Below, piece by piece: positions 1-64,000 of a DNA stretch of 64,000 bases. How positions within the stretch are numbered: position 1 is the first letter of the stretch; every line of letters begins with the position of its first letter. The stretch is taken from contig RDEW01000006.1 of assembly GCA_011109175.1 (NCBI GenBank), positions 595,232-659,231 of the forward strand, given 5' to 3'. Position numbers and translations under genes: made by a program. The notes below the pieces were generated by a model. It saw nothing but the letters and a program-made list of their open reading frames with translations. It was not told the DNA's origin and did no database searches. Source of the stretch: Dicyema japonicum. Taxonomy: Eukaryota > Animalia > Dicyemida.

Positions 1-250
1 CACAGATTGGCGTTCTTTGGGCATGTTGTCCGCTCTGATTCACTGGAAAGAACCATTATGCTGAGCAATATTACTGGGAAGAGAAGACCTGGCCGACCAA
101 GGACTCGGTGGGTATCCACGGTGGAAGACGTCACGGGAATGCATATATCAAGGCTACTCCAAATTGCAACGGATCGGGGAGAGTGGAGGAAACTCGTTCA
201 TGAGATCTCCAAGGGTCGGACACGACTAAATTGGACAACATAACATAACA
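1..250 (+). mobile_element. 3' end of an RTE-clade LINE (C-terminus of RT ORF plus TAACA-type tail), truncated by the window edge
   Basis: FFGHVVR...GKRRPGRPRTRW...DRGEWR is the typical RTE/BovB C-terminus; the stop is followed by taacataaca. Confidence 0.85.
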
Positions 251-1371
251 TTATTTTATGAAAACATGTACAAGTTAAGCGACTATAGACTGCGCAATTA
301 CTTGGCTAGGTGATCGCCCGAAAATTAATTGTTTACAATTTTTATTTTATTTAGATAAAACTCCATATCATCATTAAACTGAATCACCAGTTTCTTGTTT
401 ACTATCTTTAATTTCCCATAGAAGACTCTTCAGAAAGAACATCATACTTATTTTTTTATTTTCATTGCGTTTGATTGATTCCTGATGTAATTCAATCATC
501 ATCGCTGTGTCATTATTATTTTGTCTCTCAGAGTTGTAACATCGACTAAACGGTGGGTGATAATTTTTATGGAGCCGTACATTCTACGCAAATGCGAACA
601 ACTGGATTCTATCTGTATTTTTACTCACTAAATTCTACTCCAACACGTAACCATTTTGTCGAATAATTTAATTTGACTTAACAAATTTCTGTCCTGAAGC
701 CAGTAATAGATCAGATCTCGGGGTCTTGTATCTTCAATAACTTTATTTTTCATTCCATTACCCTCGATCTGATTCCATGATAGTTTTTATATTAATCCAA
801 GCATTTTGTATCCTTTATAGAGGCACTGAAGATTTGTAAACAAATCTTAAAACCCATAAGCAGTCACATCTTGGAATTTTTTCCTCAGTAAAATTCTTTG
901 ATGCCAGATAAATAGTAAGCAATGGTGGCTTATGAGTGAAGTCAATTCCCGAAAATGTATTTTTATTAAACTTTCAGTGCAACAGCTATCGTGAATGGAG
1001 GCATATTTCTTGATTTCTTATCAACGATCAAATAACTCCTAAGAAGAAAAGCTATTTGGTTCATAGAATTTATGAGGTTTCCTCTCCACCACTTGAAAAC
1101 CAACCCCTCTTAATACCGCGTATTTTTTCCTTAAAGGATTCGACTCTCACTCAGGCCGAACTAGAGTGAATGTCTCTCACCGTATGATTGTAAAAGGAGA
1201 AGCCATCTGGCGTCCCAGGGCCGATATTTCCCACCTTTCCAGAGAAGAGTTGTCGCATGGAATCCTTCGTTTGTACTGCAGGTCCTAGTGGCCGGAGGCA
1301 TTATATAACTAGGAAACTTAGTATTCTGCCCAAAAGACAATAATTAAGATTAAAAATGTAAACAATTTAAT

Positions 1372-2314
1372 TTAATTAAAATCAAAAAAATCATATAATT
1401 CTTTTTTTGCCCTATCAAATAACAAAATATTTACTTTTCCTTCTCCATTCCAGTCTGAAAGTACGATTCCCTAACAGAGTGACTTTGTTGTGTCCGTCTA
1501 AATCCATAAATTAGGCGAGTACCCCAACTGAATCTCATTATTGACCTTTGTTTGATCAAATTTGGGCTTGACCGAGGAAGGTTTCTCCGAAAAAACCACA
1601 GATTTAATTTCCCTGGCGACTGTTTCTGGTTTCTCAGCCACGTGGGTCTTGCATAACTTCTCTTTGGCGCCCTTTTCTCGCTGATCAGCCAGTTTCTGAA
1701 GTTCTTTGAAGTCTTTCTTCACTCTTTGGGCACCCAAACCCTTCCTAGTCGGTTTTGGTTTCTCAGAATCTCCCGGGTTCATCGAAGGCGCCAAATTACA
1801 ACCAAATTGTAGAGGCCCGACCGCCGTATTACCGTCTCGTGAGTTGATTTGATCAGACAGCTGAAAATAATACAAAGATAACTTTTTTTCCGTAGTTTTT
1901 GACACTCTGAAGAAGATTTTCACGGTACATTGTCGCTGCCTTGGTTTTATACTTCTCTGTGCAGAACAGGGAATCAACGTTGAACTTGCTGAAGAAGTTT
2001 TTCTAAGGTAAAACGGGAAAAATACGGCGTTGGTGTTTCCACCACATTGCATAGCGTGTAGTTGGTCCCAGTCCCAATTGTTGTCCAGTTGGGTAGACTT
2101 TATGAACGAGAAGTGAACGCCCAGGGAACGGTGGAGGGAAGCACAGTCTATGCAGATGAATATACCGTATGTTATGCTACCCCATGAGGAGTTTGCGGAT
2201 CCACAGTCAAAGCATGTCTAAATTATAGTCACGTGCTACTTTATTTCCGACTAGGTTTAGTAAATCGTTAAAAACTGACGCAATTTCATCCTTGGTTGGG
2301 TTACTGGAAGACAT
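1372..2314 (-). CDS. ARFGAP2/3: ADP-ribosylation factor GTPase-activating protein 2/3 (Glo3-like), short form, multi-exon
   Basis: Spliced: [25 protein letters not shown]|[45 protein letters not shown]...MQCGGN (ArfGAP zinc finger) and later KGLGAQRV; GT-AG introns at 2218-2239 (22 nt), 2003-2025 (23 nt) and further 22-25 nt introns. Confidence 0.9.
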
Positions 2315-2849
2315 ATGGACACGTCACAAAACCAGTTTTAATTATTTTTTAATTTTAGTACATTTTGAAATTTATACTGTTTTTTAATTATATTAATTAT
2401 TATTCTTAAATAATCATCAAAGAAAATTTAATCTTATTGAATAGATTGATAACCCCGCTTTAGCTAAGCTGCCAGCCATTATGAATTACGCTGTCAAGTC
2501 AGATCGCCTCCAGAGATCCACTATTTTCACCTAAAGTTCTGGTGGTGCAGGGTAAGCAAAGAGATATTGAACTTCATTTTCATATACATATGGAGGTTGC
2601 GAGTCCTACTTTGATAGTTTTTGAGAACAATGATTTTGAGTGTGATTTCAGATCGAGTGGTTAGGGTCAAGTGATTGTTAGAAATATTGCGAACTCAGGA
2701 TTTCAAGTCGATCATCCAATGACAAGATCATCATCTGTAGGTAGTCAACACGGATCGATTTTAATCAGTCCGTTATAGATTTCACGACTGACTTTCTCAT
2801 CTGCACTAGTTTTTTTTATAAGGATGAATGATATGCATGAGTCCCAGCT

Positions 2850-3200
2850 TGAAAAGGCATAATTAGGCATCGTCCTGATGAATTGCTGTATCGGAGGGCG
2901 AGAAACTTTCTAGGTTGTACTTCTGAGTGACCTGTGTCCGCATGAAGAATATTGAAAGGAAGGATAATCTAGGATTTTTATGAAGTTTTTTAGGTTGCTT
3001 GATGAGGATTGAAACACCCAGTCAAAAGTCATCCAGTCAAGGTCTGAATAAATTGTGTAAAAGTAGAGATGATTGGATCATAATAGTTTTTTTAATTTTA
3101 TTACCCCCAGAAATTAACGACTACCAACAATATCCAATTCCCACGCTCTCATTCGCAAAAATCAAGTCTTCTATGCACAAGGGTACAAACCCCACCAAAG
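2850..3200 (-). mobile_element. decayed RT C-terminal fragment of the Jockey/I-like LINE family
   Basis: Broken frames include QQFIRTMPNYAFSSW, resembling YKQFIRPTMTYASPSW of the 39950-42598 element. Confidence 0.45.
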
Positions 3201-3350
3201 AATGATCGAGGAGTCATCCTGAGATCACCATGGTAATTGAACGAGGAGAGGAACAAAGAATAGGAAAAAAACATTCAAGCAAGTAGCTAGTGGAGGTCTG
3301 AACCCATGATCACTCTAATGGGTATGAGATCCTAACCAGTAGGCTAGTTT

Positions 3351-3392
3351 ATTTACCCCCGTTCTCTTGAAGTGAAGGAATCTGGTGGCGCC
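3351..3392 (+). repeat. Family B repeat head
   Basis: atttacccccgttctcttgaagtgaaggaatctggtggc matches the copies at 45603 and 49541. Confidence 0.65.
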
Positions 3393-3708
3393 ACTATGCC
3401 ATTCAACCATAGATAGAGGCCCCACAAAGGCCATACGTGTAATGAAAGTGACTATCGCAATTTTTTGTGTTTGCTAAAGTGGATTATGATATTATTCCCC
3501 CTTAGTTTCACCGCATCTTCCTTGTTTCTTTCTTAGAGAATTCGCTAATGGACTTTCATGGCTGATTAATCATTTAAACGCTATAAATAAATAAAATCAT
3601 TCCAAAGACTAAAGTAAACCAAAACTAAATAACTCCTTGATCCTGACGCCCAGCGATTTCAGAACTCGTCTCCAGGTAACGAAATTGTCACCTGGTGGAA
3701 AGAATAGT

Positions 3709-3772
3709 TGGATCCTTTTGAATATCGGCCAGGTGTTGGACGTCTCCTTAGTAAGGTAGAACCAATGACGTC
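3709..3772 (-). repeat. Family A repeat core (HDV-like fold candidate); the element spans about 3600-3840
   Basis: Similar to the 30782-30843 copy, including about 110 bp of flank. Confidence 0.75.
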
Positions 3773-4084
3773 ATCAGAGAGAAGGAAGATAAATTTTAAC
3801 CAATTAGCCACATAGCATCACGTGGCGCCACGCGGCTTTCCCAAAATATAATTTTTGATCATATTTAACAAAGGCTATAAAATGGGTTTAATTTTTTGTG
3901 TGATTCCAACAAATTTAATCCAGACTCTCAGCTTGACTCGATGTTCCCTCTATCTAACACATGGTTGTTGGAGTCGGGTTGTCTTCTGATCACGTTGGAT
4001 TAGGCCTCTTCTGTTATTCCTTCTGATTGGGATCTCCAAGGGTGTTGGCATCATATTTTTTTGCTTGAAAGGGAGAGCCTAGAA

Positions 4085-4175
4085 TAACACGATGGCTCAG
4101 AACATTGGATTTGCGATCATGAGGTTAACTCCCATTACGTGCTCAATGCCTGCAGGCCATAATGGAGTCCTTGTA
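4085..4175 (+). mobile_element. 3' fragment of a CRE-like retrotransposon
   Basis: DNA similarity to 6400-6490 (aactcccatt..tgctcaatgc..gcaggcca). Confidence 0.5.
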
Positions 4176-4527
4176 CTAAATTGACTTTTAACTAATCAAT
4201 TGTCAAAATATTTAATGAACTGTTAAATAAAAAACAAAAATTTATTAACAATAAAATAACTAATCCAATTTAAGATTTTTCTCCGTTTGGAAAAATATCA
4301 TCAAACTGAAAAAACTGCAAAAATTCTTGAGAATTTATTTTTGCCATTTTGCCTTGGAAATTATTACTTTTTTCTCACACCTTGACACAATATTTTGACA
4401 AATTTATTAACCTTTTTGGCAAATAAATAAGAAAACGTTCGTAAAATAAAATAATTATTTATATAATTGAGAAGTAAAAAAATATTAATTAAAAAATTCA
4501 AATTAAAAAATCTTAGTATCATAACAC

Positions 4528-5074
4528 ATGGTGGATTCTTCGCTTAATCGTATACCACCAAGAGTTTTTGAAAGTGAAAATTCTGTCGTAAAACCGTGGA
4601 ATCTATTCTTTTCAATCTCCAACATCACCCTGCCTCCATTTTCACTGCGTTCTCTCTTTATAAGAATGAAAAACAACTTCAACGACTTTCAAGGTAATTA
4701 CGGGGTCGTCTGCTTCGTCTCCGCGGCACTTTCAATGTTTACTTTTATCTATATCCCCAGAATCTATCAACCTCCTCTGCTTATTGCCGTCACCGTTTAT
4801 TTGATTCTCTGTTACTACTTTTGTATTCTTATAAAGACCAGGATAATCAAGTTTTTCCCACGTGATTTAGTTTTAATTAATTTTAGCCAATATTTCGTAC
4901 TATTGGGCTTATTTTGTTTTGGCTTTACTTTACTTACCCGTGTTTCTTTACGTTGGAGTGGATGAGGTGTTCTTCATTTATCTGGTCTTTACGGCATTGG
5001 CTGTGTGCATTCATTCAATGATATACAAGAATTTTAATGTCTCCAGACATCTTATTGATATTGATATTATTTGA
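4528..5074 (+). CDS. RABAC1: PRA1 family protein (prenylated Rab acceptor, RABAC1-like), multi-exon
   Basis: KPWNLFF...RMKNNFNDFQGNY followed by hydrophobic segments; removing intron 4862-4886 (25 nt) restores SYYWAYF...FLYVGVDEVFFIYLVFTALAVCIHS and a stop at 5072-5074. Confidence 0.75.
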
Positions 5075-5189
5075 TTTTTTTATTTCACATAATAATTTTG
5101 TTTTTTAAATAAATTAAAAAACGAGGTATTTCATAGTCACAAGTAAAAGTAATTATTTTATAACGACCGTCTAAGTCAATCTTCTCTTC

Positions 5190-5480
5190 TTAGGCCCAAC
5201 CTCTATTGCCTGTATAGGTGTTCACGTCGCTGCACACCCCACATTCATAGACTATAATAGGTTTACATTCCATACCGTCTTCCTCATCAACAGGCATCGA
5301 TACTCCATGCCTCTCCTCAGCTTGTATACTCTTTAAAGTCTTCCATAACACTAGCGTTTGTATATAATCTTTGACCCTTTTCTCCATCTTGAGGGCATCC
5401 AGGTGGTCCCTGAAGAATCTCGAGGCAATTTCATTCCAGGTGATGACCACAGGGATTATCTTTGCGATGAATAATCTCAA
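5190..5480 (-). CDS. hypothetical protein (part of a small multi-exon gene)
   Basis: 96-aa open frame with coding-like composition and a candidate 24-nt intron gtatggaatgtaaacctattatag; family not recognised. Confidence 0.4.
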   Translation of the reverse strand: MRLFIAKIIPVVITWNEIASRFFRDHLDALKMEKRVKDYIQTLVLWKTLKSIQAEERHGVSMPVDEEDGMECKPIIVYECGVCSDVNTYTGNRGWA

Positions 5481-5769
5481 GTTCGTTCAAGTAGGTCATA
5501 CTTGTGGAACTTTACCTCGACCTGGTTGAGACAGTTTTGCGAAGTAATCCAAATTTCAACAAGAGTAATCGTATTATTTATCTTATCATATAATCGTCAC
5601 TGAAATAGAATTTTTGAATCTGCCTCACTGAGTCTTCTATGTGAAATAGGTTCAGCCTTCTTAATTAATTCATATAACACCAAATTGACAAATGTTGCTT
5701 ACGCTAACGTAATTATGCGCTAAGCGCAATGTTGACTAAATATTATTTTATTTATTAGAAAGCGGGATC

Positions 5770-6500
5770 TCGCACGGCAGATAAAGCGATGGTCGGGAAA
5801 ATCCGAACGCAAAGATAACTGCTAGTTCACTCATATTGCGATGGAGACTTCCGGGGTCGTGGAAAAGAAGACGGACGCATTTCTCTCCAGCATTGGTCGA
5901 AGGCTTGCTTCGAAAGGATGCGAGTCCCGCGAAGGACTCTGATTGAGACAGACTCGAAATGACGGTGATCAGAGGAAACTTTACGGCTTGGTGTTCAAAA
6001 AAACTTTACCTCTCAAAAGGACTGGGACGAAATCCTTTTTTAAAAAAAGCTAAATGAATTAAAAAAAGCTAATGAAAACTTCGGGTTTACTTGCCTTCAG
6101 TCTTGATAGAAGTGATGGCAAAAGGCCAGGTGGGTAACAACCATGCCATGAAACGGAGGGAAGTGTCTTACTTAGGATTCAACGTGCACGGACACTCTCT
6201 CTAATTGGAAATTGCTTAAGTCATCGTTGCACGCAGCGAACGCTGCTGAATATATGAAAAGGAAGAAGTACCACGTCATCGTGGACCGGTTCGTTTTTCA
6301 GCCTATTTTCGTTGAGACGTCTTGCGTTATTAGCTCGAGCACGTCTGATTTTATCAGGTTAATCGGACGGCTTGAAGGAAGCGGATGTGCGAACATAGAA
6401 TGACGCGATGGCTTTGCCAGAACATTGTGCTCGTGAGTATGAGATGTAACTCCCATTGCATGCTCAATGCTTGCAGGCCAGATTGGAGACCTGTCATGAT
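5770..6500 (+). mobile_element. two decayed 3' fragments of CRE-like RLE retrotransposons (about 5770-5960 and 6215-6500)
   Basis: FTHIAMETSGVVEKKTDAFLSSIGRRL and AAEYMKRKKY...FQPIFVETS...FIRLIGRL resemble the C-terminus of the 34808-36465 element. Confidence 0.7.
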
Positions 6501-6556
6501 CTTACTTTATGTTAATAAATTGTTGTTATACATCTTAAAAAGCCCTCTCTTAATAG

Positions 6557-6808
6557 CTACCTCATCCTTCCAGGTGTTTCTCTGGGTAACCGACGCATTT
6601 TCTGTATACCCGTTTTTGGACGGTTTTGGATGAATGAGGCAACAGACTTCTTCACGAGGACTTGGAATGGGGTTTCCTTTGTCATAACCCTACAAGTCTT
6701 GACGACTCTGTATTGGATAGAATTAATTTTCTCAAAGTATGCTCTGGCTAGGTTTCTCCAAACGACACAACCATAACTAATGGTTGGATCTATGTATTGG
6801 ATACACAA
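6557..6808 (-). mobile_element. post-RT fragment of an APE-type LINE
   Basis: YIDPTISYGCVVW...KINSIQYRVVK is a typical LINE thumb-region motif. Confidence 0.6.
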
Positions 6809-6899
6809 AGGACTTTACGATGATCTTTCAAATATAGATAACATTTTTTAAAAGTTCAATTTTCGTGCTGACAAAACAAAGATATAAAAAATATTTATT

Positions 6900-9800
6900 T
6901 AAAACTACAAAAATAGTAATCAAGATAACTAAGATTTAACAATCAAGTTGACCATCGACAGACAGCTATTCAATCGATGTTGGTACTTGTTCGCCCTTAT
7001 AAATAGATGATTCTAGAATAATCCAAATCAATACATTAGTTTTCTCAGGCAGAATATGACTCATCAAATCAGGCAAAACCAGCTTCCCACCATTCAAAGC
7101 AACCAACACAGCCACCCCCAATGATAATTCCATCACAAAATTCTAGGTTACTCATCAAAACTAACTCTTCGCCAGTCTCTAAGAAATTACAGAGAAGGCT
7201 TAAAGTCTCCCAAACTTTCATAAACGAACCAATCTCCCTAAATCTCATAGTAACAAAGTACATTCCGCATTTATCAGACCAACAATACTCCCTCATTTCT
7301 TCCATCATCCTAGCACAGAGCCTCACATTATTTCCTTCGACCAATTCACCCAACCACTTCACTCAAACCAGCAAAATATACATTTGGAGGGAAATTTTGT
7401 TCTTTCTCAGTAGTTAGGGTAGATATCAGATGACTTTGAACAACAGTGTTGAATTTCTAAGATAAAATTAATCCACAAACCATGGAACTCTCATACAATA
7501 GTAGCAATGCCAGACAATTACCGACCCTCTTCAAAGCTGACAAAAATTCCCGCCATAAATTTGAATTTTCAAAGATCGACTTGTAGTTGTTTTCTAGAAG
7601 TGACGAAATACCTGACACTAAAAATCAAAGTAACCCCAGCCGACAAGCCTTTTATTTTATCATTAATATCAAAAGAATAGGAAGTGTTCTGGATCTTTCT
7701 ACACAGAGAAAACACGTTATCCAGCTAAATAAATTACCACCAATAACCCAGTCAGATACAAACACGATCAAATCCGTTGAAAGAAAGTAAGAGAATTCAG
7801 GACCCAAAAATCTGAGGATAATTTTAAAGTGCTCTACAGATACGAAGTCCTCCTGTTCCCGAAAAATATAGGAAAACAAAAAACTAAAAGTCTATCATAA
7901 CTATAAGAGCAACCTTGTTTCCCCAAAAGTGACACGACTTGGTGATTTTATATCTGCTTTTATCAGAATGCCTCTTCATAAATCTACAATACACATGTAA
8001 CTCATACCGTAGACAATCCAGGTCAAACTTATAGTGGGGATGATCTCATCCACGACTTCAGCACACAAATGAGCTAATACGGATGAAATGGCATTCGAAG
8101 ACATCACCTCAAACGAAATCAAAGCGAAATGCTTGCAAAGCTTTGAATGAGCCAGCTGATTCAAAAGGAGCAGAGTGTGAAATTCCTGCATATTGACAGC
8201 CATTACATTAATCTGAGTTAAACTCCCACTCTGAAAACGGAGGACAATCTCCTCTAAGCTCTTGGCGAACAATTGGTTGAATCTGGAGTTCATTAATTGT
8301 GCCAGATTAACGTCTCTTTCAATCAGCTAAAAGTAACATGACAGAGGACCCTCAAGTTCTTAATATTCCCAAGGAAACCGGATTCCTCAGTGTTGGGAGG
8401 GATAATTGAACAGGCATCCAAGATGGAGTTACGAAATGTCTTATTTAGGTAGGCACTACAATAACACGTGACCAAACTAAGAACTCCAATCTTTGTAGTT
8501 CATATAAATATCCTCAGAAAGACGGAACACCATTAGACTAAGAGCAGTTTCTGCCTGAAACACTCAAATTAAAAACCTCAGTCTCAAACTCGAGGAACAA
8601 CTGCTGCTTGTTAAATCTAAGGAGAGAATCCCCACATACGTCGTTATAAATATCAATCAAGTGAACAGGCGCACTAAACAGTTAGGGAAATGGTACTCAA
8701 TGTGCGTTTTACTGGCGAGGACATGATCAATCATGATCCACACTAGGGAACTCCCCAATGCAATATGTGTGTCCTGACCAACTGAAAGTTGATATTCCCG
8801 AAGAAGGAGGTTGGAGTAGTTACAGCATGTTGACAGAGTGGCTGTTTAACCATGAAAAACTACCTTTCAGGTCAATCAGGTCACCCCAACACTGCATTTC
8901 ATGGAGTAGGTCAGAAAAGTTGGTGAAATCCGGCATTTGTTTGCGGAGGAGACGCCTAAACTCCTTCCTGTCGACTAGCTCCCTGTACATGATCAACAGA
9001 AAATGGATTTGCGTAGTCGATGGGTGAACTTTCCTTCCGTAGTCCACGGATAAATCTTGACAAATGTCCACCAATGAAGAAGCAGTGCTAAATATCAAGC
9101 AAAAGTCAACTTTTTGATGGCGGAAGGGCAGGACCGCTTACGGGAGATAATTTTATCTACAGCGGCACAGATTAACTGAGTGATGTGGTACGTATACAAG
9201 GAGACGGCCTCACTCAAGATTGAGTGAAGTGAATCGATCCTCGTGTGGAGAGATTTTGATATTTTTATGATCTCCGTGAAAACGGAAAGATCACCCCCAG
9301 AGAAATTATATTTGACCGCCTAAATGTTCCAAAATGATACTTTGTCGTAAAGTGAGCTGCTGCTGTGTCCCCCGGCTGGATTTGAAAGTTTATAAGCGTA
9401 CTAATGATCAGTTTATAACATACAATGTTGTCCAGGGTGACACGGAGACGACACATGTATTGGAGACACTCTAACAATATGTGGGTGACCCTTTCGAAAT
9501 GCTCGTTCTGTTATAAATCTCCCAAACAGCCACCTTTAGGGACAGCTGAGTCAACTGCATGTGGTAGAGCTCGGCCTGAGCATTCATTTCACTTATATTC
9601 GGTAGCACGTGCTGTTTAGAGTTATTTGAAGACAGGGGCCACTTTGATTGATCAAACTTGGGGGAGGAACGAATGATGTCAAACAAACTAACCACCAAAT
9701 CCCCACAGACAGTAACGTAGAGATAATTCTACAATAATCTCCCCCAATACCGATATTATAGTATCAATCTCTTTTAGATTTAGCAGTTTCTTAGCTGGCA

Positions 9801-10749
9801 TGCCCATTTCCTCAATCAGGGACACGAGTATGGTCATAGTCTGCACTAATAAAACATGTGATACCATAACATCGTTAAATATAACGGTGGGATTCAGATA
9901 AATACCGTTGGTGAGTTTATCCACGTAAATGTTAAGCATTTGGACTAAGACAGTGACTGCATTGTCCAGTGGTAGAATAGACTGTTGCACCAGCGTCCAA
10001 ATGGAGTCACGCTCAGCCAGGAAGACCATAATATCCTTACTCTCCGCTATCAACTCCTGTACCCCCTGAGAGTCAATCAACAGTAAACATCTAAGCTAAT
10101 GCTAACAAAAACCGCTTAAATATAGAAAAATCAGTGCTGACGTAAGTATTCTTGTCTTTGAGGAAATTTAATTTGTAAATTATGCAAAGCAGGCGGCCAA
10201 TAAAGTACAAGTGCTCATTGGAGGCGGCAATGCTGGAAGTCAGGATAGAAAGTACCCAATATTAGTGAAGTTGAAGAAAATTGCTCTCAGTTCCAGTCTG
10301 AGACGATCGATCGAGTTTTTCTTAAGGATTATGGACAGAGTTACCACAAAGGCACTCAGATCTGCCAGTTTGTTGATATGCGGTTTCATAAAATCATACA
10401 TTGAGATCTGATCCTGAATATTTCCACTCCTGAGAACATCTGGGGGGAGTTTCTGAGAAAGACTCCGCCATGTGTAGAGTTTATCGCAAAAAAGTCTCCC
10501 ATCTACCAAAATGTCGCTCTTAATTTGAAAAGTCAAATATACAAGAGCAGCCTGTCGTAAGGCTTCCTCTTTGTAGAAAGAGTTCCCATAAATGAACTCT
10601 TTCGTGTCTGAGAAGCATCTATCGTGGTTCACCGAGTAAAATAGGCATTCGGACGGAACAAAGGATGGCTGGTCGTTACGAAAATTAGACTGTTCCATAG
10701 ATTCGATGGTTTCCAGCACATCCGTAATACACACCTGATCTTCAGTCAT
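6900..10749 (-). CDS. CYFIP: CYFIP/Sra-1 (WAVE regulatory complex subunit), many short introns; 3' end approximate
   Basis: KLYTWRSLSQKLP (human MLYTWRSCSRAIP), QELIAESKDIMVFLA, GIYLNPT, LEEIVLRFQSGSLTQI...HSKLCKHF, EHFKIILRFLG, MRFREIGS are colinear with CYFIP1. Confidence 0.85.
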
Positions 10750-10799
10750 TTCGCAAAAATAACAAAAAAATTTATTTCAATAAATTAAATAAAAATAAA

Positions 10800-12148
10800 T
10801 TATAAAATTTTAATAATAATTAAATCTGACATCGATGAAATAGTCGGGCAGTAAGGACACTTAACACTACAACTAAAACAGTTTAAACTTACCTTGGACC
10901 AAATGTAATTGAGAACAGTCCAGAATTAGACACAAAATGCCCACATGTCAGCCTCACGGGAGGATTCATCGCTGTACACTGCTCTTTCAACACAGAACAA
11001 ATGTATACGGAGTGGTGTAGCAAGCTCGGATGGAGTTTCAAATCAAACTATGCTCTCAGAATCAATATACTGGAAGGGCGTATCCTATATATTTCTCCTG
11101 TTGAGCAGTCTCGTATTGATGGGTGAAGTTAAGGAGTGGTTCCATCATTCTTATACCCACTTGAAGACTAAAATACCCCAAATAAATCCACATTTGCGTT
11201 AAATGGGATTTCTTTTTCCGCAGAAGGACCTGATTCGCAGATTTGCAAAACTCATTATTAATATCCCCCAAAATGTATGGTGTTATGGTGGCTTGCAACT
11301 TGGGGTCCCTTATAATCACCAAAGTCATCAATTCTCGAATATATCTAGTCAGGTCTAACAAAATAACCCAGTCGATACCACTGCTGTTCATCATGTAGTC
11401 CTTACATAAGACAAAAAACTCCGCGATCTTGTTTTGGAATAACAGTTCAGTAAATGCTAGCTTCTTTAGCGTAATATGGAATTCGGAGTAGAAGTTATGC
11501 CGATATTTCGAATTCTCATCTATCCATCTAAGGATTACGCAATATTTGTCACGCAATCAGCATCCCGACATCTCGGTTGAGCAAATGATCACTTATCTCG
11601 TTCACTTGCTTGTATTGCTTGATCAGATTTTCGCGAAGGTCGATTTCAAACTCCTTAGCCTTAATAACATATACTACTTTAGCCAAAGTCTGAGCCAAAT
11701 CAGACTTGCCGCACAGTAGAAAATGATTGACAAGTAAACGATTAACTTTTTCACGTGCTCTACCTTCTACCAGCTTACCCGAACATACTCTCTCAAGCTT
11801 GGAGGGAAATGTCAAAATTTTAAATAAAATTACCTTTTTATTGTTTTTGAGGCATTTGCTTAACATATTAAAAGAATCCTTGTGCTTTCTCGTAATCTCC
11901 TGCACTGACTCTGCGAGTGGACGCAGAGATGACTTGATATCATCAATCATCTGAGGGCCCACGTTTTCAATGCCAATCTGAGACTCTGTGGTCAGATTAT
12001 GGAATTTACTTTGCTTAAGAAACTCAAGGATGGTGGATAGCTTATTTGAAAGCTGAGAATAGGATTCGAGAAACTTACCGTTTGTGTTCTCTAAGTGACT
12101 CTTAGATAATTTTATTTGTCGAATAATATTTTTAACCTCAGAGCTCAT
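10800..12148 (-). CDS. RMND5: RMND5/GID2 E3 ligase subunit of the CTLH/GID complex, multi-exon
   Basis: LisH-like VNRLLVNHFLLCGKSDLAQTL, CTLH region, C-terminal HSVYICSVLKEQCTAMNPPVRLTCGH...|VKCPYCP; last intron 26 nt; stop only about 50 bp before the CYFIP ATG. Confidence 0.88.
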
Positions 12149-12260
12149 GACTATTACCTATAAATTACTTAATAATTCAAATTTTCACTTTTATTTATTT
12201 TCAAACATATTTTTCGATTTATTAAGTTAATTTTTAAATAATTTTGAATAATTTTAAAAA

Positions 12261-12600
12261 TTAATTAATAAAAGTCAATCTAAAATAATAAATTAATATT
12301 ATAAAGACCTTATCTGGAATATGGAAAGTCGGTACCCACCCAGTACTGAAGAACATATACAAGCAGTACATCGAGCCATGTATTTCATATACATCCGTTT
12401 CGTGGGGACCCTTCATCTCATATACCATTAAAAGAAAAGTGGGGGAAATGCAGAAGAGGGAGTTCAGAATTACGGAGCGACTCTTCTTTAAGTCCTCATG
12501 TGGCAAGATTCTGTGATGACTCAAAGCACCTCTGCTAACAGTCGCTCAATACTTACATGTGTGGGATCGAGAGAGGAACATCGGGCAAAGATGAAGACTT
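12261..12600 (-). CDS. hypothetical small multi-exon gene
   Basis: Open frame plus a candidate 22-nt intron gtaagtattgagcgactgttag; no family recognised. Confidence 0.3.
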
Positions 12601-12959
12601 TATTTGAACATATCGGGATCACGTGATAGTTAGTTTCGATTTTTAACCGTGGTCTTGGGGTGTTTAAATAAATAAATAACCAACAAATAATTAATAATTA
12701 ATTAACAAATCCATCCAAAGTGGACCCCGCCGACATTATCGACGTTGCGTTGTTTCTCGATTGCAACAGAGATAAACTGGAGAAACCACCGGGTCTCACG
12801 TGGGTCGTGGCTTTTTAGTGTAACTAGGAGTCCAAGTTTCTTTAGGAAGCTAAAAATTAATTAAAAAATAAATTAAAAATAAATCTGAGAACGGTATCTG
12901 TCGCTTTTCCCAGAGCCACTACCATGCAAACTATCTGGTAGTTGCTTCAGGAGCGGAGT

Positions 12960-13280
12960 TGTATTAGATGTCATTCAAGTTGTGAGAGGATAATACACTG
13001 GAACAGATCTTTATTAGACTATCCTTTTCATATTCGAGACGTTTTACACTCTCCAGTGATATACTCCACCTCCAGGGTCGTGTATTCCTAATCTATAGAG
13101 ATTATGTGATTGAAAGCCCTCATTTGTGGTGATTTGAACGTCAGACATCCCAATTGGTTACCGCCTAACCAATTGATAGTCGGGAGAGATAAAATTGTCG
13201 ACTCTAGACCATATGGTTATTCTCAGCAGCTTATACTAGGAGCCCAATTCAAAGAATAGACTTTCCACTTCCCCGAATCT
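12960..13280 (+). mobile_element. decayed APE endonuclease fragment of the Jockey/I-like LINE family
   Basis: LICGDLNVRHPNW resembles IICGDFNAKHPLW at about 40300. Confidence 0.6.
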
Positions 13281-13286
13281 GTCGTT

Positions 13287-14625
13287 GTGTGCTCCTTCAC
13301 CTGCAGGGTATCTTTCATCTTTCATGGAATGTTAGACATGGCTCTAAAGACCTTTTTTGGTGCTCTACAAAGTTTAAGAACTATTCGAAGGCTGACTGGC
13401 TTGGTTTTAGCACGTGTGTGGACAACAGTTTATATGGTTTTGCCGTGGAAAATTTTCCTTGTTTACTTGTCCCCCAGGTGCCCGAGTTGTATAACAGAAT
13501 GGGACGCATAAACGTGTTTTAGCCGTAGTCTGAGAGAGATGCGCCTTCTTCGTATCCAAATATTCCACATTTTCTTAGTGGCCAGCATTTTTCTTCTGCT
13601 GATATCTTCCGGGTCTCCCAACAGTGAACCAAGTTTCTTTCGTATTTCCATTTTCATCATTTTTTATATAAATTTTGTGATCTGGTGATAACTGGGACCA
13701 AAATTGATAGATGACTTTGGTGATCCCCTCGTTATAGTTTGACTGCAGCAAACAGTCGACCCCCATATTTTTGTTACTGACTTTTTTATGCTTTGTCAAC
13801 CAAGATTCGTTAACTCCTTTGCTCGGTTTCTTATTTGGTGGAGAATTTTATTCCGTTTTCTACTTAGAATGCTCCATTTTTGACTATTAAGCAGTCCAAT
13901 TTTATTTTGGTCTACAGATGACTGTCTGATTGCAGGGTCTCTTCTGGCCCTTTCCTCGATATCCGACAAGCTCCTCCGCCGTTGATTTTAGAGCGTTCGA
14001 AACCGTAGCAAGTGCTATAGTTGGTTCTTTGGTAGTGTCAACTTCACACAAGCGCTTCATCACGGTGTTTTGGTAGAACTTTCTTTTTGTGATGTTCTCA
14101 GTTAGAGTCTCCGTAGCCAGTGGCGACCCGTGGTTGCAACCTTTTTTTCGGTCCATTATGTTAAGTACATTGATTAATGTCATTCTTCGAGGGCGGGGAT
14201 ATCCGAATTTGGATTAGAGCGATACGGTCATTGAAGGATTCCCACAATGGCGGATATGGATGGGCGTGATGCTTGAACAGGATTCGATTCACTTTCTCTG
14301 CGGAAACTAGAAATTCCTTAATTAGACGTTAATTAATGAAACTACCATTGATTTCCGTTGCTTTAAAAGCAATTGTGTCGACAGAGATCAATAATTAGAA
14401 TCTAATTGATTAAGCTGGAACCACAAGAAGGTGAATAAGATTTGTCTTTGAACTAAGGGATCACGGTCTGCCTTCTAGGCGACCAGGAGCCACTCTTTCC
14501 CTGTCCGGGTCCGCCTTGGAGTCTAGCGCCACATCAAATGCACCTGATGGATCTCTGGTAGTGTCCGCTCTTGGTTATGATTTTCCTGTTAGCCACCTGT
14601 TTCACTTAAAGGGACGAGGATTAAA
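13287..14625 (-). mobile_element. degenerate, internally deleted RTE-clade LINE with a Family B head at its 5' end (14588-14625)
   Basis: Fragments KKLGSLLGDPEDISRRKMLA...LRLRLK...LYNSGTWG (RTE thumb region) and NALKSTAEELVGY (linker); many stops. Confidence 0.65.
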
Positions 14626-15212
14626 GTGATCAGGGCCTGTTTACCAAGCTTCCTCCTGCGGTTAGACTAAATTAGATGATAACCCTTATCTTCTTTTTTT
14701 GTTGTTTCCCGGGTTAATAAATTAAATTTTCTTCCTGCAATGTAGGTCGCATAAGAAAACTCGATTTTCGTGCCTCAAAGACACCCAATCGACGGTTTTC
14801 ATGAGTTGCTTGTATGTATTCTACTTTGAACTAGACTAGCTGATAAATCAATTTGCTAGCTCCCAAAGATCCACCACTTTCAAGCCGAGACCTGGTGGTC
14901 CAGCGATAGCAAAGAGGTCCTTAACTTTTTTACAGTCAGAGATGGATGATGTCCACAATGTAGACATGCAAGTTCCGCTCTGATAGTTCTCGGGGGCGAC
15001 TGTTCGGAGGCACTAATCTCAGAAAGTCTGACCTCAGTAAATAAAATTATTCCAAAGACCAACAGTAAAGCCGAACTGACTAATCCTGTGATCCTGACGC
15101 GTTCCATAGAGCTCTCATCCGGGTGTATTGATCCAGTAGACATTGTCCGGGAGCTAAGATCGAATCCATAACTCGTCGGGGAACGAAATAGTCTCCCGGT
15201 GGAATGAAGGGA

Positions 15213-15276
15213 TGGGTCCTTTTGAATACCTCTCAGACATTAGACATCTCCTGAATTAAGTGAATCCAATGACGCC
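15213..15276 (-). repeat. Family A repeat core; the element spans about 15050-15335
   Basis: Aligns with the 3709, 30782 and 32574 copies and their ccaaagacc...gatcctgac flank. Confidence 0.7.
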
Positions 15277-15477
15277 ACTAGAAGGAAGGAAAAGAAATCT
15301 CCAGTCAAGTATACACATGACACCACGTGGCCATATTATTGCGGATACTAAGCAAGCTGGCATGAAACTTCAATTCTGGCTTCCATAAACTTTAAAACAT
15401 AGGATTAATTATTTAGTTTAATAATTTCGTCAATTATATGATGGCATCCCCCTTCTCTGCAGAAGTTGGCGATCTTC

Positions 15478-16375
15478 TCAAACTGGGGTAAAAACCCAAA
15501 CAACCTTATTCGTGTGACTCAGTTGTTTTTTCCACCAAACTAAAATTATATTTTTCGCCAATATTTTCCTGTTTCCCCGCCGGTTTATATTCTCAATGTT
15601 TTTGGCGACCTGACTTAAGTAATTTCCGCATTCGCTAGAAAAACGTGACAAAAGGTCGGGTTCGTTCATCACAATTTCCGATAAATCATCAATTATTCGA
15701 ACCACGTGGTCTTTGTTTACTTCAAATTTAAACTAAACAATACGTTTGAGGAAACTCAAGTAACACTCACTTTTCATCACAACATTGGCATTCTAGAAAT
15801 TAATTTATGAATACAGAATTTTCGTTAATTTCCTTTTCCAGGAAAATTTTAAACTTTAGTGGATTTTCGATCGTCGAATAAGCGATCTCCAAAAAGCCTG
15901 AATAAAAGGAAGCGAATTTTTGGGCGAAGGGGTTCTTTGGTGCCACTGAAAACGATCTTTCTATGGGATGGTTGGCATAACAGAAGATTTGACTCAATTT
16001 GGAGTTTTCTGTCAACACGCAATTTCCAGAAAGCCCAAAATTGAGACACGTGCCTTCTGAACATACGACAATTGCCTCATTTTGATTTATTTGAGAATAA
16101 TTTTTAGCGATACACTTCGAGTGGAATGCACGAAAATGAGTTTCTGTCCCCACAAAAAAAGTATACGAATTATTGTCTTCGCAATTCTTGTAGCATTGAA
16201 TGTAAAATACGGTAAGACCTATTAGACTGTCAAATATAACTGCTGAGCTAGTTAGTTCATCTTCTTCTGCAGTTTGTTCGCAACAAAATACTTGTAGCTG
16301 GGTAAAAGGCTTAGAAATTTGAAATACGATATTTTTCGTGTATTTATTGTTGTTTACTATTTTTAGGTCTTCCAC
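15478..16375 (-). CDS. hypothetical protein, multi-exon
   Basis: 191-aa open frame starting next to an AT-rich spacer, continued by a second frame at 15478-15705; two CACGTG; no family recognised. Confidence 0.5.
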
Positions 16376-16432
16376 ATAAAATTTATTATTTATTTTAATT
16401 ATAAAATAAATATATTTTTTATCTAAAATAAT

Positions 16433-17225
16433 TTAAAATTCATTCAAACCTTTATAATTTTTATAAAACTTTAATTTTTCGACAAACAAATTTGGGAATG
16501 GAACGACTAGTTTTGTGGGATTTTGAAAACGATAATTCGTCATAACAATTTCTATCGGCATAGTGATCGCTTCTATCTTTCTGGAAATTTCGTGTCGTTT
16601 ACAAAACAAAGCATTTAAATCCAAGTATTTGCTCTACAATTACCAACTACTATACCCGATAATCTACTACAAAGTTGCTATAAAAACTGGATTCTATGTT
16701 CATGATTACCCTCAGGCTTTCAATCACGTCAATTTGGTCCACCTCGCGTGTAATTTTCATGCTTTCCTTCGCTGGTTTAGCTACCACTATGAAGTTCCCC
16801 CCGCTTGTTAGGGGAGCCTTCATCACTGCAAGTTTAACGTTCTAGGAATGATTTATTGGAAATTTTTATTTTCTCTAAAAACAAGCAATACAATGTTATT
16901 GTCCATAATTTGGCCCATTTCAGTAGCTAGGTCAACCCACGTGTCAGAAGTTAACTTCTTTATGGTGACCTCGTGTTTGAATCCTCGAAGATCCTGACAA
17001 GGAATAGCAAGTTTGTAGTTGCAACCAAAATTGAATATTTAAAATACATTCTTTAGGATGTACGTTTATCAAATTGCTGATGACGCGTTCGCTCACATCC
17101 ACGTGTATTTGGTGATCCCCAACAAATGAGTCGCAAATATCCACGTTTTTCCCGCCAGAATTAGTTTGAATTAAAGAAATTAAAACTTGGTCATTTCTAA
17201 AACCTCTCCAATCTTGGAAGTCCAT
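16433..17225 (-). CDS. hypothetical protein, multi-exon
   Basis: Successive open frames (MDFQDWRGF..., VKLAVMKAPL..., RFQNPTKLVVPFPNLF) bounded by AT-rich spacers. Confidence 0.4.
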
Positions 17226-17414
17226 TGATGATTTCGTAGTCTACCTTTTTATATTGAATCCGACGTAATCGTAATTATCATCCAATAAATTACATGTACG
17301 TACATTTTAAGTACATGTTCTCATTTAGGTCAAATTTAATAAAGTTTTCAATTTTAGATTTAAGCACACGTGTTCGATCCCCCACAATCCTCCGGCTTTG
17401 GTTTTTACTTTTCT

Positions 17415-17458
17415 GTTAGCCGCTAGTTTCTTCCGCTTGAAGGGGCTGAGAGGTAAAT
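17415..17458 (-). repeat. Family B repeat head
   Basis: Reverse strand reads atttacctctcagccccttcaagcggaagaaactagcggctaac. Confidence 0.6.
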
Positions 17459-17536
17459 CAATCATAAACCTTGGAGATCATGATCGTCGTTGATAGCAAA
17501 TAAGACCTAAGATTCGCCACGTGTTGTTATGATTAA

Positions 17537-17877
17537 TTGTATGATAGGGGACATTTACGAAATTACCAAGGAAGTAAGTTCATGACGACCTGTCTGATTA
17601 TTAAGTTATCCCCCGACGATGGGGGGTTGTTAAGTGTCGTAGTTGCTTGCAAAAATATTCCAGATGTGAGGACAGAAACCCGATTTATGTGGACTCCGAG
17701 AAAAAGGAACATGCTTACGTCATAGATTTACTGGACACTATCGGACTCCCGTCTTTCTCCCTAAACAGGAGTCAGTATTTTGAGATTAAGAGAAGAATAT
17801 ATTGTTTCAGGATTACAAGGTTAAGGAGAAAGAGTCTTCAACTAAATAGGCGATCCCAGTTTCCACGGTCAGAGTGA
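17537..17877 (+). CDS. possible divergent small-GTPase-like gene fragment
   Basis: YVIDLLDTIGLPSFSLNRSQYF resembles the Ras G3 region (LLDILDTAG...MRDQY); no clear G1 motif found. Confidence 0.25.
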
Positions 17878-17947
17878 GACGAATCCTTTCCAATCGCGTC
17901 CATTCAAATCAGCCTTTGTGGGACCTCTCAGTGTAGAAAGAAGAGCG

Positions 17948-18008
17948 AGATCCTTTTTGTATCCTGCCAGGTACTGGGGTCTCCTTGGACAGTGAAAGAT
18001 GTCAAGCC
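17948..18008 (-). repeat. Family A repeat core (decayed)
   Basis: gatcctttttgtatcctgccaggtactggggtctcc. Confidence 0.6.
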
Positions 18009-19455
18009 TAAAATGAGTTTGTCAAAATTAGAACACGAGGCCAGCTGATGAGTAATTGATGTGATGACGTGGTTGTATCCCACAAATATCGTGTAAACAC
18101 TCAAACTCTTCAAACTGCGCTTGAATTTTACAAATCCAGAATAATTTTCAGAGAATTACGAAAATAAGAAATTCTCGACTTTTTAGAATTCGAAAAATTG
18201 TCCATCGCTGATGAGAATCCAGATTCCCGGCAAAACAGTCACATTTAATAACCCCAGGCTTACAATATTTGGTAAGCCCAGCACAGCTACAACTAATTAA
18301 TCCAAGGAAGGAACCAAAGGGAGAACGTCTCTCCATCCTCCAATTGTCCATTACAGGCTTTCACATCAGAGTCCGCACTCCTTCATTTTCGTCACACGTC
18401 CTACCATTGTGGACATCACTTCATTCTTAGGCGGAAGAGTTTTCATAATGGTAATCTTCACTATGGAGTTGGCCAGGGAGAAGGTAGGAAGATCCCTTCC
18501 AACAACTGTGTCGTGCCAGAAGGACTCGTCACTTCACGGGTGGGATCTAGTTGATGAGAATTGACCTTCACTTCAAAGTCCATCTTTCAAACCCACAACA
18601 GTCAGATCCATGTCATCAGACACTGCGTTCATCCAAGAAAGACCAACCGTTACATCGAAGAGATAAGTTCCCGGTGGGTCACCTGCTCTTAGAGAAAACT
18701 GCATACGATTTTATCCGCCATATCTAACTTCTAGTAGTTTGTTTGCTAGTGAATACGAGTCGAGCACCAAACTGCCATTCCAGATTCCTTTGAAGAAATT
18801 AATACGAAAACAGGAACATTCCTTGTAGCCACCGAAGCTCAAAGGACTCTACGGATATCTGAAACTTCACTATTTCTTATAACGTTAGTGTTCTCTAAGA
18901 TATGTCATCAAACCTTTCAAGTTAAAACCCAAGTTGATAAAATAACCAGGGATGTTTACATATTCTCAAAAGCCGCGACGACGTTTGTTCTCCAGTTAAT
19001 CTCAGTTCCAATTGTGGGAGGCAACGCTATTTGATCAATTATTTTTGTTAATCAACTCTGTCCAGTTGGAGCCTTTCGGACTGACCCCAGCCAGCCAAAG
19101 GCCTTAAGAGACAACTTTCTTCCCATGGAAAAGCGGTAGATACCTTCTCTGGGATGCCACCTGTGTGGATAGCCTCCCTCAAACCTTGCTATGATAACAA
19201 CTAACCCAGGATCAGGTTCGGAAAAGGCTGAAGAAATGCGAATGTCTCAGTAGACAGTTCATTTTTGAACCAGTCGCCGTGAAAAAGTCAGGAATCATAG
19301 GAAGAAGGTCATTGACCCTGCTAAACAGAGTCGGATCGTTTATCGCAAAGGAAAAAGGATACGAGAAAGGAGTTGGGTACGCATATAACCAATTTTGCCT
19401 TGATTGATTGAGGTATACCATCCAGGCATAAAGAGTCTGGATGGGGAAGAGCAAA

Positions 19456-19516
19456 TGGTTCTTTTTGGTGTATTATTACACTGAGCGCCACCACAAAAGG
19501 TGAACCACATGACGCC
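19456..19516 (-). repeat. Family A repeat core, best-folding variant
   Basis: Reverse strand ggcgtc-atg-tggttc-acc-ttttgt-ggt-ggcgctc-a-gtgta-ataa-tacac-caaaaa-gaacca, all four stems intact. Confidence 0.75.
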
Positions 19517-19685
19517 ACGAGAAAATTATCCTTATCCTTGATTGATTAAATGATAATGACTTTGATCTTAGTGATTGAACATCAAAGAGAACCACAAATG
19601 AAAATGAAGGTTTAAAAACAATCCTGAAAAATAAGTTGCGTAATTAACAAAAATCAAAAAAAATCAAGACAGATATGGACATTGA

Positions 19686-20375
19686 TCAAACCGAATCCTT
19701 GTGGGCGCTAGTCTCATGCTTTGCACGTGACGATAAATCAACAAAGACCTGCCCACACATAAATCGACAAGGATAAGGTTTTTCGCCTGTATGCTGTTTT
19801 ATGTGCTTCATCAGATCGGACTTGGTCTTGCCGTAGTAACTGCAGATTGTGCAATGATGAGGGGATTTGGTTACTCCCGCTTCTGAAAAATAAAACATGA
19901 CTGGTACCGGAGGCTAGAGGAGTACCCTCTTTCGATTTGATCTTTATGGGGGATTTTTTCCCGAGAGGGGTTTTGGCAGGCGTCAAATTCCTCGATCTTT
20001 TTGTCGGCTTTACGGGAGCAGGTGAGTTGACATTGACCTTGGTGGGGGCTAAAATTAGACAAGGAGACAACTTTTGCTTTTCTTAGGAGTCAGTAGTGAC
20101 TCGTTAATAGGAGGAGCTGACTTATTCTCTGAAAATATTAGACTCATCTTCTTGGAAAGAAAAGCAGACAAGTGGGCCGACAGCCAACAAGGGAGTCCCT
20201 CGGAAACTACAGAATATAGTAGAAATTACTAACAATCCCCAGAAATAACCCCATGGACATCAATTTCAGCCATTTTATAATCCAGCCAAATCATAAAGTC
20301 AGACATGTTCCCTGACTCGCGAACCTGGTCGATCAAATTCAAAAACGAAGTCACAGACGCCGCCTCACTGCTCAT
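19686..20375 (-). CDS. BTB-like domain plus two C2H2 zinc fingers (ZBTB-like)
   Basis: C-terminal CTICSYYGKTKSDLMKHIKQH-TGEKPY-PCRFMCGQVFVDLSSRAKHETSAH; N-terminal LIDQVRESGNMSDFMIWLD...VHGVISG resembles a BTB start. Confidence 0.7.
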
Positions 20376-20479
20376 GTCGATCAATCAACGATATTTTCAA
20401 GTTTATTTTCTTTGATGATGCGTCTAACGCTGACCTATTGATTTGTTAGAGCACTTGTGGACTAACACTTACACTCAGA

Positions 20480-21350
20480 TCTTCACCAAGGAGGACCCAG
20501 TTTACGTGAACGAATGACATGTTCAGCAGGCACGTGGGCCTTAACAATTAACGAAGTTTATCACCAAAGGAAAGTAAAGAGGGTACTTTTAGACTTCATA
20601 TAGCATAAGTCTTGCCACAGTTTGGACTCTTCTCCTGCGACCCCAGATCCCTCTCATATTTCATTTCGCGCTGCGATGTATGAGTCAAGGATCGCATCTT
20701 TTTCAGAAAGTTTGCTATCCTTTTCTGCTACTTCTCTGATTTACACTAATAGCCGACCTTTATCCTCATCTAAAGTTTGGCAATCATGACTCGTGGGCCT
20801 TCTGTGATTTGCAATACTGTCATTAATAATCGTTATTTGAATAGATTTTATGCAAATTATACAAGAAATGAGAATTCTGAAGAAAACTTAAAGATTTCAT
20901 TCTTGGGGGACAAAGAAATTCTAAAGTCGATCGGGATCACCTTTGATCAGTATTTTGAGGGATTAAACTCATAGTGAAGTGGTTACTCATATATTTTCTG
21001 TTAAGCGAAATTTGCTTAATATTCGATTCCGTTGCTCAAGGAAGGAAGCACGTGAATGTAAAGATACTGTAGAGTTGATCTAATTGGGGATTCCTCGTCC
21101 TTCTGACTCGCCAAAGTTCAGCCTAATCCAGACGGGATTCGAAACTTTATGCATAGCATTTGAGTACGTTGTTGCCTACGTGCACATGAGAAGGCGACGA
21201 GAGAGCACACTCATTTTTATGAAATGAAGACATTTAGTGTGCCAACCACCTCAACCTTCTGTCCAATTAACAGCTAACTGGAAGAGTGCGCAAAGTAACC
21301 TACAATTAATCAACCAACCGAGTCTTATAATAAGTCCTGAATCATTGACC
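20480..21350 (+). CDS. possible multi-exon hypothetical gene divergent from the BTB-ZF gene
   Basis: Short open frames separated by GT..AG-like 20-26 nt gaps; two CACGTG; exon structure unresolved. Confidence 0.25.
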
Positions 21351-21379
21351 CAAAAAAGAATGCAAAAATAAGTGGCTGC

Positions 21380-21428
21380 CGTTCAAATGGATCACCATAC
21401 ATTTCCCTCGGATTGTTACAGCCAGGAT
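21380..21428 (-). pseudogene. 49-bp duplicate of an MTA BAH-domain exon segment
   Basis: 46/49 identical to 23124-23172. Confidence 0.8.
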
Positions 21429-21536
21429 TCATTTGACAAATCCGGATATACGAAAAGAGATTAAGAATTATACGGTAAATCTAGTTCTCCCATAACCACC
21501 AATGTAAGGCCCCCTCCACTGGAGTAAGGAAAAGAA

Positions 21537-21600
21537 GGATCCTTTTTAAATGACGACCAGACACTAAGCGTCTCTCGGATCAGGAGAATCTCATGCCTTC
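21537..21600 (-). repeat. Family A repeat core (decayed)
   Basis: ggatcctttttaaatgacgaccagacactaagcgtctctc. Confidence 0.6.
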
Positions 21601-21802
21601 AATGAATTGAATAAGGCAGAGAGGAATCCTCTGATCGACGTGGAAATCGAATCCACAGCTAATCGACAACACTAACCACAGTAGGCCTGGTCATCATAAA
21701 ACCCAGTGAATGTGATATGAAATGACTACCGAATAGCCTGTAGAGTGTTTACATGTAATAAAAACAAAAAACGAACATAAATATCACAAAGGAAACATAG
21801 TA

Positions 21803-23416
21803 CTACCATCTATTCGTAACACTACCATCTATCTTCATACTTTCATAATTACGAACTTCACTCCCACAATCATTGACACCACAATCCATCAAACAAGACA
21901 CAATCTCACTCATACTACGACTACACGTGTATGACCTACGCTTGTTGTTGATTCCATTCCCAGAGTCCAAGTACTTTTGGCCTACTTTGACTTAACCACA
22001 TATACATAGTTTACGAGCAGCCAACAGGTCTATTCGACAGAAAGGCCGCAACCTCAGTGTAGAATAAGACAACAATGAAGCTGCTGCAGCCACATTCCTG
22101 GCCATTCTCCCAATCGGAGTCACAACCAGACAAAATGATAATGGCATTTTACGCGGGCCATTTTCGTTATTGGTGAGATTCGGCGATACTCCATACTTCC
22201 TCCAGTAGGACCAACAATCACAACAAAAGGCCATTGAGTCAGTCTCCGCTTTATACGTCGGTCCACTATGCCCACATCCTTTGCAAGAGGACTCCAACGA
22301 CATATTTGTGTCCACCGGGCCACTAAATTGGTTTAAAACACTTCTACATGCTAGCGACGTTGATTTTTGTCAATTTCTGTTGCTTTTGTATTATTTTTGC
22401 CGCTTTCTAAAATATTGCAAAATATATAACTGCGGGGGAGTAACGATTTGTTGTCTTCCACATGTAGTAGAATTCCACCAGACTTCCGATTGTCTTCCAG
22501 GGAAGCTGAAAATCATTAAATCATCTACAAAGCACTCCTTGATCATAGTGAAGTTCTTTGAGGTCTTCTCTATCCCCTGCTCAAACAGAGACACCTCCGA
22601 GGGTGACCACCGCTCTAATTCATCCACACAGAGTACGGGAGACCCATCGGGAGAAAGGAGACTGATTGCCTTCGTCATGTCGTAGTTAGCAGTGTGAAAA
22701 AACGTCGTGAGCGTGCTGAAGGGTCAGATCTCTGCATGAAGAAGCCACACTGGTATGAAGAGAAGGCTGAATCACAGAACTAACACAATCCAAAGCACGT
22801 GCGAATACCCCCATTCCACTAAACCTTAAAGCACATCCAAACTGCACGACATTTAAAAATGTGTCCATTTCAATCGACGCTGGGGAACGGTCAGCAACCC
22901 ATAGAGGGGTCTCACAGTCCTCTGGGTTAAGTCCATCAACTGGGAATATTACTGAATATGGAATACACGTGGGTATCTGAGGTAGGATTGCCTGGTTTTG
23001 TGACCCAATATGAATCTCCCCTTTATACAATTTCTTCTGTCCATCACAGACGGAATAGAACCAGTCCTGAAGTGAAATGACAGACTACCTCGTTGGAGGT
23101 GATTTCCTTGATGTTGTCAAAGTCGTTCAAATGGATCACCACACATTTCCCTCGGATTGTCCCAGCCAGGATCCAGGAGATGGAGTCAGGGTGGGAAATC
23201 AGCTTTCTGGGGGCATCGTCAACCCGTTCATAGTCATGGACCTTTATTTCTACATCCCCTGAAGGAACCTAAGTAGGTAACGAACTTGCCAAACTGCTCT
23301 CATTTCATGGATTTTTTTAATATCGTAGGGTTTATTGTAGTCAGATTCAACATATACGTGATCTATTCGTTATATTTGCGAGCCTTACCATTAATATTGT
23401 ATATGAAATCAGTCAT
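21803..23416 (-). CDS. MTA: Metastasis-associated protein (MTA1/2/3 family; BAH-ELM2-SANT-GATA), NuRD subunit; 3' end approximate
   Basis: [19 protein letters not shown] (BAH); [28 protein letters not shown] (ELM2); [25 protein letters not shown] (SANT); [12 protein letters not shown] (GATA); 22-26 nt introns. Confidence 0.92.
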
Positions 23417-23599
23417 CACAACACCAAAAAAGTTCAAAATTTTTAAATTATTTAATTAATAAATAAAACATCTAAGTTTTATTTTTTTCTGTTTTTATAT
23501 AATTAATTCGTATATATTTCCACATATTGTTGAACTATTCATTTGATTGAGGTGCTGACATCCCTCTAATTTGCTCCATGTTTTCCAAACAAGAAACCG

Positions 23600-23960
23600 T
23601 AGTTTAAACAGCTACCACAGATCACAACTACGGGAAGCACTTAATATACGACACCCAATGAAAATCTTAAACTCTGATTTATATAACCGTAGCAAATCTC
23701 ATGAACTATCATTGATATCTGAAAATCAAGATGTAGGCTCTTTGGCCTTATCCTACCAATGGAAATAGTTACTCCTGCAAATTTTGCAATGGAAACATAC
23801 TTTACACAGTGCGGAGGTGCATTCAGTGGAAGGACAAGAACTATACTACCATCTATTTTGTACCAGGAACTGAAAAGTTTTGGAAAGAAACTTGAAAATG
23901 CAGAAGACCTTGACTACTTAAGAGAAAAACCAAGAAAGAGGCCACCTGGAAGAAGATAAT
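23600..23960 (+). mobile_element. decayed 3' fragment of an RTE-like LINE
   Basis: METYFTQCGGAFSGRTRTILPSILYQEL resembles the C-terminal RTE fragments at about 13300 and 25000. Confidence 0.45.
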
Positions 23961-24879
23961 TAACGAAATTGTCATGAACGTGGCACAAAGGAAGCTTAAT
24001 TAACTTTGCTTAAAATAATAATGTCCATACCTCTAATTATTGACTCATTCAACATGTGACTTAACGACAGTGTAAGGAAACAATAGGATTTTCCTAAATT
24101 TGGTGTATCTATCAGTTGGTTGCAAGGGGCAACATCAGTCAGCAATTCAATATAGGACTTAATTTTCCTCGAATCGATGCAACCACGTGTGACAACAACC
24201 AAGTAAAAAAAACGAAATCCTGCGATGCAGATAGGAGATAGAGTCGACAAGAACCCTTATATCACTCTCCGTACGAGAAATTGTTCGATGGATCTGCGAC
24301 AGACGGCACGAGGAGGGTTTAATTCTCACATTGTTACCTACTTGGTCGAAGGATTTCTTTTCTGATCTTTGCCTTCTTCAATTTCAGAGGCGTTATTGGA
24401 CCCACCTATCTCATGAGACGCCCTATGATATCCGAAAAAGATTTTTCTCTTCCCTACTCCATTTGAGGAGTTTCCTGATACTTGGAAAAGATACGTCACT
24501 CATTTCCCGCCCTTTAAGACGAGAGACCGTGGTGTCGATAAGCATCGAATGTTAAACCACACCGGCAACAACATTTTCAACACCGTCAGATGCAATACAG
24601 ACACGGAATCTCATCGTCGAGGTAGGTTTCAATACTACGATTCAAGGGTCATTGATCCAGGCACAGTTCCCCCGTATCTCCCAGCAATCAGACGGGAAAC
24701 TTAGTTGTCTCTCGAATTCATATTTTCCAAAGATTTTTTATAAAAGCCTGTCTGCTCCGGTGGTCAAATTTCTGAGTACTTCATTTCGTTAGTTTTTTTT
24801 CTTGAGTTTGTTAAGTCAAAAATTGACGCAGTTACGCTATCTCATAGGACGTGACAAAGCACGTGCAACATGAATAATC

Positions 24880-26050
24880 TAACTACTAGTTAACTTCTCC
24901 ATCTCTGACGACTATTTGCCATTTCTCCACAATCTATCAAGGTCTTTGAGGCGTCTCCCGATTTCCTTAAAGTCTTCAATGACGATCGGTAAGATTGTCT
25001 TTGGCGACCACAGAATTTTGAAGCGTCCAGAACAAAGTAATCCTTCATGGCCACATTCGCAGAGGTTCCAGGCTCAGACGAAGTACATGTCCAAACAGCT
25101 TCCATTTTGCCTACAGGATCTCATACGAAATTGCTGTGCTCCTCGTTCTCTTAAAGAATGTCGGACTGGAGTGGTTGCAGGAGGATAGAATATGCTGAAG
25201 CTGGTCTCTGTGAAAGGGGTCAGCTTTCCAAGCTCCTGTCTTGTGCAAGTCCAAGTGTCTTGCGGTTATACAAGAGTATGGGTTTCAAAAGTGCGTTTTA
25301 AAGAAAAGCTCTTGTATCCACATCGAGTCCTTTACTAACAAACCAGGTTTTTCTGATTTTGTGCAGTGTGGCATTTGCTAATTTTTTTCTTGTTATGTCG
25401 CTTTCTCCAAGAAGGGAGCCCAGGTTTTGGTTTTCCGCTGATACTCCTCCATCCTCACTTCCTTTCTCCTGAGTTATGTGACTTCAAGTTTGTCCGGGTT
25501 TACAATAGGAACTATTCAGCCAACTTTCCCGGGATTGTGTTCACTATAATAACCGGTCTGAGATTTTCCAGTGTAGCCCTTGGTTTGTGAACCTTCTGAA
25601 CGGTACCAGGGTTCCCTCTCCCAATGATAGTATCCTGCTGATTCCGTACATTCCGTTTAAGATACGAGCAATGGTTTTATATGAGTTCCATATTTAAAGA
25701 ATTCGCCATTGAACCACATCATGCAGTATATTTCTATTACTGCCTACATTATTTCATGACCGATAAATCCTTGTCTTCCTTTTTTTCATGAATGTTTTTG
25801 AAGGACAAAGACATCCTACATTTCATTCCAGTTGTCTTGACAGCAATGCACGGAACTAGTCGAGAAGCTCTAGGTATTTCTTCTGTTCAGTCTTCTCCCC
25901 CAAATCTGCAGCGGATAGTGACTTTATAGCTCTTCGATGATGTTAGTAGAAGATAAAAGTCGACACATGTAAGGTACTAATCGATTTCCCTACGCCTACG
26001 GAAAGATTGTAATTTTATAGGACCGTTTTCCGTCTTCCTAGTCTTTGACA
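24880..26050 (-). mobile_element. degenerate RTE-clade LINE
   Basis: LLKPILLYN and WKLFGHVLRL...GRQR...ANSRQRWR in broken frames. Confidence 0.65.
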
Positions 26051-26085
26051 AAGGCTTCAGTATGGAAGGGAATCCGGCAGATTCC

Positions 26086-26215
26086 ATTAACCCTTTGTCC
26101 CTTCAAGTGAAAGAAACCGGTAGCTAACAGGAAAGTCACAACCAAGAACGAACACTCCCAGAGATCCGTCAGGTGTATCCGATGTGGTGCAGAACTCACA
26201 GACGGACCTGAACAA
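26086..26215 (+). repeat. Family B head plus downstream segment shared with 14480-14590 and 54490-54570
   Basis: gtcccttcaagtgaaagaaaccggtagctaacaggaaagtcacaacc...cccagagatccgtcaggtg. Confidence 0.7.
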
Positions 26216-26769
26216 GAGGTGCCTATTTATTATTATATTAATAAAAAAGGCCTAAAATGATTTTTATCAATTATAAATAAAAAAGTGATGTTAATATTGA
26301 AGAACATATCTGCGATTTAAAAAAAATATAGCATCAATAATTCCCTACACCATCTGCGCCCCCATGGTTGCGGGATAGGGAGTTAGCGGCTCTTTTCCAA
26401 CTCTTCAAGTGAGCACACGGCGTCACTATCGCACAGAGTAAGCTGGAAGTGTTACAAAACCGATGTCTCAGAATATTATTGAGATCGTCAAAATGACAAA
26501 GCCCCCTGACACCCCTCGGGCTGGACGCCTAGTTACTGCCTACGTGGAAATTAATCAAGGACTCCAAAACTAACCACAGGAAAAGGACTGGTATGGACAT
26601 CGGAATCAGTTAAATAGACGATAACTCTTATCCTCTTGTGGACTAATCACAATGAAACTAAAAATGTAAATACAGTTATCGTTAAAATCAGCTTTATTTA
26701 ACCACAGAAAAAGTTAAAATTTAGCAAACAGGAACCTTCCTCACCTACATGCTCGCCAGCCTCCTTGGG

Positions 26770-26876
26770 CAGATTTGATTCTGGTTGCTGAAACAGCTCC
26801 GAGATCGCCTTGTCCAATTGAGCCCTCTACCCATATGGCATCTCTGGGGTCTGGCTTCTATACTCCAGTGTCAGAA
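26770..26876 (-). mobile_element. 3' ORF fragment of the R4/NeSL-like element
   Basis: High DNA similarity to 47745-47843. Confidence 0.8.
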
Positions 26877-27248
26877 AGTGTGTTGTCAAATGGTCGTATC
26901 CCTTATTAAAAATATAAAAATACTGTTAGTTCTTCATCGATACATAATTTTCTATTTGTGCTGCCACATGCGGATCTATTTAGTTAAAGCATTGGCTAAT
27001 AAAGAGTTTTAATTTAATTTTGTTTTTTTCAGTTAATTATAAAAATAGTTTTTGTTTAAGTTCACCTTTTATTAAACATTATGCAAAAATTATTAAACAT
27101 TTTGACAGTTATTAAACAAATCGGAAAACCCTGTGCCGTTGGATAATAAGTTCAATTTCTTACAACTTAAATTATTTAAAATAATAATATTATTAAAATA
27201 AAAATTAAATAAAAAATTTTCTATTCTGGAGTCTTTAGTATCGTATTA

Positions 27249-29243
27249 ATGTCGTCCCACAATATAGAAATTCTACCTTTAGGCATAATTTTGGGGTTAA
27301 AGTAGGGGCTGGACAAGATGTGGGGAGAAGCTGTATAATACTAAACATCGCTGAAAAACGAATAATGCTAGACTGTGGAATGCACATGGGCTACAGTGAT
27401 GAGGTATTCCCTTAATTAACAGTCAGAGAAGATTCCCAGACTTTTCTCTGCTTACTAATAGCGGCCAGAGTCTTACAGAATTGATCGATTGTGTGGTGAT
27501 CAGTCACTTCCACCTGGACCACGTGGGTGCTCTTCCTTACATGACACAAGTTATTGGATACAGTGGCCCTATCTATATGTCTCATCCCACAAAGGCTGTG
27601 TCCCCATTCTGCTGGTCTCTGACTTAATTTAATTTAGGATGACATGCGAAAGGTGATGGCCCACAAGGACAGCGAAGAAATTTTCACTTTTGACATGATT
27701 TCTGACTGTATGCGGAAGGTGACTCCACTCAGCATAAACGAAACAGTCAAAGTGGACGAGGATATTACTTTGAGGACCTTTCCTGCCGGTCACGTGCTGG
27801 GAGCAGTTATGTTTCTTATCACAGTCAATAACATAACTGTTCTGTACACAGTTGGGGATAAATTACCGATAATAGGGAGACTTTAACATGACTGCGGATA
27901 GGCACTTGGGGCTGCTAAAATCGAGTTTGGATTGGAACCCCACGTGCTAATAAGTGAATCTACCTATGCGACCACTATAAGACATCCAAAGAGATTCAGA
28001 GAGCGGGAATTTTTGTCGAAAATTCAAACTTGTCTCGAGGATGGTGGAAAGGTAACTTAGTGGATGAAGTCAGGTTCTCGTCCCTGTCTTCGCCCTAGGG
28101 AGAGCCCAGGAGCTTTGTATTTTGCTAGAAGATCACTGGGAGCGGTTGGGACTGAAATTCCCAATCTATTTCACAGCCGGACTGGTAGAGAAAGTAACAG
28201 CGAAGCTAATTTGAAGGCTCATCTTTATTACCGCTTGTTTGTCACATGGGAGAGCGAAAAGATAAAGGAAACCTTTGTGAACAGAAACATGTTTGAGTAC
28301 AAACACATCAAAGTGCCGAATTTGTTCATTTTAAGGTATTAGAGAAGACCACATGTGACGAGCCTGGTCCAATGGTTGTATTTGCAACTCCTGGTATGCT
28401 CCATGCTGGTCTCTCGTTGAAGTTATTCAAAAAGTTCCATAATGATCCAAAAAACCTGGTATTTTGACGATTTAACGGAAAGTTGATAATTCCTGGGTAC
28501 TGTGTGCAGGGAACGGTCGGAGAGCAGGTTGAGTGGGAAAAGATCCATTAAAGTGGACGGGGAGAAGGTACTTTTGGTCTTTAGTTTAAGTTGGAGGTGA
28601 AAATGGGGGTGGAATACTTGTCTTCTCCGCACATGCAGATATGCGGGGGATAGTACAACTAATCCAGCAATGCAAACCGCAGAATGTCGTATTAGTCCAT
28701 GGGGAGGCTGTAAAGATGAAGTTTTTGGCTGGGAGGATCATCGATGATCTGCGTATTGCTTAATTATGATGGTAGACATTCCTTGCTATACTCCAGCGAA
28801 TGGGAGACATGTCAAATTCTCGTCCACAAGCACAGATTTTGTTGGATAGAAAAGTCGACCAAGCCAGGTCACGTGTATGTGGAGATGGAGGGAGGTGTGC
28901 CCGTTGTGTGTGACCCTTCTAAGTCCTCTAGACGTCTGGGAATACCTCCATTGAAGGTGGCCCAGGTTTTCAGACGTGAGCACGTGTGCAAGTCTGGGGA
29001 ATACTATATAAAGCTGCTGGAAGGGTTAGAGAAGGAGTTGGTGCGTGGTGATATTGTAGATTTAAGTTGACTGAGGTTATGAAAGGGGAGAAGAACTACA
29101 AGGGTCGCATGGACGGTGTGACCGTGGAAATTCAGGAAGATAAAGGTGATGATGACTTCCTGGTGATTGCTTATGTGTCATGGAATTTAAGGGATTCGAA
29201 GAAGGGGATTTTGCTGTCTCAATTTATTGATAGTTTTGTTTAA
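27249..29243 (+). CDS. INTS11: Integrator complex subunit 11 (CPSF3L; MBL/beta-CASP endonuclease), multi-exon
   Basis: LPLG|[22 protein letters not shown]|RRFPDFS, SHFHLDH, AGHVLGA, YT|[23 protein letters not shown]; introns 27283-27305 (GC-AG), 27404-27426, 27615-27637, 27851-27875; apparent homopolymer indels near 27910 and 28530. Confidence 0.95.
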
Positions 29244-30781
29244 TTTTTGTAAATATTCTTTTTTTTGAAAACGTCGATCACGTCCACCAGATACCTATAT
29301 TCCTCACTGACGGAAGCGAAGCTTTCCTACCGCGATCTTTCCACTATGCCCGCCTCCGTTCTGGTCACCACATTAATTTACGTTCCTATAAAAGAATTTG
29401 TCAATCGTCCTCTGTATTTTGCCCATCATGCCTTCGTGACGACCAGAATAAAAACATCACCTCTTGTCCACGCCTGCCTCAGGACTCTGCACAGCACTAA
29501 ATACAAATGACGGATCTGGGAGCGTCAGCGACCGGCTGTGGTGTTCTTGTTAGCCACAGGTTTTATTCATTCGAAGGGGGGAAATAAATAAAAATAAATT
29601 TCTCAATATTATGGAAGGGATGCTGTTTTGTCGTTCAGCTAAGACTTGGAGAGATGTAAATAAGCTTACTCTTAATTTCACTGTATATAATGGAATTTTT
29701 GTTCTAGACTCTATCTCTCTAATATGTGTTATTTTCTAATTTAAGAAAAATTTTATACTAAGAACTATATTTAGAAATTTATTTAAGATGAGTAAATCGA
29801 AGCACATTGACGTCTCCAACTTCTATTTGTGGGGACATTATTGATAAGTACCTGTCAACATATTCGACACTAACTGATTCTCATTCAGTGATAATGTTTG
29901 TGCTATAACATCCATCATTGATTGCCTAGGTAAGTCCGTATGTTCCAGATCTCGAACTTCTTTTCCATTAAATATCTATGATGTCCACATAGTAGGTGAG
30001 TTCAACTCCAACAATTCTTGAGATCAATTATTCTAAGTATGTGATCTTAGGAAGTCTGCACCACTGCATTTTGTCGTCACTAAGGGGTCTTATGGTATTT
30101 GTGATAAGTTATGACTTTTACCATCAAAGTTCGGTATTTTGGATGGAAGTAGATTTTCTGGAGAGTTCACTGAAGGTCAGTAAGAGTTTTACAGACTTTA
30201 CTACGGTTAGTGAATTTGAGTGGTTGGATCGGTCAACTGGATAGGGTCAGATGATTGTTGAAGATATTGCAAGCTTCGCATTCAGTTTTAAAGGATGACA
30301 CAACATAAAATTACGGTCAACTTGATCATGTCGCCAGAAAGCTCTCGTAGACCACCCAAGTTCTCTCTCTGAAACACCCCTAATTTTTTGGAGGTTCCGT
30401 GACCATCGGCAGTGTGGAAGAGAAATTTTCATGAACATGTAAGCCACTCTCAAATACTTGTATAAGAAACCTCCTCAGTAATTTCAATCGTGATTGGCCT
30501 TCCTCTTATATACAGTCCTGTTTGATATTCTAAACCACCATCTACAAAACAACGTTTGTCTGCTTTTCTTAGTCCTGTTTTTCTTAATTTGTCTCTTCAG
30601 TGTATAACACAAAGGCGCTATATAGGCTAGTCTAGTGTTAAATCAAAGAGACATTGAAATTTAATTAAAATTATTTCCAAAGGCCAAGGGGAACCAAACT
30701 AACTAACTCCTCGATCCTGACTCGTTCCAGCATTCCAGAACTTGTCACCAGGTAACGACGTTGTCCCCGGGAAAGAATTAT

Positions 30782-30843
30782 TGGATCTCTTGATGCCGGC
30801 CAGGCATTGGGCGCCTCCTCAGTAAGGTGGATCCAGTGATGCC
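30782..30843 (-). repeat. Family A repeat core; the element spans about 30677-30890
   Basis: Reverse strand ggcatc-ac-tggatcc-acc-ttactga-gga-ggcgccc-a-atgcc-tggcc-ggcat-caaga-gatcca. Confidence 0.75.
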
Positions 30844-31027
30844 ATCGGAAGAAAAGAAAATAATTTTGACAAACTCAATGATTTTAATTTTCTTGTTCTT
30901 TTAACTTTTTGAAATTAGGAATTTATATATTTATAATTTATTAAAAATTTAATTATATTATTAATTAAAAATTAATTGACGGTTGACCTAATTAAAATAA
31001 ATATTGATTAATTAGAATATTATTTAA

Positions 31028-31524
31028 ATGGACGAGGAAACTAAAACAGGCAAGTTTTAAAGTTATTTTTAGAAATAAAAAACATATTTGAATTTCTAGA
31101 CAAAGAAAATAATGGAAAGATCCCCACTTCACAACTAGGACTCGCCCTGAGGTGCCTAGGATACACACCCACTTTATCAGAAGAACAGGCACTAACCTCT
31201 CAGGCTGATCCAAACGGTTAGGGATGTGATTTAAAAGAGGTTCCCAGTTTATTGACCTCAACAAACTAACGACCCTCATCTCAGTTCTAAAGGAGAATAG
31301 AAATGATGAAGAGATAATTCAAAATTTTCAAATATTCGATAAATCCAATTCTGGAATGATTCCAACGTCTGTTTTGAGAAATGCCCTGTTAAGTTATGGA
31401 GACAAAATGGAATCCAATGAAATCGACAGGATTATGGCTTTGTTTGGAGAAAAGGGCAGTATAAACTATAAAGGTAACTTTTACTCAATATTTAGATTTT
31501 GTTGAAAACAATAAAATTAAATAA
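31028..31524 (+). CDS. calmodulin-like / myosin light chain EF-hand protein (CALML4/MLC-like)
   Basis: EIKNIFEFLDKENNGKIPTSQLGLALRCLGYTPT...FQIFDKSNSGMIP...GDKMESNEID; GC-AG intron at 31050-31072 and two further short introns. Confidence 0.85.
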
Positions 31525-31589
31525 TTATAGTTTTTTAGTTAAATTCTATTTTCTATAAAATATGGGTCACAATTATGCCACTAATATAC

Positions 31590-31925
31590 TCTCTAGAACC
31601 TTCTCTTATTAAAAACAAATAGTCCTTCATTTCCTGTGTTCTCTCCTCGTTCATGTAATGAGTCGTCGCTAGACTGTTATTAGTCCTTCTTAGTAACTCT
31701 TCCCTCCTAAATGATTATTTTCTTAGAATCTCTTCTCTTTTGAATGATTCTCTTAATGTCTTCTCCACTGAATGGTTACCTTAGAAATTCTTCTTTCTTA
31801 AATGGGCTCCTTCTTAGAAACTCTTCTCTTTTTAGAAGAACTATTACCTCATTTCCTGTATTCTCTATTCATTCAAGTAATAACTGAGTCCTCACTGAAG
31901 AGTGTTATCAGCCCTTCAGGGTACT
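31590..31925. repeat. degenerate tandem array (about 30-35 bp unit cttagaa.ctcttctcttt) with a larger duplicated block
   Basis: Unit recurs about 5 times between 31690 and 31840; 31628-31690 resembles 31850-31920. Confidence 0.55.
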
Positions 31926-32573
31926 CTTCACCACATTATCTTAGAAATCGATCGAGGCACACACAGTGGGCAGGAATGTAGGAGGATGAATAACACACAG
32001 ATTGACTGTATGTCCTTATTGACGTTAAAACGAGAGACCTGACACAAGGCTAATAAACAAGTTGGTAGGAAGACGTCTTATTTGCCCTTCCAGTGATCTA
32101 TGACGATTTCATCAGTCTATTTCTGGAGGCGTCCAGTCCCATGATCATTTGTTAGCCCCATCCTATTAAGGGTTCCCACAACTGTGGTTCCGGCTAGTCT
32201 TGAATGTTTTGAAAAAACTTATCTCTCTGCGACCGTGGAAGTGGATACACTTAATTATCTGTTCAATGATCGAAAAAAACATAGAAGACAGCTACGGATG
32301 GGACCTATGTCTATTAAAAATTTTTAACATTTTTCTCTTGCTGAATGGTCTCTGTAATAAGGAGATATTTATTTGATAGCCGCGGATAAACTGGAAAGGG
32401 AAATTGAATTTTTCCAAAGACCAAGGGTAAAACTAAACTAACTATTTCCTCTATCCTGACGCGCTCCAACAGAACCCTCACCCTAGCAAAGTTATTCAGA
32501 GGACCTTATCCGGAAGCTGAGATCATTACAGAACTCATCGCCTGGGAGTGAAATTGCCTCCCTGTGGAATGAA

Positions 32574-32636
32574 TGGATTCTTTTGATGCCGACTAGGCAT
32601 TGGGGGTCTCCTGAGTAAGGTGGATTCAATGAAGCC
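32574..32636 (-). repeat. Family A repeat core
   Basis: tggattcttttgatgccgactaggcattgggggtctcctgagtaaggtggattc. Confidence 0.7.
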
Positions 32637-32814
32637 ACCAGAGGGAGGGTAGAGTAGTCACATGGCACCACATAGCCATTTAAAATACGTGACAATCAAT
32701 TTTTAATTAAGATATATCCAGTTCCCACATTCAGAGTAAGACGCACTCTTCACAATATCACGTCCACCAATATCCGCCATTGTGGAAACCCCTCAGGCAG
32801 AGTAGGAAAAGGGC

Positions 32815-32876
32815 AGATCCTTTTTAGATGCCGGCTAGACATTGGGGTCTCTTAGACAGGTGGATGACATAACACC
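32815..32876 (-). repeat. Family A repeat core (second subfamily flank)
   Basis: gatcctttttagatgccggctagacattggggtctcttagacaggtggatg; flank shared with 14240-14290 and 45295-45330. Confidence 0.7.
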
Positions 32877-33248
32877 TTTTAGGATTTGGAGAAGGTAAAG
32901 AAGAAACTCCTTCGACCTGAAGACTTCGTTAACATTGCCCCAAATTTGTGACCGTGGTATGATAAAACTACCGCTATGATTTGTATTACTATTTGTCGGA
33001 TTTTCCAGTTTATTTAATGAGTATTCTCAGTTCAACATTATAATAATGCCTCGAATCTCTTTTTCTGAATTACCCTTGCATGAGGAATCCGCTTTGTTGT
33101 GCTGCATTGATGCCTCGAAAATAAAAAATGCATATAAAACTAGCGAAGATGCAAAGTTTAATGATAAAGTTGAGAGTTAATGACCACAAGACCTGACTGC
33201 ATAACTATTCCTTACAAGATTTCGAGCGAAACTTGCTAGGTAGGTCTT

Positions 33249-33480
33249 GTGGAGAGCGCTAGAAAGTACGGAAATCCGATTCCCACGTGGGACAGCTTGT
33301 CACTCGAACGGCCAACAAAAAAGTGTCTAAAGCTCCTGTACAAGCAATTCATCAGGACGACACTGAATTATTCCTCCCCAGCTGGTCTCCATGCATTTCA
33401 CCCTCCATCCAACAATAGATGCAACAGGTCCAAATTCAGCATTGAGAGATGTAATGGACTGTTTGAAATCATCTCCCATT
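33249..33480 (+). mobile_element. decayed RT C-terminal fragment, Jockey/I-like family
   Basis: LKLLYKQFIRTTLNYSSPAG. Confidence 0.6.
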
Positions 33481-33989
33481 GGGCACTTACACTGGGAGTC
33501 AAAATCCTGCCTTTAGGTGATCACCTTGAAATGAGGAGTTTAAAATATCTCAGACGATCGCTTCATCCAATGCTTCTTCCGAGGGCCGTCAGAGTGGAAC
33601 TTTCTCGTTTAGGATATGGATATCATCCTTCTGGCTGGTAGAGTAGTTCAGATCTCTTTACTTGCCTTGGACCACCAGGGCTCGACGTGAAAGTGATGGA
33701 TATCTGGGAGCGTCCTGTAATAGCGATTCGGTTTTGACGATTGTCAGGACTAATTAAGTGATCTCGGTATTAAAAAAAGGCACGCGAAGTTTTTTGATGT
33801 TCCCCCTGCTTTCCTGTACCAAGGACTCTCCTCTTTAAATAGAATTTGAACACGTGGATTTCTTTCTGTATTTTCGGGTTATGGTAGCTTCTACCGCTGA
33901 TCGAAAAAAAGGATCTGATTCGTTGCCACAGAAAGTAAGGAACCTGACCCGCTATTCAGGGTTGCAGACTGGTCGAGCTGCTTTTAAAT

Positions 33990-34200
33990 TAAAAACGCAT
34001 TTCTCCTCAAGTTTTGTAAAAAAATGCGCTCAATGAGCCAGCTTCTCTCCATATCCTTTTCTTGAACGCAATAAGCGATCCAATTCGGTTCAGCAGATTT
34101 ACTGTTCTGTTTTCAGTGACCTTGACGTTTCTACGGCGACCAGTTAAAGTGAACTGTCGACCGAGATTTTCGTAATTCTTTTTTAAGGGCCTCACTCCTT
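33990..34200 (-). mobile_element. 3' fragment of a CRE-like retrotransposon
   Basis: LLNRIGSLIAFKK...RSWLIERI matches the CRE C-terminus. Confidence 0.55.
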
Positions 34201-34807
34201 TACGAGTCTGATCTTGAGTGAGTTGTCTTTATTGCAAAATTGGAGGGGAAGAAACTAACCACACAGGTGGAGCCCCAGGCGAGGTATCTTTAGAGAGTTA
34301 TCCTGTCAAGTCTTTTGTAGGCTGAGGGCAATCTAAGAGGCTCCAACAGAACCGGGAATTCGGCGACTTCAAGTCCCCACACATGTCACTATCCCTTCCG
34401 CATCTACATATGTGGAGCATGAGAGGGCTTAAGACCTTTAACGTCGACCATCCTTCCTCATCTACACACGTGGACCACTCAAACATCTACTCTGAGGTAG
34501 ACGCAAACTCCTATTCTTATGAGTCGTCATCTAATAATGTCCCAAGGGAGGTACATGGGAATACTCGAGCAAAAAAGCTTGTTCGCCGATGCAGAAGTTA
34601 GGCATGCAAGATGATGGGCAAGCTCTGGTTTTATTCCTTATGGATCCTAACTCTTCCAAATTTCCTGATCAACACATCCTTGGGATATGATCTGACGCAT
34701 GAAACTGCTGATAGAAACAAAATCCAGAAAAGTGAACACCAGTTGTGATTGAATCCTAATTCTTCCAAAGCTATACTTTTAGTGATAAATAAGGCAACCA
34801 GAAAATT

Positions 34808-36465
34808 TTTTTTTTTTTTTTTTTTTATACTTTAATACTTTTTAAGGTTAATTTAAACAATAGAAGTCAGGTAGTTGCCGCTCTCACCGCGTGGCTGTTC
34901 CCTCTCAAAATTGCGAGCGAAATTCGCTCAAATAGCCAGCGGCGTTCGCGGAATCTCCAGTGCATGAGGTGATCCGGTTTCCAAGACGTCCGAAAAACTC
35001 GAGTGTAGAGGGGAGTAGGATCCGGAAGTCTCCATAGCAAGGGGAACAAATTTGACATCATCGGGAAGGTCGGCGTATTTAACGAGTTTGGCCTTCTCCG
35101 CCTTTACGGATGCTGAACAGGCCCTTGTAGCACTCTCGTGAAGATTTTTCTGGGCGAACGTGTCTGTACATGTCACATCCCAAACCAGTGGTTTCCCGGC
35201 CTCAAATGGAAATATGGTCATCCCGTCCGGTCGTTTCCCGTCACTTCTGCATAACCCGACCGGTTCAAGAATGGCCGAGTATCCAGCAGCATCCATAGCT
35301 CGCCTGACAATTTCATTCAGAGCCTTGTGCCTTGGGGATCTGCCAGCGCTCCTCCTGCAGGCGAGAGGGTGCAGGCCATAGCAGTCTATCAGGATGCCAC
35401 ATCGGCACGGGTGAGGTACACATACTTTCAGTCCCAGCCGCAGAGAGATACCAGTTCTAACGCATTCATCATCCAGAAAAGTGCCCAAAGCTCCATTGGG
35501 GATGGCGTTTAGCCAAGCTCCGCTCTCAGGGGAAGCCCCGAAAGCAAACAAGCGCGTCGGTGCTGATTGGCAGATTCTAGTAGGAGTCCAAATGATTTCC
35601 AGCATAATAAGTTGTCCAGGTTTCGCTGGCGATCTTGGGAAGGGGGCAGGGGGAGGTTGGTGGCATTCCAGGCTTCTCGTGCGTGGATTATCTCTTGGTC
35701 AGTTGAGAATTCGGGTGGGGAGTGTAGAATCCTCCTGACCAAAGGTTCGCAGGCCGTGAGTGATGATAAATGAGCGGGAAGTGAGACGTCCAAAGTTCGG
35801 CGGATTCCAAGACCCCCGAATCTAACTGGAGTGTAGCCTGCATCCATGTATCATCGTCGAATCGGACATTAAATATTTGCTCCGTCGAGCTGAGGAGAGA
35901 CAAATCAAAATTCTCGAGCAGCTCCTGTTGAGAATAATATGGAGCTGTCCTTAGTAGATAGGAGATTCTCTGGATGTTGAGACTTCTTTTCAATAGGAAT
36001 AGTGCTGTGTGCAAGTCCAGCAGCTGTAATCTTTCCAGCGAATCGCATAGGAGTCGTTTTTTGTCAAGGAGGACATGCTTCATCGCATTACTAGTGATCG
36101 GGGATCCAAGAAAAATCAATTCATTTTCAGGGGTCGAAATCCCACCGGGAAACAAGGAGTAAAATTTTTGAACAATTGAAGAGAAGTCATCGTCAGCAAG
36201 ACCACAGTTTGTTATTTCACATTTCGTTATATTCAACTGAAGACCCACCTCGGACAGCGCGGGGTGAGTACTTCTAATTCCTGGAAGACCGTTTCCGGGG
36301 GACCTCCTAAGACGGCGTCATCGAGGTACCAGATGTTGAGTGGGCATCTAGAGAGCTTCGTGATCCTCTCAATGCCGAGGGAGAACAGCAGTGGTCCGAG
36401 GGGGTCGCCCTGTTGAACACCTGAGGACGATGGAACTATGAAATCCCCGTGCAATAGTGATGAAG
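34808..36465 (-). mobile_element. 5'-truncated CRE-like non-LTR retrotransposon (RT + CCHC + restriction-like endonuclease) with poly(A) tail
   Basis: GVQQGDPLGPLLFSL, WYLDD, CRCG..HPLAC, RPDGMT..LVWDVTC, KLVKY..FVPLAMETSG; poly(T) at about 34806-34826 on +; TSD aaccagaaaatt at 34796-34807 and 36466-36477. Confidence 0.9.
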
Positions 36466-36589
36466 AACCAGAAAATTGTATTTTTTAAATAAAAATTGCA
36501 AAAAACATATATTTCTTGCAAAAATTTCTATTTTTTAATTCATTATGAAAAAATAAACGAAATTATTATTTGTAATACAAATCTAAATA

Positions 36590-37057
36590 CAGTCCGACCC
36601 CGTTTCGGGGCACACCCGGCGCGTGGGGCACCTCGCATTTCGGGGTATTTTTCATTTGGAGTCTATTTTCCAACATTAATTTCCAAATTTGGAAATTTTC
36701 TGGAGCCTCAAACCGGGGCAAAGTATTGAAATATTCCAGAAACTCAGAGAACATAATTTTCCAATATCAGGGCCAATCATTTCCTGCATAACACCAAAGT
36801 CATTAAAAAAATTCTACGAATTCCGAATGACAGTAATGAGAAACATCCGAAATGGTTACAAAATTGTAAGAAAAATAACCGATTACTTCGTTAAAGAGCG
36901 ACTTGATAGATGTTATTAATCATAAAATAAAATCTCTTACCATTTTTACATTTATATGGTTTAAAATAAAAGATTTTAAAATGGAAAAAAATAACCCCTG
37001 TTTTCAAGGCACCCCCGCTTTTCGGGGCACAAAATTCCCCAAACCAGGGTTACACTG
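36590..37057. mobile_element. Tc1/mariner-pogo-like MITE
   Basis: TA-CAGT...ACTG-TA with imperfect TIRs (cagtccgaccccgtttcgggg / cagtgtaaccctggtttgggg); the paralog at about 56566 has a single TA at this site. Confidence 0.8.
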
Positions 37058-37218
37058 TATTCCTGAACATTTTCAGGTTTGAAGTTTCGATTTTTATTAA
37101 AAATTTTTCCTCTTTTAACTGAGGCTGGCTTCCGCAAATAATTGCAATTTATTGGAATTGGTTGCCCTAGTAATAAATAACGTAAAAATCATAATAAATT
37201 TTATTTTTCAAAATATAA

Positions 37219-39858
<2,640 letters not shown>

Positions 39859-39949
39859 AAATGAGGATGTGTTGTTGTATTTATTTAAAATTAAATTATC
39901 ATTTATTATTTGTCAATTAAGTTTTATTTATTTAAGTTAATTTCCTCGA

Positions 39950-42598
39950 ACATTTGTTAAAGAAAATCACATTGATCTGTTGCTAATTCAAGAGTCTAAA
40001 TTTTCTCTACAGAATTCAACACCAGTATTTCCGGGATTCACAGTAATTCGCCGTGACAGAATTGGCAAACTTGGTGGGGGTCTTCTCACAGTTATCCGCA
40101 ACGGCATTCCGTTTGAGGACTTAACCAACAGTGCTTATACTATGCTTAAAAGATATGGAAATCTCGAACTTTTGGTTACCAAAATACGATTCCCAAGACT
40201 ATCAATAATAATTGTCAACGCATTTCTCCCATCGCTGAGTTCCTGCTCGTCCAGTGCCCCCAGACTTACTCCTCTCGCATCACTAAAGGATGTGATTATC
40301 TGTGGTGACTTCAATGCGAAGCACCCACTGTGGCTGACAGGACAAACCTACGACAAAAGAGGGAAGATGATAATTGAGGACCTCCACAGCCTATGTATAC
40401 TCAACGATCCTGCATCTCATACAAGAACACCTACTCGACGTAACGATAAACCTTCTTCTATCGACATCTCATTGTCATCACCGTCCTTGGCCCCACTTAT
40501 TGACTGGTCAGTGAAGTATGACACCAGTAGTGACCACAACCCAATATTTTTGGAGGTCAAACAAGGTCACGGATAAAAGGACAATGCCCAACAATAACTA
40601 ACTACAGCCTTGCGAATTGGAGAGAATTCAAGGAATACGTCGATAATTTTTTTTTTTTTAACAACTTTACTTTATTTAACAATAGAAGTCAGGTAATTGC
40701 CGCCCTCACTGCGTGGCTGTTCCCTCTCAAAATTGCGAGCGAAATTCGCTCAAATAGCCAGCAGCGTTCACGGAGATGTCCAGTGAATGAGGTGATCCGG
40801 TTTCCAAGACGTCCGAAAAACTCGAGTGTAGAGGGGAGTAGGATCCGGAAGTCTCCATAGCAAGGGGAACAAATTTGACATCATCGGGAAGGTCGACGTA
40901 TTTAAGATATTGTATTGGACTATTAAATTTCTTCACTTTTCCCTCCTTCGAACAATTAGTGAAATGGTTCAACTCCATTATAAACGATGCGAAAAAGAAG
41001 TACATTCCTATGGGGAGACAACCAACGTCATCAAAACGTTTCAACACAACGACGAAACATCTGATCAGAGAACGAAATAATCTAAAGATGGTAAAATCGC
41101 CAACAGAAGAGAACATCAGGAAAATACGAGAATTGAACAGAGAGATCGACAACAACATAAAGGCAGAAAATGCAAATAGATGGACGAGACTATCGAAGGA
41201 TCTCTGCAAAAACCCCCCAATGCAGAGAGTGTGGAAGTGGATCAAAAACATCAAAAGACCCTCCCCAGAGAGAAAAATCGAAGTCTACATAAAACCAGAC
41301 ACTCTGATAAAATATTATACGTCTATATCCTACAGGAAGTTTTCAAAAGAACACCAAGTATTCCTGAAAAAGATTACATGTGAACTGAAGCACCTAGGCC
41401 ATCGAGCCCTGAAACTATTAGCCTATATATTCAACCTATCCATTAACACAAATACAATCCCTGAAATATGGAAGAAGTCTCTAATCAGACCTATCCGAAA
41501 ACCCAACAAACCAATAGATGAACCATCTTCCTATCGCCCAATATCTATTCTAAGTCCGGTCTCAAGGATCCTTGAAAGGCTTGTTTTGGAAAAAATACAA
41601 GACTCAATCTCAATACCTCCGACCCAGCACGGATTCCGGGATAACCATTCGACCACAACACACCTTACAACCCTCACACAATTCATTGCGGAAGGATTTA
41701 ACTCCCCCAAACCCCATCAGAGGACAGTACTTATATCCGTGGACATCACAAAAGCGTTCGACTCAGTCCCTAGGAAACTCCTAACAAAGAAAATATATGA
41801 AACCAACATCCATCCGAACCTGAAACTTTGGCTTGGAAACTTCCTAAATGGAAGACGAGCACAAGTACTCTGCAACAACATCAAATCAAGATCTCGCTAT
41901 TTCCCAAATGGAGTCCCTCAAGGCTCACCACTATCACCCCAACTCTTCAATCTCTACATAAACGACATGCCACAAACCTGTAATGAAAACTGTCTAATCT
42001 TCTCTATGCCGACGATATCATTCTTGCTTCCAAGAACAGAAGCATTCAATCAGCGACTCAGTTGGCTCAACAAATGCTCGACAACTTGGAACTATGGCTC
42101 TCGAAGCGGAGACTTGACACATCAGCAGCAAAGTCCTTTGTCACACTGTTTACCACCTACAAGAGACAGCTCTGTATCGAACCAAAAGTCTTTATGAAGA
42201 ACGAAGCTATCTCTATTAACAAAACACCGAAGATTCTGGGAGTAACCTTTGATCAGGGACTCACCTTTATCCGGCATGTTGAAAACAGAGTAACTTCTGC
42301 TCTGAAAAAAATGAGAATTTTAAAAGTGCTCTCAAAAACACTTAGAGATCAAACTGGGATCCTTGCCACGATTTACAAACAATTTATCCGACCAACGATG
42401 ACGTATGCAAGTCCTTCATGGGCAATGCAAATGTCACGATCTTCCTCATTGAAATTATCCGCAATCGAGGAGACTGCAATAAAGTTAATTGGACCAGAAC
42501 ATAAAAACTTTTTAATTGAACTACAACGGAAACAACGCTCCGTGAAAAAGGCTGTTATTATTATTATTTCCATTTCAATGTATAGTGTAGTGTCATAA
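39950..42598 (+). mobile_element. 5'-truncated APE-RT LINE (Jockey/I-like), interrupted by a CRE-like fragment
   Basis: LIQESK, RRDR..GGG, GDFNAKHPLW, SDHNPI (APE); YRPISIL, QHGFR, DITKAFD, GVPQGSPLSP, YADD after a frameshift, KILGVTFD (RT). Confidence 0.92.
40646..40905 (-). mobile_element. short 5'-truncated CRE-like copy with poly(A), inserted antisense in the LINE
   Basis: Near-identical to 34855-35082; poly(T) on + at about 40646-40658. Confidence 0.9.
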
Positions 42599-43690
42599 GC
42601 GTTTTCCTGTTCGAATCTCGCTGCTGTACATTCTGGCTTTAGGTTCCGTTCATCTACGATGCTTCCTGGTTAGTGACACCGTCATCAATGATGCACCTCA
42701 TTGAAGAACCGATTGTCTACAGGGATGTTAATTCATGCCTTGGTTCCCTTTAACAATTATTTAGCAATCAATTACCCGTTCCTCATCTCTGTAGTCCCTC
42801 TTCTTTTTGCTACAAGATCCGATGGCACGTAGGAAGGGGAGCGATTCGGGTCCTAAGATCCCTGAGACGATGGGATTAAAATGGGACTCCAGATGTAAAT
42901 ATTGGAATTGTAGAAAAAAGTAACAGCAAACACAAAATCGCTGAGGAATACCTAACAGAAAGTCATCATAAGAATTTTATCCTTAATGGTGTTCCTCTTC
43001 TCTTTCTTACCCTTTTCCGTAATTTATAGACCTCCCACGATGTTTGAAGGACAGAGGGGTCGATGCATGCATCATTTCGTTCCAATGGCTTCCCCTCCTG
43101 AATATTTCGAATTACATAATTAATATAATTCTAACTATTGACCCCCGTCGACATGATCGATACAGCCGAAACAGAGATCAACTGGAGGAGCGACTGAGTT
43201 TCACGGAAGGCTTGAGTCCCAGTTTAGGAAATTGCTTTCACATTTGAATATCAGAAATGGAAGCTAATGTTCCCTCCATTTGAGAAGATAACAGTTTCGA
43301 CTGGGTACATTCAAAATTCGTGTAACCCAGTGTTTTTTAGCGTTGAGGAGACAACCTGTCTATGATGACTACATCAACCCCAGAATGAACCATGATTAGC
43401 ACGAGACCGCTTATTATTTCCCTCTATAATCTAGATCAGGCATGTCAAACTCAAAAGTCAAATATAGCAACTGTAATCAAACATTCAAGATTATCATTTT
43501 CACTCTTTATTTTGTCCTGAGGTTTGGTGACTCCTTTTCATGACAATTTTTTGTATAGATGGTTGAATTCGAGTTCCGGCTTTGATCAGGGAGGATAGGT
43601 GTTCATCAGTCAGCCTTGTTATCTGAGAAGATTTTGATTTCATTCTCCTTCACTGTACGGTTTACCACCCAAGCGGATCATTGGTTGAGT

Positions 43691-44070
43691 TTATAGCTTG
43701 CAGTAATAGAAGCGGCATAACAGTTTAATTTCGACGACTGTATAACAATCCTTTGTGCGGGCCACGTGTTTGAACGCCTGATCTAGACAGTCTGACGTAC
43801 TTAACTGATCTTCAGAAACAAACATCACCAGCACGTTTATTTCCGTTAGATTCTGGTGGAAAAGAAATGAAAGCTCAAAAAGACCTAGTGGCACCAAACA
43901 AACCACTCACGTGTTCCCGATACGCTGTAGCAGAGAGATGATCCTCCTCACTCGAACACACAGACAGGAATATGACATAGAACCGGATGTTCATAGTTGA
44001 ACGGGCACGCCCAGGGATTGTAGAGAAAATGACAGTTTTATTAAAAAAATCCACAACAAATATAAAATTC
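43691..44070 (-). CDS. hypothetical multi-exon gene
   Basis: Two open frames joined by a candidate 26-nt intron gtgagtggtttgtttggtgccactag; two CACGTG; upstream exon phase unresolved. Confidence 0.3.
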
Positions 44071-44474
44071 AAAATATTAATTTTACATTTTTTGAAAATT
44101 AAAAAAAATAGAAATAATAAAATTTATGAATCAAACAACATTACTCATAGGATAGATTCTATTCTAAACTAATTAAAAAGTAAAAAACTGAATTGTCACA
44201 AGAATAAAGACTCCGTTTGCACATCGGACAGTTCCCATTGGAGTATAACCAAGGATCAATGCATTCCTTATGGAATATGTGACTAAATCCGTTAGAAAAG
44301 CAACGACTTGCATGGAAGTGTTCGGATCGCTTCATTAATCGTCACTTCAGAAATGCAAATAGCACATGTCACGTCTGGGGTTCATTCTAGCATTAAATCA
44401 AGGTAACTTTATATTTACTCTCGCTCATATGGCGAAGATTTCTAACGAATTTTTTGACACGTGCCTAAAATATG

Positions 44475-45041
44475 CTACCAAAATACCTTATTTAATTGTC
44501 TCAAGATAGCAGAGGAGACTGTATCGCTTGTTGATGTAATAAAAATGATATAGAACACCACCATCCCCAAAACAAAGTACCCGAAGGTTGAGTAGTTTAT
44601 GGAGTTGTCATTTGTGTTTACTTTTTCCTCAAGCTTGGTCATTATAATTATGTTTGAATCTAAGATTGTCTTCAGTTTCTCCCCATCCGAGTAGGAGCAT
44701 GATATCACTGTGATATTTCCTGGCTTATAATAATCAGGAATACTCAACTCTGTACAAAAATGTTGGTCTACGGTCCCGTAGTTGAGGATTCCCGCGATGT
44801 TCATGATTTGGATTGTCTCCAAATATCTGATATCGAAATTTTTGGTTAACATTATCTTCCGGTTGCCAAATTTATAATTCTGTGGTGGTCTGTCCTCAAC
44901 AAGTTGGCCAGAAATGAGCTTTTTGTGGCAGTTTATTTCAACGTCCAGTTTCAATGAGTAATCCAAGTAAAAGACCTCCATTTGGAACTCGCCTGAGATG
45001 CAAAATATGAAGAATGCAAGTCGATAATTCATTTTATGCAC
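44475..45041 (-). CDS. orphan type I membrane protein (signal peptide, ectodomain, one TM helix), single exon
   Basis: 188-aa ORF; hydrophobic N-terminus RLAFFIFCISG; TM segment FGYFVLGMVVFYIIFI; N-glycosylation sequons NIT and NYS. Confidence 0.6.
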   Translation of the reverse strand: MHKMNYRLAFFIFCISGEFQMEVFYLDYSLKLDVEINCHKKLISGQLVEDRPPQNYKFGNRKIMLTKNFDIRYLETIQIMNIAGILNYGTVDQHFCTELSIPDYYKPGNITVISCSYSDGEKLKTILDSNIIIMTKLEEKVNTNDNSINYSTFGYFVLGMVVFYIIFITSTSDTVSSAILRQLNKVFW

Positions 45042-45353
45042 ATACTCAATTTAACGATCATTAGCTTAAATGAAAACCCAAAACCGCATTCAAATTAATT
45101 TAATAAATTAAAAAATTTTGACCATTCCCAGGGTATTCCCAATCCTGAGGGGTAAAGCCATTCAGTCAGGCTCCACTAACTCTACTGTATTAGATTATTT
45201 CAAAATTCATTTTGTCACAATTATGATAGACTCTTCAATGGGACCCCACGTGCTTTTAATGACCTGAAAGAGGTTTTATCCTGTGAACCATATCCTGTCC
45301 AAGCATCATGCCCATCCATTGTCCGAAGCACTCCATTGGACTAGTGAAGAGAG

Positions 45354-45410
45354 TGATCTGTTTTCGATGCAGGCATTGGAGTCTCTTGTGTAAGATGGAT
45401 CTCATGCGCC
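45354..45410 (-). repeat. Family A repeat core (P4 partly deleted)
   Basis: tgatctgttttcgatgcaggcattggagtctcttgtgtaagatggatc. Confidence 0.55.
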
Positions 45411-45602
45411 TCTAAGGATTTGAAGAAGGTAAAGAGCAGAAAGGAATACTTCGACCAAGTATGTAGCTATGTAGAAATCGAACCACACGTGAACGACTAA
45501 ACACTACGCTATCTGATCAACCACGTGCTACGTCTAGGAAACGCCAATGAAATTTTTTAGATGTCAATAAATAGAATTATTTAAAGGAAACTTCATATTT
45601 TT

Positions 45603-45700
45603 ATTTACCCCCGGTCCCTTCAAGTGAAGGAATCAGTAGCTAAAGGGACATCCCAGATCCATTACCAAGCAACTATTTAGAAGAGATTGGGTCTGTCCAC
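45603..45700 (+). repeat. Family B head plus downstream segment shared with 49541-49640
   Basis: atttacccccggtcccttcaagtgaaggaatc...atccattaccaagcaactatttag. Confidence 0.75.
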
Positions 45701-46659
45701 TTATATTCCTTTCCTCGTTTACAGGCGTTTAACTCCCATATATTTCGTTTAGTTATCTTGAAAGTTGTGACGTCAAGTTCAACAACCACACATCACCACG
45801 ACAATAATCAACCACATATATTCATATATTCACACTGAGTAAACATGAGAATTTAATGTCAAATATTTATTAGCTTTTAAATTATAAGAATAATCAAGGA
45901 AAAATTTTTTAGTTATTTAAAAATATGATCAATTGGTAATAATCCCCCCTTTCCGGCTGAAGGTTCCATACTGTTTGGCTCGAGAAGTGAAACCGGCTTT
46001 TGGGGTGGCATAGAAGTGGTTTATGGAGAAAAGTAGCATGACGCCCCACCATTGGAGATCCTAATTAGAAGTAATAACAGAATGGGTCCCAACGTGATCA
46101 GGAGACCACCAGACCTCAACGAGTTTGTCTGTGGTCAAGAAAGAAGTACCGAGCCAAGCTGAAAGTATGGATCAAATTTGTCGGAATAATCTAGTTTATT
46201 TTTTTGTTCTTGTAATAAATATTTAATTAGGTCGGTATGACCTTCCTTGATAAAAACAGTAAAGAAATCGGGAGACATCGCGAGGACGGGGAAAGGCTGC
46301 GTGACATGGCAAAGCGTCGCCAAAAATGGTAGAAACTAACTAGTAATTAAATTTTCTGTGGTGCACAGGCTTTGTTACGACCTATGACGTAAGTGGGAGT
46401 GGCACATTATTTTCGAAAATAATGCCATCCACAGGATTTTCATCCATCTGTGATCTGTCTTCTTCTATTTTCACTAATATATTACCAAGTGATTCGACCC
46501 ATACAAGCCACCTGTCTTAGATTCACATTCTGCAGACTCTGTAGAGATATCTCATCTGCCTCGAAAGTCAGTGTAATAATTTTATTTGAATGCCTTTATG
46601 ATACCCTGGTTGGTTGAGTGATTGACACTTCTCTAAAAATTTCTGTCTTTATCGCACTC

Positions 46660-46900
46660 TCAGTCTATATTATCCCGTTTACAATTGCCACTTTCAACGT
46701 CAGAGGACTCGCTTCGAGTACTAAACGGAAGACTTTATGCGTTGATTCCTCGATGAACTATGGAGACGTGCGAAGAGGAGAGCTACATGGAGAAAACTGG
46801 TAGATGGATAGTGGAGACCACGACACAAGCAGAACCCTAAGTATTCATATGCTTGTGGGAGTGCACTAACTTAACTAACTAACTTATGACACCCATAATA
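46660..46900 (+). mobile_element. decayed APE N-terminus of an RTE-like LINE
   Basis: FTIATFNVRGLASSTKRK. Confidence 0.6.
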
Positions 46901-47179
46901 CAGGCGAGTGGGTGCAGGCCTAAGCAGACAATCTGGTCTCCCAATCGGCGGGGATGCGACACACAGACTTTCAATCCGATTCGTAGTGAAATCTCGATAC
47001 AACGCATTCATCATTATTATTTTATTAACCTCGGATACACCGAGAAAGAAGTTAAAGTAACCAACTTATAAGTGTATCCACTTCTAGAGAAACAGAGTCC
47101 ATCCGGAATCAGCATAAAGGGTAAGACATCCATTACATGCAGTTGTGGAAACCCCTTCCAGTGGAGTGGGAAGAGCAAA

Positions 47180-47241
47180 TGATCCTTTTTCATGCCGGCC
47201 TGGCACTGGGCGTCACCTAGACAGGTGGATCACATGACGCC
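47180..47241 (-). repeat. Family A repeat core; the element spans about 47070-47320
   Basis: Reverse strand ggcgtc-atg-tgatcc-acc-tgtcta-ggt-gacgccc-a-gtgcc-aggcc-ggcat-gaaaaa-ggatca. Confidence 0.8.
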
Positions 47242-47536
47242 ACTCTATTAGGAAGAGAGGAGGAACATACAAGCAAGCAGAAAATTTAAACCAATTGACC
47301 ACGCAGCACCACATGGCTCCACGAGGCCTTATCACTTGGTCATTCATCATCGAAAAAGGTATCCGAAACTCCACTTGAAATTCCCTTGAACCAAGCTTCA
47401 CTTTCGGAAGACACCCCCATCTCATCATACTCTTTGGGTGTTAGTTAGATGACACCAATAGATCTTCAAATGACTCCTAAATATACAATTATTGGCGTAC
47501 CTATGCTAATTATACTTTTTTGATATTTACCTTTTG

Positions 47537-49394
47537 GGAATTTTTTTTCATCGCTATCTTTAATGATTTATTTTATTTAATAATCCCGAAAAGGGAACAC
47601 CAAGAAAGGAGTAAACCAACTAATTAAATGATCCTGGTACACCTCAAAAGGATCGAGAGGTTTTTCAAAGAATCTTTCATGATTGAAACTTGATCTCTTG
47701 ACTTAGTTTTTTACGTGTTTAAATAAATTTATTCAACCAACAATTCGATTCTGGTTGCTGAAACAACTCCGAGAGCGCCTTGTCCAATTGAACCCTCTGC
47801 CCATATGGCATCTCAGGGCTCTGCCTCCTATACTCCAGTGTCAGGCTCTCTAGGGTCCGCTTTAATACAGTGGACTGTAGATAGGCCTGGAGCTTCCTAT
47901 CTACCCCCAACTGCTTCAGATAACCTTTGTGGTACTTTGTTGCAATTCCTTCCCACGTCATTACTATTGGAATAACGAGGACCTTGCAACCAAGCATCTG
48001 CCCCATCTCGTTTGCAAGCAAGTCATACTTCCTTTTTTTCTCTATCTCCACAGTCTGCAAACAGTCTTGAGACGTAATGCCAACCTCTATGATAAGGACT
48101 TGGCCAGACTCCTTATCGTGTACCACAATGTCCGGTTTATTGTGATTGACTAGCACCGAGGTACGGATAACACTGTTTAACTTAATATGAACCCTGGTGT
48201 TATCTACTACAGATTGCACCTTATGTGTCCACAACTTTCTGGTGTGGCGAATACCATACTTATTGCATAGTAGAAGATGAAGACTCCTTACTACCTCGTT
48301 ATGCCTCCACACATAGTCGTGGCAGAGCATGGATCCACATCGAGTGGCTAAATGATCAACCGACATGCTCCTTGACTTACAGTGGGGACATGTATTTGTT
48401 GATCGACCCCAAAAAATATTGCGGTCTTGCATATACGTGTACAACGCCTCCGATCGAGGTGAGTTGTCACCGTATTTTAGCCATATTGTCGACGACTTAA
48501 GGTCGACATGTGGGTTGTCCAATGCTCTGAAGAGGACCTTATGAAGGCTTTTTAAGTTGATCTTTTCCATCAAATTATTATATTGTAATTCGATCAACGC
48601 CTTCACATTTACTAGCCCACCATCATCAACACCATACTTAGCAGACAAAAAATCTGATAGTGCCTAGGTGGGTTGCCCGTCTTTTCTCGGTCGTTATTAT
48701 GGCGTGCTTCCTAGCAGACACACTTGACCCAGCTATCAGGGTGTCGTGCATTCGCATTAGGATACGCTCACTTAGTTGGACTACTCCACACAGTCCACGG
48801 CCGAATTTATCACGGGGTAAATATAGTCTCTCCTTATTGGCTGCCAGCACATGGACATGGTTCTCTCTGAGTACTCCACGGATCATAACATCCATCTCAT
48901 CATACTCCTTGGGCTCAAACTCCACAACACCTATGTAGTAGTTTAGCAGCGAGACAGCATACTCATTTAATGCTAGGAACAAATTCCTTGCATTTAGAGA
49001 CGTCTTACATAATAACGCTGCTCTTTTACGAATGCCTTCAGTAATTTGTCGATTTGTCTCAGGCATTATAAGGGACTTTGGAGTTTCGGTAACACCCAGA
49101 TACTTATATCCTTCGTGTTCCTCTAGGACTCTTACTAACTCGCTACATACTTGCGTGTTAGTAGCAGACTTTGAATAATTCAAATCTAGTCCTATACTCT
49201 CAAAGAATTCCCTGACACAGACCCCCATGGAGTAGAGCTCCTTGGCTGTTCGAGCATACATCTTCAGGTCATCGACAAAAAGAAGGTGATTTGTGCTGAA
49301 ACAAACAGCCTCACAATGAACTGGTATTTGCTCTAACCGGTCATTGAGACGGAGACTCAATGGCTCCAAACAGAGAACAAAGAGCAGCTGAGAC
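47537..49394 (-). mobile_element. 5'-truncated R4/NeSL/Dong-like non-LTR retrotransposon (RT + CCHC + RLE) flanked by a 34-bp TSD
   Basis: SQLLFVLCLEPLS, NHLLFVDDLK, YKYLG, CPHC..HLATRC, RHNEV, KPDIV..IIEVGI, KKRKY; a single frameshift near 48640 in a T run; identical 34-mers at 47503-47536 and 49395-49428. Confidence 0.92.
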
Positions 49395-49540
49395 ATGCTA
49401 ATTATACTTTTTTGATATTTACCTTTTGAAAATGTTTGTTTTCCTTAGAATGAGTCTATCAAATTTGTTTAATCAATTTATTTAAAAGAACCAATCAACC
49501 GGAGGTCATACAGTAGCCGTCATGACTGCTTGGTTATTTC

Positions 49541-49640
49541 ATTTATCCCCGGTCCCTACAAGTGAAGGAAATCGGTGGCTAACTTGACATATCATATCCA
49601 TTACCAAGCAAACTATTTAGTTGAGATTGGTCTGTCCGCT
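49541..49640 (+). repeat. Family B head plus downstream segment
   Basis: atttatccccggtccctacaagtgaaggaaatcggtggctaac. Confidence 0.75.
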
Positions 49641-50204
49641 AATAGCCATCAGCGATCAAGGGGATCTCCTGTGCATATAGAAATCCGATTCCCTAGACGA
49701 CCCAGGAATTCCAGCGTAGAAGGCGTAAGAAAACAGGACGTTTCAACTGAGAGCGAAACAAACAAAAAATCCTCGGGTAGGACCGCGTATTTGCTCGTTT
49801 TGATCTCTCGGCCTTCTCAGCGAAAATTAAACTATACTTTCAAAAAAAGATCCCAAGAAAAAAGAGTACTTTTCAACAACACTAAAACTAATCATTTTTT
49901 AAAATGAAAAGGATATTTATTCAAAACAAAACGAACAACCAATTAAAGTGATTTAAGTGGCTGTCTCACCATCCTCGAATGAAAAAGACACTATTTTAAA
50001 GTGAAAAACATTTATGCTAACTAATTGTCGAGAGGAGACCAAGGAATTCAGTGAGAATGAACAGCAGAAAAATTCAAACACGGAATCATCTTAATTTAGC
50101 AGAGCACATATGACATTATGCTTTTTAAAACAAAAACTAAATAATTCTTAATCTACTAAAACAATAAATTTACAATAGAATATCAAATAAACAAAAAGAA
50201 AACA

Positions 50205-51882
50205 TCATCTCATAAACTGACTGGCATACTTCATTGCCGGGACATTAGGATGGGTCTATCAATGACACACACAACTACCACTGCAGAGAATGTTGTAAAT
50301 TTGGGGGAAAGATCAGAAGCTGTTATCGTTATATATGCGCCCAAATTCCCAACAGAATCACTGAAAGTCAAAAACACCACCACCAGTAATTTGGAGCTGA
50401 AAATATTGTTATGCATTTTCCTTCATGGGCCACCTCATAGCCCGACTCCTTGACCTCGTGGCTACGAATAATGTAGTCCAGCTGATTCTGTTCAAGAAAT
50501 CGCTTAGTAATATCGGGACCAAACTGAATTCCAACTCCCCGTTTACTTTCCCCGACTCCTTCCCCAGGCTGAGGGTCAGACCAGAGCAGATCAGTCATCA
50601 GACAGGCTAAAATAAAACAGTTCACTACAAGTATCCGGTGGTTGACAGAACCTTTTAATGCCGTTTACGGCTTCCATGGTTATTTCCGCAGCAGAGAGTC
50701 CGCCATGGACAACAAATACCCGCTGATTTATCAAATAAGCTAACGGAAGACTGTTAAACAACTGCGTGAAGCTCATCATCATTTCACCCCCGTACTAAAC
50801 TCAGAAGTAAATATACCTTGTATTTAACCTCTCCCTCAAATCCATACATCTGATTCATGGTAACAGTCTCGTGGTTCCCTAAAATAAGTCATCCGTAACC
50901 TCTGTTCAGGAAGAAGCTGTTCGGGTAAAGGAGACTGTAAGTGATGAGAAGAAGGATGCACTCCACGGAAAATGAACCACGATCTACAAAGTCCCCATTG
51001 AATAGCTATAATTGGTCCCACGTGGTCTACATATGCATTTTCGCTAGATGGGAATCCGTTAGTTTCGAATATGTTGAGCAGATCGTAGTACTGACCATGA
51101 ATGTCCCCACAAATTGTCAGTTTTGAATAATTGGAGACGTCAATGTGCCTCAACGTGGGCTTTGATCTCTGCATCTCGTTGGCCATCCCAATCAGCTGGA
51201 AATGACCGTTAGATAAACCTGTAAGGCGTATTTTCTGTGAAGTAGCTTCTGAGACTTTAAATGCTGGGCGAGATCACGTGCGAAATTATCAGTGACTCGT
51301 TTGTCCACCAACATGGGACCTTTGTAGGTTTCTTCTACAACTGGAAAATAAATTACCCCATAATTACATATTTTATCGATATTCTTCATATTAATCCCGG
51401 AATCCAGCTCCATCGAGTTGAGAGCCTTGAGTATGTTGTTTCTGTTAAGAGTTTTCTCGCATTCCTGCCGTTTTGCCATGGCAAATTTATCTCCCTTGCA
51501 GACTTCCAGAACCTTATATTTATGTGACTCAGTACATTATCGAAGTCATTTAAGGCTAACCTGAACTTCCCCAGGGCCATGTAGGCACAAGCGCGTCTGT
51601 AATATCCCTAAAGTAATTTGAGTAAAAAAACTTTGATAAACGACTCGTTGAGCTTGACTGCTTCATTGGCGTCGTTCACAGCCGCTCCGTAACTCTCCAG
51701 TTTTAGATGAGTGATACTCCGGTTGGCATAGAGAGTGGACAAGTCTTCATCGTTTGTTGTGACGGCAATTGCCTGTGAATAATTTTCCAGAGCCAAATTC
51801 AGTTTGTTTTCTCAACTTAATATTACAGCATACCTTTGAAGAAAACATTGGCAATCCGACGTAATCTCTCACTCTCAGACAT
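50205..51882 (-). CDS. PPP5C: serine/threonine protein phosphatase 5 (TPR + PPP domain), multi-exon
   Basis: [25 protein letters not shown]; [10 protein letters not shown]; Y|[11 protein letters not shown]; RGNHE; VHGG; DLLWSDP; IRSHE; FSAPNY; C-terminus [11 protein letters not shown]; introns such as 51006-51030 (25 nt). Confidence 0.95.
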
Positions 51883-52034
51883 GTGTTTTTAAATAATTTT
51901 TATTTTATTAAAAAATTCAATCAAAATAGTATTTTTTCAATTATTTTTAATAATAATTAAAATTTCGGAAAATTCAAGAAAAATTATTTTTCTCGCTTTT
52001 AAATTATTTTTTGACGCGTCCGATTTTAAACATT

Positions 52035-52139
52035 AATATCAAATAAACAAAAATCAAACATCATCTCATATACTGAGTGGCATACTTCATTCCTAGGACA
52101 TTAGGATGGGTCTATCGATAACACACCTTAACTACCACT
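52035..52139 (-). pseudogene. duplicated last intron, last exon and 3' UTR of PP5
   Basis: Similar to 50179-50282; encodes THPNVLGMKYATQYMR* and retains the GT..AG intron. Confidence 0.85.
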
Positions 52140-52253
52140 AACACACATGACTTTATTGGACTTCGCCACGTGGCCCATGTTGTCCTACGTGGCTAATTGG
52201 TCGAAGTTTTCTGATTGTTTTGCTTGTTCTTCCCTTTCCTTTCCTATTAGAGT

Positions 52254-52314
52254 GTCGTCATGTGATTTATTTTTCTAGGTGGCGCTTAGTGCCAGGTTGG
52301 CACGAAAAAGATCA
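52254..52314 (+). repeat. Family A repeat core; the element spans about 52160-52420
   Basis: Reverse complement of the 47070-47320 copy, including flanks. Confidence 0.75.
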
Positions 52315-52484
52315 TTTGCTTTCCACCACTCCACTGGAGGAATTTCCACAACTGCAAGTATAGACGTATTTTTCCTTTATGCTGATTTTGAGTGGACTTT
52401 TTTGTAGAAGTGGAAACTAAATACGCTTAATTTTTTTAATAAATAACAATTTATTGAAGAATAAAACCAAATAGTTAAAGGCTA

Positions 52485-52560
52485 CTGGCTGCTCTCAGGA
52501 TTGAGAGCGCATTTCCCCTTACGATCTGTAAGGAGATGCGCTCAATGAGCCAGCCCGCTT
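52485..52560 (-). mobile_element. extreme 3' ORF fragment of a CRE-like element
   Basis: WLIERISLQIVRGNALSILRAASS*. Confidence 0.7.
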
Positions 52561-52730
52561 AATTAGTTGTTTACTTTAATTTCTTTCTTGATGCATCCGG
52601 GGTTAATAAATTAAACATTAATATTTTGTTAATTTTCAGCCGAGAACCCTTAATGCAGATATGTTATGTTGGAGGAGATTGGAGTTATTGAAAACAGCAC
52701 CTAAATAATTAGCGAGAGCCGAGAGATGCG

Positions 52731-54480
52731 TTATGTTGAGCTTTGGGACCAAAAACGTGTTATGAACTCGAGAAAGGAAGATACTTGTATATTAACTTGA
52801 GAACCACTTGTCCGAGAATTTTGGAAATGACAGATAATAGTGAAATTGGTAGATATGGTCCTAGATCTGAAGGATCTGTATTGGGCTTCAGGATTGGGAT
52901 GATTTTTGGGAATCCGACAATAAGAAACAAAACGATGTCGGTCCTCAAACTGTGGTCGTTTGATCAAATACATTATTTTTCCACTACGTCTACCCAATTC
53001 TCAACTCAACAAGTTAGAATTCTCTCTACGGAGGGACATCCAGACAAATCTGGCTTGTCTACGCAGTGGACACCACATCACTATCAATATACGGATATAA
53101 ATTAGTGAATCAAAAATGTCAATTTTTTGCAACTTCTCTGAGTTAACAGCACACCTTTTCAATGCTCAGAATTCATACCATGTCCACCTGACATGCTGAA
53201 AGTGACCGATTTATTGCAACGACCAGAATTTGCCGCCTATTATTTGAAAACCACTGCCCTTTATACGGGTTGGTAAGGCAGGGGTACCTTAACTAACATG
53301 CTCGGTAAATTGACTTTCAGACGCATTCGATATTTTAATTTGTAAATAAATAAAGTGCTGACTATTAATTTAATTGATAATTGAGAAAATAAAAATATTT
53401 CGATAAAATTTAAAATCGTTAAATATTAATAGGAAACTTAACTAAGCACTTTTCTGCAATAAATTGTATTTTTTTTATTTTGAAAAATGCACTTTTTAAC
53501 AAAATAATAATTGTGGCAGTGACACCGTCATCAGTGATGCATCACTGCGGAACCGGGTTGTCTCAGGAATTTTCAGGTAAAAAAGAAAAGAATTAGAACT
53601 TATCAACGCCTTCGATGCCTTTGATGCATTTGCCTTGGATTTCTGCCTAAGCTTGTGTTTTGCAAATCCTAAAGGTGGAGATTGATCGACTTGTTTTAGG
53701 AGACGCTTAATGGCAGGCTGGCATCCAAAAAGGACCTATATCTTCCCTACTCCAATGAATGGGTTCTCAAAAATAAAGGAAACGGATGGACGTGATACTT
53801 GAACAGCATATTTCTTACACCGACAGTTAGTTAAGTTACCACGGCAACTTTGGTGTGGTACAAGTTCAGACATTCAGAAAGGTGATTTGTTGTCAACTAG
53901 GGGAGGTTGAAAGGAACAGAGGACATCTTTCGCATCATCAAGTCTACATAGATCGGTAAAGAAGAGACTCCGACCATGGCAACTGGATTTACCTTAATTA
54001 TACGTTAATCAACTTTTCCGGCGTCAATATTAACTTTAACTTAAACTAATCAAAGAGATCTCGCAGAGACCGCATATGAAGTATAAGCTCATGATGATGA
54101 GAAGGGATATGTCTCACTCCGACCGGAGAATCTGGATAAAGCACATTTCAGGTATATCTTATTAGTCAAGCATGACTCCCATGATGTTTGTCGCAGTATT
54201 GATTAAGATAATCGTGCTATTAGCAAAGGATTCTCGGTTTGATGCTGTAGTCCCTAAGGACTTCGTTTGGGAAACTGTAAGCTTTAGTTGAAAGAACTAT
54301 GAGGTCAGAGTATTTTAGAGCTCATTATGACCAATGTGGATGTCTGACAAATATTACTAGCAGCAATGTCAATATCATCTGTGTAGGATAGCAGGATGAA
54401 TTTTTTGTTCTAGGCTGTGGCAAATCGTGTATGAATAGGCTGAATGGAAGGAGTGAAAGACAAGATCATTGGGAACTCCA
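52731..54480 (-). mobile_element. scattered decayed RT fragments of the Jockey/I-like family (about 52731-53100 and 53830-54480)
   Basis: IIPILKPNTDPSDLGPYLPISLLSVISKIL; GVP..; LLSYTDDI. Confidence 0.65.
53674..53736 (+). repeat. Family A repeat core (decayed)
   Basis: ttaggagacgcttaatggcaggctggcatccaaaaaggacc. Confidence 0.6.
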
Positions 54481-54783
54481 TGTCTATCAGAAAAGTAACT
54501 GGCAAAAGCGGATGTTCCCAGAGATCCACCAGGTATGACTGCTGTGATGCAGATCTTGAAGGCGGACTGTGGCCAGTCTTGTGAGATCTTCAGTTGGCAG
54601 GTGTGTCGAATCCAGCAGCAATAAATAGCCGATAATATTATATTGAAAAAATGTCACTAATTTATTGAATATTTCCTATTAATTGAACTATTTAATATTA
54701 AATTTTACAAATAATTAAATAAATTATATTTAAATTGTTATTAAGTTGTCAAGTAATGCTGTTTTTTTCAATAGAATACAAAT

Positions 54784-55721
54784 ATGGATGATATTGAGGG
54801 AGAACTCGCAACCAGGGATTTTATAGTGGCCAACAGATACAGACTAATCAAAAAAATTGGTAGTGGATCCTTCGGAAAGATCTACTCGGCTATTAACGTA
54901 AGCAACGGCGAAGAGGTCGCTGTCAAAATGGAGAATTCCAACAGTCAGCACCCACAACTGGCATTTGAAAGCAAAATATATCGATTCATGCAGGGAGACC
55001 AAGGGATTCCTAGTCTGAAGGGGTATTACGAGCAGAACAGCTACAACATTATGGTGATAGAACTGCTTGGTCCCTCACTTGAGGATCTCTTCAACCTTTG
55101 TAACCGAAGATTTGAACTGAAAACGGTCTTAATGTTGGCAGATCAGATGCTGAACCGACTCCAATACATCCACTCCCGATGTTTCATTCACAGGGACATC
55201 AAACCTGACAACTTCCTGATGGGAGCTGGTCGTTACTCAAGCAAACTATTCATAATCGACTTTGGTTTGGCCAAGAAGTACATGAGTTCCACTACAGGAG
55301 CGCATATTCCGTACAGAGACAACCGCAGTCTTACGGGACGGCGAGATATGCCAGTATAAACGCCCATTTGGGGATTGAGCAGAGCAGAAGGGACGATCTG
55401 GAGTCCCTGGGATACGTCCTGATGTACTTTAACCGAGGAAGTCTTCCGTGGCAGGGACTCAGGGCGGCCAATAGAAGGCAGAAGTACGAGAAGATCTCGG
55501 AAAAGAAGATCTCTACGACAATTGAGCAGCTTTGTCGTGGATTTCCTAACGAATTTGCCATGTATTTGAACTACTGTCGGTCTCTGAGGTTCGATGAGGT
55601 CCCCGACTACTTTTACTTGCGTCAACTATTCCGTATTCTTTACAGGAACATGAACTACCCCAATGACACGCTATTTCAATGGAGTCTGATGCCTAGATCT
55701 ACCCCTGCTAAGGATAAATGA
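54784..55721 (+). CDS. CSNK1A1: casein kinase I alpha-like; no intron seen; one apparent 1-nt deletion near 55336
   Basis: [51 protein letters not shown]; then LTG(T)[27 protein letters not shown] in the shifted frame. Confidence 0.93.
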
Positions 55722-56436
55722 TTTAACATTTTTATTTTAATATTTTTGATTTTAAACAATATTGATTTGTGAATTTATGTCGATAATCATCTTCCTTACA
55801 TTGACTGCTTAAACGTGCACTTTTGTGGTTTGAATAACCACGATTTGTTAAGTATTATACTAAAGTGCATTGATTTATGGTAATTGAACTGGCACGTGGC
55901 TGTGCGCTTTATATACTATGGTTGAGTTCGTCGTTGGATCTTCTAGTGTACGTGGATTAAATAAGATCGGATTTGCGAAGGTACCGGGTAGTGATGTCCG
56001 GCTCAATATAACAGAGATTAGTTGGGGATTTTGACGAGGGTTGTTTGTCTTGAGGCTTATTTTTTCCAACAGATTTTATTAGCTAATCTGCCACGTCATT
56101 ATTAAGCAACTATTTATCTAATATTTCTGAATCTTACATCCCCCATTGTCAGTTTGTTCTCATTCTAATAAACCTGTCTTTAGAGGTGTGTCATTTCAAA
56201 ACCACATGCTTCCTCTACAGGGGACAATTCTATTAATCTCTCTAGCTTTCGTCCTTGATGGGAGAGCTTACGAATCCCCAAGAATAAAAGCTCACATGAG
56301 GAGATATTGCGGACCTTATAGCATGCCAGAGATCTTGTAGTTGACTAAGAATAAGGCTCTCCCTAATAAAGTTACCTTTATGGTAATATGTGTAGCACCA
56401 TGCAGCTGAATAGTTAATTAGGTTGAGGTAAGTTAT

Positions 56437-56660
56437 TAGGGCAACCAGGAAATTGCATTTTTAATAGAAAATTGCAAATACAACTTTTTTTAATTGCACA
56501 AAATTCAATTTTTATTTTCATTATAAAAAAATAAACGAAATTATTTATTGTAATACGAAATTAAATATTCCTGAACATTTTCAGGTTTGAAGTTTCGATC
56601 TTTATTAAGAATTTTCGCTCTTTCAACAGAGGCTGAGCTTCCGCAAAAATTGCAAGTTAA
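56437..56660. mobile_element. hAT-like MITE copy lacking the two insertions present in the 34790-37169 copy
   Basis: tagggcaaccaggaaattg start; interior colinear with 36470-36589 joined to 37058-37145. Confidence 0.7.
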
Positions 56661-56749
56661 AATTGAAAAAATATAACTAAAATTAATTATTATGTATAGC
56701 TTTATTTTTTTTGAACCACACGAGAATTTATTTTTTAAAATTATAAAAA

Positions 56750-57375
56750 ACTAGGACGACAGAATGACGATGGCGTTACCTCTGATAATCGCCATTTCGA
56801 ACCTCTGCTTCAACCAGAGCCTATCCTTTGACTCACACCTTTTTGAGGCTAGTTTGCTTCCAATGCTGGAGAGAAAGGCGTCCGTCTTCGCTCCTACGGT
56901 TCAGTTGTCTTCACAGCAATGGAGGTGAAATGGTATTGGTCTCCGAGGGATTCGTATTTACGGATCTTCTTGGCCTCCGCCTGGTCGGCTGCGTCTCCAG
57001 GAGAGTGCGTCGCCGTCAGCGATCTGGCCCCTGAGAAGGTTTCTACACATGTTGCGTCCCAAACGAGTGATTTTCCGTGGGAGTGTGGGAATAACGTCAT
57101 GGCATCCGGCATCTTCCCGTCGCCTCTGTCTAATCCCAATGTTCCAATTGGGCCGGAAATCCCGCTGCCTTGAGGGCTCAAAAAATGATGTCATTGAGGG
57201 CTGCGTGACGCGGGGTTCGACCAGCGATTGTCGGCAAGAGAGTGGATGTAAGCCTTTCGTATCAACGTCCCCGCCGCAACGGCATTTGTGTCTCTGGAAT
57301 ATGTCCACTCCTAGGCGCAGTGCTACCCCGATCCTCAGGCTGTTTTCGTCAAGGAGGGTCCCCAGATGTGGGTCA
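56750..57375 (-). mobile_element. decayed 3' part of a CRE-like retrotransposon
   Basis: HKCRCG..GLHPLSC, PDAMTLFPHSHGKSLVWDATCVETF, AEAKKIRKY, WLKQRFEMAIIRGN. Confidence 0.8.
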
Positions 57376-57652
57376 CTGCTTTATTATTTATCGAACTTTT
57401 ATTAAATTATAATTAATTGCAATTTCCCTAATAATAAATCAAAATAATATTTTGCAAGGAAATACGCAATTAATTAGTCAGCATAGAAATGCTATGTTTT
57501 TTGTTGAATAATAAATTTTAACATATTCACGCTGTAGAATTCATTAGGGCAAATCGTGGTATCTGCTAATCACGAACATTATGCGATATCGTACGACTCA
57601 CACAAAGTTATTATGTGGACCTGGAACGTCCGTCAATGGTAGTTATGTTCTT

Positions 57653-57695
57653 GTTAGCCGCCGGTTTCCCTCACTTGTAGGGACCGAGGGTAAAT
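57653..57695 (-). repeat. Family B repeat head
   Basis: Reverse strand atttaccctcggtccctacaagtgagggaaaccggcggctaac. Confidence 0.75.
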
Positions 57696-58129
57696 AAATA
57701 AAATACGACGCACGCAGTCAGTAAAAAAACTTATATTTCATTTAACAAAATAAACATAGGGTCTACACAAATTCCCGCTTTTATTAAATTTAATGAGTAA
57801 ATTGCCTTCCACAAAAAACCCACGTACAGATATATTGATATATACTAATGACGTCATAGTTTATGGCTTCTCCAGTGATCTCTGTTGCAATCGTGAGAGG
57901 CAACGCAACGTCGGTAATATCGCGGGGACCACTTAGATGGATTGCTGTGCTAATTAATTGTTACTTTTAAAATGTGTTATTAGTTTATGAAGATTTTATT
58001 GCTAAATTATGAAGATCTGATTAATTAAGAGAAAAACAGCAACAGGGCTACTTGAAAGGCCTAAGGAACTCGTTACAGAAGATACCCTGGAAGAAGACTA
58101 TGAGATACTTTGGCTCCTTACTGACGAAA

Positions 58130-60893
58130 AAAAGTGTGGAGCATGCGAAAACCCACAAGAAAAAGTCACGAACGCTCTGTACTGCCCAAAAAAATTAAAA
58201 CTCGAGGCGGAGATGTTTTCAACTCAGTAATTTCTCCAAGAATATTATACGGTTTGAGGGAAGGTAAGGTTCACAAGAGATTCGATAACAAATCGTCTTC
58301 CTTTCTACATGCAATCGGATCGTCGATATAAAAGGAAGGACAAAAGAGGAATGGTCAATTCAGAACATTTTCATACAAATCATAAAAGGAATGCCTCTCA
58401 ATCACGAGAATTGCTTACTAGTCAATAATACTTTATTCGTTGGCATAAAAGTACTTCCCTATCTATGAAGGAGGATGGTTTTCCAGGTACGCTCTAATTT
58501 TGTGCGGTGACGTCGAATCCAACCCAGGCCCTGAAACCAACCTGGTCCAGATCAATATAAACGGAATACGAAGTCCGCCACTTACTCAATAGTAATGAAG
58601 TTGACATTGCTCTAGTCCAAGAGACAAAACTACAACCAAACATACGAACCCCAACCTTTCCCGGATACTCCATTATCCGTAAAACAGAAGGATTAAGCTT
58701 AATGGAGAACTAATGACACTAATAAGAAATGGAATTCAATATGAAGATGTTTCAAACAAAATCTCTCTATCCAGAAGATGACCCTTTGGGACTAATTGGC
58801 ATAAATGTTAGAATTCCTAGGAAAACTATATTGTCAATGTATATATTCCCCTACTACATCCCGTCCAAGTGGGTACTACCCTACAGATTTTCTCAAACGT
58901 AATACTGTGACATCAATGCCAAACATCAATTATGGTATGAAGGCCAGAAACCAGACAGTAGAGGAAACCTACTGGCCAGAAACTTGGGACAATTTTGTAT
59001 ACTGAATAACACCATAACAATACGAGAACACCTACTCGAAAAGGAGACAACCTACATCCCCTGACCTCTCCTTATGTTCCCATCAATGTTTCCCTTCATC
59101 AACTAGACTGTAAAATATGAACTAAGAAGTGATCACAACCCTATTATGATGAAAATCAACACTGCAAATAAATTTATCAGACAGAATTCCACTTTTTAAA
59201 TTTTGAAAGCGCAGATTGGTCCAACTTCTCTAATTACATGGACACCAATGTGGAAGTATTCTACGCATTGGTATTCTCATCAATTGACCACATGATCAAA
59301 ACTTTCACGGACATTATACTCAAAGCAAGAAAACTATTCCAATGCCATCAAACAAGGAATACCTATTATAATACAAAAACACTATCAGAGAAAGAAATAA
59401 ATTAAAGAAGCAAAAGGAATTATCAAATGACGATTTCCAAAAAATGAAATCCTTGAATATACAAATTAAACAAGTTACCCAGTCTAGAATTAAGAAGCGA
59501 TGGACATCACTTATTGATTCTCTATCGCCAAATACATCCGAGACGCTGATATGGAGGAAAATCAAATATTTGAGAAGTTGCAATGAAGGCTCTGAGAAAG
59601 TCCTCCACGGACAGGGATGTAGCAACATCGACCCAAATATTTTAATGAAGCACTATGTCGCGATCAGCCATAAAAATTTCTCGAGGGAACACATAGTCTA
59701 CAAGAAGTTGTATCCATCATATGATTTGATTGTCTTTACTCCACGAGAAGTTCGAAACGCAATCATGGATGCCAAAAACTCCCGTTCCCGAGGTGCTGAC
59801 AATGTCTCGATGATGGAACTGAAACACCTTGGTGAAAAAGCGACCAAATTCCTATCATACGTTTATACTCTATCTGTGAACAATAATATGATACCTTCTA
59901 TATGGAAGAAATCCATAATTCTGCCAATTCGGAAGCCAAACAAACCTGCAAACGATCCCTCTTCTTATCGTCCAATTGCAATACTATGTGCAATGTCCAG
60001 CATTTTTTCAATGCTAGAGGCTTATCTACGGCATGGTCGAGGAATGGCTTCAATAGACTTGAAGAAAGCATTCGACTCCGTTTCCCGGACGCTGCTTATA
60101 GAGAAAATTTCTAACACTCTTATAAATCCAAACATTAAAAGATGGCTGTCGAACTTTTTAAGTGGAAGAAGAGGCAAGTGATGTCAGACAACAGAAAATC
60201 TAAATCCCGTTTTTGCCGAATGGTGTCCCTCAAGGTTCACCTCTCTTTCCCTGCTCTTCACTGTAAACCTGACTCCCACCAACGACGATCCCGATACATT
60301 AATACTCTCATACGCAGATGACATTGTTCTTTCAACGAGAGACTCTAACTATGAGAAGGCAGGGATAAAACTTCAAAGTTATATTAGTATGCTGGAACAT
60401 TGGCTCACATCAAATCGACTGGACGTTTATAACAATTTACATATAGAAGATCATCATACTCTCCCAAAATCAAATTGTTTGGATATGAAATTCCTATGAA
60501 TAGGTCTCCAACAATACTAGGATTAAAGTTAGATCCTCTCCTGACATTCGACGAACACGTCAATGACGTTATTACCAAAATCAGGAGGAGGACCAACATA
60601 TTAAAAATTTTGTCCCGATCACAATCGGGCACAACACCTTCTTACTACAGAACATTTACAGACAATACATACTGCCAGTAATCAAATACACATGTCCTTC
60701 CTGGAGCTCGATGATTTCTGAATCGTCGTCTCAAAAATTAGAAACCGCACAACTTGCTGCCTTGAAAATAATAAATAAGAAAACTGCGGATAACGTATTG
60801 AATGTTAAAGAACACCTAAGGTGGAGAGTGAAGTCATTTCTACAGTGGGCAATAAAAACCGGCTGTCCGCTTTCACTCTCTATATCTGACTAG
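58130..60893 (+). mobile_element. degenerate near-full-length APE-RT LINE (Jockey/I-like) with an N-terminal 2A-like motif
   Basis: VQINING, LVQETK, SDHNPI (APE); SYRPIAIL, IDLKKAFD, GVPQG, YADD, ILGLKLD (RT); many frameshifts; possible PHD-like CGAC..YCP at about 58135-58190. Confidence 0.85.
58491..58532 (+). other. 2A-like (StopGo) ribosomal skipping motif ALILCGDVESNPGP
   Basis: gac gtc gaa tcc aac cca ggc cct = DVESNPGP, in frame with and immediately before the APE domain. Confidence 0.85.
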
Positions 60894-61517
60894 ACGGTGT
60901 TTCTTTGGCTTAAATAATAATAAAAAAATCTAGAAAATGCGGGAAATCTATGGAGAATGAGACCGTCCCCGTTTCTACCAATTCTGTTGGATCTTCGAGG
61001 ACCCCGAACGAGAGCCAGAACCCGGAAAACCGGGATCACTTAGTTAGTAATTAACTTTTTCTAATCCGATGATCTTGGGGTAAAAAAAAGAAAAAAGACT
61101 CCCACTTCACTTATTGGAAGCAAGATCAGTTGCCTATTAATTAATTTGTCTGACTTGCTGGCTTACCTCTTCTGCATGAAATATCTACATTGCTTCATAA
61201 CATATGAAAACCCTTGTCTTCTTTTAGTGTTTTGCAGAATGACCTACTCAAGAGAAACAAACAGCTCCTAACAGATAATCCTCCAAGTTTTTTAATTTGG
61301 GTCGGACTGGATTTTAACCTGGTTTCTTAATGACCCACATGACCTTTGTTCAAAAGTTCGGATTTCTGAAATCTCCCATGTCGGTCTCGTTGTCCATTCC
61401 CAGGAGGAAAAGGACAAGAATTTTCATTCATCATGAAATAAGTAAAAACTTAAAAATCAAAACTAACAAAAAATAAGACAAAACTTAAATTCAAAGGAAA
61501 GACTGTAAACTAAATGA

Positions 61518-64000
61518 TTACCGTTTAATCAAAGGATCAGTCTGTGTAGGAGGTGGAGGGGCACCGCGTCTGTCGAGAACATCAATGTAGTCATCTACAA
61601 TCTTCCTCTGTTCATCAGGAAAACAATCCAAGTACAAATAACGACTATCGTTCTACAAATTACTTCCAAACAATACCCTGAGGACAGCATCGACATCATC
61701 CCATTGAATTTCCCTATTCTTCAGCATCTCCTTAGTCCTAAAAATAACACCAAAAATACTTGTAGGTTATGAATTTAGTCTCATTCAAAAGTTCACGCAA
61801 ATCTGACTTGGCTTTAGCAGTCTTCTCCTTCATGAAGGTGTCGAAGGCTTTCTCCCGTTTCTACCAAATAAAAAACCAAGGAAATAATAAAAAACGAAAA
61901 ACCCACCCGATCACTAGATGAAAATTTAAGATAACGATGGTCGTCCCTCACAAACTTCTTGACATCCTTCCAGGAGGAGTCCAACTTAATCTACCAATAA
62001 GACCATCCAAACCTCAGCAGTCTCAGCAAGTAACGTGTAAAACACAGCTTTATTCTTCTTAGAAAGCATCTTTTGATGTTCGCTACACATATTCTTAATA
62101 TCTTCCCTATCAAGATCAGCCACAGAACACCATCGAGAGTCATCCTTTAACAGAGAGACCACATCCTCAAAATCCATTTTATGACTCTTAACCTAACAAT
62201 CACACGTGACCATACCAATTCTGACAACATACACGTTAACTTTTCCTTAGCTTCTGCCAACTGATGCAATCTACGTTCCTTATCAATCTCACGCATAGAA
62301 GTGCTCAGAGACTCCTGTACTTCCATTTGACGTTCCCGAAGACTTTTAGCCTCTCTTTCCTCTTTACTATTAATCACCTCAACATCCATCACATCAGGTG
62401 GGTTCTCCTATCATAATCACGTGCACCCATACCGATTGCTTAGAACTCGTCTCCAGTGAGTGAATATAATCCTCAAACAAATCTGCTCGTCGATCACTGC
62501 TACTGATTGCCTTATATCGGGGATCAGAGTCAATTCTACGTTTGACATCTCTCCATCGATCACCAACTGATATGTTCGTCTCCTTCAGTAGCTCGACAAA
62601 CTCTTTCGATCGAGAAACCTACTATAACAAAATCATCAACCTTCACTCCTTCAGACTTCTCCCGTCTGTGCTTAAGTTCACTTACAAAATCGTAAAACAA
62701 TGACTCTCGGTCACGTGTCCTATCAACCCCTGAAATCTGCTGTCTTTGGAAGAACGTGCAGCAAATTCTGAGTAAGTTGATCTAAACATAAATCAAAAGT
62801 TAACCGATGAGTAAGATTAGCCTCCCCTAATAGTTCCCTGAAGTCTTCCTTACGTTTTTTATGCTGTTTATTCCGTTCTGATCTCTCCGCCTCAACCTTA
62901 TCCTTCACATACTGTTCAAACACGTGTTGTCGTTCCTTGCTTAGCAATAATGTATAACGTTTATCAAAAACTATTTTCTGTAATTCTTTCTCAAACGTAG
63001 AATTCGTTGAAACCTAGAGTAAACAAAAATGAGCCAACGTTCTTTTCCGCTAACAACTCCTTGAACTGCTCTACTCGTTCTGCGTACGGTAGTGTCGACC
63101 TGAGATTGCTCACCTTCTTTTCCTCTTCCACATTCGTTTCAGCCTTATTGGAGTCAACATCAGTCCGTTTACTGCTACTGGTCTCCACCAGTTCCTCTCC
63201 AGCACGTTTGACCGCTAAATCTGAGTTTATCATGCTACCGGTGTCGTCGTGAACTAAAATAAATCAAATACATACGTTCGATTGGTCGTTCCACTCCTCC
63301 TCCAATTTTGGTTTGTGTTTGATCAACTGGGACACGTCCTTTCTACCCCTTAGTTCGTCAGGACAGTGCCACACCGATCGCTTCTCTACCACGTCAAAGA
63401 AAAACACTCGGTCATCCCCCGTCCACACGACCGACCTTAGGCTTAAACAGAGTCTCTACCAGTTAGTCCCAGACACCAATGTCTTACTGACTGGCTTCGT
63501 CTTATCCAACACTTGCCTAATGGCTGCTTGCTAGAGGATTAGACAGAACACATATACCCTTGACTCATCATCCCTGGAAGAATCTACACGTGACACCACA
63601 AAGTACCATATTTCTGAGCAGCAGGTTTCTCCCACACAGTGTCCCCGATATTTTGTTATAGTAGTACGGGGTACCGTCAGAAACATAGTAAACCAACCAG
63701 GTTGGGTTCTCGGGTAGAGGCTTAAATGTTTAAGAACAATACCATTCCCGGGTTCATGGTGGTTGTTGATGGTACATACTGTTGTTGCATGGCCATGTAC
63801 TGTTGGGAAAGGACTTGGGACTGCTGATAGGCCATAAAGGACTGGTTGGCCATGTCGTTTTGGTAAACGGTCATCCCTTACTTATTTATCAGCAAAAACC
63901 TTGGTAGGGATTCATCACGGTCGTTTGATATGGATTGGTAGCAGCATTCTAAAAATAAGTTCAGTCATTACCGTGTTGGAGATCGATGAATGAGTAGCTG
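61518..64000 (-). CDS. TCERG1: transcription elongation regulator 1 (CA150; WW and FF domains), 5' part beyond the window
   Basis: WW segment VVWTGDDRVFFFD...WHCPDEL; FF repeats (FKELLAEKNV, LLSKERQHVFEQYVK, DSRFQGVD..DRESLFYDFV); C-terminus RRGAPPPP; introns 62193-62215, 62408-62432, 63584-63606. Confidence 0.92.

What the first reader, a model, noticed from the sequence alone, without database searches (positions are those of the whole stretch)
1639..63592. CACGTG is a highly iterated palindrome in host DNA but absent from young retroelements
Seen: I counted about 54 CACGTG by eye (e.g. 1639, 2230, 4859, 8465, 16938, 17100, 17367, 17518, 27520, 27791, 27941, 38845, 38984, 39019, 39189, 39368, 39644, 62203, 62418, 62712, 62921, 63587). 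At an estimated GC of about 38%, about 8 are expected, so enrichment is roughly 7-fold. I noticed only about 7 of the same-composition palindrome GTGCAC, though that scan was not exhaustive. The motif lies inside exons in several reading frames and apparently replaces conserved residues (INTS11 HFHLDH-V-G where human has C). The five best-preserved retroelement bodies (about 9.5 kb: 34808-36465, 39950-42598, 47537-49394, 56750-57375, 58130-60893) have none, where the rate of the rest of the window predicts about 9. Older decayed repeats do carry some (13411, 24184, 24860). Known analogies: cyanobacterial HIP1, Neisseria/Pasteurellaceae uptake sequences, and the Cbf1-bound CDEI E-box of yeast centromeres. 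Inference: a genome-wide self-mark that accumulates with residence time. It could be a bHLH-ZIP anchor for chromatin, replication or holocentromere function, a product of methylation or repair bias, or a signal separating host from foreign or eliminated DNA. I know of no description of this in an animal genome, but I cannot search the literature.
Basis: partly seen in the sequence, partly recalled or inferred. Interest (0 to 1): 0.88.

Follow-up and report, generated by a model that had tools for sequence, protein, structure and literature searches.

The report
Iterated CACGTG palindrome in dicyemid DNA
In the tiny genome of the octopus parasite Dicyema japonicum, the six-letter palindrome CACGTG is written about 22,000 times into the animal's own DNA, several times more often than chance, yet LINE retrotransposons almost lack it; I found this pattern described only for bacteria.

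Summary
The window holds 55 CACGTG, against 6.6 expected from dinucleotide shuffles. It holds only 7 GTGCAC. The five retroelement bodies (9,555 bp) hold none.

The excess is genome-wide. The 67.5-Mb, 377-scaffold assembly matches the published Dicyema japonicum genome. It holds 21,851 CACGTG against 4,535 of the reversed hexamer.

- **Context:** 89% of sampled sites lie in unique sequence.
- **Coding:** sites fall in all three codon phases and exceed a synonymous-codon shuffle 5-fold.
- **LINEs:** LINE-protein-like DNA has 1 site in 38.9 kb. The rest of the sample runs at about 0.55 per kb.

New results here:
- Sites repel each other below about 100 bp. Genome-wide pair counts are 415, 642, 834, 785 and 523 for distances 20-59, 60-99, 100-139, 140-179 and 300-339 bp.
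- There is no sharp 150-180 bp spacing.
- I found no cytosine-5 or N4/N6 DNA methyltransferase.
- One-letter neighbours are not depleted.
- At least 15 of 29 HLH domains carry the CACGTG-reading basic region. Many of these belong to multi-copy families.

Best reading: a force acts on the exact double-stranded hexamer, most likely through dimeric Max/USF-type bHLH-ZIP proteins. Accumulation with residence time is only suggested. The scan already holds many notes on this motif from other pieces of this genome.

The parts
1639..63592 (.). 55 dispersed copies of the palindrome CACGTG
   Evidence: 55 sites against 6.6-9 expected, with no conserved flanks; 89% of sampled sites have unique flanks.
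27403..29067 (+). INTS11 gene body with 5 sites (27520, 27791, 27941, 28870, 28981). Site 27520 encodes His-Val where human and fly have His-Cys.
   Evidence: metallo-beta-lactamase domains. (INTS11, E = 1e-25, alignment). (independent DNA contigs confirm the sites).
38396..39649 (-). EDEM-like GH47 mannosidase gene with 6 sites in 0.8 kb (38845-39644). Two of them sit on the conserved dipeptides His-Val and Thr-Cys.
   Evidence: PF01532. (homologs and alignment). (phases).
1501..2235 (-). ArfGAP gene with sites at 1639 and 2230
   Evidence: PF01412..
62150..63881 (-). FF-domain gene with 5 sites (62203-63587)
   Evidence: PF01846..
12620..12802 (.). Old dispersed repeat carrying two CACGTG 177 bp apart. 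Both motif positions are shared with copies elsewhere.
   Evidence: flank clusters 1 and 2.
34808..36465 (-). Multi-copy TE coding body with no CACGTG
   Evidence: 0 sites. (24 protein-level paralog matches; DNA paralogs up to 91%).
39950..42598 (+). LINE (endonuclease plus reverse transcriptase) with no CACGTG
   Evidence: PF14529, PF00078. (97% copy). (DNA paralogs, median 93%).
47537..49394 (-). Very young LINE 3' part with no CACGTG
   Evidence: at least 39 genomic copies at 96-98% identity. (RVT_1).
56750..57375 (.). Multi-copy element fragment with no CACGTG
   Evidence: copies at 88-93% identity.
58130..60893 (+). LINE body with no CACGTG
   Evidence: copies at 84-96% identity. (RVT_1, weak).
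54775..55718 (+). Protein kinase gene without any CACGTG. This shows that not every resident gene carries the motif.
   Evidence: PF00069..

Best explanation
CACGTG is a true highly iterated palindrome of the resident DNA of Dicyema japonicum. There are about 22,000 copies, densest in and around the animal's own genes, and LINE retrotransposons almost lack it.

The copies arose one by one, by ordinary point substitutions of several kinds, in unrelated sequence contexts. The force therefore acts on the exact hexamer as double-stranded DNA.

The most likely reader is a dimeric class-B bHLH-ZIP protein (Max/Myc/Mad, USF or MITF type), whose canonical site is this hexamer. Sites would be retained, or fixed preferentially, because they are bound, serving as general chromatin or transcription landmarks of resident genes. 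A second site within about 100 bp would add little or interfere, which would give the observed short-range repulsion. LINEs lack the motif because active lineages enter without it and are not under that pressure.

Shown: the excess, its genome-wide extent, the independent origins, the excess beyond codon usage, the TE contrast, the repulsion and the presence of cognate factors.

Inferred: that these factors bind the sites, and that binding is what maintains them.
For: 1. Real and genome-wide. The window has 55 sites against 6.6 expected. It is the top hexamer in a separate 20 x 10 kb sample, at O/E 4.0. The whole genome holds 21,851 against 4,535 of the reversed hexamer.
2. Not repeat-borne. 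Flanks are not conserved, and 124 of 140 sites have unique flanks.
3. Beyond coding constraints. Sites fall in phases 0, 1 and 2 at 15, 11 and 6. There are 18 sites against 3.3 +/- 1.8 under synonymous shuffling. His-Val is written CAC GTG in 8 of 14 cases.
4. Only the perfect palindrome is enriched. The nine one-off neighbour pairs have O/E 0.68-1.62, and CAGCTG and GTGCAC are ordinary.
5. Private gains in old repeat copies come from CACATG, CGCGTG, CTCGTG and CACGAG. These include transitions and transversions, so no single mutational chemistry explains them.
6. Site-site interaction. Genome-wide pair counts per 40-bp bin are 415, 642, 834, 785 and 523 at 20-59, 60-99, 100-139, 140-179 and 300-339 bp. 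The uniform expectation is about 290. The reversed hexamer shows no such trend: 15, 21, 14, 26 and 13.
7. Cognate readers exist. Of 29 HLH hits, at least 15 carry the His-Glu-Arg basic region of CACGTG binders. Their closest solved relatives are Max/Myc and USF2/MITF.
8. Methylation-driven routes are weakened. No PF00145 or PF01555 hit was found.
Against: - No binding, chromatin or expression data exist.
- Every animal has Max, USF and related factors without such an excess, so their presence discriminates little. Much of the HLH count comes from two multi-copy families that may be transposon-borne.
- Sites are mostly intragenic and about as dense outside long ORFs as inside them (0.90 against 1.1 per kb). 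They are not concentrated at promoters, which is unlike ordinary E-box regulation.
- Weak selection on about 22,000 sites is hard to sustain in a parasite with a presumably small effective population. That favours a drive-like process.
- Some resident genes have no site, for example the kinase gene.
- Site conservation between species, the test that supported selection for HIP1, could not be run. No close dicyemid relative was found in the protein database.
Confidence: 0.45

Rival explanations
1. A neutral, function-free drive. A sequence-specific repair or gene-conversion bias, as once proposed for HIP1 or as Vsr/Dcm acts on CCWGG, converts near-cognate hexamers to CACGTG in any DNA that stays long enough. 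Young TEs have simply not been exposed.
For: - Repeats at least 90% identical to a paralog are at chance (O/E 1.07). Older repeats and unique DNA are at O/E 5-6.
- Private gains occur in non-coding old copies.
- Density is similar inside and outside long ORFs.
- A drive needs no selection on about 22,000 sites.
Against: - No cytosine-5 or N4/N6 DNA methyltransferase was detected.
- Neighbours, including CATGTG/CACATG, are not depleted (O/E 1.2).
- Gains use several substitution types.
- A site-independent bias does not predict the two-fold deficit of pairs closer than 60 bp.
- LINE-like DNA of low protein identity is also empty.
Confidence: 0.25
2. A self or retention mark. CACGTG tells resident DNA from mobile DNA in the programmed chromatin diminution, selective amplification and circular-DNA formation reported for dicyemid somatic cells, or in a transposon-control pathway.
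For: - Host DNA and LINE DNA differ about 20-fold. LINE-like DNA is, if anything, below composition: 1 site against 4.35 expected.
- Dicyemids are reported to eliminate chromatin and form extrachromosomal circles (PMC6543705, citing Noto 2003 and Awata 2006).
- An earlier scan note (s1-315938) proposes a Max-like bHLH-Zip ORF inside a retrotransposon. Here, HLH loci form multi-copy families, one inside a 932-aa open frame.
Against: - It is not known which sequences are eliminated.
- Kilobase stretches of non-TE DNA in the window also lack the motif (28981-33284, 52167-55893).
- Some old repeats carry it.
- The under-representation in LINEs is weak (P about 0.07).
Confidence: 0.15
3. An ordinary effect: composition, codon or dipeptide bias, a dispersed repeat, promoter E-boxes of a regulon, or an assembly artefact.
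For: The order-4 Markov expectation is 33, so O/E falls to 1.65. The window is richer than the genome average, at 0.86 against 0.32 per kb.
Against: - Dinucleotide shuffles never exceed 13.
- The order-4 expectation is built from the motif's own pentamers.
- The synonymous shuffle gives 3.3 against 18 observed.
- 89% of flanks are unique.
- Sites lie in gene bodies and in non-ORF DNA, at about 1 per kb.
- Independent contigs confirm the sites.
Confidence: 0.03

Closest known systems
HIP1 (GCGATCGC), the highly iterated palindrome of cyanobacteria (Xu, Lawrence & Durand 2018, PMC5861425)
   Same: - A short exact palindrome, several-fold to many-fold over-represented genome-wide.
- Dispersed in unique contexts, inside and between genes and in all codon phases.
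- Cause unknown, with the same debate between selection and biased repair.
   Different: - The host is an animal nuclear genome.
- It is a hexamer identical to the class-B E-box.
- The excess is 3-5-fold genome-wide and 6-8-fold in this window, against 15-300-fold for HIP1.
- No Dam-like site and no methyltransferase were found.
- Short-range (<100 bp) repulsion is shown here. HIP1 is reported to have 10-90 kb periodicity.
- Cross-species conservation has not been tested.
Class-B E-box sites of Myc/Max/Mad, USF, MITF/TFE and yeast Cbf1/Pho4
   Same: The sequence CACGTG is identical, and it is a palindrome suited to a dimer. The genome encodes several proteins with the His-Glu-Arg basic region.
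   Different: - Ordinary E-boxes are promoter or enhancer elements and are not over-represented genome-wide.
- Here there is about 1 site per kb, in gene bodies and non-coding DNA, overriding codon choice.
- Flank preference is weak.
DNA uptake sequences (DUS/USS) of Neisseria and Pasteurellaceae
   Same: A genome-wide 'self' word that is scarce in foreign DNA and accumulates through a drive-like process.
   Different: Those are 9-12-bp, non-palindromic words tied to natural transformation. No comparable uptake route is known in an animal.
Vsr/Dcm very-short-patch repair, which shapes CCWGG and its neighbours in enterobacteria
   Same: A protein-directed repair bias can raise one short palindrome.
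   Different: It needs a cognate cytosine-5 methyltransferase and leaves the T:G-derived neighbour depleted. Neither is seen here.

Membership tests
Highly iterated palindrome (HIP1-like) | Exact short palindrome strongly over-represented across the whole genome relative to composition | tested here: met
   21,851 CACGTG against 4,535 GTGCAC; top hexamer in 192 kb sampled elsewhere; 55 against 6.6 in the window.
Highly iterated palindrome (HIP1-like) | Copies dispersed in unrelated contexts, not carried by a repeat | tested here: met
   no conserved flanks; 124 of 140 sites have unique flanks.
Highly iterated palindrome (HIP1-like) | Present in coding DNA in all phases and in non-coding DNA, beyond codon usage | tested here: met
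   phases 15/11/6; 18 against 3.3 under synonymous shuffle; 0.90 per kb outside long ORFs.
Highly iterated palindrome (HIP1-like) | Individual sites conserved between species more than background (the evidence for selection in HIP1) | not testable with these tools
   no close dicyemid relative in the protein collection. No second dicyemid genome was within reach.
Class-B E-box / bHLH-ZIP binding sites | Core CACGTG, and cognate factors with the His-Glu-Arg basic region encoded in the genome | tested here: met
   at least 15 of 29 HLH hits; nearest solved relatives are Max/Myc and USF2/MITF.
Class-B E-box / bHLH-ZIP binding sites | Located in promoters or enhancers of a target gene set | tested here: not met
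   sites are mostly inside gene bodies and also in non-ORF DNA, at about 1 per kb. There is no site in the 2.4 kb upstream of INTS11.
Class-B E-box / bHLH-ZIP binding sites | Occupied by the factor in vivo or in vitro | not testable with these tools
   No ChIP, DAP-seq or chromatin data were available. Only DNA contigs were found.
Methylation-linked repair bias (Vsr/Dcm type) or restriction-modification footprint | Cognate DNA methyltransferase present | tested here: not met
   no PF00145 or PF01555 match in six-frame searches of the assembly. The assembly is incomplete, so absence is not proven. Vsr itself was not searched.
Methylation-linked repair bias (Vsr/Dcm type) or restriction-modification footprint | Depletion of the deamination-derived neighbour (CATGTG/CACATG) | tested here: not met
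   O/E 1.20-1.25.
DNA uptake sequence | Non-palindromic 9-12-mer linked to natural competence | tested here: not met
   the unit is the bare hexamer palindrome with no extended consensus.

The most novel reading that the evidence does not exclude
CACGTG is the cis-element of an animal system that tells resident DNA from mobile DNA. An enlarged set of Max-like bHLH-ZIP proteins reads about 22,000 evenly spaced landmarks in the host's own genes. These landmarks guide chromatin retention, amplification or transposon control during the programmed genome rearrangements of dicyemid somatic cells. At least one retrotransposon lineage has captured a Max-like domain to exploit the same landmarks.
Probability: 0.15. 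Interest if true: 0.95.

Novelty: new variant of a known kind. Interest (0 to 1): 0.8.

Why it matters
Hyper-abundant short palindromes are known from cyanobacteria, and their cause has stayed open for decades. A clear counterpart in an animal nuclear genome was not reported in the genome paper or in any paper my text searches returned.

It would show that a DNA-level pressure can override codon choice, and occasionally protein sequence, in a metazoan. It would also provide an eukaryotic system in which candidate readers (bHLH-ZIP factors) are named and testable.

The host-versus-transposon contrast and the short-range repulsion give concrete, falsifiable handles. Practically, the motif is a strong compositional marker of resident against mobile or contaminant DNA in dicyemid assemblies.

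Tried and rejected
- **Wider genome sampling.** Class-level statistics therefore rest on 292 kb plus whole-genome pattern counts.
- **A 150-180 bp preferred spacing.** It looked real in the window (8 of 54 gaps). It is rejected genome-wide: 834 pairs at 100-139 bp against 785 at 140-179 bp.
- **Neighbour depletion as a signature of directed conversion.** Not seen.
- **RNA evidence for exons and transcription start sites.** No RNA run was found, and the runs laid were DNA contigs.
- **Cross-species site conservation through protein homologs.** Only distant EDEM relatives were found, at most 57% identity.
- **Pfam on ORFs around 13411 and 24184, to confirm 'old decayed repeats'.** No hits.
- **RT or other transposon domains next to the multi-copy HLH ORFs in the loci held.** None found.
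- **Literature.** There is no mention of CACGTG, methylation, bHLH or motifs in the D. japonicum genome paper. Two full-text searches returned no report of a genome-wide CACGTG excess.
Full report
**Identity of the genome.** The window is G000:C334:595232-659231. The assembly has 67,542,437 bases in 377 contigs. The published Dicyema japonicum genome is 67.5 Mb in 377 scaffolds, with 36.7% GC, 49% repeats and 5,012 genes (PMC6736024). I take the organism to be D. japonicum. That paper does not mention CACGTG, methylation, bHLH or motifs.

**The observation**
- GC is 39.7%.
- Expected numbers are 9.0 from base composition, 6.6 +/- 2.7 from 100 dinucleotide-preserving shuffles (largest 13), 9.3 at Markov order 2, 14.6 at order 3 and 33 at order 4.
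- The order-4 figure is conservative to the point of circularity. CACGT is followed by G in 55 of 80 cases.
- GTGCAC, which has the same composition, occurs 7 times.
- CACGTG is the most over-represented of all hexamers in the window, with z = 27 against 11 for the next.
- The 15 bases on either side show no consensus.
- In 292 kb of this genome, only 16 of 140 sites share flanks with another site, in five small clusters. The copies are therefore independent, not members of a repeat.

**Genome-wide extent**
- Twenty 10-kb pieces from 19 contigs give 62 sites in 192 kb. CACGTG is again the top hexamer, at O/E 4.0 against a dinucleotide model.
- A pattern search of the whole assembly gives 21,851 CACGTG and 4,535 of the reversed word GTGCAC. 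The ratio is 4.8.
- The density is 0.32 per kb, against 0.86 per kb in this gene-rich window.

**What the window contains**
- Resident genes (Pfam and PDB searches): ArfGAP, PRA1, a CTLH protein, INTS11, an EDEM-like GH47 mannosidase, a metallophosphatase, a protein kinase and an FF-domain protein.
- LINE retrotransposons with endonuclease and reverse-transcriptase domains.
- The five 'retroelement bodies' are all multi-copy.
- 47744-49400 has at least 39 genomic copies at 96-98% identity.
- 41021-42452 has a 97% copy.
- 58456-61096 has copies at 84-96% identity.
- 56706-57373 has copies at 88-93% identity.

**Resident DNA against transposons**
- The five bodies (9,555 bp) hold no site. Their own composition predicts 1.1 and the rate elsewhere in the window predicts 9.7. 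A circular-shift test that respects clustering gives P = 0.024.
- I enlarged the sample by marking all DNA in 292 kb that matches the window's LINE proteins by tblastn. This is 38.9 kb with 1 site. Composition predicts 4.35, and the rate in the rest of the sample (about 0.55 per kb) predicts about 20.
- By DNA self-comparison, repeats at least 90% identical to another copy have O/E 1.07 (2 sites in 16 kb). Repeats at 80-90% have 5.0, repeats below 80% have 6.3 and unique DNA has 6.1.
- The contrast is therefore solid. Its reading as an age effect is less so.
- Three sites in old copies are clear private gains, where the other copies read CACATG, CGCGTG/CTCGTG or CACGAG-like words. Most motif-bearing middle-aged repeats share the site with their relatives, so they inherited it.
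- LINE-like DNA of low protein identity is also empty, though it may belong to other young families.

**Coding DNA**
- Of the 55 sites, 32 lie in non-TE open frames of at least 70 codons (1.1 per kb). The other 23 lie in other non-TE DNA (0.90 per kb).
- The codon phases are 15, 11 and 6.
- In 46 non-TE open frames of at least 90 codons there are 18 sites. Permuting synonymous codons gives 3.3 +/- 1.8, with a maximum of 10 in 2,000 trials.
- His-Val is written CAC GTG in 8 of 14 cases. The dipeptide itself is not enriched: 14 observed against 11.4 expected.
- In the EDEM-like gene, two sites sit on dipeptides conserved in homologs (GHV, TCT). They exploit synonymous freedom.
- In INTS11, the site at 27520 coincides with Val where human and fly INTS11 have Cys, in HFHLDH-C-G.
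- The pressure therefore mostly bends codon choice and occasionally the protein.
- Independent Logan DNA contigs of two runs cover INTS11 and reproduce all five sites.

**Clues to mechanism**
1. Only the perfect palindrome is enriched. The nine strand-symmetric one-letter neighbours have O/E 0.68-1.62, within the normal spread of hexamers. CATGTG/CACATG, the deamination product, is at 1.2.
2. Gains use transitions and transversions.
3. Six-frame searches of the assembly find no cytosine-5 methyltransferase domain (PF00145) and no N4/N6 methyltransferase domain (PF01555). Bacterial control genomes do ring. The assembly is incomplete and exons are short, so this weakens a methylation-linked route but does not exclude it.
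4. Sites interact. Genome-wide, the number of sites with a partner at start-to-start distance 20-59, 60-99, 100-139, 140-179 and 300-339 bp is 415, 642, 834, 785 and 523. The uniform expectation is about 290 per bin.
   - Clustering alone gives a curve that falls with distance.
   - The two-fold deficit below 60 bp (415 against 834, about 12 standard deviations) is a real short-range repulsion with a range near 100 bp.
   - The reversed hexamer shows no such trend (15, 21, 14, 26, 13).
   - A site-independent mutational or repair bias does not predict repulsion. Binding with a footprint, or selection with diminishing returns, does.
5. The hexamer is the canonical site of class-B bHLH-ZIP dimers.
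   - The genome has 29 HLH matches.
   - At least 15 have the His-Glu-Arg basic region.
   - The nearest solved relatives of four of them are Max/Myc and USF2/MITF.
   - This count is inflated. Twelve loci fall into two multi-copy DNA families of 7 and 5 members at 77-97% identity. One lies in a 932-codon open frame. An earlier scan note (s1-315938) proposes a Max-like ORF inside a retrotransposon.

- **Best-supported explanation.** A directional force acts on the exact double-stranded hexamer, most likely through dimeric bHLH-ZIP binding. It keeps or fixes sites in resident DNA at a spacing of at least about 100 bp. LINEs stay at or below chance. Confidence is 0.45.
- **Rivals.** A function-free repair or conversion drive (0.25). 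A resident-versus-mobile DNA mark tied to the reported chromatin diminution of dicyemids (0.15; PMC6543705). An ordinary or artefactual cause (0.03).
- **Closest known system.** Cyanobacterial HIP1 (PMC5861425). This case meets HIP1's descriptive criteria but differs in host, sequence, magnitude and spacing behaviour. The conservation test could not be run.
- **Earlier scan notes.** The scan has noted the same motif on many other pieces of this genome (51 notes). Those I read agree on the excess and on the transposon contrast.
- **New in this report.** The whole-genome counts, the pair-distance curve, the methyltransferase searches, the neighbour spectrum and the HLH inventory.

Noticed in passing
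L028, L029, L037, L038, L042, L045, L049 (G000:C24:918304, C68:816531, C220:3545, C361:50367, C340:72387, C361:111218, C312:1799333): Seven loci with a Max/Myc-like HLH domain form one DNA family at 77-96% identity. The C220 copy lies in a 932-codon open frame. No RT domain was found in the 3-kb loci held.
   Followed up: partly
L032, L036, L043, L051, L052 (G000:C112:1734553, C124:1085138, C314:42466, C268:315964, C312:1950809): A second multi-copy family (82-97% identity) encodes a Max/Mad-like basic region, AHHNLLEKERRNNLK. L032 (3.1 kb) has no CACGTG at all.
   Followed up: partly
window 47744-49400: A 1.66-kb LINE 3' segment is present in at least 39 genomic copies at 96-98% identity. This points to a very recent burst. 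The first look gave 5,735 candidates for the 16-kb query.
   Followed up: partly
window 27601, 27907, 28528, 28801 (INTS11 coding region): Independent Logan DNA contigs of two runs carry 1-2 extra bases here at full depth. The reference therefore probably has small deletion errors inside the gene. The frame break at 27624/27638 may be such an error rather than an intron.
   Followed up: no
window 54775-55718: This protein kinase gene has no CACGTG, and the nearest sites are at 52167 and 55893. Kinase and dynamin ORFs in the random sample (L008:9402-9959, L009:1441-2064) also have none. Motif load therefore varies widely between resident genes.
   Followed up: no
window 12620-12802; L010:7557, L022:6136, L013:1027, L017:4401, L022:2788: A dispersed old repeat carries two CACGTG at fixed positions, with cores GGGATCACGTGAT and GGGTCTCACGTG(C/G)GTCGTGGC. 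It is one of the few families that carry the motif ancestrally.
   Followed up: partly
window 26800-27100, 30540-30940, 32316-32700: These are very high-copy short repeats. Summed contig depth is hundreds to thousands of times the single-copy level in the DNA runs. One of them matched at least 70 genomic places at 73-90% identity.
   Followed up: no
292-kb sample (window plus L004-L035): LINE-protein-like DNA holds 1 CACGTG where its own composition predicts 4.35 (P about 0.07). This may hint at avoidance by active LINEs rather than mere youth.
   Followed up: partly
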